DNA of 64,000 nucleotides from positions 1-64,000 of the IMG/VR virus record IMGVR_UViG_2839026242_000001; one strand, written 5' to 3'. Below the pieces are notes generated by a model, which searched no databases, was not told the origin of the DNA, and worked only from the letters and a program-made list of their open reading frames with translations. The translations under genes were made by a program, and so were the position numbers. The stretch comes from a virus. Its lineage: Duplodnaviria; Caudoviricetes. Shown piece by piece: positions 1 through 64,000 of this stretch. Positions within the stretch are counted from its first letter, which is position 1; the number at the start of each line of letters is the position of its first letter.

Positions 1-55
1 GGCAATGGTACTGGGGTGTAAATAAGCCTATTTTGACAACAAATTAATCCAACTG

Positions 56-95
56 ACAAGCCTACTTTCATAACCATTGCTATTGGTAGTGTTGT
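56..95. other. Candidate att site of the serine integrase
   Basis: Imperfect inverted repeat ACAAgcCTAC...GTAGtgTTGT centred at 75/76, 10 bp past the integrase stop codon. Supported by position only. Confidence 0.3.
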
Positions 96-105
96 GAGAG
101 TAAGT

Positions 106-1731
106 CTATTTCCCCATAGAATAATCACCAGTTTTCATAAGCTTTTGAAGTATCTCATCAAATTCTGTCCTTAGTTTTACATCAATTTTTTTATCAAAAA
201 AATACACTCTGTTGACTGCATTAGCCAACATCATTTTTTTGGTATCATGATCTCCTCTTCTGTATTTATCCTCCCATTCTTCCATTGCTTTCTTCAGTTT
301 ATCGATCTCTTTTTTTCGCTCATCAGCCTTGCCTAATTCTGCCTTGTATTGATCTATTAATTTTTGACAATTATCAATTTCAGATTCTTTTAGGCGGATT
401 TGTTCCATAACATAATCTTCTGTCAGTTTACTTTCTCCTAAAGCAATTTTTACAATTAAATTTTTAATGGCTTCTAATTGTAAGTTTAAGTTTTGTTTTT
501 CTTTCTCAAGATTTTTTATTTGAAATTGTTTTTGTTCATATATGCTATCGAAAACATCTGTTACTAGGTTATTAAACTCATCTGAATTTGAGATTATATT
601 TAATAACTTAATAATCTCACTCTCGGTTCTGTAATCAAATTTTTTTGCACCGAAGTAGCTTTTTGGATGAGTTTCTCTGTGATGCAGAGATTCCCGACAA
701 ACATATCTCCAATACGTGTAACTGGCTTTCGTTCCATCTAATCTTGTTCTTGTTTTGGTGCTAGAATCTGCATAAAGTTTAGAGCCGCAATACCCACATC
801 TTGCCAGTCCAGAAAGAAGAAGATTGGCACTAGTAGATGGTACATTTATAGGTTCATTTATTTTGATTTTTTTATTCCTTACATCAAGTATTTTTTGTGT
901 TTTGTTAAATATATCTTCTGGAATAATTACTAGATCTTCACGAAAAGGCTTTAATTTTATTCCATCTTTGTCTGCTGTGTTGTATCTCTGTCTCCCAATG
1001 TATATAGGATTACGCAAAATTCTTCTAACTGCATTGCTACGCCATTTCTTTCCATCTTTTGATAAGAAGCTATTTTCATTCAGAAAATTTGTAATCCTAT
1101 CTGCTCCGTAACCTTTTTCAACAACTAAATAAAATATCAATTTTACAATTTTAGATTCATTTTCTGATATCATAAGATCCTTTATGGTTTTATCGTATTT
1201 TGGATGCTTGATTCCTGTGTCAAACATTTCATAGCCAAAAGGAATATTACCTCCTGTCCACCTCCCTTGTTCATTCATCTGTTTTAGGGCTTCAGAAACA
1301 CGAATTGAAGTTTTTTTACTTTCTCCCTCTGCTACCCAAAATCTTAAAAATGATAATAGGCTATCTTCATGCTTTTCATTATTGTTTAAAATCCCGTCTT
1401 CTACTGACCATACTTCAACCCCTTGTTTTTTTAAAAATTCAAGCATAAAAGGTATTTCAAATTTGTTCCTTCCAAGTCTATCGTCTTTCCAAACAATCAA
1501 AATGTCAAATTTTCCTTCTTCTGCTGCTTTCTTAATAACTTGCAACTTATCTCTTTCTTGAACGCTCTTTTTAAAACCTGACACGCCTAATTCAGATAAT
1601 TCCTCAAGCAATTCCCAATCAGGTCTCTTCTGCACAAATTTTCGTACAGCATTCCTTTGCATTGGTATATCGTCTTCTATTGCTTGCTTTTCTGTTGAAA
1701 CTCTATATAAAGCCCACACTCTTTTTTTCAT
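106..1731 (-). CDS. Large serine recombinase (phage integrase, SprA-like)
   Basis: N-terminal LYRVST catalytic Ser motif, DRLGR, recombinase domain (ILRNPIYIG), Zn ribbon CGYCG, coiled coil; GGAGG RBS at 1744-1748. Confidence 0.95.
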   Translation of the reverse strand: MKKRVWALYRVSTEKQAIEDDIPMQRNAVRKFVQKRPDWELLEELSELGVSGFKKSVQERDKLQVIKKAAEEGKFDILIVWKDDRLGRNKFEIPFMLEFLKKQGVEVWSVEDGILNNNEKHEDSLLSFLRFWVAEGESKKTSIRVSEALKQMNEQGRWTGGNIPFGYEMFDTGIKHPKYDKTIKDLMISENESKIVKLIFYLVVEKGYGADRITNFLNENSFLSKDGKKWRSNAVRRILRNPIYIGRQRYNTADKDGIKLKPFREDLVIIPEDIFNKTQKILDVRNKKIKINEPINVPSTSANLLLSGLARCGYCGSKLYADSSTKTRTRLDGTKASYTYWRYVCRESLHHRETHPKSYFGAKKFDYRTESEIIKLLNIISNSDEFNNLVTDVFDSIYEQKQFQIKNLEKEKQNLNLQLEAIKNLIVKIALGESKLTEDYVMEQIRLKESEIDNCQKLIDQYKAELGKADERKKEIDKLKKAMEEWEDKYRRGDHDTKKMMLANAVNRVYFFDKKIDVKLRTEFDEILQKLMKTGDYSMGK

Positions 1732-1776
1732 CTTTTACATAGACCTCCTTCAAAAGATATTATACCATATATAAAC

Positions 1777-1824
1777 AAAATAAAAAAACACCCCACTTTA
1801 TTATGTGGAATGTTTTTTTATTTT
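1777..1824. terminator. Intrinsic terminator separating the early operon from the integrase gene
   Basis: Long imperfect inverted repeat AAAATAAAAAAACA-CCCCAC...GTGG-AA-TGTTTTTTTATTTT. An extended -10 (TGGTATAAT, minus strand) for the integrase lies just downstream. Confidence 0.65.
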
Positions 1825-2005
1825 AAATCACGCTATCATATAACCTTCTCATTGCCATTAATGTGTTCATATGATCCTCTCTATTGTTTGTAAACGTGAT
1901 GATTACATGAAAACCATCTGTTGTTTTTTCACATTCTGCGGTAACTGTCCCATCTTCATTTCTTTTATATATATATTTGTTTTCCCCTAGATAGAAACTA
2001 TTCAT
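1823..2005 (-). CDS. Candidate recombination directionality factor (SprB-like position)
   Basis: 60-aa ORF (MNSFYL start, AAGGAGG RBS) at the end of the early operon after the RecU-like gene, the same position as yotN/sprB after yotM in SPbeta. Inferred from synteny. Confidence 0.45.
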   Translation of the reverse strand: MNSFYLGENKYIYKRNEDGTVTAECEKTTDGFHVIITFTNNREDHMNTLMAMRRLYDSVI

Positions 2006-2042
2006 TTCATTCTCCTCCTTAATATTTTTGCCCATTCAATAG

Positions 2043-2687
2043 TTAAACAACTAATGTTTCAATCCATTTTGCTGTTTTTTGAAGTTGCAATTTATCCAAA
2101 TATCCCTTTTCGACAAACAATTTGCATGACTTATTGACAAAATCATTAATCTTATACCTATAATTACTTCTCAGCTTTTCATGATTAATTCTAATCCCGA
2201 TCTCAGAACAATCTTCCCTGCTTAATCCAGATTTAGCCGTCCGAACAGCGAAATCCCAAAAATCATTAATATGTATGAAGAATGTTTCATTCTCATATAT
2301 TCTTGTTTTCAATTTACGCTCACGAAAATTAACCACAAATCCAGCGATAACGCCCTGATACTTAACTGCTTCTCTGAGTTCCTTAACCTGATTTGCTTTT
2401 ATCATGACATTCGTTTTTTTATTTTTAGGTTTTTTATCAGGTGAACTTACACCTTCTACGTATGGATTGAAACTGATTGATGCGCCTTTAGTGCTTTTTA
2501 ATTCAAGCAGCCATAGAAATGGTGGGTTATATTGGATAGCATCACATGGATTTTCCGATTGAAATGATGAACTATTGCCTTGCAACCATTTAGCCCCGTC
2601 CCGAAGTCTCATATAGAAGTGTTCAGACGATTTGTAACTGTCTCGCCAATTTTGTTCAAACTTTTTACCGTCTTTTGTATTAGCCAT
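2043..2687 (-). CDS. RecU-like Holliday junction resolvase (YotM-like)
   Basis: GKKFE...RLRD...NPCD...LLELKST...HQ-like (NQVKEL) PD-(D/E)XK RecU signature. Confidence 0.8.
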   Translation of the reverse strand: MANTKDGKKFEQNWRDSYKSSEHFYMRLRDGAKWLQGNSSSFQSENPCDAIQYNPPFLWLLELKSTKGASISFNPYVEGVSSPDKKPKNKKTNVMIKANQVKELREAVKYQGVIAGFVVNFRERKLKTRIYENETFFIHINDFWDFAVRTAKSGLSREDCSEIGIRINHEKLRSNYRYKINDFVNKSCKLFVEKGYLDKLQLQKTAKWIETLVV

Positions 2688-3224
2688 TTGTTCACTCGCT
2701 TTCCAAATGAATTGTGAATTTCATTGGATTTCTTTTAATAACTCATTAGCAAAAAAGTGATGCCGTTTTGCCATAATCAATATCTGTTCGTTTAACGGCT
2801 TACCCTCAATCTCTTCAAGCGTTTTTTGTGTTAGTTCATTGCCCTCTAATGCACATGTAGATAATACTGCAATCCATTTATTTCTTAACTCCAACATCTT
2901 ACCAAAACCAATAGTGGCCATATAACACCTCATAAAGGGGAGTAGTTTATTCTGTCTTGTCTACCCATTTCAATACTTCAACCTTTTTAAGTTCAACCTC
3001 TACGCATTCCACTTCATCTTCATATTCCCACGGGCTTTCATCTTGCATCTCAGTTGCACCAATGCTGTAATAAGCACGATAAAACTTCCCTTGATATTCA
3101 AAAATGATTTTATGTTGAATACTCCATCGTGAATTACCTACAATCTCATCGAGAATTGCTGAATGCGGAAGATCAAGTTTGTTAATAAGAAAATCTTTTT
3201 TAAATCTAATAATTCTGGGTTTCA

Positions 3225-4130
3225 TTAATTGTCCTCCTTTAGAACAACTCCGTAACCTTGACAATGTTTACATTCAACATATGGTCTGTTGATTTCCGCA
3301 ATCAACTCCTGAAGATATGTATTAATTTTATTTTTCAAATCCTGTTCATTTTCGCCACTAAATTCTGTAGCAGGTTCGTAATCCTTTTTAACATCAGGAC
3401 TAATTTCTAATATCGTGATTTCTTTTGTATTTCTATAACGTTTAACAAAATTTGGCTTTCTTCTGGTTCCCTGATTTAAATTCACTTCATATTCAAACGG
3501 CTCATAGAGTTCAATTTTTTTCTTAACTCTAAATACAAAATCATAATCTGCATCAATTTTTGCATAACGTTGATCGATATTTTCTCTAATATATTTTCTA
3601 ATGATGTTAAAACTATCTTTTCGAGTCATTTTACATGGTTTTGTAGGTAGTAATACGGGGTGTGTATTTAGCAGATCAAGAAAATTATATTTAAGCTCAT
3701 ACTCTTGTTTGGTGATTTCAAACTGATCTAATTCCTCAATAATATTAATCTCAAATGGAATTTCTTCATAAGTTTCTTCTGTTAGTTCAAATTTCTTTTC
3801 ATATAATCCAATTACTTCAGCATATGGACTATCTTCGTCTATATATTTTTCATTGATGATTTTTGGAGTTAATTCACTTTCAGGAAACCCTGCTTTTAAC
3901 TCATATCTTTCATTAATCCTTTGAGGTGGCACTCTACGTTCGACTTTATTAGGAATTGACTTTAGTTCATACCATGATTTCTGATACGTCTCTTTTGGCT
4001 CTACTCCATCAAACAGATACTGCTTAATGCGCGAAGTATGATAATAAGAGTTTTCGATGTTATCTGAGATAAATACTTTTTCTTTTGTCTTGATAGCAAT
4101 TAGTTTTAATTTTGTTTGATTTTCTTTCAT
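3225..4130 (-). CDS. Hypothetical phage protein with C-terminal CxxCxGxG motif
   Basis: 301-aa ORF with GGAGG RBS; ends in CKHCQGYG. Confidence 0.75.
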   Translation of the reverse strand: MKENQTKLKLIAIKTKEKVFISDNIENSYYHTSRIKQYLFDGVEPKETYQKSWYELKSIPNKVERRVPPQRINERYELKAGFPESELTPKIINEKYIDEDSPYAEVIGLYEKKFELTEETYEEIPFEINIIEELDQFEITKQEYELKYNFLDLLNTHPVLLPTKPCKMTRKDSFNIIRKYIRENIDQRYAKIDADYDFVFRVKKKIELYEPFEYEVNLNQGTRRKPNFVKRYRNTKEITILEISPDVKKDYEPATEFSGENEQDLKNKINTYLQELIAEINRPYVECKHCQGYGVVLKEDN

Positions 4131-5061
4131 ATTAATCCTCCTGTGTTTTATTATTTTTGAATCAAAGGTGGATTTTAAAGAATTTTGTAAGCTGTGAATC
4201 TATTATGTAATTCAAGTACAAGATTTTGAATGTTTACTTTAAATTCTTTTAGATGAACAATTTGACCAATTATATATGCAATTCTTTGTCGCTTAGAATA
4301 ATAATCCTCATCTTTGATTAATACCTTATTGATTTCAAGGAAAATTGATTCTGAAACAGATTCTGCCAACTGCTCTTTCAATAAGCTTTCTTGGAGTTCT
4401 ATTTCTTTGATTAAATGTTGGACTGATTGAATTGCTTCCTCGCACACCTCTTTTAACTTTTCACCCATTTTATAACCCTCTCTTTCTTGTAAAGCAATAA
4501 TATAATTAATTCCATAATCTTCTTAAACAATCACCAACATAGTTAACCAAGGTCAGATTGTTTTTTGTTTCTTTTAGCCCTTTCCAAATTGGATAGGCAG
4601 GAAAATTATACTTTTTTCCCATATAACATAAAGCATCAATAAATCTTCTCAAATCGGCAATCATTTGTGGATTTTCCAAGTTGTCATACATATAATCAAC
4701 GATCATTTTTGCTAATCTTTCATCTGCTCTATACCCTCGAAGAGATTCATCGTCTACTTTAATTCCCCAACACTCAGCCAACTCTGACCAATCATAGCCA
4801 TTGAATTCAAATTCCTTACTCATGATACCTCCATTTTAATCTCTCTTTTTGAGCCATTTATAATACCCACATTTCTTACAAGCATAAGATCTTTCCTCGT
4901 TGCTCTCATAAATTAGAGACCATTTATGTATCCCTAGTGAACACAGGATATAAAACTTTTGAAATGGTATCATTTAATAGCTGCGCTCCAATAAAATTAA
5001 TTTGCTAAAGTCATTCCCTGAACTAATCCTTTACCAGTCCTTTCTTTGATAAGGCTATTTT

Positions 5062-5739
5062 TTATTCAATGATTTCCAGTCTTACTTTCTTGGCACGAGT
5101 AATCATATCTTCAACATTGATTCCATTAATAAAGAAATCTTTCGAGCTATTTTCGCCATGCTGAATGAAAAATTCCCCTTCTACAACGTTTAGCACATGA
5201 CCTTTCATTCTATTAAGAAATGTGTTAATATCTTCAAATTTATATGTATCATGAACCACTCTGTCACCAACATTAAACTTAAAATGAATGCTACTTTCGC
5301 AATCGCCATAACCATAACCATTAAAAAGCCCTGTGATCTCTATGTTTTCAAAATTAAAATACTCTTTTAGACATTGAACCAAATATTCGCTTTTCTTAAT
5401 GAAATTATCTTTGAAATATTTAATTGCATCTTCCACTGTTGAAAACACAGAGTAGTAATAAGTATCCTCAAAATCTGGATTTTTTTTAATTTTAAATTCT
5501 AAATTTGATTCATAATTCTTAAAATACATACTTACATGGATATCTTCACTGTTATTCTCAACAATATCAATGTCAGCGTCAGGAAAAGCATTTTTTAAAG
5601 TATCATAGATATCAAATGATGATTCATCAGTTAGTTCTTTTATGTAGTTATTTTTAATATGAGAAATAAGCTCTTGTTCGCTTGTAAATTTGATATTGTC
5701 GATTGTGCAGATATATTGTTTTTTCATTACTGACAACAC
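5062..5739 (-). CDS. Hypothetical phage protein (N-terminal C2H2-like finger)
   Basis: 225-aa ORF, YICTIDNIKF...LISHIK motif. Confidence 0.6.
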   Translation of the reverse strand: MLSVMKKQYICTIDNIKFTSEQELISHIKNNYIKELTDESSFDIYDTLKNAFPDADIDIVENNSEDIHVSMYFKNYESNLEFKIKKNPDFEDTYYYSVFSTVEDAIKYFKDNFIKKSEYLVQCLKEYFNFENIEITGLFNGYGYGDCESSIHFKFNVGDRVVHDTYKFEDINTFLNRMKGHVLNVVEGEFFIQHGENSSKDFFINGINVEDMITRAKKVRLEIIE

Positions 5740-5999
5740 TCCTTTGATTTGAGATTATTATAAAAATGCTTTAATCAAATCCGAAGTAAGCTCTCTTCCA
5801 TTTTGAAAGAATCTAAATTGAAATTTCAATTCCCCATTTTCCCATGTTTCCATTCGATATGTATAAAAATCTCCACTTTCAGTTGATAGCTCGATTGCCT
5901 TTTGTGCTACCTTTTCAGGGTCTGTGCCTTCATAGCAGTAAAAATCATGAACCCAATCATATTTGTTAAGTTTGTAAATTTTCATATTTCCTCCTGAGT

Positions 6000-6359
6000 T
6001 TATGCATAAGCTAAATTGCGCCCACTATTTGATTCCTTTTTTGAATTCCCTAATAGTCTTACATTAAACACTTTGAATTTATTGCGGTTCAGAGAATACA
6101 ATCTGTTATTGCGCCAGTTGGTGTATACATATTTTGAATCAGTATATACTATAACTTTATTAATTTTATTTTCTAAAGCCCACTCTAACATCTTATTGAA
6201 TGCCATCATTTCTATTACTGCGTAATTTCTATTGCAATCTAGCAATTCATAATGCTGGTATTCAATATTGTCTTTACAATCTGTAATTGTAAATGCCAAT
6301 GCCGATCTTTTGCCGACAGACTGTGAGGTTCCATCTATGTATGCTCTATACATTTGCAT
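6000..6359 (-). CDS. RNase H-like protein (RVT_3-like), possibly degenerate at the C-terminus
   Basis: AYIDG, IEMMA, VYTDS motifs; the terminal N..AD motif is not evident. Confidence 0.65.
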   Translation of the reverse strand: MQMYRAYIDGTSQSVGKRSALAFTITDCKDNIEYQHYELLDCNRNYAVIEMMAFNKMLEWALENKINKVIVYTDSKYVYTNWRNNRLYSLNRNKFKVFNVRLLGNSKKESNSGRNLAYA

Positions 6360-7080
6360 CCTCCTTTGAGCTAATGAAGTGCTGTGTATATTTCCCATCT
6401 GTAATTTCTAAGCAATTCAATTGATAACCATAGGCAGTTCCCCCATCAATTCCAATCTTATCATCAGCAAACCATATATTAGGCTTGCCATGAAGGTTAA
6501 TGCATGGAGTGTGACCGAACACTATTGTTTTATCTGTTTTGGTTGGGTGATAATGGAATAAATTACGAATCCAGAGCATGTCCTCATGTGGTGTGAGTCG
6601 CCAGTTTTCATAGTTGGGATTTAATCCAGCATGAACAAAGATGAAATCATTCGTTTCGTAAAAGTATGAAAGCTCCTTTAAGAAGTCTACATGGTGTTTG
6701 CAATGTTTTAAAATAAAATTCTTTGCCTTTATAGTATCAATGCCTGAATCAAAGAAATCTAAACCACAATACGATTCAACAGTTTGCAGACCACCATTTC
6801 TAAAGAAGTTGAACTCATTCATTCCATCATTAGTGATAAGCCAGTCCAAAAACATTTGGTCATGGTTCCCTCGAAGAACTACCACATCATATGTATTCGC
6901 TAGTTCAATAATTTTTTCTATAACCTCTTTGCTTTTCTTGCCACGGTCAACGTAATCTCCTAGAAGTATCAGTTTGTCTTGTGTTGGGCTATAGTTAACT
7001 TTTTCGAGCAATTTGATAAATTGATCGTACATGCCATGTATATCACTTATAGCAAGTATCCTCTTGTTTTGTTGATTCAT
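6346..7080 (-). CDS. Calcineurin-like metallophosphoesterase (Ser/Thr phosphatase family)
   Basis: SDIHG, GDYVDRG, RGNHD, VHAG, FGHTP, IDGG motifs. Confidence 0.92.
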   Translation of the reverse strand: MNQQNKRILAISDIHGMYDQFIKLLEKVNYSPTQDKLILLGDYVDRGKKSKEVIEKIIELANTYDVVVLRGNHDQMFLDWLITNDGMNEFNFFRNGGLQTVESYCGLDFFDSGIDTIKAKNFILKHCKHHVDFLKELSYFYETNDFIFVHAGLNPNYENWRLTPHEDMLWIRNLFHYHPTKTDKTIVFGHTPCINLHGKPNIWFADDKIGIDGGTAYGYQLNCLEITDGKYTQHFISSKEDANV

Positions 7081-7480
7081 AAAAACTCCTTTCGCAATTA
7101 TAATCATACAAAGCTTCAATAAAATCATCTTTTAGATATTGTGGAAGCATATTATAAATTTCATTAATAGTAAACTTGTCTTCGCTGTTTTTGAGCATTA
7201 TTTCTTTGTATTCTTGAATTATTTTATTCTTTTTTTGAATATAGCCTTTATAGGCATGATCCTGAAAGGTGGTAATAACTATGCTAAATGTTAGAAGAAT
7301 CACAAACATAATAGGGAGCCAAATAGGTTCGCGCAACGGATGATATTTAAATATCGTAAAAAGACAAAACAGAAATGAATATGCTGCTATTAATCTTAGG
7401 CTGATAGATAGAAAGAATTTTTGTTTAGACAAAATAAAATTCTTATAGTTATATTTGATTTTATTTTTTATTGTCAACAT
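7043..7480 (-). CDS. Hypothetical membrane protein
   Basis: Two hydrophobic segments. Confidence 0.55.
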   Translation of the reverse strand: MLTIKNKIKYNYKNFILSKQKFFLSISLRLIAAYSFLFCLFTIFKYHPLREPIWLPIMFVILLTFSIVITTFQDHAYKGYIQKKNKIIQEYKEIMLKNSEDKFTINEIYNMLPQYLKDDFIEALYDYNCERSFYESTKQEDTCYK

Positions 7481-7953
7481 TTATCATCATCCTCGTCATT
7501 CAAAGCAATCTTCCTATAATTGAATGAATATCTTTGTTTTGATACAGATTAAAATAATGTGGGAATTTAAAACTGTCTCTTTTGTTGGCTTTTGCTCTGC
7601 CAGTTTTCGTTTTAATTATTATAAATTGACCGTTAAAGGCTTGTATCTTTTCCCAGTCGCCATTTTCAAAATTTAAATCGTCCATTAAAAATGCAGGAAC
7701 TTTTATGAACATAATGTACACATCTCCTTTGCATATGAAGTAGACTAATCTTAGTCTAGGTTCCCTTCTTTGTTTAACCTCCCGTAAATTGCACCAAAAT
7801 GGTTAATGCATAGCTTTTTGAAGCACTCACTGTTGTCACATATTAAATAGTCGTCGATTTGATATGCATAATCTCCCTCAAGCATTTCTTCTTTGCATGC
7901 ACATTTTGCAACTTTTAAAGTACTACTTTCAATATATTGAAATCTGTCCATTA

Positions 7954-8535
7954 TCATTCACCCCTTGTTGGAGGGTTTTTGTAATGTTGTCTACAAACAG
8001 ACTTGTAGACATCTTCAATGCCTAATTCAATAACCTTTCCAGTGTAGACAGGAATGCCATCTTTAAATTTAAGGATATGTGTTGCTTTTCGGTTACAATA
8101 GCTGCATACAGTTTTGATTTCCTCGATTTTATCTGCCATGCATAATATAGCCTGACTCCCTTTAAACAATTGATTTCTAAAGTCTTTGAGTAACCCATAG
8201 CAAATAACCGGAATATTAAGCCGATCTACAACTTCAGCAAGTTGTTGAATATGTATTGGATCAACAAATTGAATCTCATCCACTAATACACAGTCTGGCA
8301 TGTTTTCTTCTATTAAACTATAAACATCGGTTTTAGGCTGTATTGGAATTGCATCTCGACTAACCCCCACTCTTGAGGTAACTTTCCCCTTGCCAAAGCG
8401 AATGTCAATTTCAGGAGTAAACACCATAACTTTTTTGCCCGATTTTTCATAGTTGTGCGCAGTTGTTAATAGCAAAATTGATTTTGATGCATTCATCTGT
8501 CCATATTTAAAATATAATTTTGCCGTAAAAATCAC
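7954..8535 (-). CDS. tdk: Thymidine kinase
   Basis: YGQMNASKS P-loop, VDEIQF, YGLLKDF, Cys Zn ligands, CRQHY. Confidence 0.95.
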   Translation of the reverse strand: MIFTAKLYFKYGQMNASKSILLLTTAHNYEKSGKKVMVFTPEIDIRFGKGKVTSRVGVSRDAIPIQPKTDVYSLIEENMPDCVLVDEIQFVDPIHIQQLAEVVDRLNIPVICYGLLKDFRNQLFKGSQAILCMADKIEEIKTVCSYCNRKATHILKFKDGIPVYTGKVIELGIEDVYKSVCRQHYKNPPTRGE

Positions 8536-9781
8536 CTCTTATCACTTTAAATTTTATGAATTTGTTTATACTAGATGATATTGAATGTTTTTATTTTCTT
8601 TTATAATAAGATACTTTGAAAGTTCAGGTTCATCTTCTACTTCCATCCATTTTACGATTCCCTCATATGTATTAAGCAAGCCTTGAAATATTTCACCGCT
8701 TGCTGCCAAATGTTGTTTTAAATCATCAAATGTTGCTAGACTAGGGCTTTCGTCAATTGATAATGCATAGTCTAGGTTGTCTGTGACTAAAGAACTGCAA
8801 ATGCTGTCAGAATGATTATAACGGCAAAGATAAACTTGTTTAATCATTATTGTCATCCTTTCTCATTCATATTTTAAATATGTAAGCTGTTAATCAGCAA
8901 AGTGCAACTAAACCAATTGCTTGTTCATTCTTCATCAATACACTTTTTCTTTTTTTTATTTTGTTTTATTACTTTAAACCAGTCTCTATATGTGGCTAAC
9001 ATGCCAGCGATGCATATCACACATGTAAAGACTCCAGTAAATGCACTCGACTGTCCACCGATCATTAATCCTAGAGAAATGCCAATTCCAAAGCCCCAAA
9101 ATAAAAACATAGAACTGAAGAGAAGTATATACATTTTATTCATAGCCCCTTTAATTTCCGATTTGGCAGTATTTTTAAGTTTAAAGTTCACATTATGGCA
9201 TCTCTTGTTGTAGGCACTCTTCTCGTAAATCATAATCAAACTCCCATTGCTCAATAAGTTCACTTAGTATGTATGAGTCGATTGTTTTATTCTGTTTTAT
9301 GTTGTCATAGATAGCCATTTTCACTCTATTAAGCACATACTTATCTTTTGTCATAGATTGTCCCCTTTCTAATCAATTTGATTTTTATAGCAATTTAGAA
9401 AGTCTTTTTTCCAATCTTTTTCGTTTATTTGCAGATTGGTTGGCTTTTTGAATATGCCTCTTTTCTTCTTTTCGCAATAGTCTCAGTCGTCTAATAATAT
9501 CTTGGATTTCTGCTTCTAAATTATTTATAGTATCACGTCCTTTTTCGTTAAAACTAATATTTTATCGTGTCTTCCTGAGCGCTAGATAACAATCAATTTC
9601 CTTTTTAAATTTTTTATCTATGCTGTATTGAATACAACTAGACGCAATTAAGTTCATTATCATATCTTTAACTCTCTCTTTAGTTTCTATGCTCCCAAAG
9701 ATTCCATTTGCAATGGTAATTGCACATTCCTCTATTTGATTTAGATTCAATTTATTTCTCCTTTCTATATGTTATACAATT

Positions 9782-10270
9782 TCACTTTGCAATTACTTTC
9801 TTTTTCTTCTCTCGATACTTAAAGTTAAAATCAAACATCTTCGGGATTGTTATATATGTATCTTTTACAATTTTATTTTTAACCCCTTTTACTTTTTTAT
9901 TTTTTGATAATCGATCCGCTTCATTGTTTTCATTTCGAGCTACCCACTTAAAGGTAATGTTTTTGAAGTGTGGAATATACTCTTCTATAATTTTTCGCTT
10001 GCTTACATTCCTTTCTCCTTTGCCCCTCCCATTCGCAATGTCAATTACATTTCTATTGTCACCACAAATTATTACATTCTTGATACCAAGTTCCTTAAGT
10101 TTTCTTAACAGCCTAGCTAATGCGATCCATTCCGCATGGTTACTATCGTCAGTTGTTGTAATAAAAATTTCTTTATCAATTGCTTTCTTTTTGGGATTGT
10201 AGATTACATATGCTAATGTAGCTGTTCCATTTGACCAATTGTAAGAAGCATCAAAATATGCTTTGTGCAA
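9782..10270 (-). CDS. RNase H-like protein (RVT_3-like)
   Basis: YFDAS, SNHAEW, GDN, WVARNENNEADRLS motifs. Confidence 0.85.
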   Translation of the reverse strand: MHKAYFDASYNWSNGTATLAYVIYNPKKKAIDKEIFITTTDDSNHAEWIALARLLRKLKELGIKNVIICGDNRNVIDIANGRGKGERNVSKRKIIEEYIPHFKNITFKWVARNENNEADRLSKNKKVKGVKNKIVKDTYITIPKMFDFNFKYREKKKKVIAK

Positions 10271-10537
10271 TATCTCCCCCTCCTTCTTAACAAAGAGTAC
10301 AACATATTATGTTATGTATTCTATATGCCACTCCCCATTTTCCCATATGTAACACACAGGCATTGAAAAATAATATTTACTTTCGTCAACGTAAAATATA
10401 TCTCCCTCCTTAGCTTTGTTTGGCAAATCTTTTAAAAAATTGAGAACGTATCCTGTTGTCATTGCTGTCATGAAATGAAGTCCTCCGATAAAGCAAATGA
10501 GTCTAGCAAGTTTTACCTTGTAGACTCATTTTACAAT

Positions 10538-11056
10538 CTATTTGCTAGTTTGTAAATACGTTTTATTATTTTTATTTTTTATTTCGTAAACAAAGAACGT
10601 ATGATCATGTTTGTTTTGCTCATCTTTTATTCCTTTTTTCATACTGACTAGTTCCCAGTCATTCATATCAAAAACAGGAAAGTATGTATCGCCCTCGAAC
10701 TCGGCATCGACAAATGTGATATATATTCTGCTTGTATGAGGCAAAAATTGCTTATAAACAGAAGCGCCGCCAATAACAAAGACTTCATCTTCATTTCGGT
10801 ATCTTTCTAAAATATCTTTTACTGAATGACTTACATAACATCCTTCTACATGGAAGTCCGGTCTTGACGTTAAAATAACATTTGTGCGATCAAATAGTGG
10901 TTTCTTTAAAGACTCAAAAGTTTTTCGTCCTTGTACTACCACTTTACCCAATGTTTTCTCTTTGAAATAGGCTAAATCTCGTGGTAGTTTCCATGGCAAT
11001 GAGTTGTTATTGCCAATGAGTCGATTTCGGTCAAAAGCTGTGATAATTGAAATCAA
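10538..11056 (-). CDS. dfrA: Dihydrofolate reductase
   Basis: IG..N.LPWKLP.DL..FK, GRKTFES, IGGA, GDTYFP. Confidence 0.95.
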   Translation of the reverse strand: MISIITAFDRNRLIGNNNSLPWKLPRDLAYFKEKTLGKVVVQGRKTFESLKKPLFDRTNVILTSRPDFHVEGCYVSHSVKDILERYRNEDEVFVIGGASVYKQFLPHTSRIYITFVDAEFEGDTYFPVFDMNDWELVSMKKGIKDEQNKHDHTFFVYEIKNKNNKTYLQTSK

Positions 11057-11898
11057 ATAGCTACCTCCATTTTAATAGCTGGGTGGTATTTATAGTCAAT
11101 GAGTTTGAAATCATCGGGGGTAAAGTCGTAAAAATCTTTAACATCTGGATTGATCCATAGTGTTGGGGCAGGATATGGCTCACGTTCAAGTTGTCGTTTT
11201 AATGCTTCTACGTGTCTATCGTACACATGTGCATCATCAATATCAAAGATTAATGTCCCTAATTCATGACCTGTTACTTGAGCAATCATTCTCTGTAATA
11301 CTGAATACTGGAATACGTTAAATGGGTTCCCTAGTGCCATGTCATTGGAACGAATTCCTACAATTAAATGAAGTTTTCGTCCTTTTACTAACCAGTTCGT
11401 TTTCCATACACATGGAGTTAATGCCATTTCATCAAGGTCATCTTTGTCCCATAATGTCGTAATCATTCTACGTGAAGGATTGTTTTTGAGGCTCCAAAGT
11501 AAATAATCTACCTGATCTAATAATTCCCCGTTAACTTTACGACACTTCTTCCCAAGCTGATATCCGTATGCAGACCCAATTGTGCCAGCCCACTTACCTT
11601 TTTTAATCTCCCATTCGTCCCAAATATGCACGTTCATTTTATGTAAGTCTTCAATCCTGTTAGATTTCATTTGCCAAATCCAAAGCAATTCTTTAATTGC
11701 AGTTTTCCATGCTACTTGCTTTGTCGTTAAGATTGGAACTTCTAAGTTATCAAATTGCATTTTACAAGAGATAAGGCTTTTTGTATAAGCAGGTGTCCCA
11801 TCTGCCCATCTCGGTCTTACATACACTCCTTCATCTGAATAACCGTTTTCAATGATATTTCGAACAAGGTCTAAGTATTGTTTGTCTGCTGAATTCAT
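11053..11898 (-). CDS. thyA: Thymidylate synthase (B. subtilis ThyA/phi3T ThyP3 type)
   Basis: LTPC catalytic Cys, RSNDMALGNPFN, HVYDRH; overlaps the DHFR start. Confidence 0.95.
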   Translation of the reverse strand: MNSADKQYLDLVRNIIENGYSDEGVYVRPRWADGTPAYTKSLISCKMQFDNLEVPILTTKQVAWKTAIKELLWIWQMKSNRIEDLHKMNVHIWDEWEIKKGKWAGTIGSAYGYQLGKKCRKVNGELLDQVDYLLWSLKNNPSRRMITTLWDKDDLDEMALTPCVWKTNWLVKGRKLHLIVGIRSNDMALGNPFNVFQYSVLQRMIAQVTGHELGTLIFDIDDAHVYDRHVEALKRQLEREPYPAPTLWINPDVKDFYDFTPDDFKLIDYKYHPAIKMEVAI

Positions 11899-11929
11899 AA
11901 TTCACTTCCTATATTTTTATATTTAATTA

Positions 11930-11956
11930 GAGAAGTGACTGTATCAGTCACTTCTC
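11930..11956. terminator. Hairpin at the end of the hicB-like gene
   Basis: GAGAAGTGACTG-TAT-CAGTCACTTCTC, perfect 12-bp stem. Confidence 0.55.
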
Positions 11957-12357
11957 GTCAACCCCCAAATACTTTTTCAAACCCTCTTGCAATATACGTG
12001 AAAAGTTCACATTGTTCTCTGTTGCAATATCATCTAACCATTGGGGGATTGTTAAAGTTTTTTTAACTGCTCTATTTTCCATTTCATCTCTAAAAGGAGG
12101 CATCCAAGCTTCAATTAAACAAACAATTTCATTTTCTTCAGTGTTGATATCCTTCACATTTGAGGGTTCTGGAATCGGGTCATTATCCTTTTCCATGCTG
12201 TATAAATGTAAAGCCATTGCTTCTTTAGCCATTTTAATGGCTTCTTCCTCATCTTTGCCACAAGTTAGACACCCCGGTAAATCGGGAAATTCGACTGCTA
12301 CTCCTCTCTCTTCATAAGTAAAAATTGCTGGATAAATGTAGCGGTCTTTTTTTTCAT
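11948..12357 (-). pseudogene. hicB: Orphan HicB antitoxin, frameshifted in an A8 run directly after the ATG
   Basis: The frame upstream of the listed ORF reads KDRYIYPAIF...VEFPDLPGCLTCG...EAIKMAKEA; C-terminal KKTLTIPQWL RHH domain. ATG+A8+GAC is one base short of in-frame. No hicA adjacent. Confidence 0.85.
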
Positions 12358-12365
12358 CAAGTTAT

Positions 12366-12425
12366 CCTCCTTATACGTGTATGTAAACGTATTTATATAA
12401 TAACACGTACAAGGAGGCGTGTCAA
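12366..12425 (-). promoter_or_regulatory. SigA promoter with inverted-repeat operator for hicB
   Basis: TTGACA-17-TATTAT; inverted repeat CCTCCTTATACGTGT...ACACGTACAAGGAGG (14/15) overlaps the spacer and the RBS. Confidence 0.8.
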
Positions 12426-12459
12426 GTCGTTAAAAATTTGAACGAAATTCTGCTTTTAT

Positions 12460-13032
12460 TTAATTAATATGGACGGCCCGTGCCGCATTAATTTTAATAT
12501 CTTCTCCTATTTCAATAGAACTACCTGATTCATACACAAACTTAATGACATCTTTGTTTAACTGTTCAATATGCAATTTCATAATATCTCCTTCTTCGTT
12601 AAATGGTTCAAATTGAAAATATAAATCCAGTGGTGATACATTTATTGAATTTGTATTAAATGAGAGTTTGTTAATGACTTTTGCTTTTGGAATTTCATAA
12701 ATTACCTTTACATCATTCTCCGTGTCTGCATCTCGATAATATCCTATTGCGATTAATTTACAGTTCTTTGATTTGCTTTTATTAAATGTAATGGTTGTTG
12801 ATTGTTGACCAGAGTTCAGTATCTTTTGATAATCACTCAAAACAGGTTGTTCATTTTGTTTCCCGATAAACTTAAGTAAATCTTGATCTAATAATGCATC
12901 TTTGACAAACATTCCTGATTGAGTTCCATCAATCTGAATATGACTTTCTTTTAATGTCGTTAGATTTGCCACCAGATTTTCTTCTTCATCAAAAATCATT
13001 AAATCTACAACATCATGATTTCCGTATTTCAT
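12460..13032 (-). CDS. Hypothetical phage protein
   Basis: 190-aa ORF with GGGAGG RBS, bracketed by junction motifs at 12442 and 13059. Confidence 0.7.
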   Translation of the reverse strand: MKYGNHDVVDLMIFDEEENLVANLTTLKESHIQIDGTQSGMFVKDALLDQDLLKFIGKQNEQPVLSDYQKILNSGQQSTTITFNKSKSKNCKLIAIGYYRDADTENDVKVIYEIPKAKVINKLSFNTNSINVSPLDLYFQFEPFNEEGDIMKLHIEQLNKDVIKFVYESGSSIEIGEDIKINAARAVHIN

Positions 13033-14602
13033 AATTAATTCCTCCCATATATTTTTAAATCAAATACAATTTATATTGAAATTTTATCTGCCGTAACAGT
13101 TAATGCTCTGCTAATTGCTTCGGCAATGTCGCTTGCCAAAGTATTGGCATTTGCACTCACGTTAATTGTTAAATTGCTAATGCTTGATGTCGTTTCTTTG
13201 ATATTAAATTCTTTAAACAATTCATCCTTAGTTACGTTCTGATTTTCAAGTTCTTGTATATACCAAATTAAATCTTCTCTACGTTCTTTATCTAAAACAA
13301 GTATATCTGCAATTAAGTCTACAATTTTGTCATGACTTTTCCAGATGTCATCTGCGATATCTTCTTCGCGCTTATTCCAATATTCTTGACCTTGATTAAA
13401 TGTGAATACACAAATATCTACAAGTTTATCAATAATTTTATATGTATTAATATTAATCAACTCCTCATCAAAACATTTTTATTCAGATAGTTCTGCTCTC
13501 GGCTCATTGCAGTGAATCTCACTGTATTTCAAAGGATTCTTAGAAACTGCATCTGTTGTAGTGTAGTTATTGGTAAGATATGTCCAACCATTGAACTTAG
13601 GTTTATTCATTAGCTCATATTCCCGAACCAGCTTCACATAAATATCAGCCAACCTACTGTATTCTCCATAATGCCTTGCTTCAAGTTGTTTGTCCATTTC
13701 CTTTGACAGTTGTTCAATTTTCTTACGCAAATCTTCTTTAATTAACATTCTTACCTCTCCTTATTAAATAATTTTTTGATTAATGGAATTGCCCCTTCTG
13801 AAGAATAAGAAACCTCTCCACCTTTAACTCCTACAATGATCAAAATAGCACTGATAAATATTACTGTGTTAAGCAAAAACCAACCAAGACCACCAGTGAG
13901 CGTAATTTCTATATCAGGAAATGCAATCGAAAGAATTAAAGTTATTATGACAAACAGATATAAAATCCAATGATTTTTGAAATGATTCATTCCCACTTTC
14001 CTCCTAATAATTTTTACATTTAGATTGCTTGATTCTAAAACAATGGAAATGTTCACAGTCAAAGCCATCATGGGGATCTGTGTAAATATCTAACAATTTA
14101 CAATAGCCATCTCCAGTATAGCTACCTTCCTCGTCACCGTTAAAATTGTAATGGATGCAGAAATCGCAAATGGCACCCGTTTCTTTACAGTCTTGACTGC
14201 AATATTCAGCCATAACTTCAATCCTTTCTCTTTAAAATCATTGTTTGATCAGGTTTTCAAAAACCACTCAATCACTTCTTCTTTTGTAGCTTTTCTAAGA
14301 AAACTTAGGATTTCTGTTTTGCATTGATTACAGTGATTAATTTCGTTTTCGCAAATTAAATTAATAATGCCACATTTATTACACCTACTCCATAAGTATG
14401 CACCATTATCGAATTCTTTTTCAATTCTTTGTCGTTTGATATTTTTATATTGAATTAAATTAGTTATGTTTGAATTAATAATGTACATCACACCCTAGTG
14501 GTTTAAATTTTGTTATCAGGAGGCTATAATCCTCCCAATTATAGCCTCCGTTTTGAATATTACTCAGTTATGTATTTATTTTTTGTTTTATTTTAGATTG
14601 GT

Positions 14603-15187
14603 CTACCTGTTGAATAATTTTTTTGCGTTAACAAACCTGCCCTCAATAAATCCCGTAACAATTTCAAGTTTCATACTCTCTGTCAATTCACGCAATTTAT
14701 ACATATCAATTCCTTCATCAATAACAATTTGCCTTTCATTTTTATATTTTAGTTCGTTTAATCCATAAATTCTTTCATAACCGTATTCCCCTCTTAATTT
14801 TTCTGCAATTTCACTAAATGGAACGGCTACGGCAATATCAAATTCTTTAGCAAATTTAATCAAAGTTGAAGTTTTCCCAGTACACCTATCTACAGAATAA
14901 ATCTCTACCAGTTGTCTTGTGACTGATGCCTTCAAAAGTTTTTCATATAATTCATTGTTTAGTTTAGGTTTTAATCGAGGAAGGTGATATTTTAGTTTAT
15001 TCATCATATCAAGTAGTTCACGTTTTGTCTTAACATGTTCATCTGGTGTATTATCATATTGATGCTGTAACTCAAAATATTTTTTCAATTCATACTCATG
15101 TTCAAATGGTATATTAAATTTTTCATTCCATAGATTAAATTGCTCCTGTACATAACGCTCACGGTCGCTCACATTTTGAATTGACAT
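14603..15187 (-). CDS. Hypothetical protein with degenerate P-loop
   Basis: RCTGKTS and IVIDE Walker A/B-like motifs. Confidence 0.55.
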   Translation of the reverse strand: MSIQNVSDRERYVQEQFNLWNEKFNIPFEHEYELKKYFELQHQYDNTPDEHVKTKRELLDMMNKLKYHLPRLKPKLNNELYEKLLKASVTRQLVEIYSVDRCTGKTSTLIKFAKEFDIAVAVPFSEIAEKLRGEYGYERIYGLNELKYKNERQIVIDEGIDMYKLRELTESMKLEIVTGFIEGRFVNAKKLFNR

Positions 15188-15504
15188 TATAAATTCCTCC
15201 TAAATATTTTTTAATGTTTAATTTTTACCTTCCCAAAAATCTACATATTCTTGTAATTTTTTAATAATAATTTTTGCATTTTCAATTCCTAGTCCTACGC
15301 ATGAACTATTTTTCCAATAATCAATTACCCCATTTTCAAATACACCCAATTGAACAAAAATCGGTAGATGGTTCATTTCTGGGAAATTCTCATTAACATT
15401 CGAATCAATCTCGATATAGTATGTATAAGATTCTTCATAAGGATCATCCCATGTCAACGATAATTTTTCTATGTTTTTCATATTTATCACCTCCTTTCAA
15501 TATT

Positions 15505-16752
15505 TTAACTTGCTTGAGATATGTATTTTTCATGTGACCAATCTGGATGGTTGACTAAAAACTTATGTACTAAATCTTTGTCTACATCTTGCTTGTCAAT
15601 TAACCTAAAGTATGCTAAGACGTGCTCTAGTATGTATTCTATGTTGTCGTATTCCCAGTAAGGAATACGGATAAGAGGGATGTCGTTTTGGATGCAGTAT
15701 TGGTTTTTGATTTGATCGGTTGCTTTAGTTCGCAAAAAACTATCTTTACCAAAGGAAGGTATGAAATGCTGAATTCCATCATATTCAACTAAAAAATGTG
15801 TTTCTTTGGACTTAATCGAAAAATCAAACCTTAATTTTGTTATGTTTTTACAACTCTCAAATGCAAACTGCCTATTATAGATAACATTATACAATTCTAG
15901 AATTTTTGCAATTAATTTTTCACCTTTTGACTCTTTACAATATGGACATCTATTTCCTCTCAGAAACATATTTGGAGTTACTTTATATGTATTTCCACAA
16001 GTCTTATGTTTAATTAGAATTTTACTCATAGTGTTTTCATATTTACTCAGAATGGTATATTCACTTCCTACCAATTGATAAACTTCATTTTCAAATTCTT
16101 CATGACTTTTCTTTTTTCTGGTTGAACAATTACCGCATCTATATCCATTAATAAAGTCTATCGGTCTAACAAGATATTCAAATCCACATTGTTTATGTTT
16201 GATTTTTATTTTAGTGCTAGAATTTTTATATTCTCCTAGTATAGTATATTCATTTTTCCCCAATGTTTTTACAATATTTTTGAATTCATCGGCAGTCCTC
16301 TTTACGCAGTTTGCACAATAAGGACAGCCTATCTTTGTTTTCTTAGAAATAATATTATGTGGTTTTGTTGTGAAAACATGATTTTTATCACATTTAAAAG
16401 TAACTGGTAATTTCATATTTATAAAATCACCAAATATCGTTATTTTATTTTGAAATTTTTCTTTTAATCTTTTTGTAAATTCAGATTTAGTTATCTTTTT
16501 ATTTTCAGCAATTGCTAACAATCTTGATAGATTTTTTCTAGCGATATTCTTCTTCCCGCATTCTGGACATCCTTTAGGTTTTGTTTTGTGAATTATACTA
16601 TAAGCCACTGGTTCCCATTCATGATTGCAAATATTACATTTAATTAAAATTTTTTCTCTTTGATTATTATATCTACCTAGTACAGTATATTTGTCTCCAT
16701 GTTTCAAAAAAACTTCTTCAATATACTGCTCATGTGTTTTTCTTCTAGTCAT
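15505..16752 (-). CDS. Zn-ribbon-repeat protein with C-terminal Vsr/PD-(D/E)XK-like nuclease (free-standing homing endonuclease)
   Basis: Four ~65-aa repeats (Y...KI.IK(C/H)..CG...GxxCP.C), then SKGE, RFDF, VEYDGIQHF, D..KN, LIRIPYW. Confidence 0.82.
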   Translation of the reverse strand: MTRRKTHEQYIEEVFLKHGDKYTVLGRYNNQREKILIKCNICNHEWEPVAYSIIHKTKPKGCPECGKKNIARKNLSRLLAIAENKKITKSEFTKRLKEKFQNKITIFGDFINMKLPVTFKCDKNHVFTTKPHNIISKKTKIGCPYCANCVKRTADEFKNIVKTLGKNEYTILGEYKNSSTKIKIKHKQCGFEYLVRPIDFINGYRCGNCSTRKKKSHEEFENEVYQLVGSEYTILSKYENTMSKILIKHKTCGNTYKVTPNMFLRGNRCPYCKESKGEKLIAKILELYNVIYNRQFAFESCKNITKLRFDFSIKSKETHFLVEYDGIQHFIPSFGKDSFLRTKATDQIKNQYCIQNDIPLIRIPYWEYDNIEYILEHVLAYFRLIDKQDVDKDLVHKFLVNHPDWSHEKYISQAS

Positions 16753-16831
16753 TTCTCCTCCTACGTCTAGGAGGCGATGCATCGCTTTATTACACTAGTG
16801 TACTCCTTGATTTTTTGTCGAATGATTTTAT

Positions 16832-16860
16832 TTTACATTTTTATTATTTTAGGTTATAAT
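16832..16860 (+). promoter_or_regulatory. SigA promoter of the plus-strand moron
   Basis: TTTACA-17-TATAAT upstream of an AAAGGAG RBS. Confidence 0.7.
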
Positions 16861-16894
16861 TGGTATAAAAATTAATTGAAAGGAGTCTTAATCC

Positions 16895-17797
16895 ATGACA
16901 ACAGTGAACTTTTTTAGAACAATGAATGAAAAAGATTTAACTACATTGGAAAATCAATTCAACAATCCACAATTTACAGTTATCGCTCGACTTTTATTTG
17001 AAGGTGTAAGAGGATATGAATGCAGCGAGATCACCAATTTAAAAGTCGAAGATATCAATTTTGAAACAAAAGCTCTAAAACTACATGATTCTAAAGGCAG
17101 TGAACGCGATTTGGCTGTCAGTGATAAGTGCATTAACTTATTGAAACAGGCAATTGAACAAAAGTCCTTCATATACAAAAGCTCTCGTGACAATGAATTA
17201 AGAGAAAGGGAATTTGTTAACTCTGAATATGTAATTAGACCAATTAAAACAATCAAGGAGACAACTACTCCAGTCTCACAATATGTACTCTATGCTAGAT
17301 TGCAACTTCTTAAAGAATTTTGTAATGAGAATATTAAAGAATTTACTCGTGAGATTACTAAAAAGTTCAATAATGAGAGTGGATTTGTTCAAAGAAAACT
17401 AAGTAAACAAGAATTGGATCAGATTGATGAAAAATGCAGTATTCCACAACTTGCTGTTGTTGTTCGGTTGATTCATGAAGGAGTTACACCTCAAGAGATA
17501 GTCAACCTTAAAAGACAAGATGTAAATTTCGAGACAAATGAGTTGCTACTGACTGACGTTAATGGTAATCAACGAAAACTGGAAGTAAGTGAGAACTGCA
17601 TTCAATCAATTGCTAAAGCACTAGAGCAAATAAAACAGAAAGAGATCCCTGAGAACGATTATGTATTGAAGCCATCAAAAGCATTAGAAACTTTATTTAC
17701 CAAAACTGAAGATCAATGCACTTTACAAGAAGTAGTATATAAATATAATACCGTAATGGAATGGTACGATCATTTTAAAATTGGAACTGACGAATAA
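16895..17797 (+). CDS. Tandem-duplicated partial tyrosine-recombinase-fold protein (MrpR/YopR-like), probably catalytically inactive
   Basis: Two internal repeats of PQ..VI.RL..EGV...EI.NLK..D.NFET..L.L.D..G..R.L.VS..CI....A.EQ; no HxxR or C-terminal Tyr box. Confidence 0.7.
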   Translation: MTTVNFFRTMNEKDLTTLENQFNNPQFTVIARLLFEGVRGYECSEITNLKVEDINFETKALKLHDSKGSERDLAVSDKCINLLKQAIEQKSFIYKSSRDNELREREFVNSEYVIRPIKTIKETTTPVSQYVLYARLQLLKEFCNENIKEFTREITKKFNNESGFVQRKLSKQELDQIDEKCSIPQLAVVVRLIHEGVTPQEIVNLKRQDVNFETNELLLTDVNGNQRKLEVSENCIQSIAKALEQIKQKEIPENDYVLKPSKALETLFTKTEDQCTLQEVVYKYNTVMEWYDHFKIGTDE

Positions 17798-17803
17798 AGT
17801 TTT

Positions 17804-17841
17804 TACTCCACTCTCACTCATGTAGAGTGGAGTATTTTTTT
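17804..17841 (+). terminator. Intrinsic terminator
   Basis: TACTCCACTCT...AGAGTGGAGTA followed by T7. Confidence 0.85.
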
Positions 17842-18265
17842 GAATCAAATCAAAGACAACTTTTATTCAGTTATCTTTAGAACCTTCAGATTGACACCTG
17901 CTGGAACAGTAATTAGATTAACCTTCTTTTCTAAGCCTTCATTAACCAAATCATGAATAGCCTTTGCTCGTTCAAAAGTCATTTCCTTGTCAATCTGTAA
18001 TACTAATGTATCGTTGGGTTCTAGATTTAGTTCACTATCAATAATGACTTCACCATTTTCATTTACAGTTTGTAGTTGATATTTCGCCATAAGAAATCAT
18101 CCTTTTCCCAATTAAGTGAAACCAATTTAAGACAGCTTTATTTAGTCTTGAGTAAGCCAATCAATATAATCATTAATACAATAAATCCAATTAGATGAAA
18201 ACAAAGCGTTTCTACTCCTATATGTATCACCTTCTGGTTATAGTGAAATTGAATCCACTATAACG

Positions 18266-18940
18266 TCATTTCCTCATTTGACGTTCAATTTCGGCTTTGA
18301 GTTTTGGCTCGGGAGCTTCCCATCCGTTAGGCTTGATAATTTTGCCATCTTCTTCGCGGAAACGTGGCTTCCCATCCTCCCAAAGTTTTGACATATTTGC
18401 TTTTTGAACGATGTCAAATAGTCTTTGCGGTTTAATTCCCATGACCACAAAGTCACCATGATTAAAGTAACTTAGATCAATCAGTGCATCTACTTGTGCT
18501 ACAAGAACATCTTCAACTGGTTCATTTTTTTCAATGATTTTATTCACTGTTTGGTCGATTGATTGTTTTAATTGCTCAATCATATTCAAAAAGACAGCTT
18601 TATCTCCTTTGGCAGTAGCATAAAGAAATTCAACTAGCTCTTCAGCTTTCCAGTTGGTGCGAGTCATTGCAATATCTTGGGACATAATTGTTGGTTTGCT
18701 ATTGTGAATGTGGTTAAATGACTTGTGGAATTGGTATACTTGTTTTGTTGCATAGTCTAGACCTTTTAACACTTTTCGTTTTTTATTATATTTTTTTAGT
18801 TGATCTTTATCAAACCATTTAGTTTTTCGTTTGTTTTTATTAAAGTATGTGACTTTAGCTTGGCTATTGTTGATTTCCTTAATAACTCCTTTCTTCTTCA
18901 ACTCTACGATATATACACGATCTTCTACCTTGAATTGCAT
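18266..18940 (-). CDS. MazG-like/all-alpha dUTPase (PRA-PH family) fused to an N-terminal KOW/SH3-like domain
   Basis: FH..F, EELVEF, QVDALIDL.YF, VQKANMSK, DGKIIKP.GW..PE; N-terminal FKVEDRV...KGVI. Confidence 0.82.
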   Translation of the reverse strand: MQFKVEDRVYIVELKKKGVIKEINNSQAKVTYFNKNKRKTKWFDKDQLKKYNKKRKVLKGLDYATKQVYQFHKSFNHIHNSKPTIMSQDIAMTRTNWKAEELVEFLYATAKGDKAVFLNMIEQLKQSIDQTVNKIIEKNEPVEDVLVAQVDALIDLSYFNHGDFVVMGIKPQRLFDIVQKANMSKLWEDGKPRFREEDGKIIKPNGWEAPEPKLKAEIERQMRK

Positions 18941-18988
18941 AATGTGTATTCCTCCCTAAGCTCAAAATTTTTTTAAAATTACTATATC

Positions 18989-19231
18989 TTATTTTAGTTT
19001 GTTAATCATTTCTGTGAGTTCCGCAGGTTTAAATCCTACTGAGCGTTTTGCTTCTTCCCCATTATCATCAAGAAGAATTGTTACTGGCACTGACATTAAG
19101 CCATAATGAACAGCGTATTGTGGTTGTTCAAAAGGATTAATTGATTCATACTTAACGCCTTTTGAATCAAGGAATTGTGTTACTAAAACACAACTTGGGC
19201 AATTATCTTTATAAAATTTGAGTAGTTTCAT
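18989..19231 (-). CDS. Thioredoxin/NrdH-like redoxin
   Basis: CPSC, MSVPVT, GFKP. Confidence 0.88.
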   Translation of the reverse strand: MKLLKFYKDNCPSCVLVTQFLDSKGVKYESINPFEQPQYAVHYGLMSVPVTILLDDNGEEAKRSVGFKPAELTEMINKLK

Positions 19232-20012
19232 GGAAATCCACCTCTTGTTTCTCATTTTTTAGTAGTCTTTTCCACCATTGCTTATATAGTTTTTTATTTC
19301 TTATTCTACTGGCAGTTCCAGATGATAAATTAAATGTTTCCTCTATTTCAGCATTTGTATATCCTTCATTTATCATTTTAACTATTTTAACAAACATGTC
19401 TTCACTTACTTTGCCTCTATTCTTTAACTGCTCTTCTGAGTTAATAGGAGTATAATCTTTTATACTATCCCATAACTTTTTAAATCTTTTCTTATGTCTA
19501 ATCAAGGATACATATCGTTCGTGTAGTTTGTATTTAGATGCAATTTCTCTATTTGTACTCCCTTTTTTCAACATCTCTACAATCTCAAAAAATTGTTCAT
19601 TTGTAATTTTAGCTTGAGGATTGTTTTCGCCTAATATTCTTTTAGAGCGTTTCTCTCTTTCGATATCAGAAACTATTAGTCCATTTCCCCCTTCGCCTCC
19701 TTTAGTTTTATTAAATCCTTTGATATATGTATTGAACATATCAATATAAAACATTTCTGCGGCACTAAGAGTTTCTGGATCAATATTACTGAATTCTATT
19801 AATGTGTCATATTCAAGATTTTTGTATTTATCAAATGCTCTCTGCATGTGTTTATTGTAATGCTTTCCTTTTTTGAGCATACTCAAGTGTTCCTTATATC
19901 TTTTCTTTTTATTTATTTGAGTGTCTTTACCGATGTATCTTCTGTCTCCAATTTTTAATTCATATATTCCTTGACTCAGTTTACTTGATACCTCCTTTAC
20001 ATATCCTATCAA
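19209..20012 (-). CDS. Free-standing GIY-YIG homing endonuclease
   Basis: GIY...YIG, R..EH, E..YI, GFN.T.GG, GENNP.AK and two C-terminal HTH repeats. Confidence 0.88.
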   Translation of the reverse strand: MIGYVKEVSSKLSQGIYELKIGDRRYIGKDTQINKKKRYKEHLSMLKKGKHYNKHMQRAFDKYKNLEYDTLIEFSNIDPETLSAAEMFYIDMFNTYIKGFNKTKGGEGGNGLIVSDIEREKRSKRILGENNPQAKITNEQFFEIVEMLKKGSTNREIASKYKLHERYVSLIRHKKRFKKLWDSIKDYTPINSEEQLKNRGKVSEDMFVKIVKMINEGYTNAEIEETFNLSSGTASRIRNKKLYKQWWKRLLKNEKQEVDFHETTQIL

Positions 20013-20409
20013 TAATCATTTGAAATTCTTGTTTTGTTTTTTCGGTTGGATAACTTTCAAACTTAAACTTAAATATGATTCTATTCTTGTGTAGCAATAG
20101 TTCCTCAATTAAATCAAGTGCTCCACAATAATACCTGTATATTGAATTTCCACTGCCAAATAGCCCGATATCTTTCCCCTCAATGCTTAATAATTTATCG
20201 CGTATTTTTTTAAATACATTGGGAGGGATACCATCCCCAATGGTAGGTGTTCCAATGAGGATGGTATCATAAGTGTTAAAATTAACCTCTTCAGGTTTTG
20301 TTTTTTGTAAGTTAATCACGTCAAAATCATATGTATTGGTTTGCTCTACTAATGATTTTGTATTACCAGTTATGGAATAATAGAAAATCGCTTTAGAGGT
20401 CAAATCCAT
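19981..20409 (-). CDS. Flavodoxin (NrdI-like partner of the RNR)
   Basis: YYSITGNT, GTPTIGDG, FGSGN..Y..YCGA. Confidence 0.88.
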   Translation of the reverse strand: MDLTSKAIFYYSITGNTKSLVEQTNTYDFDVINLQKTKPEEVNFNTYDTILIGTPTIGDGIPPNVFKKIRDKLLSIEGKDIGLFGSGNSIYRYYCGALDLIEELLLHKNRIIFKFKFESYPTEKTKQEFQMIIDRICKGGIK

Positions 20410-21436
20410 CGCCACTCTCATGAGAGTAGTTAATGACATTTGTTTGGAAAAAGTCAGACCTTGTAGCAAGCCCACCTTCTTTTTTCTTTTTGCTACCATA
20501 AGTAAGAATCCATTTGGATCTCAGTTCTTTATTCTCAGGAAATACCTCTTGTATTCCAGCATTACGACAGATGACATTGGTGAGATATTCAACATAGTCT
20601 GAATACTCATTAATAGTCATATTATCAATACCATCGAAGATGAATGCTGCCCAAGCCTTCTCCTTTTCGACACAACGCTTAATAAATTCCAATGTGAATT
20701 CCATATTTTCTTTTGTGTTTAACTCTGGGAACTCCAACATTAGAATTTGCATAATTGTACCGAACAGGACTGAGTGTTGAACTTCATCTTCCTTGATTAA
20801 ATTAATCATGTTGTTGGAGCCAATCATCCTGTTAGTTCTCGCCAAGGAATGGAAGTAAGCAAATGCTCCTGTAAAGTAGATTCCTTCAAGAACTAGATAA
20901 GCCAACAATGCTTTGTACAGTTTATCCATTGATTCTGGGTCATCAACAAAGTCTTGAATCAGTTCGAAAATTTCTTTATTTCGTTCCTTTAACAAAGGTA
21001 GTTCTTTTGGTGCGTTAAATGCTTCTTTCTTTTCTTCTGCATTTAACATTGTTGATGTGAGATATTGATAAGAACGAGCATGTAAACCTTCAAATGCACC
21101 AACTAATTGAATGTTTGCCGCTACACTTGGATCTGTGCAGGTATATCCTAACAAGAAATTAAAACGGTTCGCTACAGAATCCAATTGTGTTAACATACCA
21201 GTCAAAATGTTATATACATAACGTTCTCTATCTGTTAGAGAATGTCGATAATGTTTTAAGTCCTCATTCAATCGAATTTCATCTTCGATCCAAAATTCGC
21301 CAAACATTGCCCTGTTTAGTTCTAACATGACTGGGTACTTAATATCGTCCCAGTCACAAATTCCACTAGCTTCACCCTTAAATATCTTCGTTGCTTTATT
21401 ATTTACCTCTCCATTAAAAACTCTGAATGGCTTCAT
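20393..21436 (-). CDS. nrdF: Class I ribonucleotide reductase beta subunit
   Basis: FW...E, LDS, E..H..SY radical Tyr, LEGIYF, DE..H; uninterrupted. Confidence 0.93.
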   Translation of the reverse strand: MKPFRVFNGEVNNKATKIFKGEASGICDWDDIKYPVMLELNRAMFGEFWIEDEIRLNEDLKHYRHSLTDRERYVYNILTGMLTQLDSVANRFNFLLGYTCTDPSVAANIQLVGAFEGLHARSYQYLTSTMLNAEEKKEAFNAPKELPLLKERNKEIFELIQDFVDDPESMDKLYKALLAYLVLEGIYFTGAFAYFHSLARTNRMIGSNNMINLIKEDEVQHSVLFGTIMQILMLEFPELNTKENMEFTLEFIKRCVEKEKAWAAFIFDGIDNMTINEYSDYVEYLTNVICRNAGIQEVFPENKELRSKWILTYGSKKKKEGGLATRSDFFQTNVINYSHESGDGFDL

Positions 21437-21458
21437 TATATCCTCCTTACTACATCAA

Positions 21459-23780
21459 TTAAGCTTCACACGCTATACAATTTCCTGAGCGGTTTACTGC
21501 ATTTGTGTCAGTGTAGGTGTAATACAGAGTTTTAATATTTGATTCCCATGCCGCAATATGTAGCCGCAATAATTCACTTGCCTTAATGTCCTTGTGAACA
21601 TGTACATTATGCGAGATAGATTGGTCAATATGTCTTTGTGCAGCAGAAACAATTTTCAAAGACCACATCTCATCCATTTCAAATGCTGACTTATAGAACC
21701 AAATTGTCTTAGGACTGAAGTTGATGGGAACCATAGTAACCTTCATTCCTGCCTTTTCTTCTTGATAAATCACTTCGTACAGTGCGTCTAATGATGGAGA
21801 ACCATTCATAATAATACTGTTAGATCCTGTCGGAGCAACTGCCGCCAGATAGGAATTTCTTATGCCTCCATTCATGACTTTTGATTTCAACTCTTGCCAC
21901 TCTAAAGAATTGTATCCACGCTCATCGAAATATTCACCAGTATTCCACTTTGAACCTTTGAATAATGGATAGCTTCCTTTTTCAACAGCTAATTTATGAG
22001 AAGCTAAGATGTTTGCATATGCAATTTTTTCAAATATCTCATCCACATATTCAGATGCTTGATTTGACTCCCAACTAATACCTTTGTCTGCCAATAGAGT
22101 AGCAAGACCAAGCGCACCTGCTCCAACCGCACGATAAAGTTGATTTGTATAAGTCGCTTGCTCTACAGGAGTTCGATTAAGGCTAATTACGTTATCAAGT
22201 AAACGAAATTGAATATCTACTACTCTCTGTAAATCAATATCTTGAGTGAACACATTATGTAAGACTAGTGAACTCAGATTGCAAGTAACCAATCCTTCGC
22301 CTTTTTTAATTTCAACTACTTCTCCATCTTCTTCAAGTGCCTTATGGATAAATTCATCTGTAGCCATGTTCTGAACGATCTCGGAACACAAATTTGAACC
22401 CAAAGGCACTCCGGCATGGCTATTTGGATTAAATCGAGCGCAAGTATCTGAAAAATAGATATATGGTACGCCAGACGTTTTTTGACTCTCATAAATCTTT
22501 TTGTAGATATCAGTAGCCTTAACAGTTTTCTTAAGTTTTAAGTCTGCTTTTTCAGCAATTCGATAATGGTATGTAAAAGCATGATCTTCTCTGTTAGGTT
22601 CTTCGTCCTTGTCTAATCGCTTTTTATCAAACAGGAAGTTTAAGTCAAAACCAAGTTTCGTTCTTACTTCATATGGATCAAACAATGTCCAATTATCACG
22701 ATTAATTAGTCTTCTCATGAACTCATCATGCAAACAAATTCCAATAAAGACTGAATGCGCTCTGCGTTCTTGTGATCCTGTTTTTAAACGTAAGTCAAGA
22801 AAATCCATAATATCCAGATGAAAATCGGGCGTATATAAAGCAAAACCTGCTTTTCGACTTCCCAACTGATCTACATAATCTGCAATAGCATTTAATACTC
22901 GTGCCATTGGAATAATACCAGACGCACGTCCTTTGTACCCTCGAATCCAACTTCCTTCAGCACGAAGTAGTCCCAAATAAAAGCCTACACCACTACCATT
23001 TTGGCTAAAGATTGATGCATCTTTCCATACATCTGTAATGCTTACAAGGCTATCATCAAATGTCTGAATGTGACAAGAACTTAGACTTCCCATTGGACGA
23101 CCAGATGACATTAAAGTAGGGGTAGCCAAGCCGATATAATGATTACTCAATGCCCAATATGCTTCTTTTATGTATTCAAATCGCTTATCCTTATTCTCAT
23201 CTTTTAGTAGATACAATGCAGTAGTCATAAATCGTTCTTGCGGCAATTCCAATACTTCATTATTGTATCCTTTGGCTAGGTAGTTCTTGTTCATCAGAAA
23301 CAGTCCAGCATAACTGAATAGTCGATCTTTATCTTTATCAATTAGATTCCCTGCCGCAACAAGTTCATCTTTCGTGTAACTTTTAATCAGATCGTCGGCA
23401 TAAATACCCTTTTCCGTCAAAGAATATACTAGAGAGTAGTAATCTCCGTAACCTTTTTTATAATCAAATCCACGCTCTTTTGATGCCTGCTTGTACAGTT
23501 TTCTACGCATAGCAGAAGCTGACAAGAATGTGAAGTGTGGATTATATTTATCAATACGTTCGTTTGCTTCTCGAATAATCAAGTCGAATAGTTTATCTGC
23601 CTCAATTTCCTTACGAGTCAGAATTTCTTCAATGAGCGTTGCTTTCAACTCTTCAATCTGCTCACTAGAAAATGTTTTTCCAGTATCCTTTACGATTTCA
23701 TCCACGAATCTCGTAAAACGTAAAGGCTCAAATTCTGATTTTTGTATATGCGATTTTCGATTTTTTAGTACGAGAGTCAA
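21459..23780 (-). CDS. nrdE: Class I ribonucleotide reductase alpha subunit
   Basis: ATPTL, LSSC, SNLCSEI, CNLSSL, APTGS, DQSIS, KTLYY, C-terminal CIAC; uninterrupted. Confidence 0.95.
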   Translation of the reverse strand: MTLVLKNRKSHIQKSEFEPLRFTRFVDEIVKDTGKTFSSEQIEELKATLIEEILTRKEIEADKLFDLIIREANERIDKYNPHFTFLSASAMRRKLYKQASKERGFDYKKGYGDYYSLVYSLTEKGIYADDLIKSYTKDELVAAGNLIDKDKDRLFSYAGLFLMNKNYLAKGYNNEVLELPQERFMTTALYLLKDENKDKRFEYIKEAYWALSNHYIGLATPTLMSSGRPMGSLSSCHIQTFDDSLVSITDVWKDASIFSQNGSGVGFYLGLLRAEGSWIRGYKGRASGIIPMARVLNAIADYVDQLGSRKAGFALYTPDFHLDIMDFLDLRLKTGSQERRAHSVFIGICLHDEFMRRLINRDNWTLFDPYEVRTKLGFDLNFLFDKKRLDKDEEPNREDHAFTYHYRIAEKADLKLKKTVKATDIYKKIYESQKTSGVPYIYFSDTCARFNPNSHAGVPLGSNLCSEIVQNMATDEFIHKALEEDGEVVEIKKGEGLVTCNLSSLVLHNVFTQDIDLQRVVDIQFRLLDNVISLNRTPVEQATYTNQLYRAVGAGALGLATLLADKGISWESNQASEYVDEIFEKIAYANILASHKLAVEKGSYPLFKGSKWNTGEYFDERGYNSLEWQELKSKVMNGGIRNSYLAAVAPTGSNSIIMNGSPSLDALYEVIYQEEKAGMKVTMVPINFSPKTIWFYKSAFEMDEMWSLKIVSAAQRHIDQSISHNVHVHKDIKASELLRLHIAAWESNIKTLYYTYTDTNAVNRSGNCIACEA

Positions 23781-23832
23781 TTTGTTACCTCCAAATGGTG
23801 TTTTTAATTATTTTATGTAATAATTTTATTTA

Positions 23833-24171
23833 TTAATATGTTGTAAATTCATTTTCAAGAATCATATCTGCCTCATTCTCAAGATGAATCATTTCATTAG
23901 CAATCCCTAAGTTAATTGATCCCATCTCAATGTATCCCTGTATCATCTGTAAAATTTTTTGCTTCTTTTTTATATTTTCTTTATTTGCTACAGAGTACTG
24001 TTGTTCAAAAACTAGTTTTGGACATCCACGTTGTTTTCCATCTTCGAATATTATGTAATCTCCAGCCTTACCTACAAACGATTCTTCGTCATTCTCCAAT
24101 GTGAAATCCTCATCCATTTGTTTCGCTTTTATCACTAAATTATTAGCGATATAGGTTTGCATTTGAACCAC
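23833..24171 (-). CDS. yosL: YosL-like MazE/EndoAI-mimic antitoxin (PGDYG-like N-domain plus MazF-binding helix)
   Basis: C-terminal MIQGYIEMGSINLGIANE..LENEA resembles B. subtilis EndoAI MRRGYMEMAKINLNISSE...ECEA; lies directly upstream of the RNR genes, like SPbeta yosL. Confidence 0.7.
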   Translation of the reverse strand: MVQMQTYIANNLVIKAKQMDEDFTLENDEESFVGKAGDYIIFEDGKQRGCPKLVFEQQYSVANKENIKKKQKILQMIQGYIEMGSINLGIANEMIHLENEADMILENEFTTY

Positions 24172-24709
24172 CTCCTAGAGCGTTTAGAAAGCATTTTTAA
24201 TATTGTCCCTTTAACTCTTCATAAGCCTTTTCCAAACTCTTTAATGCTTTTCTTAACTCTTTACCTTCATAGCCACGCTCGAAGTCTCGAACGCTTAAAT
24301 TATATGCCTGAAACAAATCAATGTCTTTTACACATTTTAATATATTTAGAATCCACTCTTTTGCATCTTCAACATTAGGCACATCTTTTGTCACTTTGTT
24401 TTATCGACCTTTCTTATCGTGAATAACTTCCCAGATACTCAAGTTCGGAACCCATTGAAGCAAATTCCATTTCAAAAAATCCTTGAGCTTCAGAGCGAGT
24501 TTTCCCTTCATAGTCTAATACTTGATTATTTGATCCAATCCCATAGTATTTTTTCAGTGTCGTTTTAGGTTCAACAGTTTTTGCATGTACAGTGCGATTT
24601 TTGAAATTAAACATTATGTATTCCTCCGTTTATTTTTATATTTAATGTGATTTGTAGATGTATTGCTTGTCCGTTTACATTGTCATCACCTCTTTCGTCG
24701 GCGTATTGG

Positions 24710-24770
24710 TATAATACAATATAATTTTACCTTTGTAAATACTTTTATTATTTATTTTTAGTTATTATTT
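24710..24770 (-). promoter_or_regulatory. SigA promoter of the nrd operon with AATAACTAAAAATA box
   Basis: TTTACA-17-TATTAT; box at 24753-24766. Confidence 0.6.
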
Positions 24771-26525
24771 TTTCTATTAAAGAACAATTTCATTCAAATC
24801 CAAACTTCCTCATTATAAGCTCTTCTCTTCCAGCAATAATGTTGCAAATACTATTGTCTATTGTAAATGCAATTGTTATGACTCCTAGCGCATAGGAGAT
24901 AATATGACAACCAATCTTAAATGATAGTTCCATTTTCTATAAACTCCTGATTTCATTCAGATTACTTCAATGATTTCTGACAAGCCAATGCAATATGTAT
25001 CATCATTACCATCAATAACATAGATGCTCGACTCATCTTTAATTCTAATAATCTCTCCAGTTCTTTCTTCATTCATCGAATACGCGCCCATGTTATCTAA
25101 AATTCTAATTCTATAAACGAACCTCACATAATCTCCGTGTTTTAGATTCAATCAAATATCCCTCCCAATCAAAGCGTTGCCTTATTCAAAGTATTCTTCA
25201 GGAATTTCATCAAACTTAAGCGGTAAACTACCTACATCGTGAAGCCATTCAATCCCATCATTGTTAAGCCATAAAAATTCAACATCTAGTGTATTATATT
25301 CTTGCATATATCGCACTAATTCGCTTTTTAAAATTTCGTGACTTTCATCAATTAATAAACCATTATTAAACAGACCTTCCCAATCGTCACCTTTGACAAG
25401 CCATAGTTTATTTTCCATATCTAATCTTTCCTTTCATTCAATACCTAATTGGGTACTGCTCCAAAGTATTGTCAATGATCTCTTTCATTCTTTGAATATT
25501 GGTCAATAGTCGATTATCGATGTCGTCATTATTAATTTTAGTTGTAACCCACCCATTCAATTTCTTGTCAGTAATCATCATTCTTGCTTCAGTTTCTTTA
25601 TCTTCGGATCGATTTAAGAATGAAATGCTAACTACCTTAATACCTTTTGCTTCATAATGATTACGAATTTCCTCAAGTTTGTCATTACTCAAAGCAGTTA
25701 ACAACTCATTAAGATTAGTAAATTTCTCATACTCCAAGAACTCTTCTTCATCTCCGTAATAACCAAAATCAACTTCATATTCAACAGTACCAATGACATT
25801 TTCTGTCTTTTTGTTAATGTTCATGATTTGATACCTCCTTAGACATACAAAGCATAAAATTCTTTTCTAATTGGCTTACGTTTAGTTTTGGGGATTGCTC
25901 CAAATACAACCGAAACACCATTATTATTTGTTTTGGTAACGCTACTTTCTTCTGTTAAATCTGAAAGATTAATTTCTTTTACCTCTCTATTTAAATCTGC
26001 TGGTCTTGAAAAGAAATCCATAGCAACACAGTTTTTAAATAGCCCAACCTCTTCTGCACTTGCAAATGTTACAGTTCGGTACTTTTCGCTATTAATTAAT
26101 TCAGCTTCCTTTTGTTTAATAAATTCACTTAGTTTCATTGCGTTTCTCCTTTCTATGAAAGAGTAATTTATTGAGATTTGCCACTCAGAAAACCAGCGTT
26201 ACTAAATCTGAAATATCTTTTACCAAAATGAATGTATATAAACCAATAACCGCAATCCATGAACCATCTAAATTGAAACAATTTACTTTTAAATATAAGA
26301 AATTCAAGTTCTCCGCATCCACATTCACATCTACTCATAATTTTTAATTTCATTTTGTCTTTACCCATTCCACATAATATAGCATCTTCACAAATCAATA
26401 CACAACATATTGTGGTGTCGAAAAATATATATCACTATATATCGTATTTATTAATAGACTTCTCTAGTAAATGATGGTATTATGTCTCTAGTGAGTAAGT
26501 AGACTGCTAGAATAGAGGTGGCAAT

Positions 26526-26675
26526 ATGGCTAAAAGTAGCACACGAAAAGTTACAAGTTCCAAAATCGCTTCTCTTGCTTCTAAAGTCTTGCGTGACAAT
26601 CGTTACGGGAAAACATCTAAATCTCTTGCTGGCACGGCACTCGCTCAAGCAAAACCAAGATCCAAGAAGAAGTAA
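26526..26675 (+). CDS. Small basic 49-aa protein (not in the ORF track)
   Basis: MAKSSTRKVTSSKIASLASKVLRDNRYGKTSKSLAGTALAQAKPRSKKK; GAGGTG RBS; TAGACT-17-TATTAT promoter at 26455-26483. Confidence 0.7.
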   Translation: MAKSSTRKVTSSKIASLASKVLRDNRYGKTSKSLAGTALAQAKPRSKKK

Positions 26676-26696
26676 GCAAAGAAAGGAATGAACCCT

Positions 26697-26957
26697 ATGA
26701 AAATCGAAGCTGCTGTAATCAAAGAACAAGGAGTAACTTTTGCAGTTGTTGTCGTTAAAAAGTCGGTAGTAGACAATCAATTTGAATCAGAGAGAGTTAT
26801 TCGTGCATTAATGCCTCACTTCGGCAACATCCCAGTAGTCTTAATGGGACAAGATTATCGCGGAAGAGCATACTATAGAGGCAGAAGAGATATCGTAAAT
26901 TTTCTCTCACGCTTACACATCAGTCAGATTCCATGGAGAGAGTATTATGTTAGTTAA
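26697..26957 (+). CDS. Conserved-looking hypothetical protein
   Basis: MKIEAAVIKEQGVTFAVVVVK...; GAAAGGA RBS; terminator GCGACTA-GTAA-TAGTCGC-T5 at 26965-26987. Confidence 0.75.
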   Translation: MKIEAAVIKEQGVTFAVVVVKKSVVDNQFESERVIRALMPHFGNIPVVLMGQDYRGRAYYRGRRDIVNFLSRLHISQIPWREYYVS

Positions 26958-28040
26958 TGTGTAGGCGACTAGTAATAGTCGCTTTTTACTATTCTCCTTT
27001 CTTACATCCACATGCATCTTCATAATTCCAATATCCCCTGCACACAGTACTATTTGGTGTCATTTTAAATACACTAAGGCTTTCTGACACGCAAATCATC
27101 GATTTTTCATCGTTACAATATTTAGATTTAGGATTCCACATGTTCCAATAGCACTCTTTTCTAGAACATTTTCCATCAGTCCATTCATCTTGTACTTCTT
27201 CAATTCGATTCATTAATTCGTTTATTTCTGGTATTTGTCTTAGATCCACTTAAACACACCCCTTTTTTTATTAATCTTTGGCAAAAGTATATGCCGACAT
27301 TAGCTTTAGTTTTGCATTCATAAAATCTTGCTCTGTTCCTTTCTTGGTTGGTAAGTCTTCTGATTGCAATACATACAATAGTGCATAGAGTTCATTTTTA
27401 GTCAGATTAATGTTTGCCATTAATGTTCCTCCATTCTCGATAAATCTAACTTTTTATCGGGTTATTTCATTAAGCATGAGTAAAAATGCAATCTTTACAC
27501 AATCTTCAACATCACTTTCTTTTAGAAGATTACTTAGATAACCTTTCTCTTTCTTGTTTTTAAAGTACTTTCCGAAATACCCTAATATTTTTTTATGACC
27601 TTGCTTCCTATATTTTTTATATTCATTTTCATCATAAATGTATTCGCTCGCCCCATCGCAATAAAGGGTAAAATTATCAATTTTCTTTCCCCAATATCTA
27701 TTATAAACTACCTTATAATGCTTATTGTCGATACTAAATCTGAAAGCAAAATAATCTGATCTAACTACTTGTACTTTTGAAATCAAATCTTTAAGATATG
27801 TATCATCTTCTGTAATATTTAGTTTTTCAAACCAATGGACAATAAAATCAGGATGATGGAAGACTTCATTTAACAATCTGGAATACTCGTTATAGTGAAA
27901 GTCCTTTTCTTTTCTCAGTTCTTCTAATGTCTTCATTTAATCACTCCCGTTAAAATCTCGATTTTATTTACTTATTATTTGTTACCATTTATCAATATTT
28001 GGTATAATAACTTAAAAATTGATAAATGGAGGTCATGTAA

Positions 28041-28721
28041 TTGCGTATAAGAGGGTTTCTTCATGTTGCAGCAAGATTTAAATTAGATACTCTAAGAAAA
28101 TTTGTTGATGATACTGAAAGAAATATTGACTTTGATACACAAAGTCTAATTAACCGTTTAGAACAAGAAGCATCAGAGTTAAATGAAGAAGACCAAGCAG
28201 AGTATTGGGATTATAATATTGATCGAGTACATGAACTCGAAAAGGATTACCCAAATATACTTCGCTATTCTATTTTAGTTAGTTGTTACAGCACTTTAGA
28301 AAAAACTTTAGTCGATTTACATCATAGATTAAAAAATGCTGGTGCTCCACTTAGAAAGCTTAATCATCGTAGTCTAAACAATTTGTCAATAATTGCAAAA
28401 GTTGAATACTGTTTTAACAATGATTTATCCATTACTGCTCTGTCTTCATCAAAAGAATGGGGCAAGATTTTGCATTATAACAAAATTAGAAATACTATAG
28501 TTCACGATCTTGGCAGGGTATATGATTACGAAAATACTTCTTTGCCTGAAGTAGTCGCTGTTAATCAAACAGACTTTGTTTCCTTTAATCATTTGGGTGA
28601 GATTATATTGGAAAAGGATTTCTCATTTATGTTGATAAAGGATATTGAAAATTTTCTAGATTTAACATTTGAAGTAGTCTACAAATATAGAAAGGCAAAT
28701 TCAATATCTGGTGTTCTCTAA
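28041..28721 (+). CDS. HEPN-domain protein (putative RNase, candidate defence moron)
   Basis: All-helical; S.LE..L motif and RNTIVH (Rx4H); own promoter (TTGTTA-18-TATAAT, 27979-28008) and GGAGG RBS. Confidence 0.72.
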   Translation: MRIRGFLHVAARFKLDTLRKFVDDTERNIDFDTQSLINRLEQEASELNEEDQAEYWDYNIDRVHELEKDYPNILRYSILVSCYSTLEKTLVDLHHRLKNAGAPLRKLNHRSLNNLSIIAKVEYCFNNDLSITALSSSKEWGKILHYNKIRNTIVHDLGRVYDYENTSLPEVVAVNQTDFVSFNHLGEIILEKDFSFMLIKDIENFLDLTFEVVYKYRKANSISGVL

Positions 28722-28747
28722 GAAGTGTTTAAGACACTTCTTTTTTT
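28721..28747 (+). terminator. Intrinsic terminator
   Basis: AGAAGTGT-TTAAG-ACACTTCT followed by a T run. Confidence 0.85.
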
Positions 28748-29142
28748 ATAAAATGACTGTTTCATTTAGATCAATTCTTGAACATCAATGTTGTACCGCT
28801 CAATAATTTTCTTACACAAGTCCTTCCATTCTTGACCCCATTTACGCGCATTTTCTAAAGCACCCCTGATATCTTCTATATCATCGTCAATTCGATACAA
28901 TTCACGGTTAATATCGTTAACCAAATCAATCAGATCATTTTCGCCCATATATTTTGCTTTACTTGTGCTCTTATAAACATCCTTTAATGTTTTGACAATG
29001 GTATTTATGTACTGACATTGATATTCTGGAGGATTAACGATTCCAAACAGATCTTCGGACATTTTCTTTTGATAAAACTCTTTGGCTTCTTCAATATTCA
29101 CTATTTCACATCCTATTTCCGTTTAAAGGATTGTTATATCGC

Positions 29143-29220
29143 CTAAATGATTTTATGACAAATACCTAACTTCAGAGCATCTTCAGCAGGAATATACCAT
29201 TCTGCTCTACGTTCCTTTAC
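29143..29220 (-). pseudogene. Orphan 3' fragment of a ClpP-like protease gene
   Basis: Translates VKERRAEWYIPAEDALKLGICHKII*, matching the ClpP C-terminal pattern W/F...AEEA...G..D.I; no 5' part in the window. Confidence 0.65.
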
Positions 29221-29345
29221 TGAATCCAATTATTTATTGGATTTTTACATCCAATTTCTTGCTATGTTTCAAGCAAGCAACAGTCAAAATGACTGGGTGA
29301 AATAAGCACCTTCTACTACTTCACTCTAAGAGATCCGTAGATACT
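29201..29345 (-). ncRNA. Predicted TnpB omegaRNA (scaffold plus ~20-nt guide)
   Basis: Structured region after the tnpB stop: GGTG..CACC, CAGTCA-TTT-TGACTG, TTGCT..AGCAA and AATCCAAT-AAATA-ATTGGATT hairpins, ending in TTCA at 29221, an IS200/IS605 right-end-like boundary. Confidence 0.65.
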
Positions 29346-30522
29346 TTGTGTTTCTACTCGGAACAAAATCCAACTTATGATTCATGTTCAAGATATTCCA
29401 AGCCCCAACAATATCCCTGTGATATTCCTCTTCGCAATTCGAGCAACAATAATTTCTGTTTGTTGGCTTATTCTTAAATCCACAACTAGGACAAATCTGA
29501 GAACTGTAAGATTCATTGACTTTTATGAATCTAATGCCTTCTAGTCTCAACTTGTAATCAAGCAGTTCCATAATCAGCCCATATTCCCACTGACTTAATT
29601 TCTGATTAACATTAGTACCTTTATTACTACCAACATCAATCCCCGTCACATCTCCACAGTATACGAGAGAGATACCTTTCTCTTTCGCCCAATCTGTGTA
29701 CATGCGAGTTAGTTTGTGAATATGATAGTCAAGTTGTCTACGTGTTTTTGACTTGATATATTGCCATGCTCTATTGTATTTATGCCATTGGCGAGAATAC
29801 TTAGTGCATTTATCCATTTTACTTCTCAATTCAGCCTGTTTCTTATTCCTGAATTGCTTAATGCTACGAATTTTCCTACCTGTAATGATTAGTTGATCTT
29901 GCTGGTCAGATACCGATGTTATTGCATGAATTTCGCCTAAATCAATTGCAGCGACATTACTGAAAGATGGTTGTTTTTCTTCAACATCAGTGAGATAAGA
30001 AATGCACGCATAATATCTTTCACCTTCATAAATCAACTTGAGGGTCTTGATATTTTGTGGAATACTGGTTTTGAATTTAAGTCTGATTTGCTTTCCGTTT
30101 CTTGCCACGCCATTTGCATCTGTAAATCTAGAAACGGTAAGAGAAATTTCATTCTTGTTATAGTCACAAAACAAGTAATTGTAATCCCATTCGGTTGGGA
30201 AATACTTTTTTATTTTGTATGGGTATTTTTCATCTACTCTCCCCGCTTTTCTCGCTTTGGAAATAGCTTTATATGCATCAATGACTCTTTTAGCAACGGT
30301 CTGCTTGTTATTTGAGCAAATTACTTCAGTTTCAATGTCTTTAACCAGTGTAAAAAATGAGTTTCGATTGTGTAATTTTTTGTTCTCTTCATATAGTTTA
30401 TTATTTGCTTCAATGCACTTATTCCAAATCATTGCCGATTCTTTATTACACATCTGCAATCTTTTTAGATCACTTTTATTGCAGTTGATTAGCAATCTCA
30501 TCGTTCTATACTGCTGAGTCAA
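29326..30522 (-). CDS. tnpB: TnpB RNA-guided endonuclease (IS200/IS605 family, rearranged RuvC-II type), no tnpA
   Basis: AIDLG (RuvC-I), CGD in place of E, NESYSSQ.CP.CG, CxxC, HRD..GA.NI (RuvC-III). True start is TTG at 30522 after an AAAGGAGGTGA RBS. Confidence 0.92.
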   Translation of the reverse strand: MTQQYRTMRLLINCNKSDLKRLQMCNKESAMIWNKCIEANNKLYEENKKLHNRNSFFTLVKDIETEVICSNNKQTVAKRVIDAYKAISKARKAGRVDEKYPYKIKKYFPTEWDYNYLFCDYNKNEISLTVSRFTDANGVARNGKQIRLKFKTSIPQNIKTLKLIYEGERYYACISYLTDVEEKQPSFSNVAAIDLGEIHAITSVSDQQDQLIITGRKIRSIKQFRNKKQAELRSKMDKCTKYSRQWHKYNRAWQYIKSKTRRQLDYHIHKLTRMYTDWAKEKGISLVYCGDVTGIDVGSNKGTNVNQKLSQWEYGLIMELLDYKLRLEGIRFIKVNESYSSQICPSCGFKNKPTNRNYCCSNCEEEYHRDIVGAWNILNMNHKLDFVPSRNTKYLRIS

Positions 30523-30544
30523 GTAAATCACCTCCTTTATCAAC

Positions 30545-30590
30545 AGTATAGATCGAATATTGTATGTATTCAATATTATTTTTAATTTAT
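30545..30590 (-). promoter_or_regulatory. SigA promoter of tnpB
   Basis: TTGAAT-17-TATACT, preceded by ATAAATTAAAAATA, which is also present in the 59674-59703 promoter. Confidence 0.7.
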
Positions 30591-31144
30591 TATACAACCT
30601 CAATCATACTGTAATCTTCATTCCATACAAACCATGCGTAAGCTGTTGCATCTGTACCTTCTCCTGTAAATGAAGGACGTTCACTTAGTACGTACAATTT
30701 ACTAACAGGATGTTGCTGCCAAAATTCATAGCGTTTCTTTGACTCCAAGAAGGCTAATCTCAATAGCATGATGATTTCGGCATTTGGATACAATTTAAAA
30801 CATTGCTCCAAAAATTCCTTCGCATATGTGAATGGTGGATTCGTAATAACTGTTTTTACACTTTTATCAACTTCGTATTTTAATAGAAAATCATCATACG
30901 TAATCTCATCTGCACCACTATGTATTAAGTTAGACTCTTCTTCTTTTCTAATCTCGTTTGCAATAATTTTATTTGTATAGCCATAATTGCGAAGCGATTT
31001 TATGATTACTCCATTACCAGCACATGGCTCAAGAATTGTTCCATCCTGAATTTTATGCTTTATAAGCAACTTGTCTACTACGTCAATTGGTGTTGGATAA
31101 AAGTCAAATGGTTTTGTTTTTGCTCCTCTGTTTTTTGCTGACAA
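30590..31144 (-). CDS. Small N6-adenine DNA methyltransferase
   Basis: DFYPTP, LEPCAGNG, ITNPPF, LLRLAFLES, YAWFVW. Confidence 0.88.
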   Translation of the reverse strand: MSAKNRGAKTKPFDFYPTPIDVVDKLLIKHKIQDGTILEPCAGNGVIIKSLRNYGYTNKIIANEIRKEEESNLIHSGADEITYDDFLLKYEVDKSVKTVITNPPFTYAKEFLEQCFKLYPNAEIIMLLRLAFLESKKRYEFWQQHPVSKLYVLSERPSFTGEGTDATAYAWFVWNEDYSMIEVV

Positions 31145-31182
31145 CCTATCATCTCCTATAATTTTTAAATAAAATTGCACTT

Positions 31183-32067
31183 TCATTCGGTCATTAATTT
31201 ATTATATATATTTTTAATTCTTTCTACAGTAGCATCACAGTACCCTAAACTGTTACCTTTACCATCATCATCTTTTTCAATACAAATCCATTTACGATTT
31301 GCTTTTTCACATGCTACAGCGGTAGTGCCAGATCCACTTGTATTATCTAAAACAATATCTCCTTCGTTAGTGAAAGTCTTTACTAACCATTCAAAAAGTT
31401 CAACTGGCTTCTGAGTTGGGTGATACCTTCTCGTGGAGTTATGTACAGCTTCAAAATATAACATTTTATTTTCTAACTCATCTACTTCTTCCACAATATA
31501 AAAATTATCTTCATAATCAAGAACATCATCTGGCATTAGCCAATCCTTGCTTTCACTAGTGTATTCTAATTTTTGTTTACCATAGTTGCTCGTATGCTTG
31601 TCATATTGCTTACCTGATTTTTTCCCACATTTAGTCTGAAATGTTCTTGGAATTGCTTGTGGATTGTAGGTAGGTTGTTCCTTATAAAATATTACAACAT
31701 CCTCAAATGCTACCATCGGTCTTTTCTTGGCATTCAGATTTCCACTTTTTAAGTTCTTACGCCAAACCATCGTATATTTAAAATCTTTTTTATTTGATGT
31801 AATTAACATTGATGTAAATGGCTGTCTGCCAGTAAAAACTAAGACTCCATTTTCTTTAACAATTCTGTTGTATTGATCCCACAGTTTATCAAATGGAATA
31901 ATTTCATCCCATTTATTGCGAGTAGTCATGCCGTAAGGTAAGTCACACAGTACCATGTCAATTGATTTATCTGGGATTCTAGGCATAATTTCTAAGCAAT
32001 CCCCTTTGAGTAACATGCCGTTTGGAGTGTAATAGTAACTATCATTAATCAATGCTCTAAGAGACAA
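31183..32067 (-). CDS. N4/N6 DNA methyltransferase (beta class)
   Basis: GDCL, CDLPYG, HPTQKP, VLDNTSGSGTT. Confidence 0.92.
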   Translation of the reverse strand: MSLRALINDSYYYTPNGMLLKGDCLEIMPRIPDKSIDMVLCDLPYGMTTRNKWDEIIPFDKLWDQYNRIVKENGVLVFTGRQPFTSMLITSNKKDFKYTMVWRKNLKSGNLNAKKRPMVAFEDVVIFYKEQPTYNPQAIPRTFQTKCGKKSGKQYDKHTSNYGKQKLEYTSESKDWLMPDDVLDYEDNFYIVEEVDELENKMLYFEAVHNSTRRYHPTQKPVELFEWLVKTFTNEGDIVLDNTSGSGTTAVACEKANRKWICIEKDDDGKGNSLGYCDATVERIKNIYNKLMTE

Positions 32068-32856
32068 ATTATCAACTCCTTTTTTTCAATCAAACCATTA
32101 TTTTATTATATACTCCATGTCTCTTGGTTAGTGCCTTTTGCTCCACAATCCGCGCATTTATATTCAGCAAAATACTTGTCACCAACAGTATTGCTACTCA
32201 ATCTACGTATCCGAGTGGATTTACATTTACCACAGGAAGTAATAAGTCCCGTATCTCGATGTTGTTTTAGCCAATAAACGATAATTTGCACTTTGTCTTT
32301 CAAACTAAGTGGCTTCTTCAAAAAACTCACCCCAATTAATTTATTTTCGATAAAAATTAGATTTGATTCAAAATTTCTTGTTCTTTCTCAGTTAACTCCC
32401 ATTCAAGTTTGCTAACTACTCTACGTGTTTTACAGTGAGGACAAAATATATAAACTCTATCCTCATAGTCACCATCAACATATCCTCCAATATGCTCGTA
32501 AACAAACTCTTGTCTTTCCAGCAACTTGTGCCACTTATGCTCACATTTTGGCTTCTTCTTTTTCCACCACAAGTAATTTCACTTCCAAATCAAATTAGGT
32601 TTTTATCTAAACTCTAAATCCCAATGCCAATTGCCAAAAACCAAGATGCAATAACAAATAATATTCTCGATAGGAGTCCAGATTTTCACTTGCTACATTT
32701 GCCCCCAACGTAAAACTCTTAGATCTCCAATTACTATGAAAACTGCAAATTAAATGTTCACTATTTAACTCCCAATGCAATTTTCTTCATCTCCCTATAG
32801 GGTATGTTTTATTTCAATTGCCTCCAAAATCCACTACTTTCTATGTTACTTTTATT

Positions 32857-33216
32857 TTAGATTTCAGGTTTAATAAATTTTTCTCCCTCGTAAAATATTG
32901 TTTTTGTTTCTGTGGGTGCAGGTAGAACTTGTTCATTTTTGTACTTAGATCTCTTGTCTAATTCCATAATGCCCAGTGTGCAATAATTCGCTGCGTCCAT
33001 CAGTGTATCACGAATGCTTTCATCCCTAACAAGCGCTTCGTTTTTATAAAGCTGCTTTAATCGGCGTAATTTGTCGTCTAGACGTATAATCAATGACAAT
33101 AGGCCATATTCTTTCCATTGCTCGCTGAATGAGTCACCATAATCTGTATTCTTTTTAATGTATATATCATGCATTTCATTTAGGATTTCATTATGCAAAT
33201 GATGATCGTTATTCAT
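32857..33216 (-). CDS. DUF1599 / nucleotide-modification-associated all-alpha NTP-PPase-like protein
   Basis: KKN.DYGDSF, RL.DK..R, ES..DTL.D.ANY. Confidence 0.82.
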   Translation of the reverse strand: MNNDHHLHNEILNEMHDIYIKKNTDYGDSFSEQWKEYGLLSLIIRLDDKLRRLKQLYKNEALVRDESIRDTLMDAANYCTLGIMELDKRSKYKNEQVLPAPTETKTIFYEGEKFIKPEI

Positions 33217-33787
33217 TAGTTTCCCCTCTTTCAAGTTTCTGTTTATATTCAAGAACTGCTCGAACATAGTTATTATCTATGTTTTTTCGTTTACTTGATC
33301 CCATCCCATAACGATAAGCTGTCAATACTCTCTTAGTCACCGTTCCTTCGTCATAACCTTCATTCAGATACTTCTTTCTGAGATAATTAACATACCATGC
33401 TGCCATTTTCGTTGAGTGGTAAGGATTAAATACATCTACATTTTTAATATTTGTTTGCTCACTAAGCCACTTAACCGTATTTCGTTTATTGATCTGAAAA
33501 AGTCCCATGCTGGAATTATCATACGAAACGGCTTTTGGATTAAATCTTGACTCTGTGTAAGCAATTGCCAACAATAGTTCAAAAGACAAGCCATACTTTT
33601 TAGATTCATCCCATATGTATTTCTGTACTTCTGAACTGAGGTTGATTTGATATGGTTTAAATGTATCTTCCTCTTGACTTGCCGCCACGACATCTTTCTT
33701 GACTTGCATCACCACAATCTGATCGGTGATATGATATACTGGAGCATTCGCTTGTAATGCGAATGCAAGCAAGAAAAACTGTACCAT
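33209..33787 (-). CDS. Secreted lytic transglycosylase (SLT domain)
   Basis: Hydrophobic N-terminus; ESRFNP.A.S, GLFQIN, AY..G motifs. Confidence 0.85.
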   Translation of the reverse strand: MVQFFLLAFALQANAPVYHITDQIVVMQVKKDVVAASQEEDTFKPYQINLSSEVQKYIWDESKKYGLSFELLLAIAYTESRFNPKAVSYDNSSMGLFQINKRNTVKWLSEQTNIKNVDVFNPYHSTKMAAWYVNYLRKKYLNEGYDEGTVTKRVLTAYRYGMGSSKRKNIDNNYVRAVLEYKQKLERGETNE

Positions 33788-36700
33788 CTCGTCCTCCTTT
33801 CTATTGAACCATAACATTTTAATTAATGATTGTCTACTATTTATTTTTATTCTCTTTAATATATTGTGAGATTTCACCTGCTTTCCCCACCATGCCAATT
33901 ACGAAATTTTTATTATTAGATGTGATGATTTTCATCTAATGTCACTCCTTCCACAATATCATTGATTAATGCTTGGATTAATTGATATACACGTACAACT
34001 TCCCAGTCAAATTCTCCTGCAACCTGAATATTGTATGTATCTTTTTGTCGTGAAATTAAGATTTCAATTTTCCCATCTGATTCATCGTTAAAAAATAAGA
34101 TAACACCATTGTCTACTGCTCTAATCCCATAACCATCCAATAGATATGTTCTTTTAATTCTATTTTTAATTTTATTTAGAATATCTTCGCAAAATTTATA
34201 GTGAATCCATATTGTAAGTTTGTTATCCACTTCCTGTATTCCTCCGATTATTATATTATTTTTATATAAAGCTACAATTTGATTAGATTTTCTCGGGCAA
34301 TTGTAATGCCGTGACAAACACCTTGGTAGTAATTTTTTTCTGCACTATTCTGCGAAAGTAAAAAACGCTTTTCATAGTTGTCATACAGTTCTTGAAGTTT
34401 CTCTTCTGGTGTCAATTCGATTTCATATCCATTGATTAATGCTGTATAGTAAACATTAGGATTATCTTTCATAAAAATATATAATCTACTAACTATATCA
34501 TGAATATCTGCTTTTTGTTCCTTCGGCAAATCGTCAAAACCAACAACTGTTTCCCCTGAAAGTTCGTAAAATACTTTGTTAAATAGATATTTTTCATGAG
34601 TAACCATTTTTCGCATAAGCTTAAGATCGTTTGCAATTTTTTTAGGTAGTTTTACTTTTACCATATGTATCTCCTTTACTTTAAGAATTTGATTTTATTC
34701 AAAAAACAATCTGTTTTACTAACATGAATTTCTTTAAATCATCCAACTGTTCTTTATCCAACCGGATCTCAACTACCTTATCATCACCCCTAAGAAGTAA
34801 CGTGCATTCGAAATAACTATCTTGAATAAAGTCCAGTTCTAAGTTCTCATCAAAAGTGAAATCAATCGTTGCATTGACCAATATAGCCACCCCTTTAATA
34901 ATTTTCAATAAAATCGACATTTGATCTAGTTTTTAATTCTCCATTCGCCCTCAAAAATCTTTCTCCATGTCAATTTTTCATCTAAATTCTTTGAGTTAAA
35001 TGCAACAATCTTATCATCAATTTCTAACTCGATTTCACCACCAAAATTTAGCCAATCATATGCTTGTTTAAAATAGACGTAAGTGTATTCAGGCAAATTA
35101 ATATAACTCCAGTCATAAAGTTTTAAAGTCTGTATGTCAGCATCAAATTTCTCTGTTGGAAACCCATCATATTCGCAATAATATAAATTGCCATTGAACC
35201 ATCTTATATAAACTTCTTGAACATACTCATTATCTTTTGCTATGCCTTCAAGCATCTGATGTTTTTGTAGATTGCTCAATGCCTCCCAAATATTCATATA
35301 TCTTCTCCTTTTTAATAAAAATGTTATTTCATTCTGATTTCTCTTATTTTTAGGTCGTATATAACCTCATAAATACAGTCGCAGCTTTCACATTGTCGTA
35401 TTTCTTTCCCTAACCAGTCATTGACACTGTATGTATCTTCACTTTTACATCTTGGACACAATAGTTCATCCAGTTCGATTTGCCCTTCCTGCATGTCATC
35501 ACCTATTTCCATTGAAAGACTTGTTTTATCTAAATATCCTATCTAAATACCTATTATTTAATTCATCAATATCATTGTTGATTTTCTTAATTTTTTCATT
35601 GCTATTTTCCCAGTCACTTAAAAATTTGTTTATTATATATCTTAATTCTTCTAATTCTCTAATTGCTTGGTTAAATAATCCATATAACTCATCACTAATC
35701 GGAGGGATATTTTTAGATTCATCTCCAGCATGGAGAATATCTAAACATTCTTTGCAAAGCTTTAAATCCACACCCATAATAAGCACTGCCTTTCCAATCA
35801 AATTTGAGTTTTAAAGGCTTTATGTAGTTTGCAATCCCCAAAAACTCAATTCCGGTTTTGGTGTTGGGTCATCATCAATTACAATACAATCATCCTCATG
35901 AACAGCATAATCTTCTCTACTTGTAGATTTCACCCAATACCAGCCGTTAGGAGATTTTTGACCATCAATGACAAAGTACTCTTTGTCCACTTCTTTTTTA
36001 TACCAATCATTACCGTTGATAATTTTTATTTTCAAGGCAATTCTCCTTTCTAAATCAAATTGAGTTTTATAAGGTTATATTTGATTACTCCTCGAATCGG
36101 TCTAAGTATTATTCAATCAACTTATAACTATATCTAATTGCCAATCCATGTACGTGGTTTAAACGATTCTGTAACTTTTCATTTTCGTAGTAATGTATAT
36201 CTCTCGCTTTAATGGCACTTTCCAAAGACTCTATAAGCCAGTCAACATCTGAAAATAATTCAGTAGTTTCTACGTCTTTTGTTAAATCATAACCCTTCCC
36301 AGTTTCCGAAAGACGATCTTTAATTTTCTTCAATCTGTCCATTTGTGCCTCCTCTATACAAAACCTAATGCAATGTTGGTTTCATTCGGTTTTATTGTCC
36401 GTCATTCCACTATTCTTTATATTCTGGCAGTGTTTCTTTAAGAGTTTGAATGATATGTGGAACTGGATCACTAGTGGAACGGATATGAATATCAATTTCC
36501 TGTAGTGCTTAGGAGCGAGATTGTCGCTCCTAGTGACTTCCACCGTTCAAATAAGTGTCAAACTCAGCCTTTGTCTTGCCTGTTATTTCTTTATAGGCAT
36601 CATCGATTGTAACGGTATCTGAATATAAGGTGGCACCGTTGAATTGACCACAAGCTAGGATGCCTTCGTTTTTATAAGACAGGAGTTCTTCTACCGCTTC

Positions 36701-39021
36701 GTCTATGGAAGAGCCCAGTAGGAATTTAATCTCTTTATACTGTTTAACCAAATGACATTCCTCCTTTATTCTCTCAGCGACAACATTCAAATCCCCACTT
36801 TACTTAATACACAGTTTGATAAATTATACAGTGGTAATTAGCTCTTGTTCATCATCATCAACTACAGCTACCCATACTACGGTTTTCATCTTCTTGCCAC
36901 ACTTGCAATTCCACTCTTCGAAAAACCCTTTATTCTCCTTTACAGCTTCTTCGGGTTCATAATCGGTGTAATCCACATGGTTATACTCGTTGCATTTCGG
37001 GCAAGGAAAAGACAATATTGGCATATTTAATACCTCCTGATTTTTCAATTTGAGCATTCTGGATAGATCGGCTCTATCCAGACTAACTATTGTGATAAGA
37101 CCTCTTTTTTCATGCAGTCAGGGCATTTAGGTTGTGGTCTGTGTAAATCATCTTCATAAGGGTTTCCGCAATCCCCACAGCCCCATAGAGTTTTTGCCAT
37201 ATACCAACCCTCCGTCCTAACTATTGAGATAACACTTCAAGTTCAGCTTTCAGATGTTTAACGCAATCTTTCATCGAGTGACTGATGTAACATCCCTTTT
37301 TGTAGTATTTCAGGTAGTTTTCAACCACCTGATCGACCGTGTAAGTGTAGTCTCTCTTGGCAATAAATCTCTCCACGTTCTGCCGAGCCTGTTCTTTATC
37401 CATCCGTCTTTCCTCCTTACACATTTTGTTAAGACCTAATGAAACATCTCTTTTATCTCCTTATGTATCCCACTTACTTAAGTGGGCAAATCTATTCAAT
37501 CGCATCTAAAATTAAAAGAGTCGTTTTCTTCTGGTTAATTTTATCAACAACTCCCTTAATCTCAATAGCATCTCTCCCCAGCCGATATATCAACCAATTT
37601 ATCTCCTTCTTGAAGACTATTGATTAATTCGTTTAACTTTGGTCTATTTGTTGCTGTTTCAATTGAAAATTCTTCAACAATCTCAATTGCTTTATTATCC
37701 TTCAAGTATTTGTGTTGAATTTCTAAGCTTTGGCGATTGTTAGCGGAACATCAAGCGCAACCATAAATCATATAGTTTCACATCTGCCCTTCTATTAATT
37801 TTTAAATACTGGGTAAGAAATGTATGACATATCTGCAATCCCATATTTTTTATTCAACATCTTAAGATCATGTTGCATTTGAAGTTCTTTAATTTGCGAG
37901 TCGTTTTTATGTTTTCGTCTAAACCTCTCCAACTCATCTTCTTTGGTTTTTAACAAATGGCTATATATCCATGCGTATTCTTCGCGCAATTTCTGTTCTT
38001 CCTTGGCTGTATCGCAAAGACAATAATAGTCGTTTTCCTCAGCAAAATTAACGTGCTTCCTTGCTTTTTCTAAGCAATATACACAAAATACTTCTCCGCC
38101 AATATTAATGGTTTGAGTTATAGGTCTTATAATAACTCTCTTAAAGTCCATTATATTTAACCTCCTAAATAAGCCCATTAAACAATACTATTTATATTAT
38201 TATTTACTCATTTGTTGTCATTAATCTAGTTCCTTGTTTTAATTTTATTTCTTATGAGCCTTATAAGCGCAATTATCATAAACAGCATAACAAGTAATAC
38301 AAAAGCTCCAATAACTGCACCCATTGAAATTCCCATGTCCCACCCTGTAATAATAGAGACAATGTATGATAATAGAGATACAATTAGATAAAACAACCAA
38401 AACCAAGGACTACACAAAGAATTCCAAAATTCTTTGATGCTACGCTTGATCTCTTTTCGTGCTAACAAGAAGTTCCCCACCCATATGTTTTAATACTCTA
38501 CACAATCTTCTACAGGAAGCCATGTTTCATAACCATCATCAAACCTCAATCTAAGACTACTACCTTTAATATTAATGATTTCACCAACTCGACCATAAAG
38601 CTGTCTTTTGTCGGTGTCAAAACTTGTTGAAATTACCTCAGCCCGATCTCCTACTTGATAATCATTAAAATACATATAACTTTTCTCCTTTCTTATGCCC
38701 AGCAGTGGACATCATCATAATTTACTTCAAATTCTTCGCCAAACTCTTTTTCATCATCCCAGTCGTAAAACTGAACGGTCAACACTCGTCCTTCATCATA
38801 CTTGACAATAAAGTTGTCTTTGCTTTTAGTCCAACCTTCTGGAATTTCAACTCCTGCACGTTGAATTGCCTTCATCATTGAATTTTCACATGGAAACTCT
38901 GCAACGTAACCCTCCAAATTACGTCTGTCAATTCCACGTATTACAATTCCTCCTTAGTTTTGGTTAATTTTATTTTTATATTTTAATTTTTATTTCTTTA
39001 AAATCAAATCAAATATCCATT

Positions 39022-39810
39022 TTATTGTAAATCTTTAAGCAACTTTTGATCAGTTAATTCATCATATGTGCTTTCAATGCGTTTATTTGCAATCTCTATG
39101 TATTTTGTTTCCGTTTCAAATCCAATAAACTTACGTCCTGTTTTTAATGCAGCTACTGCGGTGGTTCCAGATCCCATACAATTGTCTAAGACAATCTCAT
39201 TTTCGTTAGTATATGTTCGAATAAGATATTCAAATAGAGCTACAGGCTTCTGTGTAGGATGTTGTTTTTCTGCTCTATTCGCATTACTGAATTGAATAAG
39301 ATTCTTTGGGTAATATTCATTGTTCACTGATTCCACGCTATGAAAGTCACCATAATTTTCAGTGCCATTGCCTTTAATATATCCACCTTTTTTGCGAGGT
39401 TTACCTCTTACTTCCATCTGAGGATTATACGTGCATTGTTTTTTATAAAATACAACGATATCCTCAGTAACTCGAAGTGGTTGCTTTTTAGCATTTAAAA
39501 ATCCTGATGGATTCGCTTTATCCCATGTCCATGTGTATTTGAACCATTTCCTGTTGCTGTTAATCAAGTCACTAGTAAATGGTTGAGATGCAGTCAGTAC
39601 AATTGCACCATTGTCCTTAATGATTCGCTCGTATTGTTCCCACAGTTTATCCAACGGAATTACAGAATCCCATTTATTTTGCGTTGTACCATAAGGTAAA
39701 TCACAAAGGATCATATCAATATCGCCATCAGGAATTAGCTTCATACCTTCTAAACAATCCATTTGGTAAATGCGATTCAATTCAAGACTTCCTAGTAGTT
39801 CTTTATCCAA
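39022..39810 (-). CDS. N4/N6 DNA methyltransferase (beta class), paralog of 31183-32067
   Basis: DCL, CDLPYGTT, HPTQKP, LDNCMGSGTT. Confidence 0.93.
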   Translation of the reverse strand: MDKELLGSLELNRIYQMDCLEGMKLIPDGDIDMILCDLPYGTTQNKWDSVIPLDKLWEQYERIIKDNGAIVLTASQPFTSDLINSNRKWFKYTWTWDKANPSGFLNAKKQPLRVTEDIVVFYKKQCTYNPQMEVRGKPRKKGGYIKGNGTENYGDFHSVESVNNEYYPKNLIQFSNANRAEKQHPTQKPVALFEYLIRTYTNENEIVLDNCMGSGTTAVAALKTGRKFIGFETETKYIEIANKRIESTYDELTDQKLLKDLQ

Positions 39811-40189
39811 CTTATTTCCCCCTTACAATTTGCAATTTCCCTTATATGTTTTGATTAACTTATTGATATAGTTACGATCAATACGCTTTTCTCTCCACCA
39901 ATCAAAGTCATGCTTTAGCAATTGTGACTCCATTTTATTCTTTGGGCGCAAAACCGACCACTACATTTTCTAAATGAAATACCTTTTTAATTTTATTTGC
40001 TATACAACCGATGACTCCGTGACACATTCTGTATAGTTTCCATAAGTACTTCTTTAAAATCTGGCTGCTGATCTCGTGTCTTTGTGTTACTGTAGTATGT
40101 ATTGGATTTACGTTCTTGATGGAGTGATTTCGTATCTACTTTCATCATGACCCTCCTCTCTGTTTTCCTCTTGTTTTTAATTTACCATA

Positions 40190-40223
40190 TATTTTTAGTT
40201 ATTACAACATATTTTTGGTTATT
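40190..40223. repeat. Direct repeat TATTTTT(A/G)GTTATT x2, 20 bp apart, in the promoter region after dnaE
   Basis: Copies at 40190-40203 and 40210-40223; the same box occurs at 24753 and 49994. Confidence 0.6.
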
Positions 40224-43200
40224 ATTTCAATCCTCTTTCTGACTTCCATTGCTCTAATATCTTCATTTGCTCCGTTCTGAATTGCCCTCCGCTTTTCGTC
40301 GCCAGTATCACAACATTACTTCCCTTCTCGATGATGTCTTGGTATTGAACCAGTTGGTTATTAAAGATTACTCCTTCAATAATGCCCTCTGATGGTGTCA
40401 GTAATTCAATGTAAGCATATGGCTTTCCATTCTTTTGTTTTTTTCGCTTTACAGATGTGATGGTTCCGACAACTACACATTTTTTATTATCTTCGTAATA
40501 TGAAAATGGCCTAAAGTGCTGCTTGACATCATCAAATGGGTTCCCATTAATAAAAATTGAAAGTGTCTCATACTCGTACATTTCTGGTGATCCCATGTAC
40601 TTCTCTTTAAACTCGTTTATATGCTTACATTGCCTTTCAGATAATTTATCTTCGAATTCTTTTAACTTATAGCTATTGTACTTAGTTAAGCATTTCTCTT
40701 TGTCCTTAAATTCTTCATCTGAATGAATAACTCCAAGTTCAAGCAGTTTTTGTTTATTGGGCAAAGTCTTTGATGGCTTAAACGTTCCTGTTGGCATATC
40801 CATCTTGGCATATTCCAATAACAACTCATCTTTATTGCTCCCAAATGCACCACTCTTGATTAACGCAATCACTGTTGACGAGTCTACTTTGCATCGCTCT
40901 ATAAAATCTTTGAGTCCAGTAAACTCGCCCTTAGTTCTTTCTTCAAGGATTGCAATAGTTGCACTTTCCCCTACACCTTTGATTGATTCAAATCCAAACA
41001 GGATGTCATTTCCAACCTTCGAGTAGTACCTGTCAGATTTATTAATATCAGGTGCAAGGACTTTTATCCCCATACGGTGACATTCATTAATATACTTGGA
41101 TGTTTGCTCATAATCGCCAATCTCTGATTTAAGCAATGCTGTCATAAATGCAACTGGGTGATAATACTTGAGCCAAGCTGTTACATAAGAAAGCAATCCA
41201 TATGCTGTACTATGACCAAGGTTAAATGAATACTCGGCTTGAGCAGCAATTAACTTCCACATCTCTTCAATTTGATCTTGAAGCCAGTTTCTCAACTCCA
41301 AACCGCTTTTAAACTTGCCAAATTGCTCTGCCATGACATCTGCTTTCTTTTTGCCAATAGCCCTACGAGCATTGTCCTGCTCATCTTCTGCGAATCCTGC
41401 AAGACCAAATACTTTTAGTGCTTGTTCTTGATACAACATAACCCCATATGTCCCTTGAAGAATAGGCTTAAGGTCATCGTGAATATATTTGATTAACTCT
41501 TGATTTAATTTGTTCCTTATGTAATCTTTGTCCATGCCAACAGATAATACCGCAGGTCGGTTCATTGCGTTTACTGCAAATATGTCGTAAATACTGTCGG
41601 CCTTCATTGCTTTAAACATTTCCTGTGCTACATATGCTTCCATTTGGAATACCCCTAACGTATTGCCCTTCTGATAAATCTCTTTATAAACATTCTCATC
41701 ATCAAGATTTAACTTGCTAAGGTTGATGTCGTCCCATGTTAACCCTGCCAGTTTAAGTGTGTCTTCTACAACATCAAGAGTATTTAGGCCAAGAAAGTCC
41801 ATCTTCACCAGTCCCAAATCTTCCATTGCATTGTACATATCCATTTGCATCATTAAATTACCGTTTTGGTTGTACATGACTGGTGAATAATCAGTAATCG
41901 GCGTAGGAGCAATAATAACTGCCGCAGCATGACATCCAACTGATTTGGGTAGGTTCTGTAGAAACTTCGTGTATTCAAATAACAATGGATACTCTTCAAC
42001 ATACCTTTGAAGTTCGGATGATGCTTCAAGAGCACGTTCAATGGTCATTTTTTTATTTGGATCATCGGGAATTAATTTTGCAATCTTATCACGAATTGAA
42101 TAAGGGATGTTATAAATTCCTTGTTCGTCGAAAATCTTCCCTAAATCACGAATGCATACTTTTGGAGATAAGGAGTTAAACGTAGCCACTTGTGCTACAT
42201 TCTCCACTCCAAATAGTTCAACAGCAATTTCTAAAGCTTCTTGTCTTCTCGCTTTACTTATGTCGATGTCATAATCGGCTGGCGAGCCTTTTCTTCCCTT
42301 ATTAGCAAATCGTGCAAAGTCTAGATTCCAGCGAATACTATCTACCTCTGTTACTCCCAATGTGTATAGGGTTAAACAGTTAGCACCAGATCCACGACTA
42401 TAGCCAAGAGGGATATTGCGCTCTCGAATTTTATCAATTAACTGCTTCAGCATGATAAAGTAGCTGCAATATCCCAAATAATCAAGTACCTCGAATTCAT
42501 TTAACAAACGATTTCTATACTGCCTTTTCTTTTCTGGTGGCAATTTATCAAATCCACGTTTCTTCCAACCTTCTTTGACTAGATGTTTTAAGTATTCTTG
42601 CTCATTCTGAAACCCTTTTGGAATCTTAATATGTGGCATTAAATTTTGATGCAATTTGATTTCTAAATTACACTGCTCTGCAATCTCATCAGTTGTTGCA
42701 ATTCCAATCTCTACAGCATCATAGCCAATTTGCTTATCCATCACTTGATGTATAGTTTCAATATCTGTTTGCCAGCAGCCTTCGTATGTCTCCCCAACTT
42801 CTCGATCCTGTCCAATCTGAATAAACTTTCGATGAATATCTTTCTGAAGTTCACTACCATCGCGCAGATGAGTATCAAAGGTAATAGTGTATTTTGTACT
42901 TGTGTCTTGAGCAAGTTTCAATAATCTCTTATTCGCTTCTGCTTGATCTTTGGTATCATGGCTTTGCAATTCAATATAAAAGTTGTCACCAAATACTTCT
43001 TTGTATTTATTAACCCATACTTTAGCTTCATCCCACTTTGGAGTAAAGTTTTCACAGGAATCACCACCGCAACATTTACACCATGATCGATAAAGCAATC
43101 TGGAGATGCGACCACCCAAACAAGCAGACATCGCAATAATATCTTTTGAATACTTTGCAATAGTCTTCAAATCTACTCTGGGCTTACCATAAAATCCTCG

Positions 43201-43524
43201 TGTGTTGCCCTCAGAGACAATTCGGAATAAATTTTTCAATCCTTCCTCAGATTTTGCGAGTAAAATCAAATGGTATCTGTCCGAATCCTTTTCTTTATAA
43301 TCCATATCTGTTGTTTCATATACTTCGCATCCGGCGATAAACTTAATACCTAGTTCTTTAGCTTTTTTATACCCACGAACATATGAGAACATGTTTCCAT
43401 GTTCTGTAATGGCAACAGCGTTAAAACCAAGATCATGAGCTTGTTGCACCAGTTCTTCTGGTGACATTACAGCATCTAATAGACTAAAGTATGTATGATT
43501 GTGTAAGCTAGAGAATTTACCCAA
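40222..43524 (-). CDS. dnaE: DNA polymerase III alpha subunit (YorL-like)
   Basis: PHP HNHTYFSLLD, RGSGA, DYDID, KMDFLGL, YSFN..H, C-terminal OB fold. Confidence 0.96.
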   Translation of the reverse strand: MGKFSSLHNHTYFSLLDAVMSPEELVQQAHDLGFNAVAITEHGNMFSYVRGYKKAKELGIKFIAGCEVYETTDMDYKEKDSDRYHLILLAKSEEGLKNLFRIVSEGNTRGFYGKPRVDLKTIAKYSKDIIAMSACLGGRISRLLYRSWCKCCGGDSCENFTPKWDEAKVWVNKYKEVFGDNFYIELQSHDTKDQAEANKRLLKLAQDTSTKYTITFDTHLRDGSELQKDIHRKFIQIGQDREVGETYEGCWQTDIETIHQVMDKQIGYDAVEIGIATTDEIAEQCNLEIKLHQNLMPHIKIPKGFQNEQEYLKHLVKEGWKKRGFDKLPPEKKRQYRNRLLNEFEVLDYLGYCSYFIMLKQLIDKIRERNIPLGYSRGSGANCLTLYTLGVTEVDSIRWNLDFARFANKGRKGSPADYDIDISKARRQEALEIAVELFGVENVAQVATFNSLSPKVCIRDLGKIFDEQGIYNIPYSIRDKIAKLIPDDPNKKMTIERALEASSELQRYVEEYPLLFEYTKFLQNLPKSVGCHAAAVIIAPTPITDYSPVMYNQNGNLMMQMDMYNAMEDLGLVKMDFLGLNTLDVVEDTLKLAGLTWDDINLSKLNLDDENVYKEIYQKGNTLGVFQMEAYVAQEMFKAMKADSIYDIFAVNAMNRPAVLSVGMDKDYIRNKLNQELIKYIHDDLKPILQGTYGVMLYQEQALKVFGLAGFAEDEQDNARRAIGKKKADVMAEQFGKFKSGLELRNWLQDQIEEMWKLIAAQAEYSFNLGHSTAYGLLSYVTAWLKYYHPVAFMTALLKSEIGDYEQTSKYINECHRMGIKVLAPDINKSDRYYSKVGNDILFGFESIKGVGESATIAILEERTKGEFTGLKDFIERCKVDSSTVIALIKSGAFGSNKDELLLEYAKMDMPTGTFKPSKTLPNKQKLLELGVIHSDEEFKDKEKCLTKYNSYKLKEFEDKLSERQCKHINEFKEKYMGSPEMYEYETLSIFINGNPFDDVKQHFRPFSYYEDNKKCVVVGTITSVKRKKQKNGKPYAYIELLTPSEGIIEGVIFNNQLVQYQDIIEKGSNVVILATKSGGQFRTEQMKILEQWKSERGLK

Positions 43525-43544
43525 ATAATCACCTCAAATAATTT

Positions 43545-44447
43545 TTATTTGTATTCTTTGTGTTTCTCAAATGTTTTGTTATGTGGACTCCATAAACTAT
43601 AATACTCGCACAATCCAGCCGTGTACCACGGGTTATCTTCGTTGTGTCCTGAAAACTCACACCACCAGCATAATGGTGATGCTTTTGGCTTCCATTCACC
43701 TGTGACTTTACACAGTTCTATTTCATCCAATACTTTATGCAACTTTTTAACTCCTCTATCTAGAAAACCACTTGTGCATGCATATTGTCTATCCCCTAAT
43801 AAAATTAAATCGTACATGTATTCTACTGGGACTTTTCCGAAAAGTGCTCTACATGCCAAAGCATATATGACCATTTGCAAGGGTGTCGCCAATTCTTTTT
43901 GATCAAACCTTTTATCTGATGATTTATAATCAACAACCGTTAATTCACCTTTTTTGTTTTGGTCAATTCGATCAATGAATCCCTCTAAAATAACTCGATC
44001 TTCAAATACAAATGAGAATGGAAATTCTACATGTATCGGCTGCCAATCATCATCATGGTCTTCTTCTAGATAATCAAAAAAGATACCCAATTTTTCTTCG
44101 TATGTTAGACCACTTTTATTGCCAGCTTCAAAAAAAGATTCTTCCCCATATATTCGTTTTAGCTGTGTAATGCCATTTAAAAATCTTCCCTTGTCTTTAT
44201 CTGTGTCTTCGGCAATCCCATATGTTATCACATCTTTTATGTATGTATAATTTTGTTTATTACCTTCAATGATGTTTCGATATTTAATTTCCAGACCCTT
44301 GTGCAGTATATTCCCCAACTCAAGATGTAATTTCGATTCTTCAGTATAATTGCCACTCACATACTTGAGAAAGTATTTCATTGGACATTGAATGAAAGTG
44401 TTTAATCTACTATAACTAAATTTATCTAATTCTGATCTTGTTAGCAT
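43545..44447 (-). CDS. PD-(D/E)XK exonuclease (AddB/Cas4-like, probable Fe-S)
   Basis: SYSRL..F..CP, G..LH, GFIDRID, VDYKS, Q...Y, C..C...C. Confidence 0.88.
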   Translation of the reverse strand: MLTRSELDKFSYSRLNTFIQCPMKYFLKYVSGNYTEESKLHLELGNILHKGLEIKYRNIIEGNKQNYTYIKDVITYGIAEDTDKDKGRFLNGITQLKRIYGEESFFEAGNKSGLTYEEKLGIFFDYLEEDHDDDWQPIHVEFPFSFVFEDRVILEGFIDRIDQNKKGELTVVDYKSSDKRFDQKELATPLQMVIYALACRALFGKVPVEYMYDLILLGDRQYACTSGFLDRGVKKLHKVLDEIELCKVTGEWKPKASPLCWWCEFSGHNEDNPWYTAGLCEYYSLWSPHNKTFEKHKEYK

Positions 44448-45459
44448 ACAACACCTCCCATTTATTTGGATCATCCATCGGACTTTCTTTGGGATTCAAT
44501 ATCTTCCCGCCTTTGTCATACACGCAATACAGCTCTTGTTGAGGCAAGAATTTTGCAAACTCTCCTCTATAAAAATTTTTGTCAACCTTCCCCTCTTTAT
44601 CAAGTTCAGCCCCTTGGTCATAAGCAATGACAATTGGCACATTTAGATGCGTTAATTTTTGGACTTGTGTTTTACTCAAAATATGTCCAGATATAGCGAC
44701 TGCGTTTTTTACTCCCATGCTCCACAGTTGAAGCACTCCCTTTTCGGATTCGCATACAATCACTTCATTCTTCTCTTTAATGTATGGCATCGTTTTATGC
44801 AGCCCATAAAGGATTTTAGACTTTGAACATGGGTGAATATAAAAATACTTGCTTTCATGTTCTTCGATAACTTCTTTGTACAATCTTCCTTTAACGCCGA
44901 CGAGAGAATTCAGTTCATCATAAATGGGAATTGTGATCATATGGAATGCCAAATCATATCCCAAATGGAATTCCCATTGCGTTTCGTAACTAATACCGTC
45001 TTTATAGAAAAGTGGATTAGCGTATCGACCAAAGTAATTTAAGATACTCTCATCTATCGGTTCAAGTGGCTTGTCTTCATCCTCTTGTAATTCTGATGAT
45101 GACTTCCACATATCCCGTACCCATTTGGCTAGTTTTGACTGTTCCTGTTGATTGCCATAATAATCAAATCCACAAAGGTCACATAGCCATTTCACGCTTT
45201 CGCTGAAATATGTTCCTCTAACAAAAGTAACAAGGGAGATAATATCAGAAACTCCATATTGATCCCTGATATTCCTTGTATGAGCATCAACATACAAGTT
45301 ATTTTTATATATTACTGTGCTTCTCTTATTGTCCCCATCCGGCATCCCACATGTAAAATAATCACTATGTTCTTTTATACTGTGCATGCCCAACTCTTCA
45401 AGTACCGTTCTAATCTTTTCTTCGAGAATGATTCGTTCTTTTAATTCTTGTGTATCCAT
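44422..45459 (-). CDS. DNA primase (YorJ-like)
   Basis: N-terminal Zn-binding-like region, IPIYD...VGVKGR, LYGL, TOPRIM ESEK and AYD. Confidence 0.88.
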   Translation of the reverse strand: MDTQELKERIILEEKIRTVLEELGMHSIKEHSDYFTCGMPDGDNKRSTVIYKNNLYVDAHTRNIRDQYGVSDIISLVTFVRGTYFSESVKWLCDLCGFDYYGNQQEQSKLAKWVRDMWKSSSELQEDEDKPLEPIDESILNYFGRYANPLFYKDGISYETQWEFHLGYDLAFHMITIPIYDELNSLVGVKGRLYKEVIEEHESKYFYIHPCSKSKILYGLHKTMPYIKEKNEVIVCESEKGVLQLWSMGVKNAVAISGHILSKTQVQKLTHLNVPIVIAYDQGAELDKEGKVDKNFYRGEFAKFLPQQELYCVYDKGGKILNPKESPMDDPNKWEVLYANKIRIR

Positions 45460-45472
45460 GTGGCATATTCAC

Positions 45473-46909
45473 CTACGCCCTTTTCTTTTTCTCTCTTGGT
45501 TTCCGAATCAGATAGCCAACCTCCTTCCAAATGTTTCTGTCGAGATCAACTTCTGTTACCAAAACCATTCCTTTCCCACCCCCACGGTTTTTATCAATTT
45601 TTTGACCGTAGTAAGTCTTATTTATATCAAGAGGAATTTCTCCCCATTGGTTTTTAATCATGTAATTGTCGTATTTGGACTTATCAATACGCTTTTCGAG
45701 GATAAGATGATCTACAACGTGTTTAAGTTGCTTTGCATTTGCAATATTCATTGAAGTAAGGTCTTCTACATCGGTAAGAACTGTTTCATCTGTTAATTGG
45801 ATAGTGGCATATGCGCCGATATTCAGTTCATTTGCAAGATCCTTAAGCTTTGTTGTCGTTTGCTTTACCGTTTCCCAGTTATCAGTTTTATAGCCCTTAA
45901 GTGTGTCATAAAAAACATATTGAACACCAAGGCCAAGAACATGTTTTTTAATCTCGCGTTCGAGATCATCATCGGAATACTGGTTTAGTTCCAAAAAGTA
46001 AATTTTGTGATTCTCTTCGACCCAACTTCCGATTGTCTCACATATGTATTCAAATTCTTCTTCGCTTTTATAATTGCCAAGTACTATGTCGTATTCTCTT
46101 ATGTCATAGTTAAATCCAAACTCGGCATTATTACAAATCGTTGATGCTTGCATGGCGTACCATTCATCTTCATCCTGTTCATTAACCAAGACAAGAACAG
46201 GTATCCTTTTTAGCACCCCCAAATAATTAACAATTTTAGCCATGCGCCTTGACTTACCTTCATTACTTAACATTCCATCAACAACAAGTTTCTTTTTTCT
46301 AAATCCCCGAAATAACTCAGTCCAAATAGGAAAGGGAAACTCAACACCCATATCAGGTGCTTCACGCCATTTAGCTAATTTCTTTTTAAAATCCTTACCC
46401 AATAGCGATGCAGATTTGCCTCCACCAATCACAGTATTGATATTGTCAACGTTATAACGCATAAATCTGACAATATCCTCTGCTTTCATTTTGGGGAATG
46501 CTTTATGCTGCATTAACTTTTCAACTGGGAACCCCTTTCTGTGAAACTCTCGTAGAAGCGAATACTTTTTAATAGTGTCGAAGTAATTCTTAATGTCATC
46601 TGGGTCAGCCAGTTCAATCTGTTTCTCGATTGTTTTCCAGCCGCCAATTTTCCTGTACTGCTTGTTCCTGTCAGGATCTTGGTTCATAAAAATATTTACT
46701 TTCGTTTCACTTATTTCTTGGGAGAATGTTTTGTAATATAGTTCAAATGAATCGTAAAGAAACTTGGTATCTGGATCTTCAAAGTCATACTTTGATTTTA
46801 TGAGTTCTGCATAATCGACATATAAAATTGGCCTTGCATACAGACTGCCAACAAACAAAGCTTCACTCGTCAAGTCATACATGTCTTTTGGATTGCTAAT
46901 AGTAGCCAC
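45473..46909 (-). CDS. Replicative DnaB-family helicase (YorI-like)
   Basis: Walker A-like SNEGKSR, FYDTLK, IQL, KNRGG. Confidence 0.85.
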   Translation of the reverse strand: MATISNPKDMYDLTSEALFVGSLYARPILYVDYAELIKSKYDFEDPDTKFLYDSFELYYKTFSQEISETKVNIFMNQDPDRNKQYRKIGGWKTIEKQIELADPDDIKNYFDTIKKYSLLREFHRKGFPVEKLMQHKAFPKMKAEDIVRFMRYNVDNINTVIGGGKSASLLGKDFKKKLAKWREAPDMGVEFPFPIWTELFRGFRKKKLVVDGMLSNEGKSRRMAKIVNYLGVLKRIPVLVLVNEQDEDEWYAMQASTICNNAEFGFNYDIREYDIVLGNYKSEEEFEYICETIGSWVEENHKIYFLELNQYSDDDLEREIKKHVLGLGVQYVFYDTLKGYKTDNWETVKQTTTKLKDLANELNIGAYATIQLTDETVLTDVEDLTSMNIANAKQLKHVVDHLILEKRIDKSKYDNYMIKNQWGEIPLDINKTYYGQKIDKNRGGGKGMVLVTEVDLDRNIWKEVGYLIRKPREKKKRA

Positions 46910-46912
46910 CTC

Positions 46913-47569
46913 CTACAAGAGTAGTTCGTCCATGATGTCAGTTATACTAAAATTTTCATGCTTATTATCTTGATTATTTTTATGTATACGTTCAATTATC
47001 TTCCGATCTTCAATTCTTTGTTCAATTTCTTTGGTTTCAGAATCACTCATCATCTGCTTAGCTTTAAACCGTTTATATTCGCCTAGATTGCCAATTACTA
47101 CAGCCAAGTCATAATTCATGCGGTTGCTTACAGACATTTGTTTTTTTAATGCTAATTTATCAAGATAATTTGCCATATGCTGATAAATGTCTAATAGGGT
47201 GGCATAATCAACGGGTTCCTTAACTAACTTATGCTCCCCTGTTCTTACTGAATTAACTTTCATATAAAAGTAAGATGGTAAATCAGAATCATAATATTCC
47301 ATTAACCATTTAAAAAAACGATCTCTCTCGACTTTCTCTTGCATTTCTTGCTCCCTAGCAGCCAGTCGTTCAGAAACCATTCGTTCTACTTCTTCATTTG
47401 TCATACCCTTGCGAAGCTTTAAATGCAATCTATAACACTCTGTATGGTAATATTTTTTAGTAGATGGATCTCTAATGTAATCATCTACATCAGTATCGAT
47501 TGATTTTACTTGTTTTTGCCCCTTTTTGACTGTAGGGTCACAGTAATTACATTTTAACTTCATTTCCAC
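46913..47569 (-). CDS. YorH-like replication protein
   Basis: CxxC...YH..C; position between the AAA ATPase and the helicase, as in SPbeta. Confidence 0.6.
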   Translation of the reverse strand: MEMKLKCNYCDPTVKKGQKQVKSIDTDVDDYIRDPSTKKYYHTECYRLHLKLRKGMTNEEVERMVSERLAAREQEMQEKVERDRFFKWLMEYYDSDLPSYFYMKVNSVRTGEHKLVKEPVDYATLLDIYQHMANYLDKLALKKQMSVSNRMNYDLAVVIGNLGEYKRFKAKQMMSDSETKEIEQRIEDRKIIERIHKNNQDNKHENFSITDIMDELLL

Positions 47570-47622
47570 ACCTCTCTATGAAAGTAATAGGGGAGAAAAA
47601 ATTCCCCCCTATTCGGTTGTGT

Positions 47623-48768
47623 TTATTCGGTTACTACTTCATAGAACTTTTGCAACATACTAATGTCATCAATTTTGTTGTAATCCATTGGTAGTCCAGC
47701 CTTTTTGACTTTTGGAACTAGCGCCTTCTTCTTTGCATCTGACAGACTCTTGATACGCTTGTCAATTACTGCTCGATATTCATCCACTGTTTCAGGCAGC
47801 TTCTCCTCTTCTGCTTGTGTAGGCGATTCCTCTACCTTGCTAAAGCCTTTAGCAATTACATCTTCGTCCTTTTCAACGCTCGATTCGAGCGATTCCTTTA
47901 CAACAACTGACTTCTTTCCTCGATTGCTTTCAATTACTGACTGCCAGTACAAAGGAGTTGGATTTTCAATAATTTCATTTTGCTCAAAAACTCGTGTCCG
48001 ATCTTTTCTCATGATTTGAGCTTTGATCGTGCCATCCTCGTCTTCAAAGTTGCGGAGTACAGTATAGAATTCATATTCAGCACCCTCCCATGTGTCGGGC
48101 ACTTTTCCTACCTCCACCAATTCCATTTTGTCTCCAACTTTTTGCATTACTTTTTTAGTCTTTTCGCGTGAAGTCACTACAACATATTTATCAGTACCTG
48201 TAATCAGGCTACGCAAAAGATTTTTACCCTTCATTTTTATCTTGTCATGATCTTTAAACTCAAGTCCTGCCGTTGCTTCTGCAACAAATTGTTCAGTTGC
48301 ATTCTTTTCTTGTGCCTTGGCCTTGAGTCGTGCACGTTTTTCAGATACCCCAATTGCAGCAAATTTTACGTTATCACTAATAACTGTGATACCATCGACC
48401 ACAATTACATCTGCTCTGAACGGATTACCTTCTGCATCCAGTGCAAGTACTTCATTACCGTCCTCGTCTTCAATGTAGAGGTCTTCGTCATTCATGGCTT
48501 TTGTTGCCCACTCTTCAACCTCAGAGTACGAAGTTGTGTACACCAAGAGGATGTTATTCAAATCAATACCTTCATTTTCAAGATCCTCAAGGTAGTTATC
48601 AACACTACCTGTTTCGCAGTCTATGTATAAAACTCGCAATGGTTTGCCTTCTTCGGATTTCATTTTCGCCATTCCTAGTGCAAATGAAGACTTCCAAGTT
48701 CCTTGTTCCCCATAGACGAAAAATTTAAGACCCTTTTTAACTACGCTACCTCGTTTTGCTTTAGCCAA
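47623..48768 (-). CDS. AAA_24 ATPase (Sak4/YorG-like recombinase)
   Basis: YGEQGTWKS, IDCETG, VVDGIT, KDRT. Confidence 0.85.
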   Translation of the reverse strand: MAKAKRGSVVKKGLKFFVYGEQGTWKSSFALGMAKMKSEEGKPLRVLYIDCETGSVDNYLEDLENEGIDLNNILLVYTTSYSEVEEWATKAMNDEDLYIEDEDGNEVLALDAEGNPFRADVIVVDGITVISDNVKFAAIGVSEKRARLKAKAQEKNATEQFVAEATAGLEFKDHDKIKMKGKNLLRSLITGTDKYVVVTSREKTKKVMQKVGDKMELVEVGKVPDTWEGAEYEFYTVLRNFEDEDGTIKAQIMRKDRTRVFEQNEIIENPTPLYWQSVIESNRGKKSVVVKESLESSVEKDEDVIAKGFSKVEESPTQAEEEKLPETVDEYRAVIDKRIKSLSDAKKKALVPKVKKAGLPMDYNKIDDISMLQKFYEVVTE

Positions 48769-48803
48769 AATATTCCCTCCATATATTTATTATATTTATT
48801 TAA

Positions 48804-49841
48804 TTACCACGGCAAGTCGTCATCATCAGAGCTTGAAGAGTCATTCTCGCGTTTAGAACCCCAAGAACCGCCAGCACTATCGTTAGACTCACCAAATTCT
48901 TTATATACACGCAGAGCTTCTTCAATGATTTCTTCGCTGTATGTTTCCTTATCAATTGATTCTGGATCTGCACCAGTAATAACAAGTTCTCGAATATAAT
49001 TATTTTTCACTTGCTTGAAAGAGTCTTGTTGTCCCCATACAGACTTTGCTGCCTCTTGCACTTCTTCAGAATCAATCTTATTGTAAATATTGCCCCATAC
49101 ATCAATTGCCGTGTATGGCTTCAATTCTTTGCGGAAGATATTTGCCAAACTTGCATCACGAATGATAAATTCGGTATCCTCTACAGTTTTGAAGGTAACA
49201 ATCTTCGCTGATACTTCAAAACGTGGATCGTTTTTATCATCAATTTTTTGAATGCCCATATAAATAATGCGTTGTTTAAAGTCATTCAGCTCTTTAAAGT
49301 CTTCTGCATCAAAATCAACGCTGTCAGCCAAATAAAGTTGCTTTACATTAAATCGTTTTGTACGTTTGACTCCATCGTTTACTTTTTGCGACGAAAACTC
49401 AAGCTCGCCACGGACAAATACTCCCTGTCCATCTTCAAGACGATCATATACATGACCTGCTGCATCATATTCAACAAGCGTCTTAACAATGTTCTTGCCA
49501 TCATCATCTTTCTCAACACCAATTTTCAATCCAATTGGGTTGAAGCCTTCTGGTTGTGCATCAAAACGTTTTTTCCAAGGAACTTTGATTGTCTCACCCT
49601 TTTGCCTTTTAACTTCAGATTTTTTGCTAAAGTAAACTTCATCTCGCTCCATGCCCTGAATTGTTACATAAACTGTTGACTCCGGTGCAGTTTCTACTCC
49701 GAAATTTAAAATGCGCATATCTTTCTTGCTTTTTGTCTCAATCGATTTGAATGCATTGTCACGCTTCATTCCAGTAACAAGACCACGAAGCTTAAATTCA
49801 CCTTTTGTTTGAGGTAAGCCAAGACCTTTATTCTCTGCCAT
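48804..49841 (-). CDS. Single-stranded DNA-binding protein (YorF-like)
   Basis: Two OB-like halves and an acidic tail DDDDLPW. Confidence 0.78.
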   Translation of the reverse strand: MAENKGLGLPQTKGEFKLRGLVTGMKRDNAFKSIETKSKKDMRILNFGVETAPESTVYVTIQGMERDEVYFSKKSEVKRQKGETIKVPWKKRFDAQPEGFNPIGLKIGVEKDDDGKNIVKTLVEYDAAGHVYDRLEDGQGVFVRGELEFSSQKVNDGVKRTKRFNVKQLYLADSVDFDAEDFKELNDFKQRIIYMGIQKIDDKNDPRFEVSAKIVTFKTVEDTEFIIRDASLANIFRKELKPYTAIDVWGNIYNKIDSEEVQEAAKSVWGQQDSFKQVKNNYIRELVITGADPESIDKETYSEEIIEEALRVYKEFGESNDSAGGSWGSKRENDSSSSDDDDLPW

Positions 49842-49891
49842 TATGTATATATCCTCCCTTTATTTTATACAAGTTATTTTTATTCTTATGT

Positions 49892-49933
49892 CTACTCATA
49901 ACTTGTACAGGGTGGTGATCTCATTGCTGTCAT
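49892..49933 (-). CDS. Putative 13-aa leader peptide MTAMRSPPCTSYE
   Basis: GAGGTG RBS at 49939-49944, just downstream of a TAGACA-17-TATAGT promoter. Confidence 0.5.
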   Translation of the reverse strand: MTAMRSPPCTSYE

Positions 49934-49958
49934 TTATTCACCTCGCTCTCACATTCTT

Positions 49959-50010
49959 ACTATAGCATGGTTATCTGTTGTTGTCTACAATAAATTTTTA
50001 GTTATTATTT
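49959..50010 (-). promoter_or_regulatory. SigA promoter of the replication operon
   Basis: TAGACA-17-(TGc)TATAGT with an upstream AATAACTAAAAAT box. Confidence 0.7.
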
Positions 50011-50571
50011 TTTTTAAAATGAAACTTATATTGGAATTCATCCTTAAACATTAAACTCACCTCCATTAATCAGATTAGCTTTACAGCAGCGAGAACGGTA
50101 TTTATTGCTTTCATCAAGCCATTTATCATGAATTCCCTTATACAACGTAGAACCAGTCTGTTTTCCACAACTTCCACATAATACAATATAACGCTTTTTA
50201 CTTTTTGATCGTTGTCTCTTTGAGAATTTGGCTACATAAGATTTTAGTTCATTTAATTCTTCTCTGGCTTCTTTTCTCTCAAGTGGATCATCGCTAGTAA
50301 GTAATTCGTTTAAACGATGTCCTCCTTCATTAAAACAACTAATTATGTATTTGGCTTCCTCTACCGCAAATTCTTTTGTAATATCTTCATAAGATTCAAA
50401 TAATCCATCGGCAAGTGCATTTTCGAATACAGCGTACAATTCATTAGGTACGTTTGTTAACCATTCAGGTATTTGCTTTCTCATTTGAAACATCTCCTCG
50501 CCCATACTTAGTTACCTATATTTTATCAAGAGCGGAGAAGTTGGTCAATATATGTATTATTTATTTTTATT

Positions 50572-52023
50572 TTATATGTAATTAATCAAATTTTTAAATA
50601 CTGCTGTTATTTTATTCGTTGTTACCGCATTTCCAGCCATTTTATATAGTTGCGAATTGCTGATTCCTGCTTCAACTAACTTGTGATAATATTCATCAGG
50701 GAATCCCTGTAACCTAAAACATTCTAATGGGGTCAATTTGCGAATTCGATATTTTGGTTTTTCTAAAATCATACTATCCTTTGATACTGAAGTGATAGTA
50801 TTACTTACTGCATCACTTCTGATTTCTAACTGTTGCTCTTGTCCTTTATAGCTTCTGGTTCTAAAACTGCAGCTAAGATAATCATTGTCTTCTACAATAA
50901 TTTTGGGTTCTCGATTGCCACCTTCCATTGTTGTGATTGTCGGTGAAATTCCTTCTGGATCGTAAACCCTCCTTATGCATTCATTTCCTTTAATATCAAG
51001 AAGTCCCACCATAGCCAATTCTGGTTCTTTTACTAAATAAACTCCTCCACCACTACCACCAAGACCACCTGTTTGACTAGCAACGGTAGCTGAGATTCCA
51101 TTTGTGTCATAAACTCTATTACCCTGAGCGTTTTTATCTATGTATCCCACTTGTTGCAAATCAATTTCTACTACCTTTCGAGGTTCTTTATAATCTCTAC
51201 TTTGTAAAGTTGGACACATGTCACTATAAATCCGTAGACCGTCCATTCCTTTTGCCATTGGATCAATTATGCTTCTATCGGTTAGACTTTCTTGTTGCTT
51301 GCTTGTTAATTGTTCTAGAAGATTTCTTGTTTTTTCCTCACTTATGTAATACTTCTCATCAACATTATCCTCCAATATGTCTTTTATAATTTTATTTACT
51401 TTGTTCTGCTCAGGAAATTTAAAATTAAATGTTTTAATTCCATCTGCGTTTTTCAATTTTTTCTTCGCTTTTGCTACAATATCATTACCACTAATAATCC
51501 ATTCTTCAGCTTCAATATCTCTGAGTGCTACAATAATTATTCGCTCTCGATTTTGTGGAACGTCAAAATGTTTACTATTTATTACCTGAAAATCTACTAC
51601 ATATCCAATATCGCTTAATGTTAATAAGATTGTCTCAAGTGTACTTCCTTTATTGTGATTCACAAGACCTTTTACATTTTCTAAGATCAAAGCCTTTGGC
51701 TTCTTCTTACTTGCAATTCGCACAATCTCGAAGAATAGTGTCCCTCTTGTGTCTTCAAATCCTAGTCGTTTCCCAGCTACACTAAATGCCTGACAAGGGA
51801 ATCCTCCAACTAATACATCATGATCTGGTATATGTTCTGCTGAAATTTTTGTAATATCTCCATGAGGCTTAAATCCGTAAATTATTTCATATGCTTTGGT
51901 AGCGTATTTGTCAATTTCGCTTGCGAATACTACTTCAACATTTTCTCTACCAATTGCATTAAAAATACCTGTTTCAAACCCACCAATTCCACTAAACAAA
52001 GAACACACTTTAATTTTACTCAA
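50572..52023 (-). CDS. Multispecific C5-cytosine DNA methyltransferase (MtbP/M.SPR/M.phi3TI family)
   Basis: FSGIGG, GFPCQAFS, ENVKGL, QNRER, RKLTPLEC.RLQGFPD, GNAV; long variable region with tandem TRD-like units. Confidence 0.93.
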   Translation of the reverse strand: MSKIKVCSLFSGIGGFETGIFNAIGRENVEVVFASEIDKYATKAYEIIYGFKPHGDITKISAEHIPDHDVLVGGFPCQAFSVAGKRLGFEDTRGTLFFEIVRIASKKKPKALILENVKGLVNHNKGSTLETILLTLSDIGYVVDFQVINSKHFDVPQNRERIIIVALRDIEAEEWIISGNDIVAKAKKKLKNADGIKTFNFKFPEQNKVNKIIKDILEDNVDEKYYISEEKTRNLLEQLTSKQQESLTDRSIIDPMAKGMDGLRIYSDMCPTLQSRDYKEPRKVVEIDLQQVGYIDKNAQGNRVYDTNGISATVASQTGGLGGSGGGVYLVKEPELAMVGLLDIKGNECIRRVYDPEGISPTITTMEGGNREPKIIVEDNDYLSCSFRTRSYKGQEQQLEIRSDAVSNTITSVSKDSMILEKPKYRIRKLTPLECFRLQGFPDEYYHKLVEAGISNSQLYKMAGNAVTTNKITAVFKNLINYI

Positions 52024-52071
52024 TTAATCAACCTCCTAATTTTTATTTTTTAATTTCAATCAAACGATCTT

Positions 52072-52713
52072 TTATAGAGTTTTATTCCCCAGTATAGATT
52101 CCTTACAATGCTCTATAATCTTTTTTAATTCTTCAAATGTAATATTTTGATTCATATATGCATCTCTTAATGGGTATTTATAAAAATTCAATCTAAACCC
52201 CGTTGGCTTATACCAAAAATTCGGTTGTATCAATCGGCAATTGTCTTTATGTCCTTTGTTTTTAGCCCATTCATCATACCTCTTATGTACACCACAATCG
52301 CAATGGAAAGCGCAGCCATTCCATCCATGTTCCCAGCCATTTACTTTTGCCCAATTATCTACTAAAGTTATGTATTTTTTGCTCAACCATTCAATACCTT
52401 TTTGTTTAAGTTCATTTTCATACTTTTTAATTCTATTAGAAAAGCAACCATCTGTATGCTGATTTTCTTCCCACCACTCATAATTCATATCATCAAACCC
52501 ACAAGTACAATCTGCATCCCAGTCATATGGATTTACCAAGAATACATCATTTTCGAATCCACCACGACTAGTTTGATATTGGTCTTCTTTGTCATAATAA
52601 CCTCGTCCATCAAGACCACAATCATAAAGGAATTGACAGAAATCATCTTGCCATGCTCGATCTACTGGATGCTCTCCTCTTGAGTTGCCGAAAATCATGT
52701 TACCTAGTTCCAT
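52072..52713 (-). CDS. Hypothetical Cys/His-rich phage protein
   Basis: Repeated CxCG...H...C motifs. Confidence 0.65.
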   Translation of the reverse strand: MELGNMIFGNSRGEHPVDRAWQDDFCQFLYDCGLDGRGYYDKEDQYQTSRGGFENDVFLVNPYDWDADCTCGFDDMNYEWWEENQHTDGCFSNRIKKYENELKQKGIEWLSKKYITLVDNWAKVNGWEHGWNGCAFHCDCGVHKRYDEWAKNKGHKDNCRLIQPNFWYKPTGFRLNFYKYPLRDAYMNQNITFEELKKIIEHCKESILGNKTL

Positions 52714-53420
52714 TTAATCACCTCTTGTCGTCTTTTTCTTTCTCTTCTTTTTTATAAATTTAAGACAATCATATCTCATCCATTGATAGATTCTAAAATA
52801 GCGCTCATATGTATATTTTGGATTATTTTTATTATACCAATCGTTTAATGTTCTTGTATTTTTCTCTGAGTTACAACTCCGACAGCTTGGCACGCAATTT
52901 TTTAAATCATTTCGCCCATCGTGTATGACATGTTCTTTATGAAGATCCTGACCCTCTGCTATCTTATGTTCTTCATATGTCATTCCACAATATGCACACG
53001 CATTATCAAAGTAATTTTTACATGCAATCCATTCTTTCGGAGTAATATCATGATTCTTTTCCTTTCGTTTCTCGTTATATTCTTTAACTTTGCCAGGATT
53101 ATTTTTTCTATAATCACATGTGTAATTTTTTAAGTAATCGGCATGTTCTCTGTTCCACTGTCTATGTCGTTCTCGTTCTCTTTCGAGATTATCGTAATAC
53201 CACTTTTTCTGTCCTCGCTTGTATTTCTCATGATCTCTTAACGCTCTTTCTCGCGCTGCACGAATAAGTTTCTCTCGATTTTCTTCATAATACTGCTTAT
53301 TTCTTTTCCTAATACAATTTCTACAAATGTAGCTCCAACCAGTTTTATTCTTTTCTGGTCTAAAATACTCATTTGTTAATGGGTATAATACTTTGCAGTC
53401 TTTGCAAATCCTATCCCCAA
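52714..53420 (-). pseudogene. HNH endonuclease, frameshifted in a G4 run right after the TTG start
   Basis: The frame is open from ~53421 (DRICKDCK...NEYF...CRNC...CAYCG...EHV...N..PSCRSCNSEK). The RBS-linked TTG at 53420 is one base out of frame. Confidence 0.78.
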
Positions 53421-53452
53421 GATATCACCTCCTATTTCCAATGAAATAGATT

Positions 53453-54169
53453 TTATATTGTAAATTTATCTAACCATTCCTTTATTTTTACAAACCTTTC
53501 TTGAGTGTATTTTGGATTTTCAGTTGTGAACCACACATCCCAATCTTTATTCCGTTTACTTGAATTGCAACTCTTACAAGCCAATATACAATTTTCAATT
53601 CCATTGCTTCCATCATTTATTGCATGATCCTTATGTAATTTATGTCCATACTTCTCGACAGATTCTTCCTCAGTGATTCCACAGTACATACAACTGCTAT
53701 TACAATATGCATATAATTCATTTAATTCTTCATCAGAAATGTCATGCTTCTTATGAAGTTCTCTTTCAATCCTATACTCTTTTAATTTTTCTCGATTATT
53801 TTGCCTCCAATCTTTTGTTAACTGCTTTATTCTTTCAGGATTATTATTAACCCACCTGTTGAATTTATCTTTATAGTACTGAACTTTATTTCTATAATTT
53901 TCTTTTGCATAAGCTTTTATTGCTTCTGGATTTTCATTTTGACGTATAATACTTTTAATTATTGCACATTGCTTACAACTAGGATGTAACCCATCAATTG
54001 AATTTGATTTATTTCTATAGAAATATTCATCTGTTGATGGAAACCAGTCACCACATTTATTGCACAGTTTATAATCTATTCCATTTAATGACTTGTGCGT
54101 TTCTTTATACTTCTTCAACTTCCGTTCAAGTTTTCGCCTGTCTTTTTCTTCTGGTGTTAATTTCGCCAT
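53453..54169 (-). CDS. HNH endonuclease with N-terminal Zn finger
   Basis: CNKC...EYFY...CKQC; CMYCG...DH...N...ACKSCNSSK. Confidence 0.88.
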   Translation of the reverse strand: MAKLTPEEKDRRKLERKLKKYKETHKSLNGIDYKLCNKCGDWFPSTDEYFYRNKSNSIDGLHPSCKQCAIIKSIIRQNENPEAIKAYAKENYRNKVQYYKDKFNRWVNNNPERIKQLTKDWRQNNREKLKEYRIERELHKKHDISDEELNELYAYCNSSCMYCGITEEESVEKYGHKLHKDHAINDGSNGIENCILACKSCNSSKRNKDWDVWFTTENPKYTQERFVKIKEWLDKFTI

Positions 54170-54217
54170 CGCATCCTCTCCCTAATTTTGATAAAAGCAA
54201 GTTTTCATTAAATATTT

Positions 54218-54502
54218 TTATTCTTTAATAAGTTCATATGTCTGGTGAAAGATGTCTGGCTTACAAGGGTATCGTTCACCATTGACGCCAGTAATGATAT
54301 AGTCATCTGGATCAGCAATCATATTCCCTTCAAGTGTTTCAATTGTTAAACTTTTGCCATCCTCATTTAAACGGATCAATCTCATTTTACCGTCTTTTGC
54401 GTAATATGAATGAACACCATTAAAATCTTTAAAATTAAGTTCTATGTATTCTTTGACAGTAACTGCATCAATGATAACTGGTTTCTTACGATATTTCGCC
54501 AT
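54218..54502 (-). CDS. PGDYG-like phage protein
   Basis: KYRKKPV, TLEG.M.A.P.DYII.GV.GE.YPCKPDIF..TYE. Confidence 0.8.
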   Translation of the reverse strand: MAKYRKKPVIIDAVTVKEYIELNFKDFNGVHSYYAKDGKMRLIRLNEDGKSLTIETLEGNMIADPDDYIITGVNGERYPCKPDIFHQTYELIKE

Positions 54503-54545
54503 TGATAAACCTCCTTTTTCAATAAATGTAGTTTTTGATTGGATT

Positions 54546-57500
54546 TCAACCAAAATAATAATTTTCTACATCCTCAATTAATCGCAATGCTTTAGCTAAA
54601 AAATTTAATGCTTCATCCTTACTAATTCCTTGTAATGCTCTAACACCTTCTGGAGTTGTTTTAATACCTTTCTCAAAACGCCACTTAACTGTATAAGTGC
54701 CATTATCATCATTCACAATAAAACTATGTAGTAAGTCCTCTTTATGAGGATAATATCTTTTACCAACCCATGAAGCACTTTCTCTAATCTTATTGGCGGC
54801 TCTACGTGACATGACCACAATCTCACCATGACCGCTACAATTCATACAATAACAATTCAGCCCGTTTTCTTCTACATCTTGAACTGACCACCCGCCGTTA
54901 TTTCCCCAAGAGCCATCTTCATTCGTAGCAAAACATGCAGAGCAGAATGTAATCTTTTCATCTAAAGGATTCAAAAACTTTCACCTCCTAAAATCCAAGG
55001 AAAACATCATTTCATTGCAATCTTTCATATGTATAGGTCGGCACTCGTCTTGTTAACTCAGTGTCATAATTGTCGTATCCATCGTTATATACTCTGATAA
55101 CTAATTCGCCCTCAAAAATGAAGTCATTGCCATTATCAGTTTGAATAATGTCAACAAGCCTTTTCCCTTTAAAATGTTTCAATGCAATTTGAATATCTTT
55201 ATCATTTAACATACCATTTCTCCTTTCCTCATGAAATTATCCTTTTATTTGGTCTTTGGTACATACTCTACTATCTCAAACCTTTTAAACTCTTCATCAA
55301 ATGCTTTCTTAAACTCATCTGATCTTTGTGGAGCACAATAATCCAGATGACGAACAGCATCATACGCATAATCATTACACTCAGCAGTAATGACACTCTT
55401 TGCTGCACCAATCTTCAAATACGCAATCTTTCGCCCTGTTTTCTCCCATCGTTTACCATCTTTATGTATTACATAAATGCAATTATCTTTATTCATCCCA
55501 GTCATCCTCATCATCTTCACAATATAGAATTTGTAACTCTACTCGATTACTACCGTCTTCTAACGTGTGCCAGTGCCAGTTATAGTCGAATTGATCTAAT
55601 CCCAATCCATCAATTAACAAAAATCCTTCTTCATTTAAATGTAGATCAACTACAGCTTCCGCCCCTCCACCAAGATTCAACTTCACACCTTTTGCAATTG
55701 TTTGACCTATTCGTCCATGATTATTTAACATTCATTCTCCTCCTTTAGCTTTTCTAGCTTTCCTTAATCGTTCTGCCGCAGCTTTGCGCTGTTCTTCTGT
55801 CATATTACGCCCCTTACTTTCAGAACGAAATGAAATTCGCTCAAATGGTATATCCTTGTACCAATGCGCACCATCTTCTTGAATCTTGTAAGGCTCAATC
55901 CCTGCTCTTTTTAATTTTGTAATTACACGTTGTTGCCTTGTATAGATACTCCATGTTTTTGTTTCATCATCACAATGAATTGCCGTCTCACGTTCACATG
56001 CCTCTAGTGACATATGCATCTTTCCTCCTTTTCTTAAATTTCTACATCTGCAAACTTCTCCACAATTTCAAGTAGTCGTTGAAGTTCAGGATTCCTCCAG
56101 GCATGGTTAATAAAATAATCGGGTTGCTTATAATGATAGTGATTCTCTGTGACATGTTGATCCAATGCACGTTTTGTTAGAAAACAGTTTTTATATGTAT
56201 GCTCTTCTGTATAGCCTGTGTATGTTGAAAACTCATACCCAATATTTTTAAGAAAATCATGAAGAACTAAAAATGACTTTGATAACTTTACTTCCCACCA
56301 TTCGTCAATATCTTTCTGAATTAGATCCTCTAGATAATCCTCGCACCACTCAATTGCCTCATTGAAATCAGTAAATAAAATATAATCTTCGCTCAGAAGT
56401 ATACAAGTTTTATCGGCATAGTCTGGGTCAATACCCACAACATTCTTCTTTTCACGAATCTGATAAAATACTGGTTTAGCAGTATACTCTCTGTCTTGTG
56501 TTTTTAATTCAATTGCTAAGTCTTTAAGAAACTTAATATCATCATCAGTCAGTATATTCATTTGTGCCTCCGTTGTTCTTATTTAATTCAAGTAATTCTT
56601 GATGCGAGTCTAGCCACTTACTTACATCATCTATATATTTCTTTTGTTCTTCAGTCATTTCTTGCTCTGTATCGCTAAGATTATCACTGCCCTCAATCAT
56701 CTCGTTTGCTTTAGGATGCCAATCATTGTTTTTATCCACTTGTGCATCTCCCCTTTGTATAAATTCCTTCTTTCATTCAGTTAATTTATCTATTTCTTGA
56801 ATAATGAAATGTTTAAAATCTTCAAGTGGCTTCATGTCATAATATGTCATCCAATCATGTTCTCCACTTACATCATAAATTACAAACCAATTAGGATAAT
56901 TGTAGTTTGACTTATCAAAGAGTGCTTGGTGATATCCATCATCTAGCCTTTCAATCCATTCCTTCACTTGGTTTTCGTTCTCAAAATAGTAAATTTTAAC
57001 ATCATAAGGGAGGAACACTTGACGTTCTTTAATTTTTAATTTAAATTCATGATCTTCTGCTTGACTTGGATTATAAAATTCAGAGCCATCTAATGTAACC
57101 CAAATATCCACTTCTTTTGTCCCAACCTGAACTTTTTTCTCTTCATAAATTGGTATTTGTTTGCTTTTCTTTTCCATTAAAAATTACCTCCATTTTTAAA
57201 TCAAATCGTACATTCATCGAAATTTCATGAAGCCCAAAATAAAGTCTGCCAACTCATACAAATCATCATCATTCATTTCTTGAAAGTCATCCAGACTCAT
57301 TGTTCCATAATCAAATGCTTCCTTTACTCGTGTCAGATTATATGTATAAGTACCATCTTTCCAATTGAATCCGAAGTATTCAGCGAGTTTTGAAACCAAT
57401 TCTTCGCGTTCTTTATTATCGTCTTGCCGATATTCAGGCACAATTTGCAATTGTACCGATGTATATGTTCTGCTGCTATTTGCATTAAGGTGATCCTCGC

Positions 57501-59322
57501 ACTCACGAATGAATGATTGAAGTTCTTTTTTCTGCTCTTCGGGTTTTGAATGCAAATCCATGCATCCATAGTTTTGTTTCACATATCCTTCCAGCCTGTA
57601 ACCCTCAATTACTTTATCCATGTTACCTCCAGTTATTTTTAGTTAAAAGCATTCTTTAATTGGATTTTGTGCTTACCTCAATCAAAGCTACCTCTTCGCC
57701 TTCGTAATACCATGTCTTATATGAAATCAAGTTACCAACACTAAGATCTAATTCTGGGTGGTATTCCCTTACATATTGAACAAATCCACCACACATTACT
57801 GACTCATTTCCGTGACAAGCCCAATTATGACCACTTTTCTTCTTCATTTGAATAATGTCATACGCACTAGGAAGGCAACCATAAGTTTTGAACTTCTTCT
57901 GATTCATCAGTGAATGCAAATGGGCAAGTTGCGCAACCATCAAAACCACAACTTGCTGTTTTCTCCATTTATTCAACCTCCTCTCTGTATAAAAGATTTA
58001 TTATAATGATTCAACTGTTTTGGTTGCTGCCTTACATATTGCTTTTGGCGTTACTGCCGAAAATGCATTGGCTCCTACTTCAAGTAACATCCATGTATTA
58101 AAATGTCGTTTTTGTTCATTGCTCTTATTAATTTCCTCCATTACTTGCCAAGCATGATCAATTCTTTCGGTCGGCTGCCAATCTCTGACCCATTCCATGA
58201 AATCACCTTGATCGTCATACCAAGCGTCAGCAATATATGCACCATCTTCTATGTACTTACCTTTTGACCACCCCATCACCTTTGTTGCCAGCGTTCCAAC
58301 GATTTGCTGTTCGGTCACTTCTACCATAATACATACCTTCCCTCATTGCAGTATAATAATTTTATCGCAACCCTAAAGATTCCAACATTTTACCCATATC
58401 TGAATTTGTAAGTGATGGGTAATAGTCATCTGCAATCTCAATATTTAACCGCTCCAATGCTTCAATTGCTTCATTAAAAATTCGCTTCATTTCATTGTTC
58501 TTTACATAAACTTCCCCACCACCATCAATGCAAAAACGTCTGTTCTCATCATTCAGTCGTTCTAAAATACTATTTATGAATCGTCTATCAAAGCTGTATT
58601 CTCGATATCCACCAAAGGACAAAAGGATTTTTTCAGACACTTGATTGTCTGAATATACAGGTCGATACAAAACTACTTTTTGTTTTTCCTCTTTACGATC
58701 TTTACCATATTTAATCATAATGTAGTCATTATCTAGCATAGTTTCAGTTGTATAATATGTATGTTCTTTTTCTAGGCGTTTTCTCTCATTGATAAACTCC
58801 CTTTGGTCTTCTGATAAACTATTCCACCAGTCATCGTGCAATTTCTTGAAATCAACCATAGAATCAATCCCCTTTACTTTTTCAATCAAACACGTCTTTT
58901 ATTCAAAGCACCCAGTTAATCTTATCTTTAATCAGTAGCAATACAGTCTGAAATTCAGTAGCATTATTAAAGCTGGCACAGCCAAACATACTATTCCTGA
59001 TCTGCTTCTGTACTTCACTAGGTAACACTTTAATAGCCTTTCCGTCTCGTTCTTTATCAAGGAATAAATGCGCCTCAAAATTGCTTACATAAGGAGACTG
59101 TAGCAGACCGTAATCATAAGCAACCAATACAGTCTCAAGATTCTTTCTGCAAACTCGGAAGACCTTTAATTCGCCTGAATTAACATTGTAATATACATAA
59201 GGCTTATTATTTTTATTTTCAATTTCCCTATCAAAATCGATTTCTTTAATCATGTTTACTTCAACTGGAATCATTCTGATGATTTCTTCAAGCGTATTTG
59301 CAGACGTTGCCGTTTTCGTCAT
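54546..59322 (-). other. Array of ~12 small hypothetical phage ORFs, mostly delimited by the junction motif
   Basis: Co-oriented 64-175-aa ORFs with RBSs; motifs at 54522, 54998, 55231, 56759, 57200, 57643 and 58885. Confidence 0.75.
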
Positions 59323-59659
59323 GGTAATATACTCCCTTTAAGTCGTATTTGCTAATGAATTGCTGACAATATGGACAAGGTTTACTGTTTGCGTATTTTC
59401 CTGTTTTAGTAACCGCAGCGTTATACAAAATACTACCTTTGACCATCCTCTTATGTACCGAGAATAAACAATCTACTTCTGAATGCCATCCTTTACAATC
59501 ATAAATCGGATCTGCAATTCTGCCAGCTTTGTACTTGTTATTGAATCCATAAGATATTACTCTACCATTTTTTATAAGCAATGAAACGTGACGGTACTCA
59601 GGCATATTATTTTTACTTGTGAGTCGCAAACAAAGATTAATCCATCGTCTGTGTCTCAT
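59288..59659 (-). CDS. Cytidine/deoxycytidylate deaminase-fold protein
   Basis: G.N, HSE and PCPYC Zn-binding motifs. Confidence 0.85.
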   Translation of the reverse strand: MRHRRWINLCLRLTSKNNMPEYRHVSLLIKNGRVISYGFNNKYKAGRIADPIYDCKGWHSEVDCLFSVHKRMVKGSILYNAAVTKTGKYANSKPCPYCQQFISKYDLKGVYYHDENGNVCKYA

Positions 59660-59673
59660 ACCAACACCTTAAT

Positions 59674-59703
59674 ATTATATTTTTAATTTATGTGTGTCAA
59701 TTA
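59674..59703 (-). promoter_or_regulatory. Consensus SigA promoter
   Basis: TTGACA-17-TATAAT. Confidence 0.8.
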
Positions 59704-60535
59704 TTTTTTATTTTTAAAACTTATCATGACTTACTCATTGTATACTGTCTTACATAATAACTACATCTATAATTTAATCGCTCAATTACAAAATCTACAT
59801 CCAATTTTCTATTATTTTTGATATGATTTTTGTTTTCACATATAACCTGCAAACCTTGAATAACTCCATATTTACAGTTTTCACAGCGTTTCCTTGGAGG
59901 CCAAGACACCATCTCATCTCCTTATTCAACAAACTCGCAATCACTTTTGCTTACCCATCCATAAGGCCATCCAGCTTGTTCAATGGTTGTCCTTACAATT
60001 AAGTTGTTTCTGTTTCGACTGCATTCACTATGTACTATAAATTCTTGACCGATCTTATCTGCATACCAATTTTGATGATGGTCAGAGGAAATAATTTTAA
60101 TCTTCTTCCCACATAATTCACTCATCTTCATCGCCCGTCCCATTCACAAGAATATTCTTTTAAAAACTCCAGTTTGCACGATCCAGTTACTGAGTTCTCA
60201 GTAGGTACAACGATAATTTTACTGCCATTTTTGAATTCAATTTCGATATTATTATTTTTCATTTCTAAACTCCTTTTTGCGATAAATTCACTATTTTATG
60301 GAATCCCAACTTAGGTTTTCCGAAGTTACATTGAATACATTAACCAGATCGTCCGGTTGTAAAGTCTTAATACTTCCGTCATTTTGTACAACCGTAGCAT
60401 ACTCGCTATCCGGGTTATAACCTAAACCGTATCTCTCTGCCGCAGCTTTAACAATTTGCTGAATATCTTTCCTCATACTAATCACTCCACGAAAACCGTA
60501 TTTTAGGTCGAATAGTGTACTCTGTATCAGGGTGT

Positions 60536-60762
60536 TTAGTACCCACTTTCATGTTCTAACAACCATTCCTTAAACAGAACTTGTGCTTTTGCAAAGACAT
60601 CCTCCATATCACAACTTTGAACATTGATAATGGTTTCTCCATGTTTTGGGTGAGTTGTTTTGTAGCCAATAGTAATACACCAGTCCATAATACTTGAATA
60701 ATAGATTTCTAATGTCCATGCGCCTGATTCACTTTATCAAAAAATGATAAAAATTCCTGCAT
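60536..60762 (-). pseudogene. Frameshifted paralog of 61187-61402
   Basis: MQEFLSFFDK, then after a frameshift TLEIYYSSIMDWCITI...HGETIINVQSCDMEDVFAKAQVLFKEWLLEHESGY*. Confidence 0.82.
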
Positions 60763-61186
60763 AATCACTTCCCCTTTTTCCTATGAAATTGCCATTTTAT
60801 TCAATCTCTTCTTCGTAAACATCTTCCAACTCTAACGGTTCGCCTTCTTCAATTACCTCCAATTGAACCATGAGTTCTCCCACATCATCACAAAACAAGT
60901 CATGCTCATACCAAGGAAGATGTCTAGAATATTCATAAAGCCATTCTTTATTGTGCACTTTACATGCTTCTTTAAATGCTTCATCCCAACCAAATGTACT
61001 TTCAATGTATATATAAAAATTTATGTAATCTATGTATTCTGTTGGTTTAAATATTTTGACTAGATTATTGTGAAAATCAATTAGCAGTTCTTTTGTGAGT
61101 TGATTTCTTATTCCATCAGGCATTTGATACTCATATCCATTTTCAGTTACAGGCATTATCCAACCTCCTAATAAATTTTACATTTA

Positions 61187-61402
61187 TCAGTACCCACCTT
61201 GAGTTTCTAGCAGCCATTCTTTAAACAAAACATGTGCTTTTGCAAACACATAATCCATGTCGCAATTCTGAACGTTAACGATTGTCTCTCCATGACGATT
61301 AATTGTAATGCACCAGTCCATAATACCTGAGTAATAAATTTCTAAAGTATATCTACCTGTCCTGTGTTTTATTTCATTAAAGAATCTCAGAAACTCTTCC
61401 AT
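61187..61402 (-). CDS. Hypothetical phage protein
   Basis: 71-aa ORF bracketed by motifs at 61171 and 61423; paralog nearby. Confidence 0.75.
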   Translation of the reverse strand: MEEFLRFFNEIKHRTGRYTLEIYYSGIMDWCITINRHGETIVNVQNCDMDYVFAKAHVLFKEWLLETQGGY

Positions 61403-63612
61403 ACCAACAGTCTCACCTTCCGTTAATATTCGTGATTTATTTAGTTTTCTTGCTCCCCTTGATTACAAATAACCGTTATCCATCCACCTTCAACACGTAC
61501 TTCTTGACCAGTATTACTATAATCATCACTATCTTCAGTCCATTTAATTCCTATGTAATACACCGTTTCTGAGTTACTGAGAAATTCAATGTGCGTGATA
61601 TCATTATATTCTTTGATTCTCTGGTACTCTGGTTTATCTTTAATTATTAGATATAAATGTTTTGCGGATTTACTCAATAATAGCTCTGATTTATTGTTCA
61701 ATAGTATATTGTTGTCCCATATAGATTCAGTAATTCCAGCTAGACTAATGTATCTTACATCACTATACGGTATTTTTATATGTTCTACATTTTCAAATAC
61801 TACATGAATCTCATCAATTTCTTTATTGATTGTATGCATTTATATCTACCTCTCTTTTTGAATATAATACATATTTAATCCAATTCCTTTAATTCAGGAA
61901 AAATTTCTTCGAGATTTACTTCTTCTCCATTCAAATAGATTCCCTTAATATTTTCATCAAATGTCACTTCGAACCCAAGTTGTTTTCCAATATCAATCAT
62001 ACGCTTCTTTTCTTCATCAGTTAACATTTTCTCACTCCCAATGAATGACAGATTTCATTCCCTTTCTGGAACGCCAAACTCATCAATAAGAACTTTAGCC
62101 AATCTTTTAGATGATTCCTTAATCTTTTGTTGTAAGAAATCATGGAAATAATTCATAACTTCATCACTTGGATGAACAACACCTTTGCTAATCAGAAATT
62201 GTTTAATTTCTTCCTTCAAGTCCATTTTATAAAACCTCCATTATTTTTATATAAAAAGTATCTTTTAACGTGAATATTTTTCTGGAAATTTTAATTTAAA
62301 GCTACTCAAATCAAGTTTCTCAACAATATCATCACATATAGCGTAAGCTGGCAAATTCAAATGAATTGCATCGTGCTTAATATGTGCTCCGTCTCTAAAT
62401 GGAAGGTCTATTTCTCCATCTTCACCAATAGGAGGTTTCGTTCTTCCTGTTTTCCTTTCTGTTTGCCCAATCGTTACTTTTACAATATCTCCTGTAAAAT
62501 GTTTATACACTAGCTCGTATTTCCAAAGTTGTTCAGTATAATCTCCACTGACATTGATACATTCAATTTGTAATCTTGGAAGAGATGCTTCATTTAAAAT
62601 TTCTTCTGGACTCATTTCGTTCTCACTCATCCTTTCCGATAAAAGTATCTGTTTATTATGTAAATAACCGTCTTGCAAGTTCAATTTCGTCATTTATAAA
62701 ATTTCGCTATTTGTCATACTTTTTAAAGCGTCTCGTATCGCTCTTCGCTTTTGATTCTGCGCTTTAATAATTCTCGCAGCATTCTCTACATGGTAATCAC
62801 AAAAACCTTTCCGCCAATCTTTAATCATCGCATATTCATTCATTTCAAGATTTTCTCCATTAAACTGTAACTGCACATCTGTATGGTTAATTTCACCCTC
62901 GGCAACCAGTACTCGTACATAAGAAATGATGTTTTCTGTTGATACGTTGTAAGTATAAGGCTCTTGATTTCGAAACCATAATCGCACTATTTTTTCGGCC
63001 TCAAAATCGGAGCAAGAAACACCTTGAGGACAATAGTTAATTGTAATCATCGGTTCACCACTTTCTAGAAAATATATCTACAACGTACTGGTATGTAAAC
63101 TGTGTCCGTTTGCCCCATATACCTTCCTGCTGGTAAATCCTGCACCCCAATCTCAGTTTCCATTTTAATGTCACCAATTATATACTCGATGTCAACGAGT
63201 TTCTTTAGTTCTTCCTCTGTAATTGTTTTGGTGCAATATGTTGTCTTATTAATAATGGGATTCAATGCCTCGTCAACCAGCATCATGGTGAACAATATTG
63301 TTCCATCGTGCGAACTAGAGCGAATGACCTGATAATCATAATCCTCATTAACAGCTTGATCGTACTTAATATGACCGAGAACTAGATTCTTGCCGTATCC
63401 ATTACTTTCTAAAATGCTTGAAATATACTCAATTGGGTTAATTACTGTTTGTTTACTCATGACATCACTCCTTTCCGATAAAAATCTCATTTCAATAACT
63501 TATGTATAGTGTTTCCCATCTTCTGTAATCTTCTGAATTAAGAATACAACATATATTTATATTTGTCTACTATTTATTTTTATTTTATATCCACAATTTT
63601 AGCCACCCGTTC

Positions 63613-63987
63613 TCACGAGTGGCTATCCATTCCCATCAGATATTGTTGCATTCTTACTTCCGTTTCGGCTTTCACGAAATCCCATAGCATCTGGAACTGT
63701 TGAGAATATCCTCTGCAAAGGAATAGGCAGTCGATCCCGTGTTCAGTTCGCGTTTCTTTCACTACCCTTAACCCTTTTCGGTACATTTCATTCTTCAGTT
63801 TACTCAATTGTCTCGTGATTCTGTACATAGCTTCATTAATTGCAGTGACATATGGCTGCTTTATGCTAATCTCAGATTCTTCTATGTTCTTCTTGTCACG
63901 TTCAAATATCGTCAATACAATAGGTAACAAAACATATTCTCTCAATAATTCTAATTCCCCATCTTGAAACGGTTGCATCTTTCTCAC
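63613..63987 (-). CDS. YhjD-like hypothetical protein
   Basis: LP.VLT.FERD....E....K.PY...I......L.......G..V pattern recalled from Bacillus YhjD-type proteins. Confidence 0.55.
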   Translation of the reverse strand: MRKMQPFQDGELELLREYVLLPIVLTIFERDKKNIEESEISIKQPYVTAINEAMYRITRQLSKLKNEMYRKGLRVVKETRTEHGIDCLFLCRGYSQQFQMLWDFVKAETEVRMQQYLMGMDSHS

Positions 63988-64000
63988 CTCAATTTTGCTC

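Follow-up and report, generated by a model that had tools for sequence, protein, structure and literature searches.

The core site of the Xer/dif system consists of two arms around a 6-bp centre, and in pdif sites the two 11-bp arms differ, one being for host XerC and the other for XerD. The attC sites of integrons are much longer elements that are recognised in folded, single-stranded form and are interchangeable. Stoperators of Cluster A phages are asymmetric, oriented with transcription and bound by a repressor. Here we analysed a window of 64,000 nucleotides, part of a 136-kb contig (C5; 34 % G+C) from a distant relative of SPbeta. Its gene junctions carry a dyad-symmetric site of 18 bp, in which two inverted arms, AT-N-AAA and TTT-N-AT, flank a 6-bp centre. 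The first-pass annotation had regarded the phage as SPbeta-like, which its gene content bears out, and the sites as an integron-like cassette system.

Several published systems resemble this locus in part; the comparisons refer to the portions of the cited texts that were available. The PeSLs of T4-type phages are likewise short conserved intergenic elements amid small non-essential genes in hyperplastic regions, and they bound insertions, deletions and replacements between related phages (PMC2839356). However, a PeSL comprises a sigma70-like promoter and a terminator stem-loop, and PeSLs recombine mutually to make mini-circles (PMC2839356), whereas our site, compared with that description, is an 18-bp dyad without promoter or terminator, has its own centre in every copy and appears to exchange only between copies sharing a centre, i.e. 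at the same address. The pdif modules of Acinetobacter plasmids, found in different backbones, also carry accessory genes with a short recombinase core site at either side (PMC6449649). Unlike pdif, the sites studied here have identical 6-bp arms, reside in a phage and number more than 40 per genome, with an ordered set of unique centres. Like this locus, integron cassettes form arrays in which small, mostly promoterless genes share an orientation and are separated by imperfect inverted repeats, and they involve a tyrosine recombinase (proposed in our case). The sites here, however, are only 18 bp long, have a fixed order and, by their centres, are not interchangeable.

Regarding regulatory elements, the 17-bp repeat of Cluster O mycobacteriophages (5'-TGTTCGGNNNCCGAACA) is a dyad with a free centre, present in about 34 copies, many of them in short intergenic gaps with one transcription direction, and deletions have been ascribed to recombination between these repeats (PMC4351075). 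It differs in its 3-nt centre and in having about a third of its copies inside genes, and the available text reports no slot-specific conserved centre (PMC4351075). Cluster A stoperators, too, are short sites repeated dozens of times in short intergenic gaps of a temperate phage genome (PMC4351075), but they are not known to have unique, conserved centres or to be linked to gene replacement. SPBRE, the operator of MrpR/YopR in SPbeta, is a repeated intergenic element of SPbeta-like phages and is bound by MrpR, a protein with the tyrosine-recombinase fold; unlike our site, it is a 15-bp motif at about ten promoters (PMC10516654). We found the shared SPBRE core in 9 of the 10 named upstream regions of SPbeta, and it is unrelated in sequence to the dyad. 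Our literature searches found no printed description of sites of the present kind.

Abundance and placement of the junction sites

Searching for ATVAA-N8-TTBAT, we found 26 matches in the window against a mean of 5.41 (sd 2.26, maximum 11) in 100 dinucleotide-preserving shuffles of the window, none of which reached 26. The first-pass annotation had counted 22, and all five copies it quoted (2707, 27440, 32089, 58885 and 60783) are located where it placed them. The excess is specific to the spacing, as all other spacers from N0 to N20 between the same arms gave 0–12 matches, and those that preserve the codon phase (2, 5, 11, 14, 17 and 20) gave 0–5. In this comparison AT content and stop-codon content are kept constant. 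For AT-N-AAA-N6-TTT-N-AT with at most one mismatch, 44 intergenic matches were obtained, compared with 3–13 at control spacers of 3, 4, 5, 8 and 9; the count of 32 at spacer 7 is inflated by one-base slips in A/T runs. One of the 44 (46822) lies inside a 478-aa ORF (45473-46909) and was excluded. The number of real copies in the window is roughly 30–40, so the abundance claimed earlier stands but its figure of more than 45 was somewhat too high. The whole contig has 35 exact sites of the 6-6-6 form and 3–9 matches at other spacers. Enrichment of the motif extends to four related phages and to SPbeta, with 12 exact copies versus 0–2 at control in KKP_3916, 26 versus 0 and 46 versus 0 in the related viral contigs G061 and G062, and 14 versus 1–6 in SPbeta.

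As the first-pass annotation proposed, the motif marks the boundaries of small ORFs. Between genes, with at most 6 coding bases beneath each, lie 23 of the 26 strict copies, the non-coding share of the window being 22 %; copy 34266 covers 9 coding bases, and copies 35565 and 61813 are wholly within ORFs. The genes at the sites are on the minus strand and the order is stop codon, site, 0–22 nt, RBS and start codon, with a variable distance between site and RBS. Several copies have a stop codon on one side and a terminator hairpin on the other, or are placed so that a terminator precedes them and an operon's first gene follows. The sites are therefore not simply parts of promoterless RBS-ORF-stop units, as had been assumed. 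Single genes between two sites were confirmed for 31183-32067, 54218-54502 and 56773-57177. For the fourth proposed case, 60797-61156, the downstream copy (60783) is strict, but upstream there is a variant shorter by one base. No strict copy was found in the replication-gene core from 39026 to 54190.

The sites are listed below (strand '.' throughout). "Exact" and "1 mismatch" refer to AT-N-AAA-N6-TTT-N-AT and "strict" to ATVAA-N8-TTBAT; "G061" gives the position of the same centre in that contig.

63478..63495 (.) junction site, 1 mismatch; just upstream of RBS of gene 63460..63065
62639..62656 (.) junction site, strict
62251..62268 (.) junction site, 1 mismatch
62041..62058 (.) junction site; G061 27995
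61862..61879 (.) junction site, 1 mismatch; G061 28279; metagenome contig homology ends 4 nt beyond
61423..61440 (.) degenerate junction site; G061 29125 (comparison by eye); metagenome contig homology ends at centre/arm border (61429)
60783..60800 (.) junction site, exact
60282..60299 (.) junction site, strict
58885..58902 (.) junction site, exact; identical 18-mer in G061 at 30669
57643..57660 (.) junction site, 1 mismatch
57200..57217 (.) junction site, strict
56759..56776 (.) junction site; G061 32515
55231..55248 (.) junction site, exact; homology of two metagenome contigs begins 6-7 nt beyond
54998..55015 (.) junction site, 1 mismatch
54522..54539 (.) junction site; in island kept in metagenome contig
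54191..54208 (.) junction site, exact
53441..53458 (.) junction site, 1 mismatch; could be chance
39974..39991 (.) junction site, exact; G061 44520; 7 nt from right end of 10-kb conserved core block
39008..39025 (.) junction site, exact; G061 44740
37439..37456 (.) junction site, exact
36368..36385 (.) junction site, 1 mismatch; G061 46405
35797..35814 (.) junction site, 1 mismatch; G061 47142
35512..35529 (.) junction site, 1 mismatch; G061 47344
35315..35332 (.) junction site, exact; G061 47689
34908..34925 (.) junction site, exact; G061 47910
34266..34283 (.) junction site, strict; 9-nt overlap with ORF end
32589..32606 (.) junction site, exact; G061 50356
32350..32367 (.) junction site, exact
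32089..32106 (.) junction site, exact; G061 51051; upstream border of methyltransferase slot
31169..31186 (.) junction site, exact; G061 51630; downstream border of methyltransferase slot
28748..28765 (.) junction site, exact; then terminator hairpin; G061 54219
27950..27967 (.) junction site, 1 mismatch; G061 54462
27440..27457 (.) junction site; G061 54620
26155..26172 (.) junction site, 1 mismatch
24939..24956 (.) junction site, strict
24776..24793 (.) junction site, exact with free arm position
17849..17866 (.) junction site, exact; then terminator hairpin; G061 61287
14232..14249 (.) junction site, 1 mismatch
13059..13076 (.) junction site, 1 mismatch; G061 64034
12655..12672 (.) junction site, 1 mismatch; could be chance
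12442..12459 (.) junction site, 1 mismatch; G061 64286
9548..9565 (.) junction site, 1 mismatch; G061 71273 (comparison by eye)
8471..8488 (.) junction site, 1 mismatch; could be chance
4161..4178 (.) junction site, 1 mismatch
2707..2724 (.) junction site, strict

Centres and gene replacement in relatives

The first-pass annotation noticed that arms and spacer length are conserved while the spacer varies. All 44 centres in the window are different and none is palindromic, no reverse-complement pairs occur among them, and the 45 strict sites on the contig have 45 different centres. When 63 sites of the window were set against the 36 sites in 37.1 kb of G061, the centres agreed exactly in 20 cases; these were all colinear and never inverted, while 2000 shuffles of the centres gave a mean of 1.05 and a maximum of 6. 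Over 12 site pairs, identity was 1.00 in the centre (72/72 positions), 0.96 at the fixed arm positions, 0.29 at the free arm positions and 0.32–0.33 in the flanks. The centres are the best-conserved part between the relatives and the conservation forms an 18-bp island. In G062 and T33-2 (part of each), KKP_3916 and SPbeta, shared addresses were no more numerous than expected by chance. The two half-sites behave as independent, equal units: base use at their free positions is mirrored (left A40/G30/C26/T21, right T42/C39/G23/A13), yet the pairs do not covary (51 versus 46.7 expected; 24 versus 26.2 when oriented).

The claim that the sites bound exchangeable gene units was supported in G061, in the SPbeta group and in metagenome contigs, where gene replacement stops at sites. 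Between the sites shared with G061, 14 of 19 slots had no similarity by tblastx (E<=1e-3) or blastn and differed in length; the remaining five were partly similar, being mixtures of shared and unshared genes. In a base-level comparison of SPbeta with phi3T, SPR, Goe11, Goe12 and Goe13, the 18-mer was kept at six SPbeta sites with upstream and downstream flanks in several combinations (U1D1, U2D2, U1D3 and U1D2 at 116414; U1D1, U2D2, U1D2, U2D3 and U2D4 at 118469). Identity switched at the site edges, and arm variants followed the adjacent flank in all five informative cases. In one metagenome contig, an island of 27 nt (54513-54539) is retained between stretches of unrelated DNA, and 54539 is joined to 55255 across 1493 other letters that take the place of the 715-nt slot. 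A second contig matches the gene 61429-61883 alone, both match ends being at sites. However, many breakpoints of replacement are away from any site: about 20 of about 25 distinct block ends in the SPbeta group are at gene boundaries or within genes without a site, the left end of the core block shared with G061 (window 50012) has no site, and five of the 19 slots are the mixtures mentioned above.

Candidate recombinase

Two arms and a 6-bp centre are, as had been noted, the architecture of a tyrosine-recombinase core site. The enzyme was thought to be encoded outside the window, and two genes with this fold are indeed present elsewhere on the contig, one YopP-like (C5:115109-116113) and one MrpR/YopR-like (C5:68337-69365; E 1e-28 to solved MrpR/YopR chains). 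A phage tyrosine recombinase probably cuts the sites, and the YopP-family gene is a candidate only. Its product has Phage_integrase and SAM-like domains and retains R, K, H, H and Tyr. However, the expected second catalytic Arg is a Lys in the YopP family, invariant in three aligned sequences. KKP_3916, G062, the T33-2 prophage and SPbeta also carry YopP, and yopP is described as transcribed in SPbeta lysogens in the available text of bioRxiv 10.1101/2021.11.22.469490. The co-occurrence of motif and YopP is not independent evidence because all phages with both are related. In Brevibacillus phage Sundance, a full-length YopP-like gene (E 8e-27) is accompanied by only 5 exact motif copies versus 1 at control.

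Interpretation

The sites look like fixed crossover points for gene swaps between phages and not like an integron, because a related phage keeps the centres in order while the intervening genes are replaced. Our preferred reading, to which we give about an even chance, is that they are addressed recombination joints, by which the accessory regions of the SPbeta-like genome are partitioned into slots that can be exchanged. Besides the breakpoints without a site and the Lys substitution, several points speak against it: among the relatives compared, only the closest one has addresses in common; five fixed positions per arm are short for a recombinase-binding element; an 18-bp identity could serve homology-dependent annealing as well; and the reading gives no reason why individual phages keep their centres intact. 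The main rival, possible but somewhat doubtful, is that the sites are conserved linkers with another primary job, such as binding a dimeric regulator, and became joints only as the sole sequence common to unrelated modules. Exchange would then proceed by short-homology recombination, mediated by RecA or by an annealing protein of the phage that acts on single strands; this has been proposed for PeSLs, a precedent for such shuffling (PMC2839356, available text). This is consistent with the shared unit being exactly the 18-mer plus 0–9 nt, with symmetric arms lacking covariation, which fit a dimeric DNA-binding protein, and with a Sak4-like AAA_24 protein in the window (47623-48768; a weak match of 23.5 bits, below the cut-off), SPbeta YorG being annotated as a Sak4-like annealing protein. 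Moreover, 15 of 16 recombination sites in laboratory phi3Ts x SPbeta hybrids were at homology, according to the available part of bioRxiv 10.1101/2020.05.06.055103. However, since the free arm positions differ like random sequence, uninterrupted identity with G061 is only about 12 bp, very short for homology-dependent pathways, and a regulator reading the arms does not explain why every centre position is kept amid replaced surroundings. As for a known regulator, the MrpR ChAP-seq peaks described in the available text for SPbeta were only at SPBRE promoters, whose sequence differs (PMC10516654).

Purely regulatory sites with an incidental link to gene replacement, whether repressor operators or roadblocks similar to stoperators, or RNA-processing or translation signals before the RBS, seem unlikely to us. 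The dyad symmetry and the many copies that lie 0–22 nt before an RBS, in short gaps between early genes transcribed in the same direction, fit this idea, and the Cluster O palindromes have been read likewise (PMC4351075, available text). However, perfectly kept unique centres with both flanks replaced are unexpected for an operator, the absence of pairing covariation does not support an RNA hairpin, and the distance to the RBS varies. Moreover, of 86 strict sites, 18 come after a stop codon but have no RBS downstream, and several of these precede terminator hairpins, which argues against a role in translation initiation or as promoters. We consider very improbable the integron-like system proposed at first, in which a mismatch-tolerant enzyme would recombine any site with any other, and one-gene circles would be excised and put back or shuffled downstream of early promoters. 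This would fit the genes lying singly between two sites and the inverted arms around a short core, but the centres all differ within the genome and are fully conserved and colinear where shared, with no inversions, the 18-bp site is not attC-like, and no integron integrase, attI or promoter platform adjoins the arrays. No circle junctions were seen among the metagenome contigs (contig data only), and neither one-gene circles at hybrid sites nor the same cassette at different addresses in relatives occurred in our data.

If the sites are addressed joints, two related genomes would meet in one cell by co-infection or when an incoming phage encounters a resident prophage. A phage-encoded protein, most likely a tyrosine recombinase, would bind the common arms of both copies of one address and exchange strands across the 6-bp centre. 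As the centres would have to match, crossovers would presumably occur in register only, and two of them would replace the genes of one slot, with free arm positions 3 and 16 moving with the adjacent module. Unique centres would prevent deletions and inversions inside a genome. The centres being unique, best conserved and, where shared, all colinear points to exchange only between same-address sites of two related genomes, which would amount to allelic replacement in a fixed slot.

Identity of the phage contig

Contig C5 has a length of 136,134 bp and a G+C content of 33.8%, and the window is its opening 64 kb; the rest of the 4.6-Mb assembly is at about 53% G+C. The other large contigs range from 46 to 55% G+C, a gap to the phage contig that is unusually large for a temperate phage and its presumed host. 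The first-pass annotation called the phage SPbeta-like, and the label is borne out by SPbeta-type gene content (SprA-, YotM-, YopP/Q/R- and YonO-like genes). Judged by homology of these genes, C5 is a distant SPbeta relative. The genes concerned are the following (coordinates prefixed C5 refer to the contig).

106-1731 (-), SprA-like large serine recombinase with Resolvase, Recombinase and zinc-ribbon domains, 25% identity to SPbeta SprA/YokA
2043-2687, YotM-like gene
C5:68337-69365, homologue of YopR (MrpR, the SPbeta repressor), matching solved structures with E about 1e-28
C5:69369-70679, YopQ homologue
C5:115109-116113, YopP-like tyrosine recombinase

The contig also carries a YonO RNA polymerase homologue (55% identity) and encodes a polymerase, helicase, primase and nrd genes. 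As the serine recombinase stands at its very start, the position suggests that the contig begins at a prophage end or attachment region.

Three smaller ORFs were noticed in the window. A 300-aa ORF (16895-17797, +), on the opposite strand to the genes, is a second, truncated MrpR/YopR paralogue, with only the C-terminal MrpR_C_cat domain (E 1e-17) and without the N-terminal core-binding domain. Two ORFs similar to the HNH endonuclease YoqL of SPbeta (52714-52983 and 53453-54169, -; 43% and 37% identity) lie side by side, close to the border of the conserved core.

By polymerase, Alicyclobacillus phage KKP_3916 comes closest among public phages (59% amino-acid identity); the title of its own paper calls it temperate. 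A 12-kb piece of the window had no megablast match in the phage collection, and the polymerase query recovered only host DnaE-like genes (32-37% identity) in 61 genomes of the host's family. In KKP_3916, the polymerase III alpha gene matches as four pieces over 6.5 kb (OQ846916.1 57945-64442), a region annotated as six hypothetical proteins; judging from these matches, the gene is probably split by introns, inteins or endonuclease genes.

An 18-bp dyad at gene junctions

The pattern originally noticed, ATVAA-N8-TTBAT, occurs 26 times in the window, while 5.41 copies are expected (sd 2.26, maximum 11 in 100 shuffles). Varying the spacer, with base composition and stop codons thereby held constant, gave 0-12 copies at all other spacings from N0 to N20 and 0-5 at those in the same codon phase. 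The excess thus persists after control for AT content and stop codons. The claimed location at gene boundaries holds as well: 23 copies lie between genes, one over an ORF end and two within ORFs, though only 22% of the window is non-coding. The form that fits best is AT-N-AAA, six free bases and TTT-N-AT, in total 18 bp. With at most one mismatch it gave 44 intergenic matches (one of which, 46822, is actually within a gene) against 3-13 at control spacers. Exact copies on the whole of C5 number 35, compared with 3-9 at other spacers, and a looser pattern was found 68 times in the remaining 4.5 Mb of the assembly and 45 times on C5 alone.

Five positions are fixed in each arm, the first base of the centre shows a weak preference and nothing is conserved beyond the 18 bp. 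At many sites in the window and in the SPbeta group, T/C-T followed by the stop codon is weakly preferred 5 nt upstream of the left arm; going by this preference, the site may extend a little further upstream and be asymmetric there. Positions 3 and 16, the free ones in the arms, have mirror-symmetric base use, which is what two equivalent half-sites on duplex DNA would give.

The genes are on the minus strand. Read gene-wise, a stop codon precedes the site, and after 0-22 nt come the ribosome-binding site (RBS) and the start codon; in 20 of 47 cases the left arm contains the stop codon. Five phage sequences gave 86 strict copies, of which 47 have both an upstream stop and a downstream RBS. 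Another 18 have only the stop, several of them directly ahead of a terminator hairpin, and seven have only the RBS, after a terminator; the rest have neither (11), an RBS in both orientations (2) or a stop on both sides (1). The site is therefore bound neither to translation starts nor to stops.

Distribution among relatives

The motif is a clade feature. It is enriched in the relatives listed below, and five more distant phages with the same polymerase family showed no clear enrichment.

Table. Exact copies of the motif in related phages
Phage; exact copies; control
Viral contig G061 (polymerase 89% identical); 26; 0 (reversed pattern)
Viral contig G062 (polymerase 72% identical); 46; 0 (reversed pattern)
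KKP_3916; 12; 0-2 (other spacers)
Bacillus sp. T33-2; about 25 of the genome's 61 copies in the prophage region
SPbeta; 14; 1-6 (with one mismatch allowed, 82 against about 48)
Sundance (distant); 5; 1
Amboise (distant); 0; 0
MTATph1 (distant); 2; 1
phiT1 (distant); 0; 0
G064 (distant); 15; 5

Many of the SPbeta copies lie just upstream of the ribosome-binding sites of early genes. At yorM (NC_001884, 110881-111100) the annotated start is upstream of both an SPBRE promoter core (110912; SPBRE is the MrpR operator) and a junction site (111028). A good RBS and start codon follow that site, and from this arrangement the true start probably lies further downstream than annotated.

Private centres and exchanged slots

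The first-pass annotation read the junctions as integron-like, with cassettes that a recombinase inserts, excises or shuffles. This reading is not supported by the 6-bp centres. All 44 centres in the window are distinct, without a palindrome or a reverse-complementary pair among them; the strict copies on the whole contig likewise have 45 distinct centres out of 45. When the 63 window sites were compared with 36 sites in 37.1 kb of G061, 20 exact centres were common to both, all 20 colinear and none in opposite orientation. With the letters of each G061 centre shuffled, 2000 trials gave on average 1.05 common centres and never more than 6. The centre can be read as an address for the slot, the DNA between two consecutive sites. 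In 12 ungapped site pairs the flanks have an identity of 0.32-0.33, the fixed arm positions 0.96, the centres 1.00 (72/72) and the free arm positions 0.29. At the level of sequence comparison, the data show a slot-specific constraint on the centre and none on the two free arm positions. What is new is this addressing, one private, conserved centre per slot.

The contents of the slots differ between the two phages. Between consecutive common addresses, neither tblastx (E<=1e-3) nor blastn found any similarity in 14 of 19 slots, and these are also of unequal length (e.g. 948 vs 202 nt, or 902 vs 561 nt), and the remaining five are partly similar, being mixtures of common and non-common genes. 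The methyltransferase at 31183-32067, for example, is the content of one slot, and unrelated DNA lies between the same two addresses in G061. A 425-aa ORF (29326-30603, -) is located inside the slot between sites 31169 and 28748, whose content is also unrelated in G061.

With more distant relatives, address sharing was at chance level (0 in the part of G062, 1 in the part of T33-2, 0 in KKP_3916, and 4 and 2 in SPbeta, with shuffle means of 0.3-2.1). As addresses are common only with the closest relative, address sets would either drift or define exchange groups.

One site copy, at about 52041-52060 upstream of the gene 52023..50572, lacks one base in the centre relative to its G061 counterpart (L014 2824), which is followed by a terminator. 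What follows the window copy is a gene for an MtbP-like cytosine methyltransferase (42% identity to SPbeta MtbP), absent from G061. This copy may be a damaged joint beside an insertion.

Joints inside the sites

We compared 13 kb of SPbeta with phi3T, SPR, Goe11, Goe12 and Goe13. At six SPbeta sites (113663, 115043, 116414, 118469, 118866 and 120075) the same 18-mer is present in the relatives and the sequences to its left and right are variously combined. Site 116414 pairs two left variants with three right ones in four ways, and 118469 pairs two left with four right in five ways. Identity switches 0-2 nt from the site edges. Rare arm variants travel with the adjoining flank in all five informative cases, which places the exchange between the arms. 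Two metagenome contigs gave similar pictures. One has a perfect 27-nt island at 54513-54539, after which 715 nt are swapped for 1493 other letters, and its match resumes 7 nt past the site 55231-55248. The match of the other is confined to the gene between 61429 and 61883; one of its ends falls where centre and arm of a degenerate site meet, the other 4 nt past a site. As read from these alignments, the data show that recombination between related phages repeatedly occurred inside the 18-mers.

The first-pass expectation that gene-replacement breakpoints fall at the motif was therefore confirmed in part, for G061, the SPbeta group and the metagenome contigs, but many breakpoints lie elsewhere. 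About 20 of about 25 distinct SPbeta block ends, counted by hand from the alignment output, are at site-free gene boundaries or within genes, the left end of the core block common to C5 and G061 (window 50012) has no site, and several metagenome-contig match ends are inside genes. A search for circle junctions in the assembled contigs of four DNA runs, where rare forms are invisible, found none and recovered one replacement joint.

For hybrids between phi3Ts and SPbeta, the recombination sites of bioRxiv 10.1101/2020.05.06.055103 include one 'non-homologous' site after yosA, which might be an 18-bp site. Mapping of a crossover in the hybrid Hyb2 at SPbeta site 113663 gave no position, the parents being identical for >700 nt downstream of that site.

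Alternative explanations

The main rival is short-homology recombination at linkers conserved for another reason. It accounts for exchange in register, but leaves unaccounted for the arms common to all sites, as well as the perfect centres beside free positions that cut the identity to about 12 bp. A conserved RNA or single-strand hairpin should show pairing at the free arm positions; we found no covariation there, with 51 pairable cases against 46.7 expected and 24 against 26.2 when sites were gene-oriented, so this explanation is not supported. A promoter or translation enhancer would suit the sites ahead of an RBS, and was rejected on account of the stop-only sites, several of them before terminators, and the variable distance to the RBS.

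Operators were considered as well. A stoperator-like role was demoted, with the centres being conserved while the flanks are replaced; moreover, the arms here are symmetric, whereas stoperators are asymmetric, have one orientation to transcription and are bound by the phage repressor. The operator of MrpR itself was rejected as a different sequence. SPBRE is a 15-bp sequence at early promoters, and the core common to nine of the ten SPBRE-bearing upstream regions of SPbeta named in the accessible part of PMC10516654 is another sequence than the site and is embedded in a promoter. On C5 the SPBRE core occurs only at scattered places, none of them a demonstrated promoter. The same part of PMC10516654 reports MrpR at SPBRE promoters only.

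Comparison with known systems

Integron attC sites are long, imperfectly palindromic and carry inner and outer repeats in pairs. The conserved unit here is exactly 18 bp, with flanks as dissimilar as given for the site pairs and the switch of identity at its edges, and the sites, with distinct centres in colinear order, are not interchangeable. A platform of integron integrase, attI and cassette promoter was not found adjoining the arrays of the window; the Phage_integrase matches of the contig are at C5:115265-115738 and 68712-68996, away from them. The sites thus lack the defining features of attC in length, interchangeability and platform.

Features of the core sites of tyrosine recombinases are present. 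The arms are inverted, only the fixed 6-bp centre (N8 in the original notation) is enriched, and the putative overlap is identical between partners (1.00 in 12 pairs; 20 exact centres against 1.05). Classical arms of such sites are about 9-13 bp, and the five fixed positions here fall below this length. The arms are also the same on both sides, unlike those of the pdif/dif sites for the host's Xer enzymes, which have distinct long XerC and XerD arms.

As borders of modules the sites resemble dif modules and PeSLs, and as with PeSLs, indel or replacement boundaries between relatives lie at the elements, although not exclusively here. PeSLs combine a sigma70-like promoter with a terminator stem-loop; the 18-bp island has neither, being too short for a -35/-10 pair, and terminator hairpins, where present, are separate and directly after some site copies. 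A dyad with a free centre is also found in the repeats of Cluster O mycobacteriophages, as described in the accessible text of PMC4351075. In the literature on SPbeta-like phages other than the original Lazarevic 1999 SPbeta genome paper, we found no description of this junction site.

Proposed mechanism and candidate enzyme

Common arms, private centres, uniqueness in the genome and conservation between genomes together make heterospecific sites the simplest design. The 18-mers would then be a set of heterospecific site-specific recombination sites, with the centre as the overlap region that has to match between partners, and a tyrosine recombinase would be the natural fit to a 6-bp overlap. 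Extended to the whole genome, 40 to 100 such sites would form a coordinate system, in which one phage recombinase recognises the common arms and the private 6-bp overlap of each slot lets related phages, or a phage and a resident prophage, trade single slots in register, with their own genome never scrambled or deleted. We propose this dedicated, enzyme-driven mosaicism tentatively, at somewhat less than an even chance.

The candidate enzyme could be the YopP family. The YopP-like protein of C5 is a bona fide Phage_integrase member (Pfam E 6e-13) with the nucleophile Tyr retained. It has R160, K187, H244, K247, H270 and Y279 in common with SPbeta YopP and YomM, and in all three K247 is a Lys where the second catalytic Arg is expected. 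A YopP-family gene was present in four of the four near-complete motif-bearing phages examined. The accessible text of PMC8612738 assigns no function to YopP, and that of bioRxiv 10.1101/2021.11.22.469490 has yopP expressed in lysogens. Sundance has a YopP-like gene without clear enrichment of the motif (5 v 1), so the link to YopP gains no support there. On these homologies YopP stays a candidate for the enzyme, weakened by the Lys for the second Arg, by Sundance and by co-occurrence within one clade only.

Implications for phage mosaicism

How the mosaic genomes of tailed phages, joined at gene boundaries, came about is a long-standing question, with two classic answers: random illegitimate joins that selection then filters, and exchange at conserved linkers. 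In SPbeta, phi3T and their relatives, including the Alicyclobacillus-associated phage studied here, short and countable joints mark the exchange of blocks and have addressing built in. As Bacillus subtilis 168 is the model host carrying SPbeta, the idea is directly testable. If an enzyme is behind the sites, the conserved orphan tyrosine recombinases of these phages would have a function, the fast turnover of their accessory genes (methyltransferases, nucleases and counter-defence genes) would be explained, and nature would have supplied dozens of recombination sites orthogonal to one another. If true, phage mosaicism would in this group be the work of a dedicated enzyme, distinct from both illegitimate and general homologous recombination.
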